Below, piece after piece: positions 1 to 64,000 of a DNA stretch of 64,000 nucleotides. Both the position numbers and the translations under genes were made by a program. Every line of letters begins with the position of its first letter. Positions within the stretch are counted from its first letter, which is position 1. Under the pieces are notes generated by a model. That model saw only the letters and a list, made by a program, of their open reading frames with translations, was not told where the DNA came from and ran no database searches. Where the stretch lies: NCBI GenBank assembly GCA_004431415.1, contig QPMI01000521.1:124001-188000 (forward strand). The letters are read 5' to 3'. This DNA comes from Cyanophora paradoxa CCMP329. Its lineage: Eukaryota; Plantae; Glaucophyta.

Positions 1-21
1 CCGCCCTCGCCCGCCCGGCAG

Positions 22-1047
22 GTCGCGATCCAGCTCAACGACACGCACCCGACCATCGGCATCCCGGAGCTCATGCGCATCCTCATGGACCTCGAGGGCC
101 TCTCCTGGGACGAGGCCTGGGCCATCACCGAGGTGCCCCCTTCTTCTTCTCCCCCCCTCTCTTTTTTCTCCTTTTTCTTCCTCGCTGACCCGCTTTCGTT
201 CTTCTGTCCGCAGGCGACCTTCGGGTACACGAACCACACCGTGCTGCCGGAGGCCCTCGAGAAGTGGAGCGTGCCTCTCTTCCAGTCCCTCCTCCCCCGC
301 CACCTCCAGGTACCCCCCTCCCGTTTGGTTCCCCCCTCTCCCCGCTGACGCGTACCCCGGCAGATCATCTACGACATCAACTGGAAGCTCATGCAGGCGG
401 TTCAGGCGCGGTACCCCCGCGACTACGACCGCATGTCGCGCATGTCCATCATCGAGGAGGGCGACACCAAGGTATTCACCGTACCCCCCGCGCTCCCCCG
501 CCTGGCCTAAGCCAAACGCGCGCAGAGCATCCGCATGGCGAACCTCGCCGTCGTCGGCTCGCACGCGACGAACGGCGTGGCGGCCCTCCACTCGGAGCTC
601 GTCAAGAAGAACCTCTTCCCCGACTTCGTCGAGTTCTACGGGGCGCAGCGCTTCCAGAACAAGACGAACGGCGTGACGCCGCGCCGCTGGCTGCAGCAGA
701 TCAACCCGGCGCTCACCGCGACCATCTCGAAGTGGCTCGGGACGTCCCAGTGGGTCGCCAATCTCGAGCTCCTCGCCGGCCTCCGCAAGTTCCAGGACAA
801 CAAGGACCTTCAGAAGGAGTTCGAGGTCCGTCCGGCTCACCTGATCTGATCCGAGCTGCGTGATCTGATCTGATCCGATCTGATCTGATTTCTGCGCAGG
901 ACGCGAAGCGGGAGGCGAAGGTGAAGCTCGCGGCGTACATCGAGAAGGCCAACGGCGTCAAGGTCTCCCCCGACGCCCTCTTCGACGTCCAGGTCCGTCT
1001 AGTACCCCTCGCGCCTTCACGTACCCCTAACCCGCCCTTTTTCGCAC

Positions 1048-1087
<40 letters not shown>

Positions 1088-2720
1088 AACATCCTCGGTG
1101 CCCCCGCTTTCCCTCGCACCAGCTTGGCTCGGCTCACTCGGCTCGCCCCGCAGGCATCATCGCGCGGTACAACAAAATCAAGTCGATGTCGCCGCAGGAC
1201 CGCAAGAACATCCAGCCCAAGGTGCGCGCACCGCGCGGGCCCGAACCCTGGCGTCCTCCCAGCCGACGCGCCCGCGCGCTCGCTCGCCCGCAGGTCTGCA
1301 TCCTGGGCGGGAAGGCGGCGCCGGGGTACTACATGGCGAAGCTCATCATCAAGCTGGCGAACGGCGTCGGCAAGCTGGTCAACAACGACCCCGACGTCGG
1401 CGACCTCCTCAAGGTCCGTCGTCGCAGTAGTACCCCCTCCCCCCCCCCCCCCCCCCCCAGAACCACCACGCCAACGCACCACCGCGCCGCCGCCGCCAGG
1501 TCGTCTTCCTGGCGAACTACAACGTGTCCCTGGCGTCCGTCATCATCCCCGCGAACGACATCTCGGAGCACATCTCCACCGCCGGTCCGCTCAGCTCGGC
1601 TCGCTCCGCTTAGCTTTTCTCCGCTTATTAGCTCCGCCCCGCTCCGCCCCGCAGGCACGGAGGCGTCGGGCACGTCGAACATGAAGTTCGTCATGAACGG
1701 CGGCCTCATCATCGGCACCCTCGACGGCGCCAACATCGAGGCCCGCCTTGATCCTCCTCCTCCCCTCCCCCATCCCCTCCTCTCAAGGGTGATCTGATGT
1801 GATCCGGCCTCAGATCCGCGAGGAGGGCGGCGACGACACCATGTTCATCTTCGGCCTCCTCACCGAGAAGGTAGCGAGCGCCCCCGCCTTTCTCTCTCAG
1901 AGCGCGTTCGGGCGCTGACGAGGCCCGTCCCTCCCTCCCTCCCGCACAGGTCGCCGAGGCGCAGCACAAGATGCGCTTCGACCCGCCCCCGATGGACGGC
2001 CGCCTCCGCAAGGCCCTCGACCAGATCCAGTCGGTCCGCGTCTGCCCCCGCGCGCCTCTTCTTCGACGCCCGGCCCACGGTCCCCTTTCCCGCACGCAGG
2101 GCATGTGGGGCCCCATCGACAAGCTCCAGCCCATCCTCGACATCTTCAACAACCGGTACCCCACCCCGCACCGCCCTCGTCCGCGGCGTCGAGCGCCGTA
2201 CCCCCCGCAGCAACGACAACTACATCGTCGCCGCGGACTTCGCCTCGTACATGGACGCCCAGGTACCCCCCTTTCCCTTGGAGCAAGCGGAAGAAGCGGC
2301 GCCCTGATTCGCGTACCCTTCCCCTACAGGACGAGATCGACAAGACGTACAAGAACAAGGCGGAGTGGTACCGCCGGACCATCAAGGCCGTTTCCGGCAT
2401 GGGTACGCAAAGCCCGACCCGGGGGCCCCGGGCCAAGAGCGCGGCGGCGCCTGACGGGTCGCCCCTCCCTCCTTTCTTTTTCGCCGCAGGCAAGTTCTCG
2501 TCGGACCGCACCATCCACGAGTACGCCAAGGACATCTGGGGCATCGAGGTGCCGTACCCCGGCCCGATTCCACCTCCGTACCCCCCGTCGCCGTCCGACC
2601 GCCGCCGCGCCCGCCGCGCAGCAAACGCCGTTCAACCCGTCGAACATCGTCTACCGGAAGCCGCAGTGGTCCGACTCGGCCGACAACCTTGCCGGCCTCG
2701 TCGGCGGCATGCGCACATGA
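22..2720 (+). CDS. Glycogen/starch (alpha-glucan) phosphorylase, 3' portion; about 17 exons, 5' end upstream of window
   Basis: Spliced exons give [98 protein letters not shown], the PLP-lysine motif [19 protein letters not shown] and [17 protein letters not shown]. Stop TGA at 2718-2720. Confidence 0.97.
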
Positions 2721-3035
2721 GCCGCCCGGGCGCCTTGATGATTTCTCGTCCCTCAAGCTTCACTTTCTCCTGTCCAGTTCTAGCTGTGTAATTTTGTTTA
2801 GACACCGACAGTGCATGTTCCCTCTACAGCGTTTCAGTCATCCTGTGTGAGATTGACAATTAAAAAAGCAGCTTTTCAAAGCGAATATTGATCGAGCCAC
2901 AGATTGCTTGGGGCCCCACTGGCGCTCGGGATCCACATCGACATGAATATTACTCGTATACACATGATCTGCCTGTGCCTCTCCGATCCTATACAGCTCT
3001 GGCTAGCTAGATAGCTCGCTACGCGCAGGAAATCA

Positions 3036-5512
3036 TCAGAAGGTGTCCGCGGGGGCGGCCGAGGCGACGGGGAGGTCGGCGGGGGCGGCGGCAGGGGCGA
3101 CGGCCGAGGAGAGCGCCGGCGTGCTGGCGGCGACGGATATGCTGCCGGTCGAGACGCGCGCGGGGTCGTCGCGCCGCAGCTCGGGCCGCTCGCGCGGCGT
3201 AGGGCCGAGCTCCGGCGTCCCCGGCTTCCGGAGCGGCGGCAGCTCCCTCCGCTCGGGCGGGGCGGCGCGGCCGGCGCCGGGGACGCCGGGTCGAACTGCG
3301 CCGCGGCGGAGCTCGAGGGCGAGTGGGGCGTCATGCCCGGCAGCGGCATGAGCCGCCGGTCCGAAGGGCCCGCCTCCTGCCGCTCGCGCTCGCGCTCGCC
3401 CGAGGGCCCGCTGCGCCGTCCCGGGCCGGCGTGGAGGGCGCCTCGGCCGCGGCGAGGGCGCGCCTCGCCGAGGGCCGATCCCGCGCCGCCTCCTCCTCCT
3501 CGCCCCCGCCCCCCCTCCTGTCCACGCGCTGCATCTCCAGCTTGGGACTCGAAGGGTCCATCGCGACCTGCGCCCGGCCTCGCTCGCTCGCTCGCTCGCT
3601 CGGGCGGGGCGGGGCGGGGTGCGCGGCACCTTGAACTCGACGGCCTCGCGCTTGGCCTCCTCCCCGTTTGCGTTGGACGAGGAGGCGCCGCTGGCGCGCG
3701 ACGCGGCCTCCCCCGGGGACGACGAGGGCCCCGCCGCGCCCGCCCCGTCCGAAGGCGACGGCTGCGCGGCCAGCAGCTTCTCCTCCTCCGCCTTCTTCCG
3801 CGCCGCCTGCGGGGGGCGGTCAGCGGACGAGGCCGGCGGCGGCGCGCGCCGCCTGCTGGGCCTGCTGGAGACGCGCCTCCTCCTCCTCCTGCTTGCGCTG
3901 CGCCTTCATCGCCTCCACGCGCTTTCTCCTCTCCTCCTTCTCCCGCGCCTTCCTCTCCCGCTGCTCCTCCTGCGCCCCGCACCGCACCGCACCGCACCGC
4001 TGAGCGCCGGCCAGCGCTAGCCGGCAGCACTAGCCAGGGCAGGGCGGACCGTCTCGCGGGCGACCCGCTCATCGAGGGCCTTGTAGTCCGAGGAGATGGA
4101 GTCCACCATCCACTTCAGGCCTGCGCGCCGCCCGCGCAGTTAGCTCGAGGTCGGGCGGCGGGGAAGGAGGAGGAGCAGGCAGCGAGAGGGAGAGGAGAGG
4201 GAGGGAGGCGGGGGTGCTGTGCCCATCAAGCGAAGAGCGGGGCGCGGAGGCTGCGCGCCCCGCCCTTTAGAAAACGGGTCTAGATTCCGTATGCCCGCCC
4301 TGGGTTGTTTGGCAGGCCGATGCACAGCGGCCGCCAGACCGTAAGGGAGGGCTATAAAGCGAGGGGAGGGAGATAGGTGCTGTGCCCATCAAGCGAAGAG
4401 CGGGGCGCGGTGGTAACACGCCCCGCCCTTTAGAAAACGGGTCTAGATTTCGTTTGCCCGCCCTGGGTTGTTTGGCAGGCCGAAGCACAGCGGCCGCCAG
4501 ACCGTAAGGGAGGGCTATAAAGCGAGAGGAGGGAGATAGGTGCTGTGCCCATCAAGCGAAGAGCGGGGCGCGGTGGTAACACGCCCCGCCCTTTAGAAAA
4601 CGGGTCTAGATTTCGTTTGCCCGCCCTGGGTTGTTTGGCAGGCCGATGCACAGCGGCCGCCAGACCGTAAGGGAGGGCTCCGCCCAAAGAAGAGCGAGAG
4701 AAAGAGAAAGGAAGGAAGGAGGGCGGGGCGCGCGGGGCTCACCGAGCTTGACGTTCTCGTCGATCTGCTGGCCTTCCTTCGTGAGGGCCACGCACGCCTT
4801 GATGTTGTAGCGGCTCTGCTTGATCTCGGCCAGGCTCATCTTCACGGCCACGTCCGCCGGCGAGAGCCGCGCGGGGAGGTCCTGCTTGTTCGCGAAGCTG
4901 CGGGCGCCTGAGCGCTGGGCGGCGCGGAGGAAGGGCGCGGCGGGCGCACATCAGGATGGGCTTCCCGGCTAGGAGCGGCTCCTTGAGCGAGTTGAAGAGC
5001 GCGCTCTTCGAGTCCTCCAGGCGCGCCACGTCGGCCGAGTCCACCACATAGATTGCGCCGTGCACCTGCGCCGGGGGCGCAGCCCGGGTCAGCGCCCGCG
5101 CACGTAACGTTGGCGGGGCCAGCTGGGGGCACCTCGGCGTAGTAGCTATTCCAGATTGAGCGGATTCTTGGGCCGCCGCCCACATCGAAGATCTTCACTA
5201 CGTAGTTGCCGTTCCGCACTTCTTCTGTGTTGAAGCCCACGGTGGGGGCGACGAACTGGGCAATCTCTGCGGGAGTCGAGGGTGAGGCGCAGGCCAGGGC
5301 GCGGCCAAGAGAGGCTGCGAGCTTAGCCGGGGCACGAAGCAGCCCCCAGCAGAGCAGAGACAGCAATCTCGCGGAGGAACTGGCGCACCGCCCTTGAGCG
5401 CTTTCAGGATTGTGGTCTTGCCTGCGCCATCAAGCCCAATAAGGATGATGTTTATCCTGCGCTCCCGCTTCTTCTTGATCCAATTGTAAAAGTTCTTCGC
5501 CAGGCCGTACAT
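3036..5512 (-). CDS. ARL13: ARL13 (ARL13B-like ciliary small GTPase) with coiled coil and low-complexity C-tail
   Basis: MYGLAKNFYNWIKKK...GLDGAGKTT (G1), APTVGF (G2), DVGGG (G3 with the ARL13-type Gly in place of the catalytic Gln), FANKQD (G4), GLKWMV, then an E/K/R-rich coiled coil. The tail (3036-3567) needs frame changes, so the stop position is uncertain. Confidence 0.92.
4215..4353 (-). ncRNA. Box H/ACA snoRNA copy C (variant H box), intronic in ARL13
   Basis: Same guide strands and ACA (4220-4218). H-box position reads AUACGG. Hairpin-2 apex differs but pairing is kept. Confidence 0.7.
4378..4516 (-). ncRNA. Box H/ACA snoRNA copy B, intronic in ARL13
   Basis: Near-identical to copy A. 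H box AAACGA (4455-4450), ACA at 4383-4381. Differs in the hairpin-1 apical loop. Confidence 0.85.
4541..4679 (-). ncRNA. Box H/ACA snoRNA copy A, intronic in ARL13
   Basis: Hairpin, H box AAACGA (4618-4613), hairpin, ACA+3 nt. Both 3' guide strands start 14 nt upstream of their box. Pockets are complementary to LSU rRNA CUGGGUU-U-A-GACCGU and AAGCGAA-U-GA-UUAGAGG. Confidence 0.85.
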
Positions 5513-5884
5513 GGCCTAGCTGCGCAAGATGCAAGCTCTCCGAAGCTTCGGCAGCTTTATTCTGCGGAAATCTGCTGTGGGCGCTGTGGTACGAGCTTCA
5601 CTGCGTTGGGTCGGTCGGGGGTACGCGCTCACTACGTTCGGAGGGGGGAGCGGCAGGGGGGGCAAGCGTTGCAACTGGCCCGCGTCGGTTTGGTTTCGGG
5701 CGCGGCATCTGGCGCGGTTTCAAGCGCTTCGCTGCGTTTGACAACAGAAACCGCGCCGCTTTTGAGCGCGCTGCCAGCTACCCGACGCGTGTCGCCCGCG
5801 CGCGGCCTGCAGCGCCGTGCAAGCAGCCTTGCGCGCTCCCAGCTAAGCCGGGCGCATCGCTGCAGGCGTAGCTCCAAGCGTCCG

Positions 5885-8800
5885 ATGCCTTTCCAGGCGG
5901 AGCTCTACACCAGCGGCGAGTTCAGCGATGTGCTGCTGTGCATCAGGGGTGCGGGCTACGAGCTGCGGCGGAACCTGCATCGGCTCGTTCTTAGTCGGTC
6001 TCCATGGTTCCGGTGCGCCTCGTGCACAGCGCATGCGCTCCGCGCTGACGGGGCGCAGCGCGATGTTCCTGCGCTGGGACCGCCGCACGGAGGTGGAGCT
6101 GGATTTCACCAGCGAGCCCAGTATGACGCGCGAGGCGCTCCTCACGTGCCTGCGGCGGCTGTACGGCCCCGTGCCGCTCCCGCCAGATTTCTCCGGTGTC
6201 TCCGCGCTCCTCGGGCCCGCACTCTACCTCCAGGTCGAGGATTTGATTGAAGAGGTGCGTGCGCCGGCCGCCGGCCGCCGCGGCCCGAGCGCAGTGCAGC
6301 AGCGCGCCTGACCGGCAGCATGCATTCAGATCGTGGCGGACGTCGCCGGTCGGCTGGAGCGGGCGCGGCCGGCCGAGTGCGGCTCGACGCTCGCTGCCGT
6401 CGCGGAGCTCGCCGCGCGATACGACGTGGACGCCCTCACGCAGGCACGCGCGGGGCTCTCCTGATTCAATGATTTTCGAATTTGAATTTAAATTTGAACC
6501 GGGATTCGATCCGCAGACGGTGCACAGCTGGGTCGCGTGCCACATCGAGGAGCTGTCGAAGAGCCCGGCCGTCTCGTGGTCCGCGATACCACCCACGCAC
6601 CAGAGCTAGAGATTTGAATTCGATCCGCCTGAATTTGAATCCGACGCCCCGCCAGCATCGCTCCGGAGTTCATGGCCGAGCTCCTCGCCGACGGTGCGGC
6701 CGCGCCCGCCGTTACCCCCTCGCTGTCGGTGACACGTTACCCCCCAGACTCCGCGATGGTCGCGGACGAGATGGAGAGGCGAGCCGCGTCCCGGGCACCG
6801 CACCGCGCCGTACCCCCCTCGCCCCGTCCCCGGGCTGACTTCTCTGTGCCGCGCCCGCGCAGATACCGCGTGGCCGGCCGCTACCTGCGGGCGCTCTCAG
6901 CGGCGGCGAGGGCCGCGGGGCCAGACGCCAGCCCGGCCGCCGCGGCCCTGGCCCTGGCGCCCCGCGGCGGTCCGGCCCCGCCGCGGCGGCGGTGGCCCGC
7001 AGCCTGTCGGCCTCGTTCGACCGTACCCCCCTGGACGAGAGCAGCGAAGCCAGCGCTAGCGAGGCGGAGGAGCCCCGGGTACAGCGCGAGGACCGGGGGG
7101 ACGAAGACGCGGCGGGGGACGGGGAGTCCTTCGGCTGGGCCTCGAGCGATGAGGAGGAGGAGGCGGCGGCCGGCCCGCCCCCGCTCGTGGACGGGGGGTA
7201 CAGCGGCGAGTCGCGCTCGTCGTCGCTGGCCCCCGAGGACGGGGAGGAGGCGGCGGGGGCGGCCTCGGCGCCGCCGCTGGCGGCCCTCGCGGACCGTCTG
7301 ACGCTCTCCGAGCGGCCGGCGGGGGCGGAGGCGGAGGCGGCGGCCTCCTCCTCCTCCTCCGCCGCTCTGGACCCCCTCGCCCGCCTCGCCCGCGCCCGGC
7401 GGCCCTTCAAGCGCACCCGGCGGCCCTCGGCCGGCCTCGCCCCGGCCGGCTCGCACCCCTCCACGCCCTCACGCGCCACCGCCCGGCCCTCCCCGGCCTC
7501 CACCCCCACCGCCCCCGGCCGCAACGACCCCGAGTTAGTGTCCATTCTCAGGACGGGCTCGGGGGTAGCCTCCGCGGCCGACGTCGACGAGGAGGACGAG
7601 GGACCCGGTACCCCCGCCAAGCGCAAGACCCCCCTCTCCCTTCCCCTGCGGGCCTCCCGCCTCACGCCCTTCTGCGTACCCCCGCCCGCCCCCGTCTTCC
7701 TCCCCCTCGGCGAGAGCGACTCCTCGGAGGACGGGTCGGGGGCGCCGTACCCCCCCGCCGCCTCCCCCACTCTGCCCCGGGCCCCCCCCCGCCGCCCCTC
7801 CGTCGTCGACATTGCGGTGCGCCGTGCACGTACCCTCCCTCTTTCCTATTCCTGAACCCCCCAGCAGTCCGGCCCGACCTCGCGGGCGGTCGACATCCGT
7901 AGCCCCGTGGCGCGGCGCCCCCGCCCGCCCCTCTTCGTCTCCTCGCCCCGCCGCGGCGGCCCCGCCTCGCCCTCCCCCTCCGGCCCCCCCTCTTTCGCCG
8001 GCCTACCCTCCCCCTCCCCGTTCGCCTCGCCCCTCCGCCCCGCCCCGCCCGCCCGCTCCCCGGCCCGCCCCACCGACCCCACGCTTCCGTTATCCGCCTC
8101 CCTGGAATCGAACCCGGACCTCCGCGACGCGGCTGCGGCCGTCCTCTCCCCCCTCCGCCTCCACCACCTCTCGGCCCTCGAGCTCGACGAGGTGCCGCGT
8201 ACCCCCTCTCTGAACCCGAGCCCCGCGTCTGATCGATACCGTGTACCCAGATCGAGAGGGACGGGGCCGTCGACCGCTCCAGAATCGACGACGCGTACCG
8301 GTGCGCGCCCTCCTCGTACCCCCATTCACCAAAATTCGAGTCCCCCCCGCAGGACGCTTGTGCGGGCGCGTGCGGGCCTGACGCCCCTCGAGGGGGCCCG
8401 CTTCGCGTTCGAGGTACCCGGGGTCGCCTCCCTCGCCCCCTCCACCCCCGCCGTGCGTCCCGCCCCGCTCTCTCGGCCTGTATGTACCCCCCTTGACCTC
8501 CCCCCCATGCAGTCCGGGCGCGAGTTCGAGTACGGCGGGTGCCTCTGGGACGTGATCGTCTTCCGAGGCCCGCCGGCATCGGCGGGGCCCGCGGGGCCCT
8601 GCGGGGGGGCCCCCGGCGGGGCTGGCGACCCCCTCTGCCTCTACCTGCGCCGCAAGGAGCGCCCCGGCGACTCCGGCGAGCCCCGCCTCCGATTCCGGTA
8701 CGGTACCCCTAACACGCCTCCGCTGTACCCCCACCCGCGCGCCTCACGCCGTTGGGCCCGGGCAGGTTCCACGTGCGCAGCGGGCGGGCGGCCTGGTCCT

Positions 8801-9013
8801 CCCGCCTCCTCGAGGGCGCCTTTGCCTCGCGCACCATCTGCGGGGGCCGCTGCATGGCCTTCTCCCAGGTCCGCGTACCCCGTGGATGCTCCTCCCCCCC
8901 CCCAGTTCCCCATAACCCGTACCCCGCAGCTGGCGTCGGAGAGCCTGCTGACGCCGTCGGGCTCCCTGCGCGTGGCCCTTTCTGTCTCGGACATCGGGCC
9001 GGCCCGCTTTTAA
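5885..9013 (+). CDS. BTB/POZ-domain protein with long Pro/Ser-rich middle and a C-terminal MATH-like beta domain
   Basis: MPFQAELYTSGEFSDVLLCIRG...NLHRLVLSRSPWFRAMFLRW...ALLTCLRRLYG...ALYLQVEDL is a BTB pattern. C-terminus reads SGREFEYGGCLWDVIV...LCLYLRR...LLTPSGSLRVALSV, stop TAA 9011-9013. Confidence 0.8.
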
Positions 9014-9566
9014 GATCCGGTTCAACAGTTCCGCATTTCAATTTTCAATTTTCGATGCGCGGAGATGCTCATGATCATTCATTCCGCTGCACTAGTTGCT
9101 GCAGAGTAAGCCTCATGCGAACATATTACATGTACATGTCGCCTTAAATGCTAGTCATTGTCATTGTGTCGCCAGAACTTCGGAATTGTGTTATTGTGTT
9201 CTTATTATCTGTAAACGGTATAGCTCTAGCTATAGTTATGTTACTTCAGGCTAGATATCGATTGTAATTAATATCCTCTAGATCTACGTGTATAACTTGA
9301 CGTCGACAGGCATGCAAATTCGTCAGAATTTGAAAATTTGAACAATCTTGAATTTGTCAATATGGGACCTCCGGATCCCCGCGCTCCGAGGCGTGCGAAT
9401 AGAGAAGCCTGGCCGCCGGGAGACACGTCGAGGTCCTATCGTAGCCGCTATAGCTCAGCGGCTACTGAAAGACTCGTATCCGTCGAAAATTGCAGTGCAA
9501 TTGCAACTGCAGTACAACGTAAACATCCAACACTGTTTACTTCAATGCCCCAAAAACACGTGCACC

Positions 9567-12247
9567 CTAGGCCTGGACCAGATTACTCTCGTCGGCGCCT
9601 TCAAGCGCCTGAGATGGCTCAGCGTCCACCCCGGGCTCCGTTTCCCCAGGGGGCCGCGGGGCGGGAGGGTCGCGAAACGGGGACGGCGAAACCGGCGCCG
9701 GTCGAACCTGTGACGTCCACCGGTCGAGCAGGTCGCCATTGCCGGGCAGCTGGGCAGCCCCCGCTTGGCGCTCCGATGGCTGGGCGCGAGGCCTCGGAGC
9801 GCCGCCGCCGCCGCGGAGGGGAATCACGACCCGCCCGCCGCCTCCGCCGAGGCCCAGCCCTTGCTTGAGCACGCTCACCTCCCGCTGCAGACTGCGCACC
9901 GGTTTGAAGCGGTGGGGGTCGGGTCGGGGCGGAGCGCGGAGCACCTCGTGGTGCGCTCGCGGTAGTCCTGAACGAGCTTCTCGAGGGCGGCGTTCCGCTC
10001 AGCGGCGGCGGCGGCCTCGGCGCGCTGGCGATCGCAGAAGGCGCGCAGCTGCTCGAAGGCGGACGCGGAGCGCGCGGCCTTCACGCGGTGGCGCTCGGCC
10101 CGCAGCTCGGCATCGCGAACGCGGGCCTCCAGCGCCGCCTCGCGCTGGCGAGCCTCGTCGGCGGCGACCTCGAGCGCGAGGGCGCGCTCCGCCAGCACGC
10201 AGGCGCGCAGCTCCCCGGCCGCCCCTTCCACCCGCGCCAGCTGCTCCCGCACCGCCCGCAGCTCCCCCTCCACCCGCTCCAGCTCTCCGTGCCGCCCCGC
10301 CCCCGCCTCCAGCCACGGCACGTACCCCCCGCTCAGCCAACACTTCGCAGCGGCGGCGGCGGCGGCGGCGGGCACACCGGGGCGGTGGCGATGGCGGCGG
10401 CAAGGTTGGGAGGAGGAGGACTTGCCTCACTGGAAGGCCGCAGCTTGAGCTCGAGGGCGGCGACGGCGGCCCCGCTCCCCGCGACGGCGCCCTCGATGCT
10501 CTCCAAGGCGCGTCGCAGCTGGGGTCGAGCCAGCGCGAGCGACTCTTCCGTGATGCGCCGGTACCGCGCGAGCCGCGTCGCCTGCGCCCCCAGCTCCTCC
10601 CGCAGGCCGTCCGCCTCCGCACGCACCGCCGCCGCCTCCTCCCGCTCCTGCGCGGCCAGCTCCTGCGCGGCCCGCTCGACAGGCGCCGTGCGTCGGCTGG
10701 GGAGAAGCTGAAGACGCACGCGGGCGGGGGCCGAGAGGGCGGCGTCGAGGGCGGCGCGGAGGAGGGCAGTGTCGGCCTCGCGCCGCTCCGCCTCGACCTC
10801 CTGCGGCGGCATCGGTCCGGCGGCGGGCGGCAGTGGAGTTCACGCACGAAGTAGGCGATCTGATCAAGAAGCGACTCGTTTGTTTCTTGCGCCTCCTGCC
10901 GCGCCGCCTCCAGCTCCGCCACAGGATCGCGCCCTGCACCGCCTCTCAGGCGGCGAGTAACAATGCCGCCCGCCTGCAGCTACGCACCGTCGAGCTCCGC
11001 GGCGGCCGCGGCAGGTGTCGCCTCCGCATGCCCGCCCGTCTCCTCGTGGAGCTTCCGGTCCAGCTTCGCCTGCATCGCCTCCAACAGCGCCTCCTGGTCC
11101 CGCAGCTTCCTCCGCAGCGCATTCGCCTCGGCACGCGCCTCCTCCGCGTGACCCTGCGCCCGTCTCTGCACATCCTCCGCGAGCTCGATCGTCCCCCACA
11201 ACGACCGGTGCTTCAGCACATCGAGTTGAGCAACAAATCTCCGCAGCCGCGCCTCGGCGCCGGCCGCCCGCCCCTCCGCCTCCACGCGCCGCGCCGCCTC
11301 CTCCCCGGCCCTCTTCTCTGCCACCTCGAGCCGCCGCCACATCGACTGCACCTCCGCCCTGGCGGCCGCCGCCTGCCGCTCCGCTTCGCCGCGCCGCGCC
11401 GCCTCTTCCCCAGCCGTCTGCGCCGCCGCGTCGAGCCGCTGCCGAAGCACCGCCAGCTCCGCCTCCAGCTGCATGTTCCTCCTCAAGAACCCGACGTTCC
11501 GCTCGTACCGCGTCCTTTGCTTCCGACGCCGCACCGCTGCCGCCCCGCACCCGTTAAGCACTTCCCGCGAGCTGACGAAGCGCCCAAGCAAGCGCACCGG
11601 ACTGGATTTTTGTTGCTGCGGCCCGCATCGCGATGTATACTTCGCGCCGCAGGTGCATGCGCACCACACTCTGCATGAGCGTAGCGCAACGGTTCTGGCG
11701 AACGGCACATGCGGCTGCGTGCGTATGTACTTCAACCGGCGAGCCTCGCCACCCGCAGTCCCGCGTCGGGCACCTGCTCCGCGGCCGGATCCATGCGCCA
11801 TCGTCATCAGAACTGGGCATGCGGAACTGGGCCGGGCGCCGACGCACCGGGCGCGGAGGTCGTTCACGAGGCGGGCGCGAAACGCCGAGCGGCAGATGCG
11901 CTCCTGGGCGACGACCTCGCGGCAGACGGGGCACTTCAGCTGGGCCCGCTGGTACTCGAACTGGAACGGGAAGCCCGACTCCCGCAAAACGCCCTCCGCG
12001 CACGTCCAGCACAGCGCGTGCTCGTTAGAGCACGGCAGCGAGGCCTGCGCGCGCGGGTGTCAGCGGTCGGCCTGCGCGGCCTGCGGTGTCAACGCAGGGG
12101 CCGTACCGGATCGCGCATGACGAACTTGCAGACCGGGCACACGAGCTGCAACGACTCGGCCCGCGCCTCCTCTCCATCGTCGAAGAGCTCGGATGGCCAG
12201 CCGCCGAAATCATCGCCAGCGCCAGCGGGGAGCGCCCCCCCTGCCAT
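9567..12247 (-). CDS. C3HC4 RING + TRAF-type Zn finger + IQ motifs + long coiled coil; putative E3 ligase
   Basis: Spliced: LVCPVCKFVMRDP|ASLPCSNEHALCWTC...LKCPVCRE (RING), then LRAR|CPTRDCGWRG...HAAAC, then ATLMQSVVRMHLRR and AATKIQS|AVRRRKQR (IQ-like), then E/A/R heptads. 3' end is approximate. Confidence 0.75.
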
Positions 12248-12618
12248 TGCTCGCAGCTAAGGCATGCCAGTGAACGCTTTTGCGGGTCGCTAGTCGCTGG
12301 CCTTCGTGCTGGCCCCGGTGGCCCGCCGTCAGGTGACTGTCGAACACGTGCGGCCGAAAGCGGCCGTAACAGGCTGTACCCGGATTGGCTGGCATCCGCA
12401 TCGCCGCCCAGCGCGCAGTCGAAAGCTGATCGGCGTGCGGATATCGATTGCCGTTGCGCCTTGAGCCGGACCCGCGAGGCCGCATCGTCCACTCGCCCGC
12501 GACACATTCTGCGAATCTATCCAGCGGCTTCATACGCACGCTTCAGGGTCAGTCTGTCGATCCCCCTTCCGTGCGCCGCAGCTGACGACGGCAGCCCGCG
12601 TACGCGAGCAGGGGCGCC

Positions 12619-15600
12619 ATGGACGCTGAGACGCTTCAGGCGATGTGCTCGACGATGCTTCTCGACGGGGACAAACCGGAGAGCATAATACGCAGCCTGA
12701 TCGAGCTCGGTGCGGCCCGCGCCCGCCGAAGCGAACGCGCATCGTCGCGAGCCGCACCGCTTTCAGGGGCGGACAGGGAGCAGGCGGCGTCCATCGTGCG
12801 TGAGCTTTCCGCCAACGACGACGACGAGGGCAGGAAGGTCTGTGTCCGCTCGGGCGCGTACGCAGCGCGAGCCGAACTGCGCTCTTTCGGGCGCGCAGAG
12901 CAAGCGCCTGAAGGAGGAGGAGAACCGCCCGAAGGGCGAGCGGCGCGGGAAGCGCATGCCGATCGAAGGTCCGCCGCGGATCGATATGCCCGCGCGCGTC
13001 GCACGCCGCTCGAGCCGCCGCCGCGGCCGCGCACGCAGACCTGCCCGAGAACGTCATGCTGGAGCTCTTCCGCTTCCTCCCGCGCCTCTCCTCCGTCCTC
13101 CTCTTCGCGAACGTGCGCTCCGTCCTCCACGGCCCGCCTCGCGCCGCATCCGCCCGGACCGAGGGCGCCGGGCCGGGCCGGGCGAAACGGGCCCGGGGCG
13201 CAGTCGAGCCCGGTGCTGCGGGAGCGCGTCCAGGAGTTCGTGATGGCGGAGTGGCCCCTCTCCGTCGCCCGCTTCGTCCCCGCGGCCCTCGGCATCGACG
13301 ACCCGCCCCCGCCCGCCGACCAGGTGGCCCTTCCCCCCCCCCCCCCCCCCCCGCGCCCTTCCCCGCCTCCCCCTCCGCCCCTGAGCGCGTACCCCCCCTC
13401 TCCCCGAAGGACGATTTCGAGGGCGATGCGTCCCTTCGGCTCTACGGAAAGGAGGGGGACCCCCCGGCCTGCCTTCTCGAGGCCCGGGTCCGTACCCCGT
13501 ACCCCCTCCGATTCGCCCCCGTACCCACCCCCGGGACTCGCCGTGCAGCCGCTCCTGTACGGGCTGTGGATGCAGAGCCCGGCCACGAACCGTTTCGCCC
13601 GCCGCCTCGCGCAGTCGTACCCCCTCGTCCAGGCGCCCCCAACCCCCCCCCCCCCCCCCCCGGCCCCGCCCCCCGGGGCGCCCGCTGACCGCCGCGCAGG
13701 CGCTCGAGCTGGAGGACGTGGTACCCCTCCGGCGGACGACCTTCGAGGCCATGGGCGCCGCCATGCCCTCGCTGCGCCGCGTCACGCTGTCCGTACCCCC
13801 CGCCGCCCCCTCCCCGAGCCGCCCGCCCTCCCGACCCGCCGGGCTCACAGGCGGGAGACCCGGCGGCCGCCGAGGACCCACATGGGCTGGCGTGCCTGTA
13901 CCCCGTCCGCCCCTTCTATTTTTCGCTGGGCTGATCCCCGGGTACAGGTTCGAGTCGATGGTGAAGAGGGGGGAGGGCCCGCCCCCTCCCGGTGCGCCTG
14001 TACCCGACCGGCGCGCCCGCCCTCCCTCCCCAGCCGACCCTCGCGGCAGCGGACGAATGGGAGGACGGGGCGAACGCCCTGCACCCGCACTTCTTTGGCC
14101 ACGTCCGCCCCGCCCGAGATGCCCCTCCCCTCCGAACTTCTTACCCCCCTCGCGCAGGCGCCGTGGAGCCAGCTGCTGACGGGCTGGGCGCGCACGCACG
14201 CCGCCCTCGTGTTTGACGATAGCCAGGTGCGGAGAGGAGGGGCAGCCCCAGAACACGGCCGCGCGCTTCTTCTGAAGCGCGCCCCCAGGCGGACCCCTTC
14301 TCTGCGGAGCGCGAGTTCGAGATGGAGCCGCCGGGGGCCGCGTACCCGGGGGGGCGGGGCAGGGCCCCCGCCCCCCTCGCCGACCTCCCGGACGCACCCG
14401 TGCGCCCCCCGACCCCACTCACCCCCTGGCCTCGGGAATAGGGAATAGGATAGATGCGTGGCGCCGAGCAAACATAGGCATAGGAGCAGGAGCTAACAGA
14501 CACTTCTGACTGACTTCCTCCTCTCTGACTTCCTTTCCTCGCTGGCCGTCTCACTCTGACCTCCCCCCGATCGCAGCCGGACGACTCGGAGGCGCCCCTG
14601 TTCGCGTGCGTGCCCGGCGCCCCGGGACGCTCGGGCCGGTCCAGGCTCGGGGAGGACGGATGCAGGGCTCAAGCGCCTCGCATGGGGCGCCGTGGCCCTG
14701 CGCGGCCTTCTCATCCCCCTCCCCGGCAGGTTCCCGGGCCCGCTGGAGGTCCGGGCCGGCTTCCTGAGGCGCATCCGCCTCGCCGGCGGCCCCAGGCGCC
14801 CGCCCCGCCCCGCCACGGAAGGCTTCTTCTGACGTTCTCGCCCCTCGCCCCTCCCTTCAGGTGCGGGGACGTGCTCGCGTGCCTCGCCCGGTCCCTCCCC
14901 CTCCTCGAGGAGGTCGACGTCGCCGTCGCCCCGCACGCCCAGAACCGTGCGTTGGCCGTACCCCCCGTGACTTGTTCCCCCCACCCCGCCAAGCTTTGCG
15001 CTGGGTCCCAGGGGTTGATTACGAGGTCTCGCGGCTCTACGGGGGGGTACGGGAGGCGGACTGCGTCGCGGGGGTGCTCGAGGCCTGCCCCCAGCTCGAG
15101 TGCGTACCCCCCAACCCCTCCCGCCCCCTCTATAAACACCAATCGTCTCCGGCAGGGAGCTGGACATCTTGGGGGCGGCCCACTGGCTACCATACCGCAT
15201 CTTCCGGTGCGGGCGGGCGGGCCGCGCGTCGGCGGGGGCGGGGGCATGGGCCGCGGGGGCTCTCAGTGCTCTGTCGTCCTCTCCGCCTCGAGGGCAGCCG
15301 CGCCTGCGCGGGATCCGGGTCTAGATGTCCCACCTTTGCCTCGGGAGCGGAGCCGGGGCTGCGTAGCCCCAGCTGCGCGCTTGTGACTTCCGGCCCACCC
15401 GCCCCCGCCCCCGCCCCCGCCGCGCAGCTTCGGCGACACGAGTCCGCGGCTGCGGTGCGCGCGCACACTCGGCCCCTGCCCCTGCCCGCCCCCGCGCCTC
15501 TCCTGACCCGCCCGGCAGCGTCCTGCGCATGGTCCTCCACCGGCCCGCGCCCCGCCCGCGGGCGCGCGGCCCCGCGCAGGTACAATTCCCCCACCCGCCC

Positions 15601-17812
15601 CGCCCCGCCCCGCCCCCCGCCCACGACGGGGGCGCAGATGTTCGGGGGGGCGGCGATGCACGGGATGCCCCCGGGCTTCGCCGCCGCCATGGCCAACGTG
15701 GTCCGCCCCGCCTCCGCCCCGCGCCTCTGCGGCCCCCGCAGCCGCCTCCAGTCCTTAGACTACGTCGATCTACAGCTAGCTCCCGCCTCCGCTCCGCGCG
15801 CCCCTTCCCGCCTCGCCCCGCCTCTGCGGCCGGCGCCGCCACCGCCACCCGCCGCAGCCTTAGGCCTTTCTCCTCAACGCCGCCGCGCGCCTCTGCGGCC
15901 CCCGCCGCCTCCGTCTCCACCTCCGCCGCTCACTTCTCCGCGCCAGAGCGACGACGACGAGGACGGCCTCTCGGCGCCCGCGCCCCCGCCGCCCCCACCG
16001 CAGCGCCGGCCCAAGGCCGATCCCACCAAGGTCCGCCCCCTCCGCTCTTGAAGGGCTTTTTAGATCGGATTCCGTGCTTTTTAAGCTTTCCCGTCCCCTT
16101 CTCCGATTGCCCCCCTCTCTTAATGAGTCCTTGCTTTTCTAAGCTTTCCCTTCACCTTCTCCTATTGCGTTGAGCCCTCCGCGCCAGGTCTGGATTCAGC
16201 CGGCCGGCGCAGCCCTCGCCCGCCTGGGCTCCGGCCAGGCACGCGTGCCCCTCCCCACCCGCCCCCGCCCCGCCCTTCCACCCATCCGAGCGACCTCGCA
16301 GGCGGACGCGGCGGCGTCGGCGGCGGCCTTCGCCGAGAGCCTGGCCTCCTGCAAGCGGATCGAGGAGGCGCGCTCTCTTTCCCTCTGCGCCCCGCCCCGC
16401 CCGAGAGAGAATCGAAGAACGAGAGCGCGCCTCCGCCCCACCTCTCTCCCCCGCTCAGCTTCCCGGCCCCCTCGCTCCGCCCCGCTCCGCCCGAACGGAC
16501 GAGAACCATAGAGCGCACACAGCACAAAGCGTAGAGGAGCGACGCCCCCCACCGCTTCCCCCCACTCACTCGGCTTCCTTCCCCCCCGCAGGTGAGCTTC
16601 GCGGGCTCCTCGGACGTGCTGGGCCTGCACCGCGCCCTCCGCGCCCTCCGCGCCGGCGGGCCCGCCGCCCTCTGCCGCCTCCGCTCCCTCGACCTCTCCC
16701 GGTGCGTTTTCTAGGAGCTTTAGGAGGTTTTAAGGCCTAAGCTTTCTGGAAACGAAAGGCTCGGAGCCCGAACCCTGAAGGGCGTGTAGAGAACCCTTAG
16801 GGAGACCTAAGATAGGGGGCGACGAGAAACTACGAAGCCCTGCAACCAAGGGAGCCGGAGAACTCTACGGCCCGCCGGGGGCTCGAGCTCGCTGACGTCC
16901 GGGCAGGGCGGCGGTGAGCCCGGCGCGGGAGGCGGAGCACCCGGCGCTGCGGGCCGAACGCGACCGCCACGGCGGGACCGCCCACCCGCAGGTCCCGCCC
17001 CCCGTCTTTCTCTCTACGCGCTTTCCCGGCGCTCTCGCCCCGTATACGCCTGCGGCTCCCCCTTGGCCTCCCCCCTCCCGCTCCCTTCCTTCCTCCCTTC
17101 CTGAGGGAGCTGACGTGCGGCCCCCGCGCGCGCGCCTTCGTTCGCAGGTCCACGACGAGCACCCGGACCTGCTGCAGGGCTTCTCGGCGCGCCTCGGGGG
17201 CCCCGCCCTCCGCGCCGCCCTCCTCGTCGGCCCCCGCCTCGAGCGCCTCGTCCTCCGCGTGCGAACGAAGGCCCCGCGCCCCCGGCCCCTCCCCCACGAG
17301 CCTGGCCCTAGTCCGCCAGGCCCTAGCTCGAATCCCAGCCGGAACCCTAGCTAGGGTTCGCGCGGCCCCGCCCTCACGTGCGAATGCGAGGGGCGAGGAG
17401 GCGGCCCCGCGGCCGGGCAGCCGCGGCCGGGCAGCCGCCGCCGGGCAGCCGCCGCCGGGACTCACCTGCCGCTCTATCTCGAACTCTGAACTCTAGCCGA
17501 AATGCTAAATCCTAGCACCCTAGATCCAGGTCGCGTGCGCCTCACCCTCGCCCTCACCCTCCGCCTCCGCCTCGCCCTCCACCGCCCTCAGGACGTGGGG
17601 GACGTGGACGTGGGGCAGCTGCGGGGCGCCCCCGACCGCGAGGAGGGCCTCACCGCCCTCGACCTCTCCGGCTGCCGCCTCCGCACCCAGGTCGCCCCCG
17701 GCCCCCTCCCCCCTTCCCCTCCCAGCGCCCCTTCTGGCCCCCCTGGACCAATCCGAGGACGGAGCGCTCCCCCGCCCCGCCCCCTAGACCTCTTCCAGGA
17801 CGGAGGCGCGCG

Positions 17813-17845
<33 letters not shown>

Positions 17846-20635
17846 CTTTCAACGACGACTCGCTCTGCGTCTTCCTCCTCCGTTCCTCCCTCACTCCGAC
17901 CCCCCTCCCCTCCGGCCCCGCAGGAGATGAACTGGCGCGGCTTCTCGCGCCTCACGGAGCTCGACGTCTCCACGCCCTCCTCCGTGCGCCCCGCTCCGCT
18001 TCCTTGGCCTCTTGGCTTCTCGCCCCCGCCCCGCCCCGCCCTGGAAGGCTGTGCTCGTCCCGCCCACGCCCGCCCCGCCCTCCGCCACGTCTCTGTGCGT
18101 GCGCGCACGGGCGTCCCTCACGCCCCCCGCAGGCGGCGGACCGGGAGAAGCGCAACGAGTGCGGGCGCCGCGCCCCCCGCACGAGACCGGAAGCCCGAAG
18201 CCCCTCCGCTTCGTTCGCAGGCTGCTGGACGTGGTGGCGACGTACAGCCCGCCCCTCCGCCTCCTCGCCATCGACGCCGCCAGGCCCACCGCGCGCCCCG
18301 CCCCGCCCCGCCCCGCCCCGCCCCGCCCCGCCCCGCCGGCCTCGGAAGGCTTCTGAGCTGAGGGGGAGTCTTCTTCTTCTTCTTCTTGTACAGGACCCGG
18401 GACTGCTGCCGCGGCTGCTGGAGCGGAGCGCGAAGACGCTGCGCTCCCTCTCCATCTCCGACGTCCTCCCCGGTGCGGGGGGGGGGGGGGGGGGGGGGAG
18501 GCCGGGGGGGGCGGGGGGGGGAGGCCTGGGGCGGGGGGCGGGGCCTCGGTCCCGCGTGCGCCGGCCGCCCGGGACGGGTAGAGTTGCCGAAGAAGACCGA
18601 GGGCAAGGGGGGAGAGCCCCGGCCCTCTGCGGGGGGCCAAGAGCTGACTGGGGCCGGTGGGGCAGGGGACCTGCCGGGGGCGGCGCTGCAGCGGTTCGCG
18701 GGCCTCGCGGGGCCCCTCGAGTCCTTCCGCATGCTCCGCGTGCGCCCGCCCCGCCCCGCCCCGCCCCGCCCCGCCCCGCCCCGCCACCCGGGGGCAAGGG
18801 GCGAGGCGAGGAGGCAGTCGAGGCTGTCTAGATTTCGATGCGTACATAAAGACTCTAGACGGAGCAGAGCGATGCCGGGACGCTTTGACCGACGCCGCGG
18901 GGCATGCACAGGTGCAGAACACGGCGGTGGACGCCGTCTGGCTGCGGCCCCTCCTCCGCGCCGTCGGGCCCACGCGCGCCCCGCCCCGCCCCCGCCCCGC
19001 CCCGCCCCGCCCTGGATCCGGGCTCCAGTTCTAAGCCGGGCTCCAGCGAGCCTGTGTAGCGCCCCTAGAGCAACCTAGAGCCCGTCGGGCCCCCGCCCTG
19101 CATAGCGGATCTGCGCAACCAACCTCGAGCGGCTTAGAGGTGGTCACTGGGGACGCGTAGCGCCCCCGGCCCCGCCCCCGCCCCCCCCCCCTCCCCCCCC
19201 TCCCCGCCCCGCATCCGGGCTCCTGGGCGGACCCGAGCTCCGGCCTGCATCCGAGCCCCGTCTTCCATGGCGCAGGCTGCACTACCTCGAGCTCGGCATC
19301 CCCGACTTCGACGTGCGCGGGAGCTCGAGCGCTCTAGACCTAGATCGTCCCTCCGGATCGTACCCCGTCTAGATCCGATCCCGGCGCCCCTCGCCCGCGC
19401 TCGCCGACCCTTGCGGCGGGTGTTGCTGGGAGCTCTCGGTTAGAGCTCAACATTCCACGGGGCATAGCCCGGCTTCAGACCCGCCGAGCCTAGCCTAGCC
19501 GCCTGCGTCTGCCGCCGCGGCGCGCTGACGCCTCGCGGCGGGCGCAGGTGCAGGGGAGCCTGACGGACGAGGACCTGCGCCACATCGCCGCCTGCTGCAC
19601 CCGCCTCCGGTCCCGCCCCGCCCCGCCCCGCCCCGCCCCGCCTTCTAAGCTTGCTCACCCCCGGCCCGCCCCGCCTGCCCCGCAGGAGCCTCCGGGTGGA
19701 GGCGATGTGCGACCTGACCCTCCGCGGTCCGCCCGCGTCCGAGCTTAAGACCTTAGCTTGAGCCTTGAGCTCTTAAAGACCTTAGCTTAAGACCTTAAGA
19801 CCTTATTCCGCCCGCCCCCGCCCGAGGCTAGCGCTTGAGCCTGAGCCTGAGCGCTGGGCCGAGGAGGAGAAGGGGGAGGGAGGGGTCTGAGGGCGGGGCG
19901 GGGCGGGGCGGGCAGGGCTGGTGGCGTTTTTGGCGGAGTGCGCGTCCCTGCGGCGGCTGACGGTCGCCTACCTGCACGCCACCGCCCACTGCGCCGGCGG
20001 CTGGACCCGCCCCCGCGTCGCCGAGCTCCGCCACGCGTCCGCCCGCCCGGCCCCCGCCCCGCCCCGCTTAAAAGTCTTAGCTCGAGAACAGCTTAAAAGT
20101 CTCAAAAGCCTTAGCTTAAGAACCTTAGTTTAAAAGATTAGAGCTCCGCGTGCGCCCGCCCCGCCCCGCCCCCGCTCGCCCCGCCCCGCCCCGCCCCGCC
20201 TCGATCCGCCTTAGCAGTAGCTTAGAGCCTAAGCTCGAGATTAGTATCAATACCCGCCGCGCCGGTCGCCGCCCCGGCCAGCGCCCGAGGCCCCGCACAT
20301 GCGCGCAGGTGCGGGGCGCGGGGCGTGGAGTTCGTGTGGGCCCCCGAGGGCAAGGTCCGCCCCATACATATATATCGATGGGACGCGCCGTCCCGGGGCT
20401 AGCGAGAGCTCTCGCCTCGCGTCTTGTTTCGGTTCGGGCCCTCCTTAGGCCTATGGTGGCCTACAGCTATATATAGCTAGCGATGCTTCGGCCCGGCATG
20501 CATATGGCCCCCCAGCCTGGCTGGCCATGGCCCCCTGTAGCTGGCCTCCCCGCCGTTCCTTTCCTCCGCTGACGCTTACGGTTGCGCCTGCAGCCCGTGG
20601 ACGAGGAGGGGCGCGAGCTGGAGCCCCCCCAGTAG
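12619..20635 (+). CDS. F-box/leucine-rich-repeat (FBXL-like) protein, many exons
   Basis: PIE|DLPENVMLELFRFLP F-box start. LRR-type segments: LPLLEEVDV, CPQLE, LRSLDLS, LTALDLSGC, LRSLSISD, LTDEDLRHIAACCTRLR|SLRV, FLAECASLRRLTV. Last exon PVDEEGRELEPPQ* (20594-20635). It could be two genes, since the internal exons are not all resolved. Confidence 0.7.
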
Positions 20636-21587
20636 CTAGCGGAATAGCGCCCCCGTCTCCGGAGCCGAATATCAAAGAAAATTGTAACGATGCATTAAGA
20701 TTAAGATCTAGATGCATTAAGATTAGGGGGCGCGAGCTCGAGCCCCTCCAGTAGCTACAGCGCCCCTGTCTCCGGAGCCGACTCAGACTGTGTTTCGGGG
20801 GTCGTTAGTCTGAATCACAGCGGTTGCTCTTTCACTGAATTAGTGAGTCGGCCGCGGGGCCCGGGACTAGGACAGTCACTGAGTCGGACTGCAGGCTGCA
20901 GGCGAAGTTTAAACCGTTGAACGCCTTCAGCTTGCAATTGCAAAATGTAACAATGCATTAAGATCTAGATAAGCGATGACCCCGGGCTCGCAATTTGCAA
21001 ATCATGAATATTGATCATGAATTTCATGATCGAGCCGTTCGAACTCAACATCATGGCATCGGACCGGACTCGGGCGACGGGGTAGCATGGCTAGCGCTTT
21101 CATGATCATGATATCGATATATCGATCATGATTGAATGATATCAAAGTTAACGTTTCGAATTTCGAATTCGGAATCCATTACGATCCCGAGTTGGTTCTA
21201 GACTGCCAATCAGTTCACGGCGCGGTTCTCAGAGTCTTGAGCTTGATCTAAGATAGAGCCACGGAGTTCTTCTCTGTCCGGTCGCAGTCGCGGCTGTTCC
21301 TTCAAGGCTTCCCTGAATCGAACTTCGGAAGGCTAACTATAGGCCCTCCTTGGCCTAGCTTTAAAAGTCAGAGTCGGCGCAGAGTTTCCTGAGCCTCGCG
21401 ATCGGAGCCTAGTCGGCCCGGCGGAGGCCCGACGTGCACGTGCTTAGTCTCAGGGCTCGCTGGCCGGGCCACGCTTCGCTAAGCTAAATGATCCTCGAGC
21501 TCAGCGGCTCATGTCGATGTCTTGTAATTAACACATGCAATCAGTAACTCCGAGGCTCAGTAAACGCCCCTTGATCCGCCCCTTGAG

Positions 21588-21633
21588 CTTGCGCATGCTC
21601 GCAAAACTTTCTTGCGCATGCTCGCAAAACTTT
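21588..21633. repeat. Perfect 23-bp tandem duplication
   Basis: CTTGCGCATGCTCGCAAAACTTT x2, just downstream of the GNAT stop codon. Confidence 0.95.
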
Positions 21634-21662
21634 CTCGAACTAAAATTCTTCATTCTCCTGAA

Positions 21663-23166
21663 TTACAGCTCCTTGATCACAAGGGTGCAGGAGAGGGAAG
21701 GGTCCGTCGCGGCGTACGGCCGCAGGCCGCTCGCGTGCCGCCACTGAGCGTAAGGAATCGCAGCCTCCACCTGCCGGGGGCCAGCGGATCGGGCGGGGCC
21801 GGGTTTGCAGGGCAAGAGATGAAGGGGGGGGGGGGGGGGGGGGCAGGGGGTAGGGAGCAGGGGGGAGAGGGGTTGGGTGGGGGGAGAGGAGGGGGTTTAG
21901 GGGCTGGAGGGAAGCACCCTGTACCCGTTCTTGAGGAAGACCCTCTGCGAGAGGGGGTTGGAGGCCTCCGCGACGGCGAACCTGTACCTGCGGGAGCGTT
22001 CGAGCCTCAGATCCAGGGGTACAGGGACGTGTGAGGGGGAGAGAGCGGCGAATGGGGAAGGGGAGAGGAGGGGCCGAGTACAGGGGCGTGGGCGGGGAGG
22101 GGGTGGGCTGGGGTATGCTGGAGTGAAAAAGGGAAGGCGGACGAAGGGGCAAGAGAAGGGAAGGGGTGGGTGGGTGTGTAGGGGGGGAGGGGGAGGGTGG
22201 GGGGGGGGTGGGGGGGGGGGGGAGGGTGGGGGGGCGACGGACCCAGCGCGCCTGGCGGCCTCCTCGGAGGCGGCGACGAGGCGGGAGGCGAGGCCGCGGC
22301 GGCCGTGCGTGGGCGCCACGACGAGCCCCGCGATCTGTGTGAACGAAGCATAGGCGAACGAGCGCCGCGCCGCGCGCTCAGCGGCTAAGCGGGTTCGCCG
22401 AGGGCGCCGGCGCACGTGCAGGGTCTGGCCGGGCCGGGCGGCGTCGGGGTAGCGGCTCGCGTACAGCACCCGCAGCTCCCGCAGCAGCTCCACGCAGTAG
22501 TAGTCCGACGGCGGCTGGCTGCGCCCCGCGTCGACGGGGCCGAGTCAGTCGCGCGCTGGCCCGCGCGGCGCGCGGCGCTGCCGCGCACGCCACTACGCTA
22601 GGCCTCACCCGGGCTCGGGCCCCGGCTTGCCCCCCTCCTCGTCCCGCTTCGGCCCCAGCTCGTCGTAGTCCTCGTTCAGGGCGACTCCGACGACCCGGCC
22701 GCCCTCGAGCGCCACCGCCGACGTGCCCGACCGCGCCGCCTGCTCCGCAAGCCCTGCGAGGGGGAGGCCAGCTCAGCGAAACGTGCAGCGCGCATATGCA
22801 CGCGCGGGATTTGGTATGTACGGGCCGGACACGCGCCTCTGGTCCACGAATTGCAGAGCTCCTCGGTGGCGCGGAGCTGGACGGCGCCGGAGCGCTCGCT
22901 GTCCAGTCTCGGCCACCCCCCGCGCTGCTCCGCCTCGGGGCCTGCGCGCGTGGATCCGGATGTGCGTGCGCTCAGTCTGCGGCGCCACCTCGTGCCCGCT
23001 GATCATGCATATGCATGATCGCAGACCGAGCGGCGCGCGCGAGCGTGCACGTGCCTGTGAAGCCTTCTGCGCAGAGCCATGCTGCTTCGCGCTCGTGCTC
23101 TGACCCGAGCGTGCGTATCTGGAGCTTGCAGTCTTCACCACACACGCCGTCGCCGGTCGATGACAT
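21663..23166 (-). CDS. GNAT-family N-acetyltransferase, arylalkylamine N-acetyltransferase (aaNAT)-like
   Basis: LQIRTL...AAWLCAEGF; SAVALEGGRVVGVALNEDY; TLH|IAGLVVAPTHGRRGLASRLV (acetyl-CoA motif A); YRFAVAEASNPLSQRVFLKNGY; stop TAA at 21665-21663. The start may lie one exon further upstream. Confidence 0.8.
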
Positions 23167-24032
23167 GCGCGGCTCGGCTGTTGCTCTGCTGCCAATTGCG
23201 GGTGCCGCTCCTGGTGCTCGCTGTGTCAGCAGCACCGTGGCACCGTACCCCCCCTCGAGCTCATGCTGCTGAGTCCTGCAGCCTGGGCAGGGCCCGGAGC
23301 TCGAGGGCCGGGATCTAGATCTAGATCTAGAGTGTAGACAGGCTGCATTGAGCTCGCCGAGTCGCTGCCAACTAGTTCGGCGGCCCGGCTAGCGCTCGCA
23401 ACGGCCGCACTCGGACCCGTGCGCGTGCGCGTACGCTCAGCGGCTACCGCGCACGCGTCGATGTCGACGCGTACGTATATACGTCCGCGCGCCCGCGGCG
23501 GCCGCGGCCGCGGAGCGGCGGCGGCGGCGGGCCGGCGCCGGGATATCGATATCGATCCGGATCCGGAGCCTCGAGCTCGGAGCAGGAATTTCATCGCAAC
23601 TGCCAGCAGCGATTTCACTGAGTCAGCCTGCAGTACTTGTACGGGAAGGCCAAAATTCATTTCATACGGTAGTATTGCGAACTCAGCTTCTCCTAAGCGT
23701 GAAGAATCACTGAAGATAGGGATTGAAAGTAAATAGCAGCGAGGAAGTCCAAATCAAATCTGACACGAAACTCGATGACTCCATAGCTATGTAGCTAAAG
23801 AGAGTGCTACACTGTCATTCGCGAAAACTTCGAAATTAAACTAAGACAAGTCCGACGACCTAAGCCTGCATAGGCACTTGACAGCAGCTAACACTTATGC
23901 AGATAAAGGTACAAATGCAACCACGTGCATCGAAAATATTCAGGCAAAGAAGCGTGGCAGTGGGCGGCCATACCCTATACAAGAACTAGACCACTTGCAT
24001 AAATATGAGTATACCAATTGCAATCTAATGGG

Positions 24033-24573
24033 TTACTGGCTAGTCGGACGGGACGAGGCGCCGGCGCCAGCGGCGAAGCCGGAGCCGGAGCCGGCGGCGG
24101 AGCTGGCGTCGTCGAGGCTGACTGTGACGACGTTGCTCGGCTCGGCGTCGAAGTCGTTGTTGAGGGAGAGGAGGTTCACGGTCGGCCGCGGTTTCGCCGC
24201 GTACGCGTACCGCAGCACCGACTCCGCCGCGTCCGACGCCAGCGGCTGCATCCGCGGCGCGCGGCCCGGCGCCGCCGCCGTCGCCCGGCGGGGGCTCCCC
24301 GGCACGGGCCCCGGCGAGCGCGCCCCCGCGGGCGGGCGGTTCGGCGACGCGACCGCGGCGCGCCGCGGGGAGACCGAGTCTGACGCGCCGGCGGCGGCGC
24401 GGGCGCCCGGCGCTGCGGGGCGCCTCGCCGGGCCGGCGCCGGGCCGCGCAAGCCGCCGCGGGGGGCGGGGAGGGCCCGTCGAGGGGCATGTTGGCGTGGT
24501 TGAGCCCGATCGAGGCCCGCCGGCGCGGCGGCGAGGCCGACGCGACGGCCAGGCGGCCGGATGCGTCGGCCCT

Positions 24574-24605
<32 letters not shown>

Positions 24606-27600
24606 GCGGCGCGGGGGCACGCTGGCGCTGGCCGCCGACGAGGCGTACGACCCGACGCTGCTGTCGCCGATGAGGTGCACGGCGACGACGGGCGCGCGGT
24701 CGCGGTTCGCCGAGCGGCCGCGCTCGATCCGCACGCTCACGTCGCGCTCGTCCACGACCTCGACCTCGGCCGCGGCGCCGGCGCCGGCGCCGCCCTCGAA
24801 GACGACCTCCCTGAAGCGGAAGGCCCTCGCCTCCCACTCGTCCCACCGCTCCGAGCGCGCCAGCATCGCCTCCACGTCCTCCACCGCCCTCTGCTTGCCG
24901 CCGGCCAGCGCCGCCGTGCAGCGCACCACGACGCGCTTGACGTACGGCGGGCAGCGCCGGGCGGCGCCCAGGAGGGCGTCCACGCAGGCTTGCTCGACGC
25001 TGAGCGCCTCGGCCGTCCACGTCGCCCGCAGCACGGGCGTCCACGGCCCGGGCTTCGAGGCCTCCGGCTCCGCCGCGGCCGGCGCCCCGTCCTGCCCATC
25101 CTTCTCCTTCTCCTTCTTCTTCTCCTCGCGCTCGACGACCTCGGCAAAGGCGACGCAGTCGAGGGTGCCGGGGACCTTGGCGGACGGGCGGGGCGTGCAC
25201 TCCAGCGAGACGTGGAGGCGGTGCTCGCAGCGCCGCCAGCGCGCCGCCGTCGCCCGCGGGCCGATCTCGTAGAAGTCCAGGTCCGAGAGGTCGCTCGCCA
25301 GGCTGCACTCGTCCGTCGCGCTCGACCCGTCCTCCTCGCCGTCGTCCTCCCCATCCTTGCCGTCGAGCTTCCCGGCCTTGCGCAGCCTGCGCCGGCGGCG
25401 CATGTCCCGCAGCTTGCCCTTGAGCGCCTTGCCCTTGTCCTTGGCCTTGACCGCCGCGCTCCCGATCTTGTCGATCTTCGTGAGAAGGCCCTGGAGAGCG
25501 CATACAAACATCAGATCGCGGGGAGAGGGCGACGCGGGCGGGCGCGCACGATGATGGTCTCGATCATCTTGATGGCCTGCTCGAGGAGGAGGATGCCCAT
25601 GCCCATCATGGCGACCGCGAAGAAGTACGTCGCCGAGTCGAACTGGACGCCCAGCTCGAGCATCCAGACGCCGAGCAGCAGGAGGAACTCGGTCATCGTC
25701 GTCACCGTCTCCATGAAGCCGACCTGCCGCGAGATGTGCGGCCGCCCGAACGCCAGCAGCCTGCGCCGCCCGCCCGCGTCAGACAGACCAGACCGGCGCC
25801 GACAACGAACTCGAATTTGAAGGGCGCACGAGAGGAGGACGGCGTTGATGACCATCATGATGGTGACCTGGATGAGGGGTCCCTTGTCGCCCATCGCGCT
25901 CGACTGCCCCTGCGCCTCCAGCGCCGCCGTGACGCTCTCGCCCGCGTCCGCGCCGTCCTGCTGGATGCGCTTGGGGGCGAGGGCGCCCAGCAGGACGTCG
26001 GCGACCAGGATGCGGAAGAGCTTCAGCATCGCGAAGAGGAAGAGGAACATGTGGGAGCGGTAGTCTGGAGAAGAAATAAGATAAAGACACATATATAAAG
26101 GCCAGCTAGCTATATAAAGACAGATAGATGAAAGGCACCTTCGTAGAGGGCGCCGTAGCCCTCCGAGAAGACGACGGCGCGCTGGCCGTGCTTCTCCTCC
26201 TGCACCCGCCACTCGCCCCGCAGGAGCGCCTTCTCGAGCTGCGCGCCGGGCCGGCCGCGGGCGGCGCGTCAACTTCGGGCGAGGAACGTGCGCGGAATCA
26301 AACTATACTAAAAACTACACTTAGGAACGGCCGCACGAGGAGGAAATATACTAAAAACTACACTTAGGATGCTTAGCAACTGAGGAATCGAAGTGAACTA
26401 AGAACTGCGCTCAAAACGGGCGCACGAGGAACATGAACTTGCGGTAGTAGTAGTGGACGCCCTTGAAGAAGATGAAGATCGACTCGAAGCGGCGCCTGCG
26501 TGCGGGGCGGCGGGCGCGTCGTGGTCAGCGCCGGACGATGGGAAACTGCGACGAGAAACTGCGGCGAGAAAGGCGCACATCTTCTTGCCCTTGGCCTTGT
26601 GGCCCCACTTCTCCTTGCGCTTCCTCTGCGGCGCGCCGGCTCAGAAGACATACGTGCGGGCAATCGCGGCCGCGGCCGCGGAGGGGCACGCACGTTCTTC
26701 TGGATGACGCGCTTCATCCCATCGTACATCTGCGCGCGCGAAGAGTTCAGCGCTGCTCGGCGCAGCAGCCTGGATCGGGCGCTGCCCGGCCCGGCTCGGG
26801 CGAACCTGGCGGAAGAAGCCGGGGGCCTCCTCGAACTCGAGGAGGCGGTCGCGGCGGATGCGGAAGAAGAGGATCATCGAGAAGAGGGCGATGACCGAGA
26901 ACATCACGAACTGCGCGATAACGTCACGTGATATATAACGTGGTATCAGTGACGTTTGTTCGGTCAGTTTGTTCGGGCGCACGAGGATGATGAGGGCGAC
27001 GGAGCGCCAGCCGTTCTCGGGGGAGAGGATCATGCGGGAGCAGGCCGTGCAGATCGCCGTGAAGAGCCCCAGGAAGAGCGCGATCTCCGGGAAGGGCCAC
27101 GCCAGCTTGCCTGCGCGAGGGTTCGAATGCAGAAGAAGAGCGAAGGAGGAGAAGGGAGGCGGGCGGGGGGGCGGGCGGCACCGGCGAGGCGCTTCATCTT
27201 CTTGAGCTTGACGACGAGGAGCCAGTGCGCCACGTAGTGCGCGATGAGCAGGCCGCAGAAGAGCACCGCTGCGCGGCCCGGATCAGATCAGGTCAGATGC
27301 TCGGAGGCGGCAGATCAGATCAGATGAGCGCACTGCCGTAGAAGAGGGGCGAGAAGAAGAGGTCCTTCTTGTCGAAGTCGGCGGCGGGCGAGGCCTGCGG
27401 CGCCGGCGTGACGCCGGGCGCCGGGTTCGGGTCGTCGATGATGATCTCGAGGAGGCGACGCCGCCTGCGCCGGCCGGGCCGGGGGCCGTCAGGGGCAGCA
27501 ACGCAAAGGCGGCCACGCCGAATGTGGCCGTTGCTCAGACGGCCGTTGTTCATTTCAAGGGCAAGCGCACCGGTCCTCGGTGATCTCCTCTACGACTGCG

Positions 27601-30600
27601 GTCTTGCCAGTCGCCGTCGCCCGCCTGCGCACACGTGCGGGGCCGCATGTGAATACCGTGCGCGAGCCCGGCCGGAGACTTCACGCAGCGCGGCGCACGT
27701 CTGCGGGCCGGGCGGCGTGGCGTTGAAGCCGGGCCCGGGGAAGAGCAGCATGAACATCGCGAAGCCGTCGGTGAGGACGCGGAAGCTCGCCGGGACCTTC
27801 GTCGACGCCAGCGCGCCCTTCGCGACCGCGAAAGAAAAGCATCAGGTGGGGCGGCTCGCGAATGGGGGGCGGGCGAATGCGGCTTCGCGCGGACCACGAT
27901 GCAGAGGGCCTGGGCGTGGTTGAGGAGGGCGAGGGAGCTCGAGTTGTTGGAGCACTCGCGCGGCGGGTTCTTCTTCTTCTCCTCCTCCTCCTTCTGCTTC
28001 TTCTCCTCCTCCTCCTTCTTGCGCCGCTCGTCCTCGTTCTGCTCCTCCTGCTCCTCCTCCTTCTTGTTCTGGTTCGCGGATGTCACGGTCTGCGGTCCGT
28101 TCGGTCCGCCGCCGCCGCCGCCGCCCGCGCCGCCGCCGCCCGCGCCGCCGCCGCCCGCGCCGCCGCCGCCCGCGCCGCCGCCGCCCGCGCCGCCGCCGCC
28201 CGCGCCGCCGCCGCCCGCGCCGCCGCCGCCCGCGCCGCCGCCGCCCGCGCCGCCGCCGCCCGCGCCGCCGCCGCCTGCACCGCCGCCGCCCGCTCCGCCG
28301 CCGCCTGCACCGCCGGCACCGCTGGCGCCGCCGGCGCCGCCGGCGCCACCCGCGCCTCCCGCGCCGCCGGCGCCGCCCGCGCCTCCCGCTGCACCACCGG
28401 CACCGCCTGCTCCGCCCGCTGCGCCGCCTGCGCCGCCAGCACCACCCGCTGCGCCGCCTGCGCCGCCAGCACCACCCGCTGCACCACCCGCACCGCCCGC
28501 GCCGCCCGCAGCGCCGCCGGCACCGCCCGCTGCGCCTCCGGCACCGCCCGCTGCGCCTCCGCACCGCCCGCTGCGCCCCTGCCGCTCCTCCAGCGCCTCC
28601 CGCAGCGCCACCCGCGCCGCCAGCGGCCCCGGCGCCTCCAGCTGCGCCGCCGGCCCCCCTGCGGCGCCTCCAGCCGCGCCCGCGCCTCCTGCGGCGCCGC
28701 CTGCACCGCCGGCTGCGCCCGCGGCGCCACCGGCGGCGCCGCCCGCGCCTCCAGCGGCGCCCGCCGCCCCGCCTGCGCCGCCAGCCGCCCCCGCGGCGCC
28801 GCCGGCCGCCCCGGCAGCACCGCCAGCGGCGCCAGCAGCGCCAGCAGCTCCCGCTGCTCCAGCGCCGCCAGCTGCGCCTGCAGCTGCGCCTGCGGCACCG
28901 CCAGCCGCCCCTGCAGCACCCGCGGCCGCGCCAGCCGCTGCGCCTCCTGCACCGGCAGCTGCCCCAGCAGCTGCACCTGCCGCGCCCGCAGCAGCTGCAG
29001 CCCCCGCTGCTCCACCGGCAGCGCCGGCAGCACCGGCCACGGCTCCGCCAACCGTGCCGGCAACACCCGCTGCAACAGCAGCAGCTGTCCCGCCGGCAAC
29101 GTACTGGGCAGCGGTCATCGTCGGCTCCTCCTGCTTGTCTTGCGTGTTGTCAGCCGAGCCTGAGCCCGCGGTGGCGCTTGTGGCGGCTTCGGTGCTGCTG
29201 GCTGTGCCGGTTGTTCCAGCTGTTCCCGCCGTGGCGCTGGTGGCGCCGGCCGCCCCACCCGAAGCCGTGGCTCCAGCCGCTCCGGCCGTGGCTCCAGCCG
29301 CTCCGGCCGTGGCTCCGGCGGCTCCGGCCGTGGCTCCGGCCGCGCCTGCAGCCGTAGCAGCCGACGCGGCGACACCGGAGGCGACAGAGCTCGAGACGCC
29401 GGCAGCTATGCTCTTGAGGACGCCCGTCACAATGGAGTGCGCGATCGCGGCGACGATCAGTGCCGAGACGACTTGCGCCGCCTGCTGCGCCATCTCTGGC
29501 GACACGGACTCCTGCAATACTGCAGGCGGCAGCGCGTCAGCGCAGAGCAGACGAGCGAGATGCAGACGCTGCGCACGTATGGTCTTTTTGCGGCGGTAGA
29601 GGGGATCGCCAACGGCGACGGTGGTCGTCGCGTTGGCAGTGCCGCCACGGTCGTCAGTGACGGTGAGGTTGAAGAGCCACTCGCCCCCGCCGACCAGCGT
29701 CATCAAAGCCCAAGTCGCCGTCGTGTTCCTCCCCTGCCTGAACCTGACCGTGCTCGGCCCCGACATCTGCCGCCAGACCGCCGATGCGATGTACCCATCC
29801 GAATCGGCGAAGAAGGCGACCGTCGTGAGGAACCGCGTCTCGTTCAGGGCTGTCGTGTTCGTCGCGTTCACTGCGATGATGTACATCTCCGCCAGGCCCG
29901 AGATCGTGGGCGGCACGTTGGGAAGCGGCGTCGGCGCCAGCTCCGTCGACGACGTGTTCTGCCTGACGATGACGGGGTCCAGCAGGATGGCGACGGACGA
30001 GACGTTGGAGAGGCCTCCGGAGTCATCCGACACGATCAAAGAGAAGACGCAGACGCCCTTGGCCAGGACGGGGAACGAGCAGATGCCGAACTGCTGCGTC
30101 GTGTTCAGCTGTGCAGTCGTCAGCGGGCAGCGCCCCAAGGCGAGATCGGCCGTGTTCGTCGAACTGTCCACGCGCCAACGGAACCCGATGACAAACTGCG
30201 GCAGAAAGATCAGCGCTTCGAATCGAGCGCAACCGACCGCGCGAGCCGCACCCCGTCCTCGTCGGTGGAGTCGAGGCCGTCGAGGGAGCTGACGGGCCCA
30301 CGGATGGCGAGCCGGCCGTCGACGGCGAAGTAGAACGGCGGGCGGACCGCCAGCCTGGACTTGGGCATGACGTTGCCGTCGCGGGGCAGCACCGTCTTGT
30401 TGAGGACCTCGACGGCGGACCCCGGGAAGAAGGAGACGAGGACGTCCGGCTGGAACCCGTCCATGAGGGTCTTCAGGCCGTCGGCCTCGGCGATGCTGGA
30501 CGAGGAGACGTTGACGCGGAGGACGACGGACCCCCGGAACGCCAGGATGGAGCCGATGCGGAAGGACTCGACGCCGATCGAGTTGGCGACCGACTGCGTG

Positions 30601-33600
30601 AGCGACCGGCGGAAGATGACGTCCTGCGCCGATGTGTGGGCAGCAAGCTCGAGAAGAGTCGAGCGAGACGACGGGTGAAACGGCGGACCTGGTAGTTGTC
30701 GAGGAAATCGTCGTAGTCGGCCGTGATGCGGATGTCAGTTAGAAGGACTGCGGGCGACGACATCAGAGCCAAGATTTCGCACAAGGGAGCAGTCGAAAGA
30801 AAGAATATTGTTACCCGGGCTGTAGAAGACGTCCATGGTGACGCAGCTCTCGCTGGACTCCTGGGCGATGGGGTCCTCGACGTAGACGCAGAATCCGTAC
30901 ACGCCGTTGCGGACCAGCGACGACGTGACCACGGTGTCGTTCTTGCTGAGCGCGAGGGTCCGGGGCCGGCCCTCCGTCTGGTTCCACGCGATGACCACCT
31001 TGTCCTTGGCGAGGTCGCGGCCCGTGATATTCACGATGAGCTCCAGCGGGTCGATGGGCAGCAGCATGCGGATGCGCGTGCCGTCGAATACGGCGACGTC
31101 GGTGTACTCTTCCCGGGCCGTCGCGGCCGGGATGAGCAGGTACGTGCGGATCGGCGGCATGTAGCGGTACGAGTTGTCGACCGAGGCGAGGATCGAGCCG
31201 GGGCCCGGGTCCGGGTCGCCGACGACGCCGCGGCTCCAGAGGACGATGGCGCAGGCCTCGCCCAGGCCCTCGGCGCGCGGCGTCAGGAACCGAACCTGCG
31301 TTGCGTTCCTGAACAGGATCTTCGGCGTCGATATGTCGCAGACGGTGACGTCGATGGTGATGTTGTTCGGCGGGAACTTCTCGCCGAAGAGCGTGACGAC
31401 CTGCCCGCCGACACGGGGGCCGAGGTACGGGAAGATGGAGTAGAAGATCGACTCCGTGGCGCGCACTTCGATGGAGAAGACGGCCGGCGTGAAGGCCGTG
31501 CACCCGGCCGCCGGCTCGTAAACGGAAGGCGCCAGGGGCACGCTCACGCGCGCGGCTGCAGCGGGCCAGATCGCCGTCACGTTGAAGGAGAAGGCGGTGG
31601 AGTTGGCGCGCGTCAAGTTCGAGATGCTCAGAGGCGGCAGAACGTGTGTTGAGACGAGCGCAGGCGCGAGGAAGTCCGTCTTGGTCAGCAGCGCCGACTG
31701 GGGGCTCGCGAGCGCCCAGCAGGCCATGGAGGCCCCCCCGTAGAGGACTTTGGAGGCGCACACGATCTCGTTGCCTGCGGCGGGGTCAAACCGAGCAGGC
31801 ATGGCGGGGCGGGAGGAGCGCGAACCTACGAGCACAGCGGGCACGGGGTCCGACGGCAGGATCGTGAGAGGGGAGGCGAGAATGTCGGAGTAGGGAATGG
31901 ACAGGAGGACAGGGTCGGGAGAGAGCGCGGTCGGCGTCCACTCAAAGCCCAGGACAGAGTCATAGCCCTCAAACGGTGCGCTGGTGCGGAGGGCCGAGAA
32001 GGTGCCTAGGCTGGCCGGCGCTGTCAATGGCGCGGCAAAGTCCGTCAGCTGAAGCGGGACGGAGCCATTCGGTGCGCCGACGAAGCACTGGACCGGGGAG
32101 CACAAGGACCGCCGCGTGATATTGCACCAGAAGTCCGCCACGACGAACGTGACTGCGAAAGGAGAGCCGGACACGATCCAAGTCGCCCCGCCCGTGTCGA
32201 GAGACGAGCTGTAATTGACGTTGATGGTGACGGCGACGGCCGCTGTCGCCTGGAGGACGAACTGGACACCGCGCGTCGTCGGATCGGCGGAGAGCGTCGC
32301 GACGGTGCCCTCGAGAGTTGGGACCATCCACGGGGACACGAAGTCTTCGACCAGCAGTGAGGGCCCGCTGGCATCCGGAACAATCTGGCAGATCTGGGGT
32401 GCCCCGAGCGCCCGCCGAGGGCTGCAGGACAGCGCTCCTGAAACAACCGATACGGGGCTCTGCAGCAACTCGCCTCCGCCCACCGCGTCCGACCACGGTA
32501 TAGCGAGAGTGTCAGAGAAGGCCGAGACTCCGGCCGTGAAGGATGACTCGAAGCCCGAAAGCTGATCCAGGGCGCCGATTGGAAGCCATCCAGAGAAAGC
32601 CTGCAGAGCCCCTAAAGGCGAGGCGGCGGCAACAGGAACCCCTAGATCGCCCTCGGCCAGAGACGCTCCACCGCTCACGGCATAAACCGAGCACTTTAAC
32701 CGGGATCCCAATGTCAGCCGGGTCGTGCAGTTGCCCGTCGCATTCACGATCACGATCGTCTGCACGGGGCCAACTACCGCCACACTCGGATCCGTGTTGA
32801 TCGCGTCGGCCCACTGCACAGAGATAGGCGCCCCGTTGTCTGTTGTCACGGCTGTTGCCACGAAGCTGAAGGTCAGGTGGCCCCCGGCCAGTGCCTGGAA
32901 CGCCGTGTATGTGCCGTGAGCCGACGCCACCGACACAACATCAGACACCCGAAGGTCGTCACTCGTCTCGCTCTTCCGCACTTCGCAAGTGGCGTTCGCC
33001 CCGACGCGCCTCCGCAGGCCCGTGCAGTTCACGGACGCCGCCACAACTGTCACACTCACCGGCGATGCTGCTACGTGCTGCATCGTCCCGTCCAGCGCAG
33101 ACGAGTACCGCACCGACAGCTCCGACACCGCATCAGCGCTTTCTTGCGTGATGTTGAAGTAAAGAGACCCCGCCCGGGATACTATTGCAGAGATCATCCA
33201 AGAACCAGCAGGCGCCATTGAAACGGTCACGTCCCCCACCAGCAGTGCTGGCGACGCCCCCACTGGGTCCACCCGGCACTCCACCCAGCCGTTCACCACC
33301 ATCCGGATGCGCGGGCAGGACAGCGCCGCCGACACGACTGTCACCGCCGCTGAGCCACCGAGCTGGCCGCCGCCAATTGTCGTGTTGTACGCCGCGGTTG
33401 CTGAAACGTTTAATCCTCCAAACGGCGCCGACACCACGAAGACCACATTGTCCCCCGTGCTGCCCGAGACGTTGACGGCGGATGCGGCCGCGAACGACGC
33501 CGAGCTCAACGCCGAGGAGAGCGACAGGCTTGCGACGTCGGTGGTGGCCAGCAGAGCAGAACCCGCCTCCCGCACCGCGACCAGGTTGAAGGAGGCGTTC

Positions 33601-36600
33601 ACCGCGACTCGGGAGAAGCTCGCCGGGACGGTCAGGTTCGCCGCTATGAATGTCAAGGTCGTCGGAGACCCGGGCACGAGCCGCGCGCTTCCGTCAACGT
33701 CCACGCTTGCCGAGTAGTTCACGTAAAGCCCGATCTGTGCCGGCAGGGATGTCTGCAGCGTGAATCCCACGCCATTGGACGTCGCGTTCAGAGCGAGGGC
33801 TGTGATGGTCCCCGGGAATGCAGGCAGCGTCCACGGCGACACGAAGTCTGCCACCTGCAGCGCAGGCGACGTGCTGAACGGAAGCACCCGGCACCCGATC
33901 GGCGCGTTGATCGCACGCCTCATCCACAGGTCGCACGTCAGATTGCTCCCGATGACGATGAACGATCCCGCTGAGAGCCGGCCACCGCCAACCGCCGCCG
34001 ACCACCAGATCTCCATGCTGGCCGACGGCACTGTTGCTGCCGCCACAAAGCTGAGGGCCACGTCTCGCGCGTACACAGCACTCGATGAAGCCGCCACTTC
34101 GCTGCTCGTGGAAGCGTTGTACCGCAGCCATCCAGAAGAGGAGACAAGCGCGTTCACCGACGCCCCGACTGCTACAGGCACCGCAAAATCGCTCGGCTCC
34201 AGCGACGCGCCGCTGCTCGGTGTCACTGCAGTGCATACCAGTCGCGATCCCAGCGCCAGCCAGGTCGTGCAGTTGCCCGTCGCATTCACGATCACGATCG
34301 TCTGCACGGGGCCGACCACCGCCACGCTCACGTTTGCGTTGATTGCATCAGCCCACTGCAAAGAGATTGGCGCCCCGCTGTCTGTCGTCACGGCTGTTGC
34401 CACGAAGCTGAAGGTCAGGTGGCCCCCGGCCAGTGCCTGGAACGCCGTGTATGTGCCGTAAGCCGACGCCACCGACACAACATCCGTCGTTCGGAGATCG
34501 GCGCTCGTCACGCTCTTCCGCACGTCGCAAGTGGCGTTCGCCCCGACGCGCCTCCGCAGGCCCGTGCAGTTCACGGACGCCGCCACAACTGTCACGTTCA
34601 ATGGCGACGACGCCACGTGCCGCGTCGTCCGGTCCAGCGCAGACGAGTACCGCACCGAGAGCTCCGACAGCGCCACCGCGCTCTGAGGCGTGATGTTGAA
34701 GAACAGCACCCCCGCCCGCAGTACCACCGTCGACACCGTCCACGCGTCCGCTGGCGACACCGACACGGTCACGTCCCCGACCAGCAGTGCTGGCGACGCC
34801 CCCACGGGGTCCACCCGGCACTCCACCCAGCCGTTCACCACCATCCGGATGCGCGGGCAGGACAGCGCCGCCGACACGACTGTCACCGCCGCTGAGCCAC
34901 CGAGCTGGCCGCCGCCAATTGTCGTGTTGTACGCCGCGGTTGCTGAAACGTTTAATCCTCCAAACGGCGCCGACACCACGAAGACCACATTGTCCCCCGT
35001 GCTGCCCGAGACGTTGACGGCGGATGCGGCCGCGAACGACGCCGAGCTCGACGCCGAGGAGAGCGACAGGCTTGCGACGTCGGTGGTGGCCAGCAGAGCA
35101 GAACCCGCCTCCCGCACCGCGACCAGGTTGAAGGAGGCGTTCACCGCGACTCGGGAGAAGCTCGCCGGGACGGTCAGGTTCGCCGCTATGAATGTCAAGG
35201 TCGTCGGAGACCCGGGCACGAGCCGCGCGCTTCCGTCAACGTCCACGCTTGCCGAGTAGTTCACGTAAAGCCCGATCTGTGCCGGCAGGGATGTCTGCAG
35301 CGTGAATCCCACGCCATTGGACGTCGCGTTCAGAGCGAGGGCTGTGATGGTCCCCGGGAATGCAGGCAGCGTCCACGGCGACACGAAGTCTGCCACCTGC
35401 AGCGCAGGCGACGTGCTGAACGGAAGCACCCGGCACCCGATCGGCGCGTTGATCGCACGCCTCATCCACAGGTCGCACGTCAGATTGCTCCCGATGACGA
35501 TGAACGATCCCGCTGAGAGCCGGCCACCGCCAACCGCCGCCGACCACCAGATCTCCATGCTGGCCGACGGCACTGTTGCTGCCGCCACAAAGCTGAGGGC
35601 CACGTCTCGCGCGTACACAGCACTCGATGAAGCCGCCACTCCGCTGCTCGTGGAAGCGTTGTACCGCAGCCATCCAGAAGAGGAGACAAGCGCGTTCACC
35701 GACGCCCCAACTGCTACAGGCACCGCAAAATCGCCCGGCTCCAGCGACGCGCCGCTGCTCGGTGTCACTGCAGTGCATACCAGTTGCGATCCCAGCGCCA
35801 GCCGGGTCGTGCAGTTGCCCGTCGCATTCACGATCACGATCGTCTGCACGGGGCCGACCAGCCTCACGCTCGCGTTTGCGTTGATTGCATCAGCCCACTG
35901 CAAAGAGATAGGCGCCCCGTTGTCTGTCGTCACGGCTGTTGCCACGAAGCTGAACGTCAGGTGGCCCCCGGCCAGTGCCTGGAACGCCGTGTATGTGCCG
36001 TGAGCCGACGCCACCGACACAACATCCGTCGTTCGGAGATCGGCGCTCGTCACGCTCTTCCGCACGTCGCAAGTGGCGTTCGCCCCGACGCGCCTCCGCA
36101 GGCCCGTGCAGTTCACGGACGCCGCCACAACTGTCACGTTCAATGGCGACGACGCCACGTGCCGCGTCGTCCGGTCCAGCACAGACGAGTACCGCACCGA
36201 GAGCTCCGACAGCGCCACCGCGCTCTGAGGCGTGATGTTGAAGAACAGCACCCCCGCCCGCAGTACCACCGTCGACACCGTCCACGCGTCCGCCGGCGAC
36301 ACCGACACGGTCACGTCCCCCACCAGCAGTGCTGGCGACGCCCCCACGGGGTCCACCCGGCACTCCACCCAGCCGTTCACCACCGTCCGGTTGCGCGGGC
36401 AGGACAGCGCCGCCGACACGACTGTCACCGCCACTGATCCGCCGAGCTGGCCGCCGCCGATTGTCGCGTTGTACGCCGCGGTTGCTGAAACATTAGTCCC
36501 CACAAACGGCGCCGTCACCACGAAGACCACGTTGTCCCCCGTGCTGCCCGAGACGTTGACGGCGGATGCGGCCGCGAACGACGCCGAGCTCGACGCCGAG

Positions 36601-39600
36601 GAGAGCGACAGGCTTGCGACGTCGGTGGTGGCCAGCAGAGCAGAACCCGCCTCCCGCACCGCGACCAGGTTGAAGGAGGCGTTCACCGCGACTCGGGAGA
36701 AGCTCGCCGGGACAGTCAGGTTCGCCGCTATGAATGTCAAGGTCGTCGGAGACCCGGGCACGAGCCGCGCGCTTCCGTCAACGTCCACGCTTGCCGAGTA
36801 GTTCACGTAAAGCCCGATCTGTGCCGGCAGGGATGTCTGCAGCGTGAATCCCACGCCATTGGACGTCGCGTTCAGAGCGAGGGCTGTGATGGTCCCCGGG
36901 AATGCAGGCAGCGTCCACGGCGACACGAAGTCTGCCACCTGCAGCGCAGGCGACGTGCTGAACGGAAGCACCCGGCACCCGATCGGCGCGTTGATCGCAC
37001 GCCTCATCCACAGGTCGCACGTCAGATTGCTCCCGATGACGATGAACGATCCCGCTGAGAGCCGGCCACCGCCAACCGCCGCCGACCACCAGATCTCCAT
37101 GCTGGCCGACGGCACTGTTGCTGCCGCCACAAAGCTGAGGGCCACGTCTCGCGCGTACACAGCACTCGATGAAGCCGCCACTCCGCTGCTCGTGGAAGCG
37201 TTGTACCGCAGCCATCCAGAAGAGGAGACAAGCGCGTTCACCGACGCCCCGACTGCTACAGGCACCGCAAAATCGCTCGGCTCCAGCGACGCGCCGCTGC
37301 TCGGTGTCACTGCAGTGCATACCAGTCGCGATCCCAGCGCCAGCCGGGTCGTGCAGTTGCCCGTCGCATTCACGATCACGATCGTCTGCACGGGGCCGAC
37401 TACCGCCGCGCTTGCGTTCACGTTGATCGCGTCGGCCCACTGCACAGAGATAGGCGCCCCGTTGTCTGTTGTCACGGCTGTTGCCACGAAGCTGAACGTC
37501 AGGTGGCCCCCGGCCAGTGCCTGGAACGCCGTGTATGTGCCGTAAGCCGACGCCACCGACACAACATCCGTCGCTCGGAGATCGGCGCTCGTCGCGCTCT
37601 TCCGCACGTCGCAAGTGGCGTTCGCCCCAACGCGCCTCCGCAGGCCCGTGCAGTTCACGGACGCCGCCGCAACTGTAACGTTCAACGGCGACGACGCCAC
37701 GTGCCGCGTCGTCCGGTCCAGCGCAGACGAGTACCGCACCGAGAGCTCCGACAGCGCCACCGCGCTCTGAGGCGTGATGTTGAAGAACAGCACCCCCGCC
37801 CGCAGTACCACCGTCGACACCGTCCACGCGTCCGCCGGCGACACCGACACGGTCACGTCCCCCACCAGCAGTGCTGGCGACGCCCCCACGGGGTCCACCC
37901 GGCACTCCACCCAGCCGTTCACCACCGTCCGGTTGCGCGGGCAGGACAGCGCCGCCGACACGACTGTCACCGCCGCTGAGCCACCGAGCTGGCCGCCGCC
38001 GATTGTCGCGTTGTACGCCGCGGTTGCTGACACATTTGTCCCCACAAACGGTGCCGTCACCACGAAGACCACGTTGTCCCCCGTGCTGCCCGAGACGTTG
38101 ACGGCGGATGCGGCCGCGAACGACGCCGAGCTCGACGCCGAGGAGAGCGACAGGCTTGCGACGTCGGTGGTGGCCAGCAGAGCAGAACCCGCCTCCCGCA
38201 CCGCGACCAGGTTGAAGGAGGCGTTCACCGCGACTCGGGAGAAGCTCGCCGGGACAGTCAGGTTCGCCGCTATGAATGTCAAGGTCGTCGGAGACCCGGG
38301 CACGAGCCGCGCGCTTCCGTCAACGTCCACGCTTGCCGAGTAGTTCACGTAAAGCCCGATCTGTGCCGGCAGGGATGTCTGCAGCGTGAATCCCACGCCA
38401 TTGGACGTCGCGTTCAGAGCGAGGGCTGTGATGGTCCCCGGGAATGCAGGCAGCGTCCACGGCGACACGAAGTCTGCCACCTGCAGCGCAGGCGACGTGC
38501 TGAACGGAAGCACCCGGCACCCGATCGGCGCGTTGATCGCACGCCTCATCCACAGGTCGCACGTCAGATTGCTCCCGATGACGATGAACGATCCCGCTGA
38601 GAGCCGGCCACCGCCAACCGCCGCCGACCACCAGATCTCCATGCTGGCCGACGGCACTGTTGCTGCCGCCACAAAGCTGAGGGCCACGTCTCGCGCGTAC
38701 ACAGCACTCGATGAAGCCGCCACTCCGCTGCTCGTGGAAGCGTTGTACCGCAGCCATCCAGAAGAGGAGACAAGCGCGTTCACCGACGCCCCGACTGCTA
38801 CAGGCACCGCAAAATCGCTCGGCTCCAGCGACGCGCCGCTGCTCGGTGTCACTGCAGTGCATACCAGTCGCGATCCCAGCGCCAGCCGGGTCGTGCAGTT
38901 GCCCGTCGCATTCACGATCACGATCGTCTGCACGGGGCCGACTACCGCCGCGCTTGCGTTCACGTTGATCGCGTCGGCCCACTGCACAGAGATAGGCGCC
39001 CCGTTGTCTGTTGTCACGGATGTTGCCACGAAACTGAACGTCAGGTGGCCCCCGGCCAGTGCCTGGAACGCCGTGTATGTGCCGTAAGCCGACGCCACCG
39101 ACACAACATCCATCGCTCGGAGATCGGCGCTCGTCGCGCTCTTCCGCACGTCGCAAGTGGCGTTCGCCCCGACGCGCCTCCGCAGGCCCGTGCAGTTCAC
39201 GGACGCCGCCACAACTGTAACGTTCAACGGCGACGACGCCACGTGCCGCGTCGTCCGGTCCAGCGCAGACGAGTACCGCACCGAGAGCTCCGACAGCGCC
39301 ACCGCGCTCTGAGGCGTGATGTTGAAGAACAGCACCCCCGCCCGCAGTACCACCGTCGACACCGTCCACGCGTCCGCCGGCGACACCGACACGGTCACGT
39401 CCCCCACCAGCAGTGCTGGCGACGCCCCCACTGGGTCCACCCGGCACTCCACCCAGCCGTTCACCACCGTCCGGTTGCGCGGGCAGGACAGCGCCGCCGA
39501 CACAACTGTCACCGCCGCTGATCCGCCGAGCTGGCCGCCGCTGATTGTCGCGTTGTACGCCGCGGTTGCTGACACATTTGTCCCCACAAACGGCGCCGTC

Positions 39601-42600
39601 ACCACGAAGACCACGTTGTCCCCCGTGCTGCCCGAGACGTTGACGGCGGATGCGGCCGCGAACGACGCCGAGCTCGACGCCGAGGAGAGCGACAGGCTCG
39701 CGACGTCGGTGGTGGCCAGCAGAGCAGAACCCGCCTCCCGCACCGCGACCAGGCTGATGGAGGCGTTCACCGCTGCACGTTGTGGAATGACGACCAGCGT
39801 CGCGGCTGCCAGAGAACACGATTTCAGTTCAGTATGAAATGCAAATCTTTGAAGAGAAAAAAAGTGCACCAATAACTGTTGTGTTGAAAGGACTACCGGT
39901 AACGTGGACACCTCGGAGCCCATCCGTAATAGTATTGTTGTAAAGTACATTCGTGAGAACTGACTGAACCAGCGACAAAGGTAGCATGGAGAAGCTGTAG
40001 CTCGCAGAGACTGGCAGCGCTCTGCTGAGGGTGAGGTTCCCCGGTACTGGGGAAAGGGTTGGGTCTTGGAAGTCGGATGCCTCAAGCAATCCGAGTCCGG
40101 AAACAAGGCTACAATTGATATGCGCGCCGAACCGGACACGGGCAGAGCAATTCACCAGGTCTGCCCTGACGACATCGAGAATCGCCGCTGTCAACGTGTC
40201 TCCTAGGACGCCCCGCGAGGGAGACGCCCATTGAACTGTGACGCTGGAGTTCAGCTTCAGTGAGAGCGCCTCCACCAGCAGTGTGCCAAGAGTGCCGGTT
40301 TCTGCGTCAGCAACTCCGGTGCTTGCCAGCGTGACATTCCGGACGGCGAGATTCGACGAGACGACAGGGGCGGCCAGGTCTGCATTGATCAGAGGTGCTG
40401 AGCCTTGCAAAGTCTTTATAAAGCACGTCATGTTCCTCGCGACGGAGAGGCGGCGCGGGCAGCTGATGTATCCGTCCAGCACCGTTACAGTGGCGCTCGC
40501 GATAAATGTGCCGCCAACAGCAGACGCGAAGTACACGTCATAAGCGACGGTCGAGCTTGCCGTCACACTATTCGGGATCATACTCAAAAGGAGCTGCAAA
40601 ATGATAGAGTCAGTAATAAAATGTAGGAAGAAGTCATTCAAAGGCTCACAGTTCCTGCTGTCGACCCCGCGGCGACGGTGGCGCTTCCGAGGTAAGTCGT
40701 AAGTGCCACGTCGCTCACGATAAGACCCGCAGCAGTTGCGTGCGGGATGAGCGTGCAGTTGAAATACGCCCCGCGTCTGCGACGCAGCTCCGTGCAACTG
40801 ATGTTCGCGGAAAGGACCGAGAACTGCGTTGATATGTTGCGCAAGGGCGACCAAGCACCGACATTGCGCCCATAGTAGTTTGCGATGACCTGCGTATTGT
40901 CAAAAGCCGGAAAAATAGGATAATGCAGTCTCAGCTACCTTGCCGGTCGACGCGGGCAACGGCGTGGCAGGTAGTGGCAGGTTGATTTGCAGGCCAGTTC
41001 CCAGAACGGTTGCCGTGGACCCGCGGCGGAAGTAGGACGCTGTGCCCATGGTGTAGATGGCCGCGAAGATGTCCGAGATTTTAAGATTCCCGGAAGATCC
41101 CACGGGGTTGATGGTGCAAGGCATGAAAGTGTTGGCATTCCAGCGCGTGGGACAGGAAATGCCGGCCTCCACGATCTCGATGACGACGCTACCGCCGCCG
41201 CCTCCTCCAATCTTCATGCCAGGCGGTAAGCACAGCTCGGGCTCGCTCTCAGCGCGACAGATCCAGAGCTTACCGCGGTGCTGTAAGACACGGAGACGGT
41301 TGTCCCAGCAGTCGACGCCAGGGCCTTGCTGGAGAAAATGATGCTGCCCGTCGATGTGACCGTGAAGGGCGTGACGGAGACGAGGCTGGCCGTGTACACC
41401 GGAGCGTTCAAGTCCGAGAAGACGATCCAGTCGCTGGCTCCTCCTTTTTTAACCTGCATAAACGAGAGCGAGAGTGAGCATGCATATGCCCAATGAAGGG
41501 CACGCGCCCGGTGGCGCACCGTGCATGTCGACGTGCCGCCTATAGCGCGTCTGATGCCTGAACAGTCGACCATGGCTTCGATGACGTCGATGGGGGTGCT
41601 CGCAGCGAATCCGCCGCCAACGAGTGCCGAAAAGGAGAAAGTCATCTGGTAGCCAACTCTGAGGGAAGCGTCAGCGCCGAGTAAATGATTCAGAACCGAG
41701 AAGATAGGTCACCCGCTGGCCCAGGGCGGTGTGTACGTGAAGTCCAGCCCGCTCGAGGTCGCCGTCACTGCAGAGTAGAAGAAGCTCGAGAGCTCGGCGA
41801 AGTCGCTCTGCTGCAGGGCAGGCGAGCTCGCGTGCTTGTAGAGTGTGCAGAGGACGGCAGAGTTGACTGCCATGCGGCCTCGAGCGCACTGCAGTGGCGA
41901 CGTCGTTCGCAGTGCTGCAGGCGGTCGACGTCAACGCTAATTACACGACGAGCGTGAATTAGATAACATGTACATACCGAAGACTGTGATTGCCGAACTC
42001 GGAGAGCCCGTTACCACACCGCCTCCGATTGCGGAGCTGTACGAAATGCTGAATGTGCCGCCACTCCCCATGACATCGCCGCTGATGGCGAAGGTGACGG
42101 ATGTCCCTGCGACCAGAAGCGGGGCGCTGGACGCATAGCCGGCGGAGAACGTGGGCGACTGGAAATCAGCAGTGGTGAGCGCGGAAGACGTCGCCGACGG
42201 CGCCAGAGTGCATGCGGACGTCGCCCCCAGCCGTATGCGTGTCGTGGCGCACGAAAAGGTCGCCGAGACGAGCTCGACAATGACGACTTGCGCAGGTGGC
42301 ATTGCTGGGTCGATGGACGCATCCCAGCGGACCGTGATCGAGTCGGTCATGTTGGTAATGGAGAGCGCGGCCGGCGCCGTGTACGTGAATGAGAAGCCCG
42401 CGCCGTCCGAGCTCAGCTTCCATCCGGCAATCGCGGCCCCCGTTTGGTTGGCGGAGGGCGGTAGCACATCGCCCGTGGCCGCGAGCGGGGCGGAGATAGC
42501 GGTCGCGTTCAGGTAGCATGTCGTCGAGGCGCCCGGCCGTAGGCGCGTGGCGACGCACGACATGATCACGTCGACGACTTCGATTAGCACGGGATCGGTC

Positions 42601-45600
42601 ATGTCCGGAGAGCCGAAGACGCTCGCGTCCACGACGCTCGTGGACCAGGATAAACGGTAGCTCGCAGCGTCCGCGCCGGTCGTCGCCGCGAGGTGCCGGC
42701 GCTGCCCGCGTCGGGCGACAAGCGGCACACGCAGGCCGCCGTCAGCAGTCTGGACGGCGCGGTCCAGTGCCGCCACCACGTAGCGCGATGTCATGGGTGC
42801 CACGTCGATCGCGCGAAGCGGGGCGGAGCCGTTTTCGCGCGTCAAGATGCAGGACGACAGCGTGTTGGCGCCCAGACGCCCGGAGGGGCACGTTGCGCTG
42901 GCGATGGAGACGACGGCGAAGTTGGTGACGATCTCCGTCGCGTTCGTGATGGTGGATGCGACCGAAACATTGCAGCCGGCATCGCCGTACAGCCGGTCCG
43001 CTCGAAAAGTGAACGACATTCCGCCAGCGGCTGTTTCGACCAGCGCGGTGACGTTGCCGACTGAGGATAGGACGAGGTCGGATGCGAAGATTCTGGTCCC
43101 GGCGGGCGCCTTTCCGATCGTGCAGGAGGCGGCCGTCGTGTAGAGCAGCCGCGTCGCGGAGGGCGTGCACGTGAGGGAGCCGACGCCGGCGACGTCCACG
43201 GTCGCGGGTGTCAGCGCCAGCACGCCGAGATCCGGCGTGACCAGGCGAACGATGACGCCCTCGGCGGTGGCCCCGGCAGCAGCGATAACGGGCACCACAA
43301 TAATGCCCCCGACGAGTGAAGGCGATCCGTAGCGGAGCGCGTTCGTGGAAGAAGAGAGCTGCGTGAGAGAAACAGCGAAGTCCGTGGGGTCGATTGCGGC
43401 AGAGCCGACCACCTGCGAGTGTGTTAGCATTTCGTAGTTCGCTGTGAAGACTTCAACTCTCACCGAGCAGTTCATCCTCTCCCCGACCCAAAGCCTCTTG
43501 ACCGGGCAAGTGAGGTTGTAGACCGTCGAGATGGAGATCTTCACGTCCAGCGCGCGGCCGCCGAGTGATTCCTTCCACTGCGCTCTCACCACGACCTCGC
43601 CCGCCGGCGACAGCGCGTGCACAGTCTGTGCCGAAAATCGTCTCGTTAACAGACTTCGTTGCTAGGGGCGATGCACAGAATACAAGCGAGGCACGCACGA
43701 AGTAGAAGACGGTGCGGTCGGTGGACGACCACCCGACGTTGACGGGCGACGATACGTTGATGCTCCCGTTTGTTCCCGGCGTCAACAGCGTGAAATCCGC
43801 CGAAGAAAACTGCTGCGAGAATCCCTCCCTAGAGACCTGAACCCCAAGTTAACAGAAGAATCGCAGCCTCTGAAAAGATAAAATGCTGAGCGCGCACGTT
43901 GCAGCGAATCTTCTCGCGGAACGTAATCGCGTACGTTTCGCAGGACAAAGAGGCATTCAAACCAGGGATCAAGATGAAGGGCGCGACGGCGATGCCGCCC
44001 ACAGCCGCTGAGAAGCGCGCGGAGATAGTCACGTTGCCGGTGGCGTTGTCGAGGTTCGATACCGTAAACTGCAGCGACCCGTCCGCGGTCTCCGTTAGAT
44101 TTCCGACCACGGCCGGCGGATAGTCCGTCGTGGGGGTATCGAAGTCGGTAGGAGCCAGATTCGTGCTGTTTGCAGCCCTTTGCAGCATGCAGGTTACCGT
44201 GCGACGGATTTGCCGCGTCGGCGTGCAGGTTATGTTTGTGACGCCTAGCAAGAACAGAGAGCCAGTGGATGACAGACTCGGCTGATTGTCCAGGGCTGCC
44301 GACCAACGGAGGCCGAGCGTCGCGGTCGCCGCGGTGAGCTGGGATAGGCTCGGAACCACGGCCGTGAACCACGCGAAGGAGTTCCCCTGCACGTAGGGGC
44401 CCGAGAAGGACATGGGACCAGACGACGCCGACGACGTCTGATCGACGACGAAGTCCGATCCGTAGGCTTGCGCCGAGCCCGGCCTGAGGGCGACGCAATC
44501 ATCCGACGGGCAATACTCAAAACGAGACAGAAACGCACGCAATCTGCAGCGTGCAGTTCCGCGGGGCCCCGACCGCCAACCTCCGGTTCCCGTTCGCATC
44601 CGCGCAGGTGAAGGAGCTCCAGACCCAGTCCACCACGTCCACCGGCATGTCGACGATGAGCGGGGGCGCGAACCACATCGAGTCGTGCACGTCGGTCGGA
44701 GCCGTCACTCGCAGGGTCGGAGTTATGCCGAAACCGAAGGGGACGAGGCTCAGGCCAAGGACGCCGATCGAGAACGTGTTTCCGAGTGGAGACAGGGGGC
44801 AGTCTGTCGAGTAGCGTGCGAAGTCTGGGTACGTCACCGAGCAGGTCACCGTTGCGGTCGCGCTGGCCGAGACTACGAGAGGAGAACGCTGGCGCATCCG
44901 AAGGTCAGGGAGACGCATAAGGAGACCAATATTCTTAAAGCAGATGCTCGCGCACCGACACGGACATAGTTGTCTGGCGCGTCCTCGCGACGCGGCAGCG
45001 CCCGTTCACCGTCGAGTTGCAGTAGGAAATGAACCTCTGAACGGGGATTGCAACCGTGCCGGTCACGTTCTGAACAAAGGCGTTCGTCATCGCATAGCGG
45101 AAGTCGACGGAAAGGTTGGCGCCGAACTCCGGCCCCATCGGAGCGCGAAGCATGGCGTTGATCGTGTTCGCCCCCCAATCTTTGAACACGTCCATCCGCT
45201 GCCCGACGGAGACCGTGATGGAGAGGTCCTCGGGGTTCAGAGGCTGGAAGCCTGTCTCGCTCGCGACCTTGCAGACCACGTTCGCCCCGAACGCCACGGC
45301 CGCCCGCGAGCACGAGACGGTTCCAGCCTGCGCCAAGACAAGCAGCTTCAATTAAACCGCGAGATGAGTCCAGTGGAGATGACTCGCCTTGATTGTGAAG
45401 AACTCGAAGATAAAAGCACTGCGCTGGAGGTCGCTAAGGCTGGCCCAATTCGAGTGAACCATCTGCCGGAAATTTTGTGAGATCGAGGCCGCTCTTACGG
45501 CACCGCGCCTCGCGACTTACCGACGTCGAAAACGGCAGGTAGACCTTGGGGTTGCCGTAGACGGGATTCGGAGTGGCGGCAATTGCCGTGATATTAAACA

Positions 45601-48600
45601 TATAGCATTCAATCTGCGAAAATGATCCGCAAGAGGCTCAAAGATAAGAAAGAAAGACCGCGCTCTCTATCTCAGCACACCGTTTTGTTCGTGAACAGTT
45701 CCTTCAAACTCCAGTCTTGAGGGAAGTAAGATGGGGGAACGAAAAAGGAGCCGTTGACCATCGCTGACACAGCGGCAACAGCTGTTGAACCCCCGAGAGT
45801 GACAACCAGTGGGTCGAAGTAAGAAGCTTTGAAATCCGAGAAGGTATTGTATCGCGAGGGGATGACATAGATGGCGGTAGAAGATCCGACGGGCAGGCGA
45901 AGGAAGAACTGGCTCGGGCTCGCGACAACGAGCTGCACCGTCTTGAAGGGGAACTGCGCGACCACCACGCCATCCGAGCGCGCGTTCCACTGCGCCTGGG
46001 CCAGCGAAGCGCCCTGATTCGAACGGACCCAGTACAAGATGGAATCCTACGGTAGGAAAAAGTAGATAAGCACTCGATGAATATCGAAAGATAGAGCGAA
46101 GAAGCACGAACTCCTCCTGGGTATCCGCACGGGTACCGACACTCAATGTTGATCGGGATGCAATTCGGGGAACAGCTTGAGCTGCCGCTCCGATCTCAGA
46201 AATGACAAGTTAATAATGCTTTCGAAAAACATGTGCACTGACTTCGTCGATGTGTCGAGATCGAGCCCGCCGGATATGGGATAGCTCGCGGTTGCCTTGA
46301 GAATTGTGCATTCGGCGAAGAACGGGTAGCCCACGCTCACGCCGAGAACAGCTGGCGAGCAAACAGTGCCGGGCAAGATTTCCACGATTTCGATGTAATT
46401 GAAAATAGTATTCCTTGGGTCAATTCCCGTGAAGTTGAAGGAAAGATCTATTTTGGCCTGAAACTCGCTCGTGGCGTTGTGGTTGTACCTGTGTGTGCGC
46501 GCGTCACGAACCCGTCGCTTTCTGCCTGAGAGGGAAAAGCGCACGTGAAGTTGTACGAAGTGTAGCAGCCAGAGCCGCCCTCGGTCGAGTTGCAGAAAAC
46601 GAACTGCAGCGCGGCGTGCACTCGTCATGCCAACCCCTGCTCTAGAAGGCAGATCTAGAGCATACCGATTTGTCCGTCGACGATGAGAAGCCGACGTCAG
46701 CGCTGTTCGGACCCCAGTTCGTGATGTACCCGGGGCCGAACGCGATCCTGGGGGGCACGATGGCCGACATGGGCAGGACGGGGCTCGAGGGCCCTTCCTG
46801 CACCCGGAAATTGCACTCGGTTTTGCCGCCCGCTGCGCGCGAAAAGAGTCAGGGTCGAACCCGGAGCCGCGATCCTACTCGCAGACATCGGATTCGATTC
46901 TTGGTGCACTGCAAATTGTAGAACACGATTGCTCTGACGCTGGAGTTCCTGCGGCAAAGCAGTTTAAGTATTCTAGAAAGATGCGCGCGGCTCGCGATCA
47001 AAAGCCCTTGCTCTCACCAGACCGTGCGGGACGGCTCGGGAATTCCGCTGAAGTCGGGGAGACCCGCTTTCACATAGACGCGATCGACGGAGGCTCCGTA
47101 GGGCGCCTGCACGAGATGTTCACAGACAGATCTAGACCGCGATGCTGTATGTATGATCATAACAGACTGCGGGCGCACCAGACGGAAGAACACGTTCGGT
47201 GCGTTGTCCAGAAAGTCCACGCTCACCTTCCCGTCATCCTGCGGGAAGCCCTCATTTAAAGCAACTGGCGAACGCGGCAAGGGATTTGCGAACAGATCGG
47301 AAGACAAAGTCCTTGCGACTCAGTGAGGCTGATCCGTTCCCGGGAACTAATCGAAACGTCGTCAAGAGCAGATTGAAAGCTATGAAAATAATCGAAAAAG
47401 GGGAGCATACGAATGGTGCACTGCTCCAGTGTCTGCAGCGTTACGACAGGTCATGCTACGTGCGTGCGAGCATAGGAAAGCGATCTAGCGCACCGGGAAG
47501 CCGCCGAGAAGTATGGTCGTGTTGGGAATGCAGGACTGGTCCGCAATTATAGCGGCATCAATGATGCTGCAAATAGACTGCGCTTCAAGAGACGCAGGAA
47601 GACCGGTACGCACACAAATGGAAGAACAAAATGAAACGCACCGGTATTCGACTTTCGTTACGGTGCTGATGCCGGTGGGCGACACGGACGAGCTCCAGGG
47701 AATCCCGAAGACAAACTTCGACTGGGGCGACAGCGGGAATGGCTGGATCGTAAACTGGACATGCCGACAGTTGAGTGACGTGAGGGGTTCTCGCTAGAGC
47801 GGCGGGCGCACCTCGACGCCATTGGAGACATTCCTGGCACTGGTTGGGTCCAGCCCCGCGGGCCAGGACGCATCGCGGGTCTGCGTGGTTGCGCTTGAAC
47901 GAAAACACGAAGCACAATCGGTTTTTGCGCACCCAGTTGAAATCCGTCACGCTTGGAATTGCCGAGGACTGAATGTTGCATTGTTCACAGCCCTACAGCG
48001 TACAATGAACATCAGGATTTCGCAAGGCCACGAAAGCAGGCGATACGTGTAAGCCTCGCACTTGTTTTGTGTACGGATGCCCAAAATCTTCCGGTTCAAT
48101 CAAGCAAGTCCTGTTGTATGGTGCGTTCAGCCACTGGTTCCAGTTCACTCGAGCACCCTCGGTGTCAAGGCCTTGGTTGAATGTCGGCCTGCAGGAGAAT
48201 TGCGCGAAAAGCCGCCACGGCTCCCACTTCGCCGCGTTGTCCGGCGAACGCGCTGCAAGCCCACGAATGGATCAATAAACGCGCATTGGATGCAAGGGGC
48301 AGTGGGGTTTCAATACGCACATTTGAGGACACTCACGGTTGTTGAAATGTAGGGCTTGAGCAACGCCCCGGCAGTCGAGAGGTAGGCTGTCGCCCACCGC
48401 ACGTACAACGTCGTTTCCGCTACAACGGAGGGGGACCCGAACGTGATGGAGACGTTGGCACTCCTGGACGCTGAAGAGAACGCAAACGTGGGCCGCGGGC
48501 TGGCACCAGCCCCGACGTCTGTTCTGCACGCCGCGAGATCTCCGGGGCAGTTTCCGTCGTTGTTTGCGCCCGTCGGCGCGTACTGCGAACGAGTGTTGAG

Positions 48601-51600
48601 CGTCGCGTGTCCCTTCAGAGCGGAGAGCGCACCTGAAGAGTCGAGAAGAACCCGGTCTGAAAGTGCGCCGTGCTGAGGGAGGCCCCGCCCACGGACTCGA
48701 TCCAGCAGTTGATCGTGTCCCGCGCCACCACCCGGTAGCGCTCGCACTTGACGGCGGCCGTGATCACATTCAGCGCGAAGGGTGAACTTGCGATCGCGTA
48801 GCCAGACGGGTGGTACGTCACGTTCACGCGCTGGCTGCCTCCGGACAGGCCGTTCGCCCGCACCGAGAACTGGATCTGTGGCTAATGTGAGTGACGTCGC
48901 GTGAAAAGCGCTCATTCAGCTAGACCCGGCCCGCAGAGCCAGGCGCACATTTGGAGAGCCGGACATTGCTTCGTAGACCTCGAGCCCGCCATCCGGAAAA
49001 GATATTGCAAAGTCGCTCGTTTGGATGGGCGCCCCGTTAGCTCGGGCTGTGACCGTGCATGTCGTCGCGTCTCCCGAGAGAAGGGCGGCGTTGGCAGTCG
49101 GATATGAACACCAGAGCGTGCCCCCTGTAAAGTCAAAGCGTGAATGTGTGCGGGAACGAGATCTATGCCATGACCACTTATAAAATTACCGATTATCTGG
49201 CTCGTGGTCCCTGTGTTGAGAAGCGATTTGCTGTCGGTCGACGTGCCAGCGACTTGAGAGGTGATCTCGGCAGACATCGAGTAGGAAGAAACTGTGATGC
49301 TGTCGACTGCCTTGACGTCGATCTTCAGCGTGCCGTCGGCAGCCGAGCGAGGAGAGCCGACGGTGAGACCTGTCGTGGCGGGAACGGACACCAAAACATC
49401 CGTCGGGACAGGGCTAGGAGAGCCTGTTTGGACGGCGTAGATCGAGCAGGCAACAGGGACGTTGATCGGGGTTCGGGATGGGCAGTCGATTTGCAAAACT
49501 GTTTCTGCATGTGAGGATTCGAGCTCGAGCAGGAATCATGGGAAGACACGCACGTCCTAGCACGTCGAAAGGAAGAGGCGACCCGCTAACACCGACACCG
49601 CCCAGGCGAATGACGATCGGCCGGTTGAAGAGGGGATCGGGGCCGGTGGTGACCTTGAACTGAAGTACGCCATTCGCATCGAGAGAAAAGAAACCCGTGT
49701 CGATTGAGAAAGCCCGCGCCTCCCCCAAGCCGGTTGTGTAGTTTTCAAAGACGCTTAGATCCGCCAGCAGAAAGCTTGCCGAGCCCGCGACCTTGGTGAC
49801 TGCACGCAGCCGCAGGAGACCGCAAGAGTTAAGGGGGCATTATAGTTAGGTTGTGTGCGGCGCACCGTTGCAGAAATAACTCGACGACGTTCGCGTCCGG
49901 CATCTCGACTGGCCGGACACGACTTGCTGGCAGTCGCACGCGAGCACGCCTGCAACCTGCGGCGCTTCGTCATTCGCTAGCTTACGCTGCGAGAAAGGAC
50001 ACTTCAAGAGGGGCTCACGACTGGGATCGACGTGTTCGCAAGCTTGAGTGCTGTCATCGTCGCGTAGATCTCCACGCCGGCGTCGCCGCCTCCGACGGCG
50101 GGCGTCCAAGTGAAGGCGATGGCGCCGCCGTCGATGTCTGTCACCCCAGTTACGGTTCCCGCTGCTGCTTGGATGGTGACTTCGGTGGTCGAGAGAGCAT
50201 TGCCCCCGACCGCTCTTTGAAGCGTGCAGGAGAGATGAACGCCAGGGTACGCCCGCTTTGCGGAGCACACGATGTCGCCGGCGCCAGTCGCGCCCAGAGA
50301 GAACGACGGGGACGGGGAGCTCTTGTAGGGAGCGATGACCTGGATCTGTCCAGCTCGCGATGGCGTCACCGTGAACCGCATCGACGAGCCAACAGCGGTG
50401 AACGCCGAGAATCGGACGCCCGGCACGGCCAGCGCCGTGTCGAGATCGGCGAGGGTGATGCTCGGCGTCGAGTTTGTCGGCGTCAGAGTGCACGTCGTGC
50501 TCGTGGGCGTCGCCGGGCTGTACGCGACTTGCGCCGGCGTGCAGTTGAAGGACGACGCGATAATCGTGAAGGTAAGCGCGCCTATCGCATCGCCGCCGGC
50601 AGCCGCGGAGAAGGCGACGGACACGTTCTCGGTCTGGTACGTGGACCCGTTCAGCGCGTAAACAATGAACGAAGCCTGCGAAGTGCAGGGCATTAGTGAG
50701 CCGAGTCGACGCGGAAAACATTGCCGCGAAAGCGGAATGCACCGTCTGGCCAGCGGCGTCGACCGTAATTGGCGAGACCGAAAGGGATGTGTCTGCTCTC
50801 ACAGGTGCGACGACGAACGCGTCTGGACTGCGTAGCGGCCCCGAGCGCGCCGTCCTGGTGAGCGTGCACCCGATGCCGCCTCCCGAGTGGATCCGGGAGT
50901 AAGAGCACGAAGCCGTCACCTCTGCGGGGCAATCGCAAAGTCAAGGGAAGTGCGCAGCTCAAAAGGGCGAGGGTACGAGTACGCGCCGACAAACGATCCC
51001 TCGACGGACGCGGCAGGAACCAAAGAGCCGTCGACGAAGCTGACGCGGGAGAGCGAGAACGGCACCGTAATTGTAAAAGCGGTCTCGGTCCGATTCGTCA
51101 CGTTCGCTGAGAATGTGAACGACGTCTGACCGGAGACAGCCGCCAGAGGCGTGAGCGAGAGCGCCGTCGACGGTGTCACGCGAGGCGCGAGAAGATGCGA
51201 GAGAGACACAGCCTCCATGACGTCCACCATAGCGAGCGTGCAGACGGCGGTCGGGAGGAGGGTCTGCCGAGCGTCATGGAACGAGTTTAGATCTTAGGAA
51301 GCGAATCGGACGCGAGAAACTCACAATGTTGATGTTGAGGGAGAACGTCGTGGTCGTGCACGTGAGCGAGATGACGGGAATCTGGATGCTCTTCGAGAAC
51401 GGGGCGGCGGCCGGCAGCTGCAGCGCCTCGCCCCTCGAGGAGCTCCAGAAGAAGTCCACTCGGCTCCGCGACACGTAGGCGCAGGTGACGTTGCGCGAGT
51501 ACTTGGCTCCAGACAGTGCGGGCGCAGTCGCCGTGAAGTTGCCGGCGGTCGCGTTCAGCTTGAAGTCGTCTTCCATCGCTGTCGCTGAGACGCCGAACCT

Positions 51601-54600
51601 GTCCGTCTGAAGCACAACCGTGCAAGACAACGTCTGCAGCGGCGCGGTATGAGCGCATGCGGAAGATCGGAGCGTGTTTATGGCAGGCTGCAACGCACGA
51701 CGAAGGTGCGCCCGACCGAAAGGAAGAGCGCGCAGCCCGAGGCGGTGCTGTTCACGTCGACCACGACAATGTTCTGCGAGGCGGCGACTGGGGTTTGGCC
51801 ACCCCACGAAGCCGCGAAGTTGACTGTGATAGCGAAGCCTGCCGAATCAGCCTACACGGTCGCGCCGCGTCAGGAAATGCGAGAGCATAATCATTCAGGG
51901 GGCGGCGGCGTGGATGCACGCACCATGGTCGTGTCCACGGCCAACGTGAGTAGCGTCGCTGTCCCCGTCGCCGTGAGGTCCCGGAAGGTCGTCTCTCTCG
52001 CTACGCTCAGGGCGAAGTCCGACGGGGAGACCGCCACCGGGCTCGTCGAGTTGCAGTGCGCTCGGTAGCCCCTCGCCACGCGGGAAGTGCACGAAAGAAC
52101 CACCGATATCACGTCGACGTCGAAGCCGGGGAGGGCGATCCGGAGCTCTCCCGTCCCCGCGGTGGTGGAAGCCCACTGCGGCCCGACAGTGAATCTCCCT
52201 CCCATGGTTCCGGTGAAGTACGTGCGGAACGACCCCGCGGTTCCAGCTCCGGATACGGCTGCAAAAAAGCCCCCGGGAGTGCCGGAGGACCTGTGCAAGC
52301 GTCAGAGCGGAGGGCACTGAAATGAAACAAATGAAAGCGCTGACGGAGGAAAGTCTGAGGCCAGCAGTACGGGTACGTTGGACCCTGTCGGCGTGTCGAT
52401 GCGGCAGCTCGTGATCTGTAAAACGATATTCTCGCGCGAGAACGAAAACGGCTGAAAGACAGCGTTCACGCACCGTCCCCGTGTTAATTGGAGTGCGAGC
52501 GCCAGTGCAGGAAACGGTGCCATCGATCACAATGAAGCTGCAATTGCCCGCCCAGACTTGAAGCCGAGGGTCCGACCGTGCGCTCAGGCGAACCTGGAGC
52601 AGCGCCTGACTAGAAAAGAGCGTCTGTGGTGCCGTCTCGCGAAAAGCAGCGGAAACGCATACAGGAACAATACTGCGAACCGCCGTGTTGGACACGACGA
52701 TCGAAAGTTGACCGAAGCTTGGCTGCACGCTGACGACGAGCCCGCTGTCCGGAGAGTCAAGCGTCACTGCCAATTACGTCGACGTCGCGAGTCAGTGCCA
52801 GGGCATTATTAGAGGGGCATATCAGAAGAAACTATCTGAAGCACCAGTTATGTCGTTAGTATCAAGCGGCGCGCTGCCCCAGGAGCTGAACAGCTCCAGC
52901 CTCGCTGGCCTCCCCCGCGCCACGCGCATCGCGGAGCTCGGGCTCGAGCCCCTGCCGTCCGGGAGGCACGCAGGGTCGAACGCCTTCAGGACGAACTCGC
53001 CGCTGAATATCATCGCGACCTCGAAGTCGACGACAAGCTTGTAGGGGCCGACCTGCATGAAAAGCGCGTCAGTCGCTCTTAATCAAACTATGAGAGTCGA
53101 CTAGAGCTGCAGCGCACCCCAAACTGGGGGCTGATCGTCAGGGAGTAGGTCGTGGTCGCCCCGCCATGGGTCCAGACTCTCTGCCCCGCGATCGAGTTGG
53201 CCACGATCGGGACGGCCTTCCACAGGGCGCGGTCCGCCGTGTACGCCTCAGTGGGGCCGAACGACGGGGCGAGCCACAGCCAGAAGTACGGCGCGGTCGC
53301 GTTGACCGTCAGCCTGCCGGGCCCTCATGATCAGCAGAGGCGGCGGGCCGGGGCGTGCTCGAGCGCGGGCGAGGCGGCGGGGCGGCGCGGCGCGGCGCGG
53401 CGCACTGGTAGGAGACGCGGGTAGCGATGACGGTCGAGGACACGCCGATGTTCACCGCGCCGACCGCGAGCGCGTACGTGTTGACCGTGTAGAGCGACGT
53501 GTTCCGCCCGTTGCCGGAGATGATGTCGATCACGACCTCGTGCCTGTGCGGCGAGACGGCGTCGGGGGGCGGCCGGTCAGGATCGGACAAGGCACGCGGC
53601 CACGCATGCATATGGGAGGCGCACGTCGTGAGGCCCGTCACGTCGTACAGGCCGTCCCTGTGCCCGCGCGCGGTCAGTGCCGCGGCGCTTCAGTTGTGCG
53701 GAGGAATGACGCGTCGCGATTGCGCGCAGGGCCGCGCGGTGCGTGCGCACCCGATGCGGAAAATCTCCCCGGTGCCGTACGTGTAGTTGCCCGTCGAGCC
53801 GCGCACGCGGTGCTTGCCCCGCCACTGCAGCCCGGGGGCCGTGCTCGAGACCCGCAGGAAGACCGGAGAGGGAGTCGCCTCGGCGGGGTTCCGGTAGATG
53901 TAGAGGCTGTAGGGGCCCGCGTCCTCCGGAAGGAAATCCTTCGTCGCCGTGAGGCGCGTCGGGCGGAACAGCGGCAGCGCCGTCGACCCGACCGCGGCCA
54001 GGGCCGAAAGCCGCGTCTCCGAGCCGCCGGCTGCCGGCGCGGGCCCCGCGATTCAGTACACTCCAGCGGGCTCCTACGCGGGCAGGGAAGGGGAGGAGGG
54101 GGGAACGGGGGGAACGGGGGACGGGAGGGGGTGTGCGAAGGATGGGGAGGGGGACGCACGGTGGAAGTACAGGGGGATGCGGAGCTCGGACCCGTCGACG
54201 TACACCCTCCGTGGGAGGCCATCGGTGGGGTCCACGGACCTGGCGAAGGCGAAGGGGGTGCGTGAGAGGGCCGGCGAACGCGACGATCAAAGCCGCGACG
54301 GCCGCGGGAGCGCGCGGGAGCGCACAGGAGGCCCAGCGTGCGCGTATTTCCGTAGGTGTAGTTCATCGCCGGCGTCTGGCCGACGCGGAAAGTGTACCGG
54401 TAGAACGAGAGGCCCTGGGCACGAGCGCCGCACGCGGGCCCGAGGTCAGGGGGAGCCCGAGGGAGGGGGGTCAGCAACGAGGCCCCGGCCCCGCCCGGCC
54501 CCGCCCCGCCCCGCCCGGTCAGCGCACGGGGAAAAGCGGGTCGCTCGTGACGAGGGCGGGGGTCGCGAGGAAGTCGTCGATCTGGCCCGTGGTGAGGCGG

Positions 54601-55239
54601 GCGTCGCGGCTGTAGCTCCCGTCCCACAGCACGTAGGCCAGCCGCAGGAGGCCGCAGCCGCCGTTCGTGGGCGCGACGAGGCACAAATAATTCAGCGTGC
54701 AAGTAATCTCGTCCCCTGCCGCGGCGTGTCAGCGGCAGCAGCGCGGTAGGGCGTCCTGCACCGGAGCTGACCGAGGTATATCGGGTCACTTAGAACCAGC
54801 CCGCGGTCTGCGCATGCGCCGCGGCATCACGAGTGCATCGCGCGGAAAATCGAAGAGAGAGCGGCGGGCGCGGGCTGCCGCACCGCAAGTCACGCCGAGC
54901 GTGTCCGGCGTGATGACGGCACCCAGCTCGGGCAGCCCGCTCAGAGTCAGCAAATCTGCGCGGGACGCGCAGAGCGTGCTTAGCTGAGATCGTCTGCGGC
55001 AGGCCCCCGACTCACCGAGGCCAGTGGCGGGCTGCGCTGCGACCGGGGTCACACTGAACAGGCAGCTGCAGGCCACCAGCACAAGGAGCGGGAAAGCCGC
55101 GGCCAGCCCCCCGATCTCGAGCGCTGGGCCGCGCTTCCTCGGGCCTGCATCGGGCGGCGTTCGTAGCTAAGCCGTGGCCAGCAGGCAAGGCGGGGAGGGG
55201 GGGCGCTCTCGCGCGAGAGGCACCTGCGGCATTCTTCAT
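24033..55239 (-). CDS. Giant cell-surface multi-pass protein: signal peptide, cadherin-like beta-sandwiches, dozens of ~100-aa Cys-pair Ig/filamin-like modules, IPT/TIG, PKD x3, SEA-like, Gly/Ala tract, TRP(Flc/Pkd2)-like TM domain, cytosolic tail
   Basis: N-terminus MKNAA|GPRKRGPALEIGGLAAAFPLLVLVACSCLFSVTPVAAQ. A continuous run of minus-strand exons carries the same module from ~52.8 kb to 31.5 kb, with no intergenic-like gap. TM region has LLNHAQALCIV|GAL...VPASF, GEW...YGALYE|DYR and RPHISR. Not every junction was checked. Confidence 0.7.
25550..27950 (-). other. Multi-pass membrane domain of the giant protein, TRP_C (fungal Flc/Pkd2)-like
   Basis: Hydrophobic segments AVLFCGLLIAHYVAHWLLVV, FPEIALFLGLFTAICTAC, FVMFSVIALFSMILFF, MFLFLFAMLKLFRILVADVLLG, LIQVTIMMVINAVLL, TEFLLLLGVWML, YFFAVAMMGMGILLL, plus a YGxLYxDY motif. 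Confidence 0.6.
28105..29400 (-). repeat. Coding low-complexity Gly/Ala tract: (GGGGA)n, (GGAAGGA)n, (AGATAGA)n
   Basis: 15-bp unit CCGCCGCCGCCCGCG repeated at ~28110-28300, then synonymously varied G/A codons, in frame in ORF 27550..30171. Confidence 0.9.
29625..29925 (-). other. PKD (KIAA0319-type) domain of the giant protein
   Basis: NVPPTI...DSDGYIASAVWRQMSGP...GEWLFNLTVTDDRGGTANATTTVAV. Related copies lie at ~29985-30330 and ~30820-31150. Confidence 0.8.
31155..31455 (-). other. IPT/TIG domain of the giant protein
   Basis: SIFPYLGPRVGGQVVTLFGEKF...VTV...NATQVRFLTP...YRY matches the IPT pattern PxxGPxxGGxxVTLxGxxF. Confidence 0.85.
32700..39770 (-). repeat. 1,542-bp (514-aa) near-identical coding tandem repeat, about 4.6 copies plus a diverged remainder
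   Basis: Equivalent shadow ORFs recur at 34690/36232/37774/39316 and at 33760/35302/36844/38386, a period of 1542. Confidence 0.98.
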
Positions 55240-57024
55240 TCTTCGCGCTCGAGGGAGCCTGGACGTATACACCAGAGAACGGTGCGCTCCCGACGCCGTC
55301 GTCCGCAGCCTCCAGCTGGCCGCAGGGCTCATGAGCTCGATCAGCGCCCTCATGTACGTGCACGCGCTGCTGCCCTGAACAGATCGAGCCGCGCGGTCCG
55401 GGGCCCCGCGGTGCCCGCTCGCGGAAGCTGATGCCCCATGCCTCGTCGTCCGACGAGCTCGAGGCTCGCTCACGCGCGCGGCCAACTTGAAAACAGCGAG
55501 CTCCAGGCCGGAGCTCCAGCTGCAGGCGGAGTCGGCGGCGGCCTGAACGCGCAGCTGGCTGAACGCTTCTAAGCAGCTGCTATGCTCCGCGTGCACGTGA
55601 AGCTGGCTGGCTTTCACGGCTCTCTTGCTCCGCGACTTCGACCAAGCAAGCGCCTCCGACACGCTGGCGGAGCTCGAGGGTTAGCTCTGCGAACGAGCGG
55701 AAGCTCCCCCGCGCGCGCACTCAGGTGCTATAGCCCGGCAGATGCAAACATACGCTCTTGAGGGCCTCTTCAAGGCTCAGCGGGCAAGAGGCCAGGAAAG
55801 TTCGAACCTGAGGAGCCACCCGATCCTCGTGCGGAACGTCACCCGCTCGCGCTGAGCTTTCGCAGCAAAGTTCGGAGCTTGAAGAGCTCTCCCACTACAG
55901 CTGCAAGTGTTGCGGTCGCTGGCAGGCTCTCGCAGGCTCCGTGGCGGGGGGCTCGTAGCTAAAGCGTTTCGAAGTTCAATCAGCCGCTTGCTTCCTTCTT
56001 CTATACCGGGGCGCTCTCGCCGACTCGGCGAGTCCGACGCGGGCGCTGGGAGCTTCCGAAGTTCCCAAGATCGCACGTGTGAGCCGCAGCTGCAGCTGCA
56101 GTGAGCGCGGGCGACGCGAGGCGTACGGCGAGTCGGCGACTAGGCCGGGTACGCATGTGCGCGGGTCGGAGCTCGAATTAAGGAACCCGGGGCCGCGGAG
56201 GCTGCATTCCGGAGCCAGCTGCATATGCGCCGTGCAGCTCCTGCCAGCTCGCAGGAGGCGGCAGGACTTCAAATTCGAACAATTTAATTTCAAATTGCAT
56301 TGAAGGATTGAAGGATGAGCCTCGGAGATACGCGCGGTACCTCTCAGCTGCAGTATCGAATCATTCCGATCCGGATCCGAATTTCGAATTAACATTCGAT
56401 CGCGAATTCGAAGTTCCGCGCCGGCGCCGCGGCCGGCGCCGCATACGTATACGTATACGTATATATTCGGTAAAGTACTACGTATACCGGGTATATATAT
56501 AATTATATAATGTTAGCTATCATAGTATAAAGCTATATAGTTACATTTAAGACGTGTATATATATATGGCTATACTATGATATATATCTATACCACAGCA
56601 ATATTTTACACATTTCGATCATGATTGTCGTGATCGCGAATCAAGAGTGACGAATTTTTCGAAGACTCCTAGGATTCCGGTCTCACCTCCGCGCCGAGTA
56701 CGTCCGCGGAACTCGGCGCCGACTCGGCGAATCGAATCGATTAGGATTCGAATTCGAATTCATGCATATGATTCCCCGGGCCCGCAGCCGGCGGCCAAGA
56801 ACGCGATCGCAATTGGAGGAACATGTACAGTCGCCGCGCGCCAACAAGTTGGCAAGTTATAAATTAAATGGCAACAACTGGCCCAGTGGCAAGTCAGTGG
56901 CAAGTTTACTGGCAACAAGAAGTCGCCGGACTCCGCGCCGGGACGCCAACGACGAGAGCAGACTCATGATCAGCAGAGGGGGTGGGGGGGAGAGGGTGCT
57001 GGCATGGGGCCCGATGGGGGTTCC

Positions 57025-59196
57025 CTAGAACCTGCGGCGCCCCAGGGAGGCGCGGCCATTCGGGGAGCGGAAGACGGCGGAGGGCCGCTGCTGCCGGGGC
57101 GGCTGCGCCGAGGCGTCGGGCTCGTACGTCCCGGGCCCGATCCGCGCGTCCGGCCCGTCCGCCTTGTGAAGCATCCGCGTGCCGCCTGCGCCCCCGGCCC
57201 GGTCGGCGGCGGCGGCGGCTGGAGGGCGGAGGGGTTTGGGCGGGCGCGCACCGAGGACCCGGGGGTCGATCTCGCGCTTCTGGCGGGAGCGGAAGACCGC
57301 CGCAAAGCGCCGCGAGGACTCCAGCGCCGACCGCGCCTGCGGCCCGCCCCGCCCCGCCCCGCCGCTCAGCGCAGCTGAGGGCCGGCGGGCGGCGGGCCGG
57401 GGCGGGTGGGGCGTGCGCGCACGACCGAGGCCTTGGGGCCGACGTCGGTGTTGTACACGATGTCGATCCCCACCGCCTTCGGCTTCTCCGGGAAGCGCGC
57501 TGCGCCCGCGCTCAGAGGGGGCGCGAGGAGGCCGGCGGCCGGGGAGGGAGGGGGGGAAGAAGCGTAAGCGGGTGGGCGGGCGGGCGGGCGGGCGCGCCCT
57601 GGCGGCTGGCGTAGAAGCCGTGGCGGTTCCACTCGCGCCGGTCGTGGTCGAGGACGTACGCGCCCGTGTCTGCCGCCGGCGCCCCCGCTCGCTCGCCCGC
57701 TCGCTCGCCCGCGCGGCGGCGGCGTCGTGCGCGCGGGGGCGCACCGGGCCGTGCCGGGGGCGCGGTGTTCGCGCGCCCCGCGGATAGGAAGGCGCTCGTC
57801 TGCGGCCGGTGCGGGCTGCGGGGCAGCGCGTGAGGCCGGGACGCGGAGAGGGCGCGGGGGCCGGGGCGGGCCTGCGCTGGCTGGCTGGAGGGCTCCCGAT
57901 GGCGGGCCGTGCGGGGTCCCGCGGCTCGTAATCCCCGGGCCCGAGGGGCCGCGCGTACGGCACCCGCGACAGCGGCATCTGCAGGCGAGCCCCCCTCGGA
58001 CCCCGCCACCCCCCGCCAGGAAGAGGGGGATGACGGGTACCGGATACGCCTGCCCGAGCGTGACGGGGTCGAGGAGCCTCGCGTTGCCCGACTGGAAGGA
58101 ACTGTACCTGTACCCCAGAGATTAGAAAGGGCCGGACGCAGGGTCGGCGGGGGTCGGGGTTTCGCGGGGGCCGCACCGTATGGGCGAGCTCTGCACGGTG
58201 CGCGCCAGGCTCCCGTTGTCCGGGCTGTAGTCCAGCGAGGCCGTCAGCGCCGGCCCGCTCATCACCGTCGTGCCTGTACCCGTCGGCGAGGTCCGCCCCA
58301 GCTGCGCCCGCCCGCGCGCCTCGGACCGGCGGCGGCGTGCCGGCGGCGGCGGCGGCGACGAGGTTGGGCCGGGGCACCTTCGGGGTATAGAATTTCCTAT
58401 TCTTCCAGTACTGCTCATCTGCCGGGCGGCGTCAGGCCCAACTTCGCGGGGCTGGCTCTGCGCTCTGCTCGGGGCGAACTGCGCGCGCGCTCTGGCGGTC
58501 AGGCGGGGGCGTCGAGTGGAAAGCGGGGGTGCGCTGGCGCGGGGATCGCACCCTAGCCTAATAGACGTGTAACCTGCGTTGAAGAGCCGGGCGTGGGTAA
58601 GCGGCGGCAGCGGCGGAAGCGCGCGGGGTGGGCGCGATTCACCGATATCCGAGACGTAGTCGTTGCGCCGCTCCGTGCGGCCGGCGCTTTTGAAGGCCGC
58701 GGAGGGCTTGTCCGCATCCTTCACCGCTACCTCCGGCAGCCGCATCCTGGCCCCCCGTCAACGCGGGGCGGCCGCCGCGCGCGAGTCACGCGTACTTGTA
58801 TGTGCCGGGCCCGAGGTGCGCGACCGCAGCTATTTTCTCATAATTGAAACGCGGCTGCGAGGTCTATAACCGAAAAACGTCGTCAGGCGGGCTGTAGCTA
58901 AGCGCCGGAGCGTCGGGGAGGGTGCGCCGCACTCGGAACACTGACGACTGCCTGCTGAAGTCCCAGCCATCGTCGTTCTCGTCTATAACACCATGTGCGA
59001 GGGGATCGTATGCCTTGCACCTCCTGTGCGTGCCTTCTTCCGGGCCGTGCTCACTGTGCCCCATGGCGGGATCCGCTAGCTTTCTGGCCTGCCTGAAACA
59101 GCTGGCCGAGTTGTATTCGCTGTTCTCCCGCTTATTCTGGATCCATTCTCTTTCTTCCACGCTTAGCTTCTTGGCGTCTCCCCTGTACCCCTCCAT
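57025..59196 (-). CDS. PG-rich repeat (STPG/ODF3/SHIPPO-like) probable flagellar protein
   Basis: ATG at 59196. Motifs LGPGDYEP and IGPGTYEP, and recurring SAAFKS/SAVFRS/AAVFRS/SSVFR. Stop TAG at 57027-57025. Confidence 0.6.
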
Positions 59197-59255
59197 TGCG
59201 CAGCCGTCCCTTTCAGCGCGCGCGAGGGTCGACGTCCTGCGTCGAACCGTTCACG

Positions 59256-62200
59256 ATGCCCAGCAGCCGCTCTAGCGGCGCTCGCGCGTCGGCCGCGCGG
59301 CCCGAGCTGCCAGCGCGCGCAATCGACTCGGCGAGGCAGTTCCTGGCATCGGCAGCGGGGACGTTCGGCAGCAGCGGCTCGACTCCCGCCGCTCACGGGG
59401 TGCGCGCCGGGCCTGCCAGTGCGTGCGGCCAGCCGTCTGGCCGGCGCCGCGCGGCGCACGTCGTGCTGGTGGCCGAGCGCACGCGTAAGGCCAGCGGGCG
59501 CCTGCCGCGCTCTTTCTCCGCCGCCCGGCACGGCCTCGCTTTCCAGCGGGCCGCGCACGCTGCCGGCGAAGCAAAGAAGGACGAGGCGAAGCCGGGGGAA
59601 GCGAAGGAGGCGGCGAAGGATGAGAAGGAGGAGGAGCAGAAGAACCCTCGCCAGGCTGCGGCTCTGGCCATCACGGAGACGCCGCCCGCCAAGCTGGCGC
59701 CCTCGGCGTGGGAGGTGCGGCCCCGCTGACCCGCCCCGCACAACGTTGCCCAGATCCGACGCCCGTCCCGCAGAACGTCATCTTCTCGGCGACGGCGCCC
59801 ATGATCGCCGTTCTGTTCACGAACGTGCGCCGCCGCCCCCGCCGCCCGCCCGCCCGCGCCTGCGCCTGCGCTGACCTCTCGGGTCTTCCGTAGCCCTTCG
59901 ATGTGGCCAAGGCGCGCGAGCGCGAGCCCTCGGAAGGTTTCGCATACCCCTCACGCGCCCCTCCCGCAGACGCGCATGCAGCTCCAGGGCGAGCTTATGC
60001 GCGCCGGGGAGGTTCGATTTCGCCCCGCGCGCCGCCCTGATCGGCTGCGGCTGAGCCGGGAGGGGGTACAGGGGCGCAAGTTCGCGAACGTGTTCGATTG
60101 CCTCATCAAGACCGCCAAGTACGAGGGCTTCGCCGGCCTCCAGAAGGGTACGGGATTCGACGGGGAGAGGTGGGGGTACGGCGGGCCGAGGGGGGTACGC
60201 CGCGCAGGCCTCGGGAGCATGCTGGTGCGGGAGGCGCTTATTAATAGCCTCCGGCTGGGCACCTTCGAGCCCATACTCCACCGCATCCACGACCGCGACC
60301 TGGGGTACAGCCCTCCGCCCGCCTTCCCCCCCCCCCCCCCCCCCCCCCCCCCACCTCTCTTTGACCCCATCCTGCAGCCCGGCGCCCATCTTCAAGAAGC
60401 TCATCGCGGGCGGCATCGCTGGGTGCGCTGTACCCCCGAGCCCGCGACCAACTCTCTAGGGGAATCCGCTGCTCTTTTAAGCCAAGTTAAGAATACGAGT
60501 TTGAGCCCTGAAGCTTGACGCTCGGGCCGGGGGCAGGGCGCTGGGCTCCTTCGCGGCGAACCCCGTCGAGCTCGTCAAGACGCGCCTCCAGGTGCCCCCT
60601 CTCTGAATTAAAAGGGCCCCCCGCGGGACTCGAACCCGGTCCGGCTGGCAGAGCCGGGCGAGCTCGAACATCGCCGTGGGCAACCAGTTCGAGTACTCCG
60701 TGCGCCCCGCCCGCCCCGCCCCGCCCCGCCCCGCCCCGCCCCGCCCGCCCCGCCCCGCCCACCCGCCCGCCCCGCCCCGCCCGCCCCGCCCCGCCCCGCC
60801 CGCGCCCCGCCCCCTCGACCGCGCCTTAGCGCCGCCCCTCCTGCCTGTGGAGAGCCGCATAGACATAAAGAAGCCTGGAGGCAAAGGCACAAAGAACAAG
60901 CGCAAGGAGCTCGGAGGCGGGGCGCTGAGGGCGGGGCGGGGCGGGGGCGCAGGGCCTGCTGGACGCGGCGGGGAGCATCGTGCGCGAGAACGGCGTCACC
61001 GGCCTCTGGAAGGTCCGCCTTTCGCCCCGAGTCCCCGCCAAGCCCCGCCAGGCCCCGGCCCGTCAGGCCCGACGCTGCTGCTGCGAGGGGGGGGCCGCCT
61101 CACCAGCCAGCGCCGCCGTCTTTCTCTGCGCGACCCTTGCTCCGCTCACGCGTCCATCTCGCGCGCAGGGCGCGAGCGCCGGCGTGCTGCGGTCCGTCGT
61201 CGGCAACGCCACCATGCTCACCACCTACCAGCAGGCCCGCCTTGGCTTCGCCCCGCTCCGCTTCCCTTCCCATCGCTTCCCTTCCCTTCCCTTCGCTTGG
61301 CTTCGCCGCATATAGGTCTTACCTTCGCTAAGCCCAGCCCGGCTTAGCTTCCCTTCCCTCCGCTTAGCTTTACGTCCGCTCCCTTAGCTTAGCTTCGCTC
61401 TGACGTCCGCTCCCTTAGCTTAGCTTCGCTCCGCTTAGCTCCGCTTCCCTTGCCTTTGCTTCGCTTGGCTCCGCTTGGCTTAGCTCCGCTCCGCTTAGCT
61501 CCGCTTGGCTCCGCTCCGCTTAGCTTCGCTTCGCTTGGCTTAGCTTCGGCGCAGGCGAGGGAGTGGTGCGTGCACGGGGCGAGGCTGCGGGACTCGCCGG
61601 CCGCCAGCGTCGCCTCCTCCCTCGCCGCCGGCCTCGTCTCCTCCCTCGGTAGCCCCCCCGCGCCCCCGCGCCCCCCACCCCCCCCACCCCCCCACCCCCC
61701 CGGGCCCCTGCGCACCCTTCAGAAAACTTCTCTGGTTAAAGAAGAATTTTAAGCCACGGAATTAGTTAAAGAAGGGTTTCTAGCCACGGAATTAGTTTAC
61801 GATCGCGAGTCTGAGATTTGCGGGATGGATCGTGGATTTATGCATTGGCTCCTTGGGCTTCCTCTTACTTCCTAGCCACGGATTTAGCTAACGAGTCTGA
61901 GATCGATGCCTCCGCTCCTCCCTCGTGGATTTATGCCTTCACGCTTTCCTCTCACTTCCTTCCTTCGAACCGCAGCGCTCAACCCCGTGGACGTCGTGCG
62001 CGCCCCGCCCCGCCGGACGCCCCGCGCGGCCCCGCTCAGCTGAGCCGGGCGGCTGTGGGCGGCAGGTGCGGACGCGGCTGTACAACCAGCGGTACTCGCA
62101 GGACGGGCGCGGGGCGACCTACTCCGGCATCCCCGACGCCGTCTGGTCCGCCCGGGGCGAAGCTAGAGGCGGGGGGGGCCGGGACGCCCGGGAAGGGAAG

Positions 62201-64000
62201 GCGGCTACATGCTGCGCTCTCCCAAGAGACGTGCCGAGGGCAGCGGCGAGTGCCGAGACGTGCAGCGGCTCCGCCCGAGGCGAAGGGTGGCGGGGGGGGG
62301 GGCTAGAGGGGACGCCCCCCGGGCCGCCCGGGCCAGACAAAGAGACGGGAGGGCGGCTGGCGGCCGGCGCCCTCCGAAGACTAGACGGCTGGAGCCTCGG
62401 AGGGGAGGCCGCCCTCGTCCTCCTAGGAGGAGAGCGCGGCCGGACTAGACTCGGCAGCGACAACGCCCTTGATTTGCTGCCGTCCGATCGCTGACCCGCG
62501 GGCGCGTTTTCGTGCGCAGGAAGATCGCCACCACGGAGGGGCCCGTGCGCCCCCTCCTTCTTCTTTTGCGCCGTACCCCTGTGAGTGAACTGACGCGCGT
62601 ACCCCGCCAGACCGCCTTCCTCAAGGGCTTCTCCTCCAACTAGCGCGCACTCCCCGCTCGCGGCGCGCGCCGTACCCCTCTCCCCGCTCACGGCCCGCCG
62701 CAGCCTTTTCCGGGGCCCCCAGATCCTCATCTCCTTCAACATGTACCCCCCTACTCCCCCTCGCCCCTCGCTCTGCCTTCCGACCGCGTACCCCTCCTCG
62801 CAGCATTGAAGCGTTCAAGCACACCGCGAAGCAGCGCCTCCGCGTGCGTACCCCTGAGCTCTTCTTCCCGATACCCCACCCCGCCCGGCCCTGACCGGCG
62901 CCGCAGGAGAAGCTGCAGACGCGGAACACGTACGCCCTCTTCGCCTCCCTCGACCGCGACGGCGACGGGCGCATCGGTACCCCCCCCCCCACCCGCCCAG
63001 CCCATGTTTTGCGTACCCCGGATCGCACCCGAGCGCGCGAGCGCCCCTCAGCGGAGGACGACTTGCTCGAGCTCGTGAAGCGCGCCTACGCGCGGGGTAC
63101 CCCCCTCGCGCTCCGGGTCCCCGGGGAGGCCAGGCGCGCCCCCACGGCCTTGTACCCCCCGCGCTTCTCCCAAAGACTAACTCTCTCTTTGCGCAGCGAC
63201 GATTTGTACGGGGCGGCCCTTCGCGCGAAGGCGAGCGGGGACCCCCTCTCCTACCCCCTCTTGGCTGACCCCGGCTCGAACCCAGGTGGCGGAGATCCTG
63301 AAGCTGGCGGGCGCCGAGGCCTCCCGCGACGTGCGTACCCCGCTTTCCGAATCGCCTACCCCCGCTGACTCGCGTACCCCCCGCAGCTGGACCAGAGGGG
63401 CTTCGACCGGGCGCGTCGCTCGCTCTTCGGCCTCGCCCGCCGGCGCGCCCCGCCCGCGCCCCCGCCCCCGTCGCCCCCGCCACTGACGGCCCCGCGCGCG
63501 CGGCCGCAGGGCGGCGGAGGGCGAGGCGTTCATCGCTCTCGACGCCGACAAGTGCGCCCTTCTTACCAACCAAATAAATTCGAACCTAAGGAACGAACTA
63601 GACTCGGCAATTTACTGAGCCTTTCTACCCTGGCCCTCCCCCCGCCCCGCCCCTCCCCATCCCCCCTGACGGCGCCGCGCGGCAGGGATGGGCTGCTGTC
63701 GGAGGCTGACCTCGAGGCGGCGCTCCGGCCCCTCGCCCAGGCGCCCCCTCCCCCCCTCCGTTCCCCCTCAGCTGCCCCTTTTAAGAGAGCTAAAGAGCTC
63801 AAGATGAAGCGGAGTCTAGCCGACGAGCCACGGGCCTGGCCGACGCCCCGCTCTCCCCTCTCCCCTCCGGGTCCCCGGTTGTGGGCTGAGGCGCGCGCGC
63901 GGGCGCAGGGGGCGGGGGCGGGTGCGGAGGAGGCGGCGCGGGGGGCGGCGGCGCGGCTCGTGGCCCACGCCGACCGCGACCGCGACGGCAAGGTGCGAGA
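59256..64000 (+). CDS. Mitochondrial carrier (SLC25A34/35, Oac1-like) with C-terminal EF-hand domain; 3' end beyond window
   Basis: Three carrier signatures: TN|PFDVAK|TRMQLQGEL, NPVELVKTRLQ and NPVDV|VRTRLYNQ. Subfamily-like motifs IAVGNQFEY, EGFAGLQK|GL and NYLFRGPQ. Then EF loops DRDGDGRIAEDD, DADKDGLLSEAD and DRDRDGK. Confidence 0.92.
61240..61548 (+). repeat. Degenerate pentanucleotide microsatellite (GCTTA/GCTTC/GCTCC/GCTTG) filling a carrier intron
   Basis: For example CCGCTTGGCTTAGCTCCGCTCCGCTTAGCTCCGCTTGGCT. Confidence 0.9.

Follow-up and report, generated by a model that had tools for sequence, protein, structure and literature searches.

Three tandem copies of a probable box H/ACA snoRNA gene in an ARL13-type intron of Cyanophora paradoxa, with a candidate guide pocket for a uridine of the peptidyl-transferase centre

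An array of near-identical repeats in the intron of an ARL13-type gene of Cyanophora paradoxa most probably represents a single box H/ACA snoRNA gene present in three tandem copies, placed in sense orientation to the host. This assignment was made because of the repeat itself, the common fold of the units, the boxes and their 14-nt spacing, the position in an intron and two specific target matches at known pseudouridines. The window (the whole stretch of DNA that was analysed) had a length of 64,000 nt, and the coordinates of the features are collected in Table 1.

Tandem Repeats Finder detected a 163-nt tandem repeat at 4213–4679, with 2.9 copies and 96% matches. In addition, a 23-nt probe taken from the unit occurred 3 times in the 64-kb window, with 0 occurrences expected, and no second array of this kind was found in the window. 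The spacers between the units are 24 nt long and pyrimidine-rich, as the earlier note on this DNA had claimed, and the same pyrimidine content was counted in both.

On the minus strand, units A, B and C share one minimum-energy fold with two hairpins and an internal pocket in each, in the order hairpin, hinge, hairpin and tail. Fold energies of the three units range from −67.9 to −69.5 kcal/mol (z −3.5 to −4.2), and the upper stem of hairpin 2 is GC-rich and 14 bp long. In all three units, the ACA stands 1 nt past hairpin 2, with GCA coming next. The sequence AAACGA of units A and B matches the H-box consensus ANANNA, while AUACGG in unit C departs from it at the sixth position (G) and no alternative ANANNA is present in the hinge of this unit. 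The AUACGG variant was also found in contigs of public runs. Units of about 139 nt with the arrangement hairpin, H box AAACGA, hairpin and ACA-GCA had been described before for the whole cluster; the fold and ACA-GCA were found in the three copies, and AAACGA in A and B but not in C. Within the unit, the 3′ guide strand of pocket 1 begins at position 48 and the H box at 62; for pocket 2, the strand begins at 120 and the ACA at 134. The resulting spacing of 14 nt in both pockets, already pointed out from the sequence, is within the H/ACA rule of 14–16 nt. Folding energy was rejected as a strand test, since the plus strand folds about equally well; the units were assigned to the minus strand because of the boxes, the orientation of the host and the rRNA complementarity. 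Apical loop 1 is CUGUGCAU (CUGUGCUU in unit B) and apical loop 2 is UUACCAC (CAGCCUC in unit C). A scaRNA identity was discarded, as the apical loops have no UGAG CAB box and the best targets are located in LSU rRNA.

Table 1. Features of the array and its host gene, with positions in the window. Guide strands are given for unit A, with predicted pairings.
Feature	Position	Strand	Basis or remarks
Putative snoRNA unit A, 139 nt, canonical H box	4541–4679	-	fold, alignment, contigs
Putative snoRNA unit B, 139 nt, canonical H box	4378–4516	-	fold, alignment
Putative snoRNA unit C, 139 nt, hinge AUACGG	4215–4353	-	fold, alignment
Spacer A-B, 24 nt, pyrimidines 21/24	4517–4540	-	unit alignment
Spacer B-C, 24 nt, pyrimidines 21/24, 1 base differing from spacer A-B	4354–4377	-	unit alignment
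H box AAACGA, unit A	4613–4618	-	directly after hairpin 1, unit positions 62–67
H box AAACGA, unit B	4450–4455	-	directly after hairpin 1
H-box position of unit C, AUACGG	4287–4292	-	variable unit positions 63 and 67
ACA box, unit A	4544–4546	-	read from sequence
ACA box, unit B	4381–4383	-	read from sequence
ACA box, unit C	4218–4220	-	read from sequence
Pocket 1 5′ guide strand ACGGUC, unit A	4663–4668	-	predicted to pair with GACCGU downstream of target U, duplex −7.9 kcal/mol
Pocket 1 3′ guide strand AACCCAG, unit A	4626–4632	-	predicted to pair with CUGGGUU upstream of target U, duplex −9.3 kcal/mol
Pocket 2 5′ guide strand UUUCUAA, unit A	4593–4599	-	predicted to pair with UUAGAGG, duplex −4.0 kcal/mol
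Pocket 2 3′ guide strand UUCGCUU, unit A	4554–4560	-	predicted to pair with AAGCGAA upstream of target U, duplex −7.1 kcal/mol
Host intron, 622 nt, GT...AG, containing the array	4121–4742	-	spliced contig of RNA run X1
Upstream host exon, C-terminal part of Arf-like GTPase domain	4743–4897	-	spliced contig, ORF translation
Start of downstream host exon, running on into Lys/Glu-rich coil and Pro-rich tail	4049–4120	-	spliced contig, ORF list

Evidence at the RNA level was obtained from Logan contigs of public runs, which break at repeat borders. A contig of RNA run X1 joins position 4743 straight to 4120, with GT at 4742–4741 and AG at 4122–4121, and the host reading frame stays open over the splice junction (...VKLG joined to LKWMVD...). 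From this spliced contig, it follows that the array is inside a real GT-AG intron, on the sense strand of the host. The best PDB matches of host exon 2 were Chlamydomonas Arl13B 4m9q_A and 5di3_B (E about 5e-9), with an identity to Chlamydomonas Arl13B of about 55%. The same exon contains the ARL13-type DxGGG motif, with Gly replacing the catalytic Gln (DVGGG aligned to DLGGG), and host exon 1 matches Arf-like P-loops in general. Judging from these matches, for which the exons were searched singly, the host gene encodes an ARL13-type (Arl13-like) small GTPase. The location in an ARL13 intron, stated in the earlier note, is consistent with both the X1 contig and the exon 2 match.

Targets were scanned in three complete, Rfam-confirmed eukaryotic rDNA units from metagenomes, which belong to species other than the source organism. 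For each pocket, the top site was identical in all three rDNAs. Pocket 1, in the H-box hairpin, has its predicted target in the peptidyl-transferase-centre region of LSU rRNA, at the third U of GGGUUUAG, with a score of 34 (7+6 Watson–Crick pairs) against 13–22 for the next best sites; none of 1000 shuffled guide strands reached this score. The target U adjoins the universally conserved bases of the catalytic centre, E. coli U2584 and U2585. The top rank in the three rDNAs agrees with the previous proposal that pocket 1 addresses a conserved LSU uridine. This U is equivalent to Arabidopsis 25S-2945 and human 28S-4502, a known pseudouridine in both (PMC8351944), and a published table gives 100% pseudouridylation for human 28S-4502 and 28S-1731. 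The yeast equivalent is 25S-U2955, naturally unmodified according to published tables. A possibly lineage-specific pairing of targets, also put forward earlier, was not sustained, since the catalytic-centre U is a pseudouridine in human (28S-4502) and Arabidopsis (25S-2945) too. Regarding geometry, the 3′ guide strand of pocket 1 is separated from the upper stem by an unpaired AAC (4633–4635 in unit A), and 2 of the 7 pairs must invade the lower stem. A register without the AAC bulge was rejected because it gives only 3 pairs and a box distance of 17 nt.

The predicted target of pocket 2, in the ACA hairpin, is the U of GCGAAUGAUUAG in LSU rRNA. The top site scored 27–29, the next best 18–20, and 23 of 1000 shuffled guide strands reached the score. 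This U is known as a pseudouridine, numbered 25S-1013 in Arabidopsis, 28S-1731 in human and 25S-1004 in yeast (PMC8351944); the yeast 25S Psi1004 site, named as the target in the earlier note, was top-ranked in the three rDNAs, and its equivalence is given in the published table. The site is not invariant among eukaryotes; of 24 rDNA copies in which it could be recognised, 15 have the exact 19-mer. In the pairing of the 5′ guide strand with UUAGAGG, two of the pairs are G-U, and an A-A mismatch precedes the paired stretch at the junction. Both this mismatch and the AAC bulge of pocket 1, mentioned in the earlier note, were read again in the sequence.

The irregular geometry of pocket 1 (3-nt AAC bulge, lower-stem invasion) would be consistent with genuine H/ACA snoRNAs in which pocket 2 alone is active and pocket 1 is an orphan or inactive despite its match. 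Guides with strong pairing are sometimes inactive in vivo, and SNORA71 at human 28S-4502 is an example of failure to modify (PMC8522698). Nevertheless, the match of pocket 1 is the stronger and more specific of the two, with 13 Watson–Crick pairs and a score unmatched by shuffling, the canonical 14-nt spacing is retained, and the target is fully modified in human and a mapped pseudouridine in Arabidopsis. Activity of pocket 2 alone was considered unlikely on these grounds.

Comparison of the three copies showed 8 variable positions, all in the apical loops or the hinge except for one G-U to G-C pair change, and none of the 8 is in the guide strands or lower stems. Unit B differs from unit A by a single base in apical loop 1, and unit C differs from unit A in apical loop 2 and in the last A of the H box, changed to G. 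Since the copies are 96% alike with the spacers included, their conservation reflects recent duplication and gives little information on selection. Conservation between copies was accordingly rejected as evidence of selection, the spacers being conserved to an equal degree.

In run X1, the depth was 3.1 over the array and 0 over the unique parts of the intron. A depth of about 3 over the array could also come from unspliced pre-mRNA at 1x, with the three copies collapsed into one. Contigs covering unit A measured 193 nt in RNA run X1 and 141 nt in runs X7 and X9. Copy number was also sought from the depth in X7 and X9, which are DNA-like runs, and this was abandoned because the ratios to the flanks disagree (3x vs 10x). 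Run X6 contained an adapter-flanked insert of ~105 nt inside unit B (about 4394–4498), with the host exons uncovered. This insert and the X1 coverage are indirect hints at a stable RNA of about 130–150 nt.

A recently amplified intronic satellite, or decaying snoRNA-like pseudogenes transcribed within the pre-mRNA only and giving no stable functional RNA, would explain why the spacers are as conserved as the copies, with no signal of selection, as well as the damaged H box in one copy and in the variant of the public runs. The X1 coverage is also explicable in this way, by unspliced precursor with collapsed copies. Against it, two independent pockets match known pseudouridylation sites at the canonical distance from well-placed boxes, the substitutions spare stems and guides, and run X6 has unit sequence and no host exon. 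This explanation was regarded as improbable. Finally, the 41–85 aa ORFs running through the units on both strands and the 14-bp GC-rich upper stem of hairpin 2 could point to another product, either repeated micro-ORFs or GC-rich hairpins as small-RNA precursors, which is hardly credible given that splicing removes the entire array from the host mRNA, that the micro-ORFs are a by-product of the repeat and that the matches to Rfam miRNA families reach 14–20 bits vs thresholds of 60–99.

Taking the array as three H/ACA snoRNA gene copies, the following pathway is proposed by analogy with H/ACA RNPs, for which the assembly steps are established in general. Pol II would transcribe the host pre-mRNA, and the Cbf5/dyskerin-Nop10-Nhp2 core would bind each 139-nt unit co-transcriptionally, with Gar1 joining later. 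After removal of the intron by splicing, the pyrimidine-rich spacers would be cleaved endonucleolytically, as suggested in the earlier note, and their remnants trimmed as far as the protein-protected units, leaving ends 3 nt after the ACA. Each mature RNA expected to accumulate would have two pseudouridylation pockets. In pocket 1, CUGGGUU and GACCGU would be paired on either side of the third U of GGGUUUAG. In pocket 2, AAGCGAA and UUAGAGG would be paired on either side of the counterpart of yeast 25S-1004, and both uridines would presumably be modified.

Searches for relatives gave no homologous family. With Rfam, no snoRNA family (snR5, snoR81 and SNORA included) was found in the whole window at the gathering score, and only sub-threshold noise, with no snoRNA family, appeared at 4100–4800 with E up to 10; this covariance search had been proposed in the earlier note as a check, and no H/ACA family matched. 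The guide strands were absent from the C. reinhardtii H/ACA hairpins in 200 of the 621 supplementary files of PMC5122169. A 7-mer match to CrACA22 within that part of the data was considered coincidental, as it is located in the lower stem and covaries among CrACA22 copies. Matches in an Ostreococcus snoRNA table (PMC7671301) were also rejected, the numbers being read counts or box C/D targets.

According to Chen et al. 2008 (Genetics 179:21, as cited in PMC7671301 and PMC8226300), intronic polycistronic snoRNA clusters occur in Chlamydomonas reinhardtii and in land plants. Such a cluster has at least two snoRNA units in one spliceosomal intron on the host sense strand, and three units were found here. 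As far as those clusters are portrayed in the two citing articles, the array resembles them in its near-identical tandem units within one intron, on the sense strand of a protein-coding host. Their units, often near-identical isoforms that arose by tandem duplication, are released from a polycistronic precursor, a step for which spacer cleavage would be the counterpart in the present array. Unlike the Chlamydomonas clusters, the array belongs to the glaucophyte lineage.

Yeast snR5, the guide for 25S-1004 and also for 25S-1124, and Arabidopsis snoR81, assigned to 25S-1013, address the same conserved pseudouridine as predicted for pocket 2. The array units show no detectable sequence or Rfam homology to either of them, and the partner pocket also differs, with the catalytic-centre site in the array unit in place of 25S-1124 in snR5. 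Regarding human 28S-4502 and Arabidopsis 25S-2945, pocket 1 leaves exactly this uridine unpaired, with 7+6 flanking pairs and the 14-nt box spacing. The catalytic-centre site is unusual in having no assigned guide in human (PMC8522698) or in Arabidopsis, where the guide is listed as not determined (PMC8351944), in contrast to the candidate guide found in the array. As a tentative proposal, the array RNA might represent the first natural guide to be found for the catalytic-centre pseudouridine equivalent to these two positions. The three unpaired nucleotides beside the upper stem could be the reason why standard guide searches overlooked plant and animal counterparts.

The layout is nothing new, as algae and plants commonly have tandem snoRNA copies in their introns. 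For Cyanophora and the glaucophytes, no published catalogue of snoRNAs was found in the literature, and as far as this literature goes, the array is the first data point on glaucophyte snoRNAs. Its value is in pocket 1, as a candidate guide from a deep-branching alga for an orphan catalytic-centre site, and the design of this pocket can be used as a query for other genomes. If the proposed role is true, the catalytic-centre modification would be snoRNA-guided and ancient.

The intron of the ARL13-type gene contains an array of three near-identical units, A, B and C (see table), most likely bona fide genes for H/ACA guide RNAs that are produced from this intron. It is the sole array of its kind in the 64-kb window, and a 23-nt unit probe gave three exact occurrences against zero expected. 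The minimum-energy fold was identical in all three units, with -67.9 to -69.5 kcal/mol and z between -3.5 and -4.2. In hairpin 1, an internal loop separates a lower stem of nine positions, which has one U/C mismatch, from an upper stem of 9 bp, which has a single bulged U. After a 14-nt hinge comes hairpin 2, where the lower stem has 6 bp and the GC-rich upper stem, beyond the internal loop, 12-14 bp. The unit ends in a 7-nt tail, with C-ACA-GCA in all three copies. Folding energy gives no strand preference, since the plus strand folds as well as the minus strand. The H and ACA boxes, however, occur on the minus strand alone, and the host gene has the same orientation. The hinge starts with AAACGA in units A and B, fitting ANANNA, and unit C lacks a canonical H box. 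With this reservation, the shared fold and the minus-strand boxes bear out the three-unit hairpin-hinge-hairpin-tail architecture described in the earlier note, as well as its pyrimidine-rich spacers (two of 24 nt, each with 21 pyrimidines).

Positions of the array, its units and other features in the window
Feature	Position	Strand	Details
Tandem array	4213-4679		period 163, 2.9 copies, 96% matches (Tandem Repeats Finder)
Unit A	4541-4679	minus	139 nt
Unit B	4378-4516	minus	139 nt
Unit C	4215-4353	minus	139 nt
Motif region upstream of unit A	4680-4700	minus
Motif regions in spacers	4517-4540, 4354-4377	minus
Motif region downstream of unit C	4180-4214	minus
Post-intron exon	2876-4120	minus	single open frame
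GC-rich tandem repeat	28106-28813		9-nt unit CGCCGCCCG, about 74 copies; also readable as a 30-nt unit
Shorter GC-rich repeats	60703-60813
Repeat	11247-11443		105-nt unit, 1.9 copies

The copies vary at eight positions, none of them in a guide strand or lower stem, an avoidance that weighs little because the spacers are equally conserved and the duplication is recent. The Rfam search suggested earlier matched no family, a common outcome for rapidly evolving RNAs of the H/ACA class, and this speaks neither for nor against family-level homology. Around and between the units, at varying distances from their ends, there are repeated occurrences of a short motif, CUCUCGCU (CCCUCGCU in one spacer). 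It may be a processing signal, a piece of the duplicated block or simply a pyrimidine-rich sequence.

One contig from the public sequencing run X1 aligned with 4742-4897 and then, without a gap, with 4119-4049. With a single ambiguous junction base, the intron was set at 4121-4742, starting with GT and ending with AG. Since this contig is spliced, X1 is RNA and the entire array is absent from the mRNA, which rules out the micro-ORFs crossing the repeats as host coding sequence. The host was identified from searches with the separate exons. The best Protein Data Bank matches of exon 2 were both Chlamydomonas Arl13B entries (4m9q and 5di3 chain B, E about 5e-9), with DVGGG aligned to DLGGG and with an identity, counted from the printed alignment, of about 55%, which is only moderate and shows that the organism is not C. 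reinhardtii; exon 1 matched Arf-like P-loops in general. The spliced contig and exon 2 thus support the ARL13 intron as host. The frame of the post-intron exon runs into a Lys/Glu-rich coil and then a long Pro/Arg/Ala-rich tail, in agreement with the known coiled-coil and proline-rich C-terminus of ARL13B proteins.

In the fold, the 3' guide strands start at unit positions 48 and 120 and the boxes at 62 and 134, that is, at the canonical distance of 14 nt in both cases, as had been proposed. The two irregularities noted earlier are also present. Pairing by pocket 1 (H-box hairpin, ACGGUC / AACCCAG) requires AAC (positions 45-47) to be looped out and the top of the lower stem to open for two of the seven upstream pairs; in pocket 2 (ACA hairpin, UUUCUAA / UUCGCUU), two of the pairs are G-U, and an A-A mismatch adjoins the unpaired bases.

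Targets were evaluated in metagenome rDNA. A 31-nt probe of the predicted site-1 region, the LSU target of pocket 1, gave 119 rDNA loci; the analysis was limited to loci with an LSU of about 3.3 kb, and no contig was taken for human. In 17 loci, the proposed 17-nt sequence of site 2, the target of pocket 2, lay 1,910-2,511 nt upstream of site 1. Every uridine was scanned in three loci with complete eukaryotic SSU, 5.8S and LSU rRNAs according to Rfam (L001, L011 and L041), scoring pairs outward from the junction and keeping the U and its 3' neighbour unpaired. The top site of each pocket was identical in all three rDNAs and was the uridine predicted in the earlier note. For pocket 1 it was AGCUGGGUU[U]AGACCGU, with a score of 34 from 7+6 Watson-Crick pairs (next best 13-22), and its uridine corresponds to E. 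coli U2586 in 23S numbering. For pocket 2 it was UAAAGCGAA[U]GAUUAGAGG, scoring 27-29 with 7 and 7-8 pairs including G-U (next best 18-20). With shuffled guide strands, a score as high as the observed one arose in 0 of 1000 trials for pocket 1 and in 23 of 1000 for pocket 2. The arm duplex energies were -9.3 and -7.9 kcal/mol, and -7.1 and -4.0 kcal/mol, respectively.

Site 2 is conserved but not invariant among eukaryotic rDNA copies. Its 19-mer was recognisable, at up to four substitutions in the search window, in 24 of 31 copies and not in the other seven, and was exact in 15 of the 24. The gut metagenome locus L034, with no match in the first co-occurrence scan and unused afterwards, was excluded from this tally. 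Three of the 24 copies carry GAUUAGAAG in place of GAUUAGAGG, by which one G-U pair with the guide would become A-U; with a substitution of this type, pocket 2 could pair better with the organism's own rRNA than scored.

The base identities listed by Streit and Schleiff (2021, Supplementary Table 2, PMC8351944) for Arabidopsis agree with the contexts of site 1 (A2936, C2938, G2942, U2943, U2945, C2949) and site 2 (G1002, A1006, U1013), so that the uridine addressed by pocket 1 is the third U of GGGUUUAG and that addressed by pocket 2 is the U of GCGAAUGA. There, 25S U1013 is mapped with guide snoR81 and is equivalent to human U1731 and yeast U1004, in support of the earlier assignment of pocket 2 to yeast Psi1004, while U2945 is mapped with guide "nd", equivalent to human U4502 and with no yeast counterpart. 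In human 28S, 4502 and 1731 are reported to be 100% pseudouridylated, 4500 to be m3U and 4501 to be a U without modification (Taoka et al. 2018, PMC6182160). SNORA71 is able to pair at the human 4502 site, yet no substrate modification was obtained in yeast (Deryusheva et al., PMC8522698; see also PMC6984369). Since the site-1 uridine is modified in human and Arabidopsis, the catalytic-centre target is not lineage-specific. It is a conserved known modification with no assigned guide in the two best-studied multicellular systems.

RNA coverage was studied in Logan contigs of four public runs (X1, X6, X7 and X9), from which RNA ends and levels are not readable. Depth in X1 was 5.7 over the exons, 3.1 over a 193-nt contig (unit A, spacer and start of the next unit) and 0 over the unique intron flanks 4124-4216 and 4682-4741. 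This fits both a stable intron-derived RNA and an unspliced precursor at about 1x, the three copies collapsing to 3x and so passing the assembler threshold. X6, with very short records and guessed RNA status, gave one record in which an insert within unit B (about 4394-4498, since the last 10 aligned bases are adapter-like) is flanked on either side by Illumina adapter sequence, and zero coverage of host exons. The unique intron flank is covered in X7 and X9, which appear DNA-like, with unit depth relative to the flanks of 3x and about 10x, respectively. Over 4487-4679, six differences from the window (4518, 4520, 4536, 4587, 4613, 4617) are common to the X1, X7 and X9 contigs, among them those that give an AUACGG hinge and, in the upper stem of hairpin 2, a G-to-U mismatch. 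This combination, matched by none of the three window copies, points either to a strain differing from the assembly or to further copies elsewhere in the genome. Taken together, the coverage is suggestive, but not proof, of a mature snoRNA.

By analogy with plant and yeast polycistronic snoRNAs, the units would assemble with the Cbf5 core and be released by cuts in the pyrimidine-rich spacers and subsequent exonucleolytic trimming. Since trimming from the intron ends alone would not free the internal unit, at least one endonucleolytic cut per spacer would be required. Compared with known intronic snoRNA arrays, this one is of a well-known kind and ordinary layout; no paper on Cyanophora snoRNAs was found in the literature searched. 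Overall, the earlier observation and its reading are judged sound, and the array is of moderate interest as a source of a candidate guide for an orphan catalytic-centre pseudouridine.

Follow-up and report, generated by a model that had tools for sequence, protein, structure and literature searches.

Extent, start and expression of the gene

The window, which is the whole 64,000-nucleotide stretch of Cyanophora paradoxa DNA analysed here, carries on its minus strand, between 55239 and 24033, a real, spliced and expressed gene. All features described below lie on this strand, and the verified introns of the gene measure 51-191 nt. In its 3' part, three introns and four exons are verified by spliced RNA contigs, which come from three runs belonging to two studies and establish splicing and expression for the 3' 6 kb; upstream, the RNA contigs reach only to 30032. 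Exons 27463-27334, 26064-25829 and 25759-25549 are present in the spliced contigs, contigs cover 24033-24347 and 24619-25489 of the last exon, and an in-frame GT..AG intron of 57 nt (29520-29576) is absent from the contigs of three runs, having been spliced out.

The first-pass annotation had placed a start with a signal peptide at 55239, and this start is borne out. Exon 1 (55224-55239) consists of the ATG and 13 further nucleotides (16 nt, M-K-N-A-A) and ends at the donor GTGCCT; after a GT..AG intron of 79 nt, exon 2 (55016-55144) encodes a classical signal peptide, whose n-region is basic, whose hydrophobic core spans about 17 aa and which finishes in A-A-Q. Both exons were read from the sequence, as was the 64-nt intron described next. 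An exon-path script made the same pick for exon 1, and the highest local coding score falls on the exon 2 stretch (55144-55016).

The public model of this locus (EukProt tig00020964_g16806.t1, P0001; 4754 aa) spans only 39923-24036, where it joins a giant exon to the membrane domain, and the upstream exons have no link to it in the public annotation. We consider this model to be 5'-truncated because its annotated ATG (39923) falls within the preceding module exon, in a different frame, and because a GT..AG intron (39806-39869; 64 nt, GTGCAC..GGCAG), whose size lies within the range of the gene's other introns, links the giant exon with the array upstream of it. Splicing out 39869-39806 restores the repeat unit's own inter-module junction and leaves the array seamless. 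The model's own 5' end is thus demonstrably wrong; the model appears to be short by about 3,200 residues and its linker is probably in the wrong frame (see below), which matters for users of the Cyanophora paradoxa proteome.

We consider one gene of about 8,000 aa across the 31 kb to be likely, with the exon chain upstream of 39.87 kb being a predicted one. The original size estimate of 8,000-9,000 aa comes down to about 7,900-8,000 aa on that chain if there is a single gene, a length that was taken from a dynamic-programming exon path and is for rough use only. As proof of continuity the path was rejected, since the algorithm always returns some chain by way of tiny exons. In sequence searches the upstream exons were taken individually, and the public protein stood for the downstream part.

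Continuity bears most directly on the stretch at 45328-48320, where coding scores and weak HMM matches reveal only weak module-like fragments; diverged exons set between long introns may lie there, or the stretch may be a gene boundary. A transposon in this stretch was rejected, there being no direct or inverted repeats. If the stretch is a boundary, the 31 kb would comprise two or more genes: a secreted Ig-array (55.2 to ~48.3 kb) and a membrane-anchored gene starting somewhere within 48.3-45.3 kb. This arrangement is possible, if on balance unlikely. In its favour, the window has its lowest GC at 48.3-46.9 kb, where coding scores are weak too, the module HMM gives no significant module between 48321 and 45327, and the public annotation keeps the upstream exons apart from its model; moreover, all verified introns are 51-191 nt long, so that an interruption of the coding sequence exceeding 1 kb would be atypical of the gene. 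However, the exon at 45327 opens at a CAG acceptor, with an in-frame stop just upstream and no upstream in-frame ATG. No ATG followed by a hydrophobic open reading frame was found in 48.3-45.3 kb either, though the test is weak, as it failed on the known split start that served as its control, and the weak module-like pieces there sit on the minus strand, like the array. The limits of the public model carry little weight in this matter, since its 5' end is wrong.

A predicted ectodomain of Ig-like modules

Following the signal peptide, beta-rich N-terminal exons occupy 52200-54955 as open frames of high GC3, with exon borders that come from the rough path model only. These had been described as cadherin-like sandwiches, a description that finds no backing in Pfam, where the exons have no match at E<=1 or at 0.01.

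Most of the ectodomain is an array of ~95-aa modules with two cysteines each, for which a module HMM gave 48 detections on the minus strand from 52100 to 31476. Divergent modules are spread over many exons at 48321-52100 (E 1e-7 to 3e-13) and recur at 39870-45327 (E 1e-9 to 5e-19), a region that includes a 574-aa open exon (43661-41940) and whose last exon ends at 39870. The giant exon (31826-39805; 7,980 nt), an open frame contained in the public model, adds ~26 modules, and we put the total at about 65. The giant exon includes a 1542-bp unit (514 aa, five modules) present in five tandem copies, which start near 39809, 38267, 36725, 35183 and 33641. Copies 1-4 share 95-98% DNA identity and copy 5 is a mosaic. 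About half of the differences between copies are synonymous, as expected of coding sequence under constraint.

Each module is marked by two cysteines 13 residues apart and an aspartate ~15 residues later. A single module was predicted by AF2 (pLDDT 92.1) to fold as an Ig-like sandwich of the filamin/invasin type, and the prediction resembles filamin, FdeC and InvD/E in the PDB (TMq 0.65-0.73) as well as the Atlas clusters Big_1, Invasin_D3 and Filamin (TM 0.70-0.75). The module thus shares its fold with filamin and with invasin/intimin/FdeC (Big_1, Invasin_D3), but without membership at the sequence level: none of 23 modules matches the filamin/invasin-type Ig families of Pfam, the module alignment, used as a profile against the PDB, returned no match, and a word-based search with the 574-aa module exon found no relative. 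Long tandem arrays of Ig-like domains are also found in bacterial adhesins. N-x-S/T sequons number 48 in the ectodomain against 13.1±3.2 in shuffles, and three in the 1,110 residues of the presumed cytosolic part. Both the long Ig-like array and the richness in such sites, as originally noted, therefore stand.

Several smaller domains adjoin the array on its membrane side. An IPT/TIG domain (31269-31448; residues 2809-2868 of the public model) matches PF01833: scanned by itself it scores 26 bits (E 9e-6; cut-off 20.9), and within the whole protein 19.1 bits. It is followed by a PKD-like stretch (30849-31004; residues 2957-3008) that falls below the cut-off for PF22352 (E 0.047), and, further downstream, by two PKD domains of the KIAA0319L type (29611-30195) that match PF22352 in two stretches (E 6.7e-14), the stronger being 29808-29611; the PKD region also gave weak PDB matches to the PKD domains of KIAA0319L. 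These results agree with the IPT and PKD domains of the first-pass annotation, the former above its gathering score and the latter as two K319L-like stretches above the cut-off and a weak third. Between the PKD-like stretch and the two PKD domains, two exons (30252-30748) encode an alpha/beta-looking segment that had been called SEA-like. The R-G-S-V-V-L motif behind that name is present, and can be seen in the public model, but the segment has no Pfam match, PF01390 (SEA) included, even at E<=10.

Membrane domain, linker and cytosolic tail

The first transmembrane segment (TM1; 29398-29478, residues 3384-3410 of the public model) is preceded by R-R-K-K and reaches a Kyte-Doolittle peak of 2.28; it lies within RNA contig coverage. 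Next comes a low-complexity linker (27895-29397), in which a Gly/Ala-rich tract of ~400 aa, resting on a 30-nt GC-rich tandem repeat, is read in frame 1 and gives way to a Lys/Glu-rich patch. The frame-1 reading is the more likely one because RNA contigs of three runs read straight through the annotated intron 29052-28995; over the Gly/Ala repeat itself (28865-27895) no RNA contig forms a bridge. The membrane domain proper (25550-27463; residues 3887-4269) is encoded by ten short exons, and our manual reading of these is identical to the public model. It contains seven helices, with a basic loop of 105 aa between helices c and d, and by hydropathy its last two helices are linked by six residues. 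The last exon (24036-25490) encodes a tail of about 485-490 aa, with basic, acidic and Pro-rich parts, and is closed by a TAA stop at 24035-24033. TM1, the Gly/Ala tract and the charged tail were all present as first described, and so was a multi-pass region, although with seven further hydrophobic segments rather than about eight.

In total there are eight hydrophobic segments (TM1 and seven), and the distribution of charge points to a cytosolic tail. Counting TM1 and all seven helices as crossings creates a parity conflict with the positive-inside rule, which one more crossing or a non-membrane TM1 would remove. Predicted by AF2 with no alignment, the membrane domain reached a pLDDT of 49.9, and the model was unusable. 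An internal duplication within the domain was considered and rejected.

The first-pass annotation had also proposed TRP_C/Flc-like motifs and a channel-like domain, and neither proposal was supported. The spliced membrane domain has no match at E<=1 to PF06011, PF11040, PF08016 or PF00520, and its first half (residues 3925-4130) together with single exons has none to the same four families at E<=10, so that at the level of HMMs TRP_C similarity is lacking, an outcome that the first-pass annotation had itself listed as counting against its proposal. No PDB sequence matches the domain at E<=10. A phmmer search of 1.84 billion representatives with the last four helices (the first three helices and the c-d loop lay outside the query) returned only the protein itself, as did word-based searches with the membrane domain among giant proteins and among proteins of 226-719 aa. 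The pores of 6-TM TRP channels and of polycystin-2 need a long loop between the last two helices, and a six-residue link leaves no room for a pore loop. None of the tests made shows that the membrane domain is an ion channel; it is a domain without detectable relatives.

In language-model features there is a weak tendency towards TRP_C and DGF-1_C clusters, which is a lead and no test. In an ESM-Atlas feature search the domain scored 0.91-0.93 to unnamed protist clusters, but the recognition values, 1935 and 2003, lie below the benchmark of 2300, and high scores in that range count as weak evidence; eight of 30 named hits fell in a set with 11% PF06011 members, and one hit was a DGF-1_C cluster (0.92). 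The seven-helix domain could on this basis belong, as a remote relative, to the TRP_C/Flc and DGF-1_C group of multi-pass domains and be an ion-conducting or flavin/calcium-handling module gated by the ectodomain. This is the receptor-channel idea of the first-pass annotation, and we regard it as doubtful. It agrees with the general layout of DGF-1 from Trypanosoma cruzi, which has a signal peptide, a giant ectodomain of tandem repeats, an Ig-like domain close to the membrane, and 7-9 helices (bioRxiv 10.64898/2026.07.27.741050). Yet beyond this layout, common to DGF-1/bodonin and the Cyanophora protein, the two differ: DGF-1 has an ectodomain composed of beta-helix 'ribs' and the Cyanophora modules are Ig-like, and the lineage is unrelated. 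The TRP_C/Flc proteins (PF06011: Flc1-3, S. pombe Pkd2, A. nidulans TrpR) likewise combine a luminal or extracellular N-terminal domain with a multi-pass domain, and the feature similarity of the Cyanophora domain extends weakly to ciliate clusters that partly carry PF06011; the TRP_N/ML-like domain, however, is absent from the Cyanophora protein, and its ectodomain is vastly larger. Against such a kinship stand the missing Pfam matches, the sub-benchmark recognition values, the phmmer result for the last four helices and the short final link, which rules out a classical S5-pore-S6 unit. Channel activity is, to our knowledge, unproven for Flc and DGF-1 proteins themselves.

A candidate tethered receptor and known systems

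The reading we prefer, with a probability of roughly 60%, is that of one expressed nuclear gene for a surface glycoprotein of ~8,000 aa that serves as an adhesion or surface-coat receptor. We class the protein as a giant adhesin-like receptor whose multi-pass domain is an orphan, and not as a polycystin. Its domains, the fold of the module, the excess of sequons and the splicing and expression of the 3' part are demonstrated; we infer that it sits at the surface, that the gene runs unbroken through all 31 kb, and that it has any activity in signalling, in transport or as a channel. The signal peptide would direct the N-terminus out of the cell, and ~65 Ig-like modules, each probably with one disulfide and densely N-glycosylated, would form a tether that, judged from typical Ig-module lengths, may extend for hundreds of nanometres. 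Its middle was probably enlarged recently through unequal crossing-over of the five-module unit. IPT/TIG and PKD domains would adjoin the membrane, followed by TM1, a flexible Gly/Ala and Lys/Glu linker, the compact seven-helix domain and the long charged tail in the cytosol. The ectodomain may bind substrate, other cells or matrix, and binding or pull could then pass to the multi-pass domain and tail and lead to signalling or transport inside the cell.

That the protein is instead a purely structural surface coat or matrix fibre, with the multi-pass domain as a firm anchor and no signalling, is improbable: coat and adhesin proteins typically show heavy glycosylation and recently amplified modules that are almost identical, as here, and no recognisable signalling domain was found in the ~490-aa tail, but one helix would suffice as an anchor, and ten precisely spliced exons and a conserved-looking 105-aa basic loop argue for a function of the domain's own.

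Giant receptors in which a long extracellular tether is coupled to a multi-pass membrane domain play a central part in animal mechanosensing (polycystin-1, adhesion GPCRs), and those of protists (DGF-1) are still enigmatic. If a glaucophyte had built a third example independently, the design would be seen to recur across eukaryotes. As a long shot, the seven-helix domain might found an unrecognised signalling or conducting class, maybe at the deep common root of TRP_C/Flc and DGF-1_C. One polypeptide would then join it to the tether of about 65 Ig-like modules, as a glaucophyte sensor of force or contact with an origin independent of polycystins and adhesion GPCRs. A membrane domain that has no known relatives would also become available to structural and electrophysiological work.

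Polycystin-1, a candidate adhesion or mechanosensing receptor, likewise has a very large glycosylated ectodomain with Ig-like PKD domains, a multi-pass region and a cytosolic tail, and the broad layout originally proposed, a very long glycosylated extracellular tether with a multi-pass domain and cytosolic tail, holds. So does the view that the protein is built differently from polycystin-1, without GAIN or PLAT. Its PKD repeats are of the K319L subtype, and the bulk of its ectodomain is an unclassified Ig-like module, unlike that of polycystin-1. The whole public model has no Pfam match to REJ or GAIN/GPS (E<=1), nor to the PLAT/LH2 domain that polycystin-1 carries in its first cytosolic loop, where the Cyanophora linker is of low complexity. 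The PKD_channel or Ion_trans domain with pore loop of polycystin-1, polycystin-2 and TRP channels has no counterpart by PF08016 or PF00520, and polycystin-1 has 11 hydrophobic segments compared to eight here. Adhesion GPCRs differ similarly, as neither GAIN/GPS nor 7tm_2 matches the public model. Receptors of the KIAA0319L (AAVR)/fibrocystin type also combine PKD domains of the K319L type (PF22352) with IPT/TIG near the membrane; they are single-pass, whereas the Cyanophora protein has a seven-helix domain in addition, and its module array exceeds theirs in length by an order of magnitude.

An array of Ig-like modules on the minus strand

The window consists of nuclear, GC-rich DNA (55-78%) with short GT..AG introns, and a single module type recurs along its minus strand between about 52.1 and 31.5 kb. 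Using a 96-position HMM built from the five modules of an internal repeat, we recovered 48 module instances, the best at an E-value of 2e-27. When 23 divergent copies were aligned (A1), the module proved to carry an aspartate and two near-invariant cysteines with a spacing of 13 residues. AlphaFold2 run from A1 returned a confident beta-sandwich (pLDDT 92.1, pTM 0.81), for which Foldseek retrieved filamin repeats and the bacterial adhesins FdeC, InvD and InvE (TMq 0.65-0.73, E ~3e-3), and a shape search of the ESM Atlas retrieved Big_1, Invasin_D3 and Filamin clusters (TM 0.70-0.75). None of the 23 modules matched any Pfam family, and a PDB profile search with the module returned nothing. By its predicted structure the module is Ig-like in fold, and as a sequence family it is unclassified. 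The HMM instances and the predicted fold bear out the very long Ig-like array described in the first-pass annotation, as does the count of N-x-S/T sequons, in which that array had been called rich: 48 are present in 1,802 non-redundant ectodomain residues versus 13.1±3.2 in shuffled sequences (maximum 30), and only 3 in the 1,110 residues of the presumed cytosolic part.

Within the array, one giant exon (39805-31826, minus strand) includes five tandem 1542-bp units, each encoding 514 aa, or five modules. Copies 1-4 share 95-98% DNA identity and differ by about as many synonymous as non-synonymous changes. Over its first 400 nt copy 5 matches copy 4 exactly, after which it turns mosaic and finally diverges. 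Such a pattern is what recent unequal crossing-over or gene conversion leaves behind in an array that codes for protein.

The 5′ end and extent of the gene

The run of minus-strand exons recognized in the first-pass annotation is largely real, and the signal peptide that it placed at 55239 was confirmed. The start of the coding sequence is split: exon 1 (ATG at 55239) is 16 nt long and, after a 79-nt intron (GTGCCT..TGCAG), exon 2 (55144-55016) encodes a signal peptide of textbook type, which opens with basic residues, continues into a hydrophobic core about 17 residues long and closes with A-A-Q. The public model covering 39923-24036 (P0001; 4754 aa, returned by phmmer under the EukProt name tig00020964_g16806.t1) begins at a codon (39923) that falls within the preceding module's exon, in a different frame. 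That module (40158-39874) terminates at a GTGCAC donor at 39869, and splicing across a 64-nt intron to the acceptor at 39806 recreates the inter-module junction present in every repeat unit. Because the start lies within a module exon, the spliced junction matches that of the repeat itself and a glycosylated ectodomain needs a signal peptide, we judge P0001 to be 5′-truncated; the upstream exons, at least back to 45.3 kb, appear to share its gene.

Further upstream, the interval from 48.3 to 45.33 kb contains no significant match to the module HMM, has weak coding scores and takes in the part of the window poorest in GC (46000-48000, 0.55), where neither repeats nor a clear coding signal were seen on either strand. 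The weak module-like fragments of the interval lie on the minus strand, and the exon at 45327 begins at an acceptor and lacks an in-frame ATG. A search of the interval for an ATG with a hydrophobic ORF found none, in a weak test whose control missed the known split start. No repeats that might indicate a transposon were seen either. Overall, we put the probability that a single gene continues through this interval at about 0.7. If so, the product would be ~7,900-8,000 aa long, reaching the low end of the 8,000-9,000 aa first estimated. Upstream of the start codon, at 56900-58760, overlapping GC-rich ORFs of up to 468 aa occur in all three minus-strand frames; these could be another gene or chance ORFs driven by GC content.

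Juxtamembrane and membrane domains

Between the array and the membrane, the IPT domain noted earlier was recovered as an IPT/TIG domain that, scanned alone, scores 26 bits, over the Pfam cut-off. It is followed by a weak PKD-like stretch, a segment containing R-G-S-V-V-L and the expected two further PKD domains, which are of K319L type (E 6.7e-14). The R-G-S-V-V-L segment had been described as SEA-like; the motif is present, but the segment has no HMM match even at E<=10. A dibasic R-R-K-K lies about 15 residues before TM1 (29500-29560; P0001 residues 3365-3370), with the G-S-V-V-L motif about 300 residues upstream, and either could mark a site of proteolytic ectodomain shedding.

TM1 (hydropathy peak 2.28) is followed by a Gly/Ala tract, a Lys/Glu patch, a group of hydrophobic helices encoded by ten small exons and a tail of 485 aa, which is basic, acidic and Pro-rich and ends at a TAA stop (24035-24033). 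Hydropathy and sequence thus uphold TM1, the Gly/Ala tract and the charged tail as first described, and the further hydrophobic segments are present, although they number seven (helices a-g) and not about eight. Lys/Arg counts are 6 in the a-b loop, 27 in c-d, 2 in e-f and 16 in the tail. Taken with hydropathy, they place these three loops and the tail in the cytosol, so that the seven-helix core is predicted to begin outside the cell and end inside it; this conflicts in parity with TM1, which would have to be followed by one further crossing. No internal duplication of the domain is visible.

The first-pass annotation had read TRP_C/Flc-like motifs in these helices and proposed a channel-like domain, and no alignment-based search supported either. 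In Pfam, the spliced domain (P0001 residues 3820-4290) matched none of TRP_C (PF06011), PKD_channel, Ion_trans, the 7tm families or DGF-1_C at E<=1, and neither its first half nor the exons taken singly gave any of these families even at E<=10. There was no match to PDB sequences at E<=10; a phmmer search of 1.84 billion representatives with the last four helices returned only the protein itself, with no paralogue; and two word-based searches were blank. An AlphaFold2 model made without an alignment was unusable (pLDDT 49.9). The sole positive lead for kinship with TRP_C or DGF-1_C is a similarity of language-model features, at 0.91-0.93, to unnamed protist clusters, with recognition values below the tool's benchmark; of the 30 named hits, eight fall in a set with 11% PF06011 members and one is a DGF-1_C cluster. 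The S5-pore-S6 layout of TRP channels and polycystin-2 is excluded by the 6-residue connection between the last two helices and by the position of the only sizeable outer loop (33 aa), which connects helix d to helix e. Channel activity is at best a possibility here.

In layout, the protein resembles the class of polycystin-1, adhesion GPCRs and DGF-1. Of the features that define polycystin-1, only the PKD domains were found. Trypanosoma cruzi DGF-1 combines a signal peptide, a giant repeat ectodomain, a juxtamembrane Ig-like 'hat' and 7-9 helices (bioRxiv 10.64898/2026.07.27.741050), a general plan strikingly similar to that seen here, although its repeats are beta-helices rather than Ig-like. 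The evidence best fits a putative giant receptor of adhesion or surface-coat type with heavy glycosylation, in which an Ig-like tether grown by tandem duplication would be joined to an orphan domain of seven helices and, in the cytosol, a long tail. A literature search found no paper describing this gene.

Spliced transcripts, linker and tail

In three runs from two studies, the assembled contigs look like RNA: 29576-29520, 25828-25760 and 25548-25490 are missing from them, and exons 27463-27334, 26064-25829, 25759-25549 and 25489-24619 are present. A fourth run represents unspliced DNA. For 27.5-25.5 kb, the exons that we read by hand agree exactly with those of the public model. In the linker, introns 29052-28995 and 28280-28090 of that model put the GC-rich stretch in another frame. 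Since contigs of all three RNA runs read straight across 29052-28995, the resulting Q/A/R/L-rich reading is doubtful and the Gly/Ala frame is more likely. The open, low-complexity Gly/Ala tract is built on a 30-nt GC-rich tandem repeat (28106-28813; ~24 copies, 71% match), which breaks DNA and RNA contig assemblies and attracts cross-mapping contigs from other loci.

In the tail, 37 letters without a match follow 24619 in the RNA contigs of two runs, and a GTGCCC donor-like site is present at this point (24619-24620), ahead of a (CCG)n/poly-Pro stretch. The cause may be an additional intron near 24620, or else strain variation; the candidate acceptors at 24572 and 24413 would both shift the frame.
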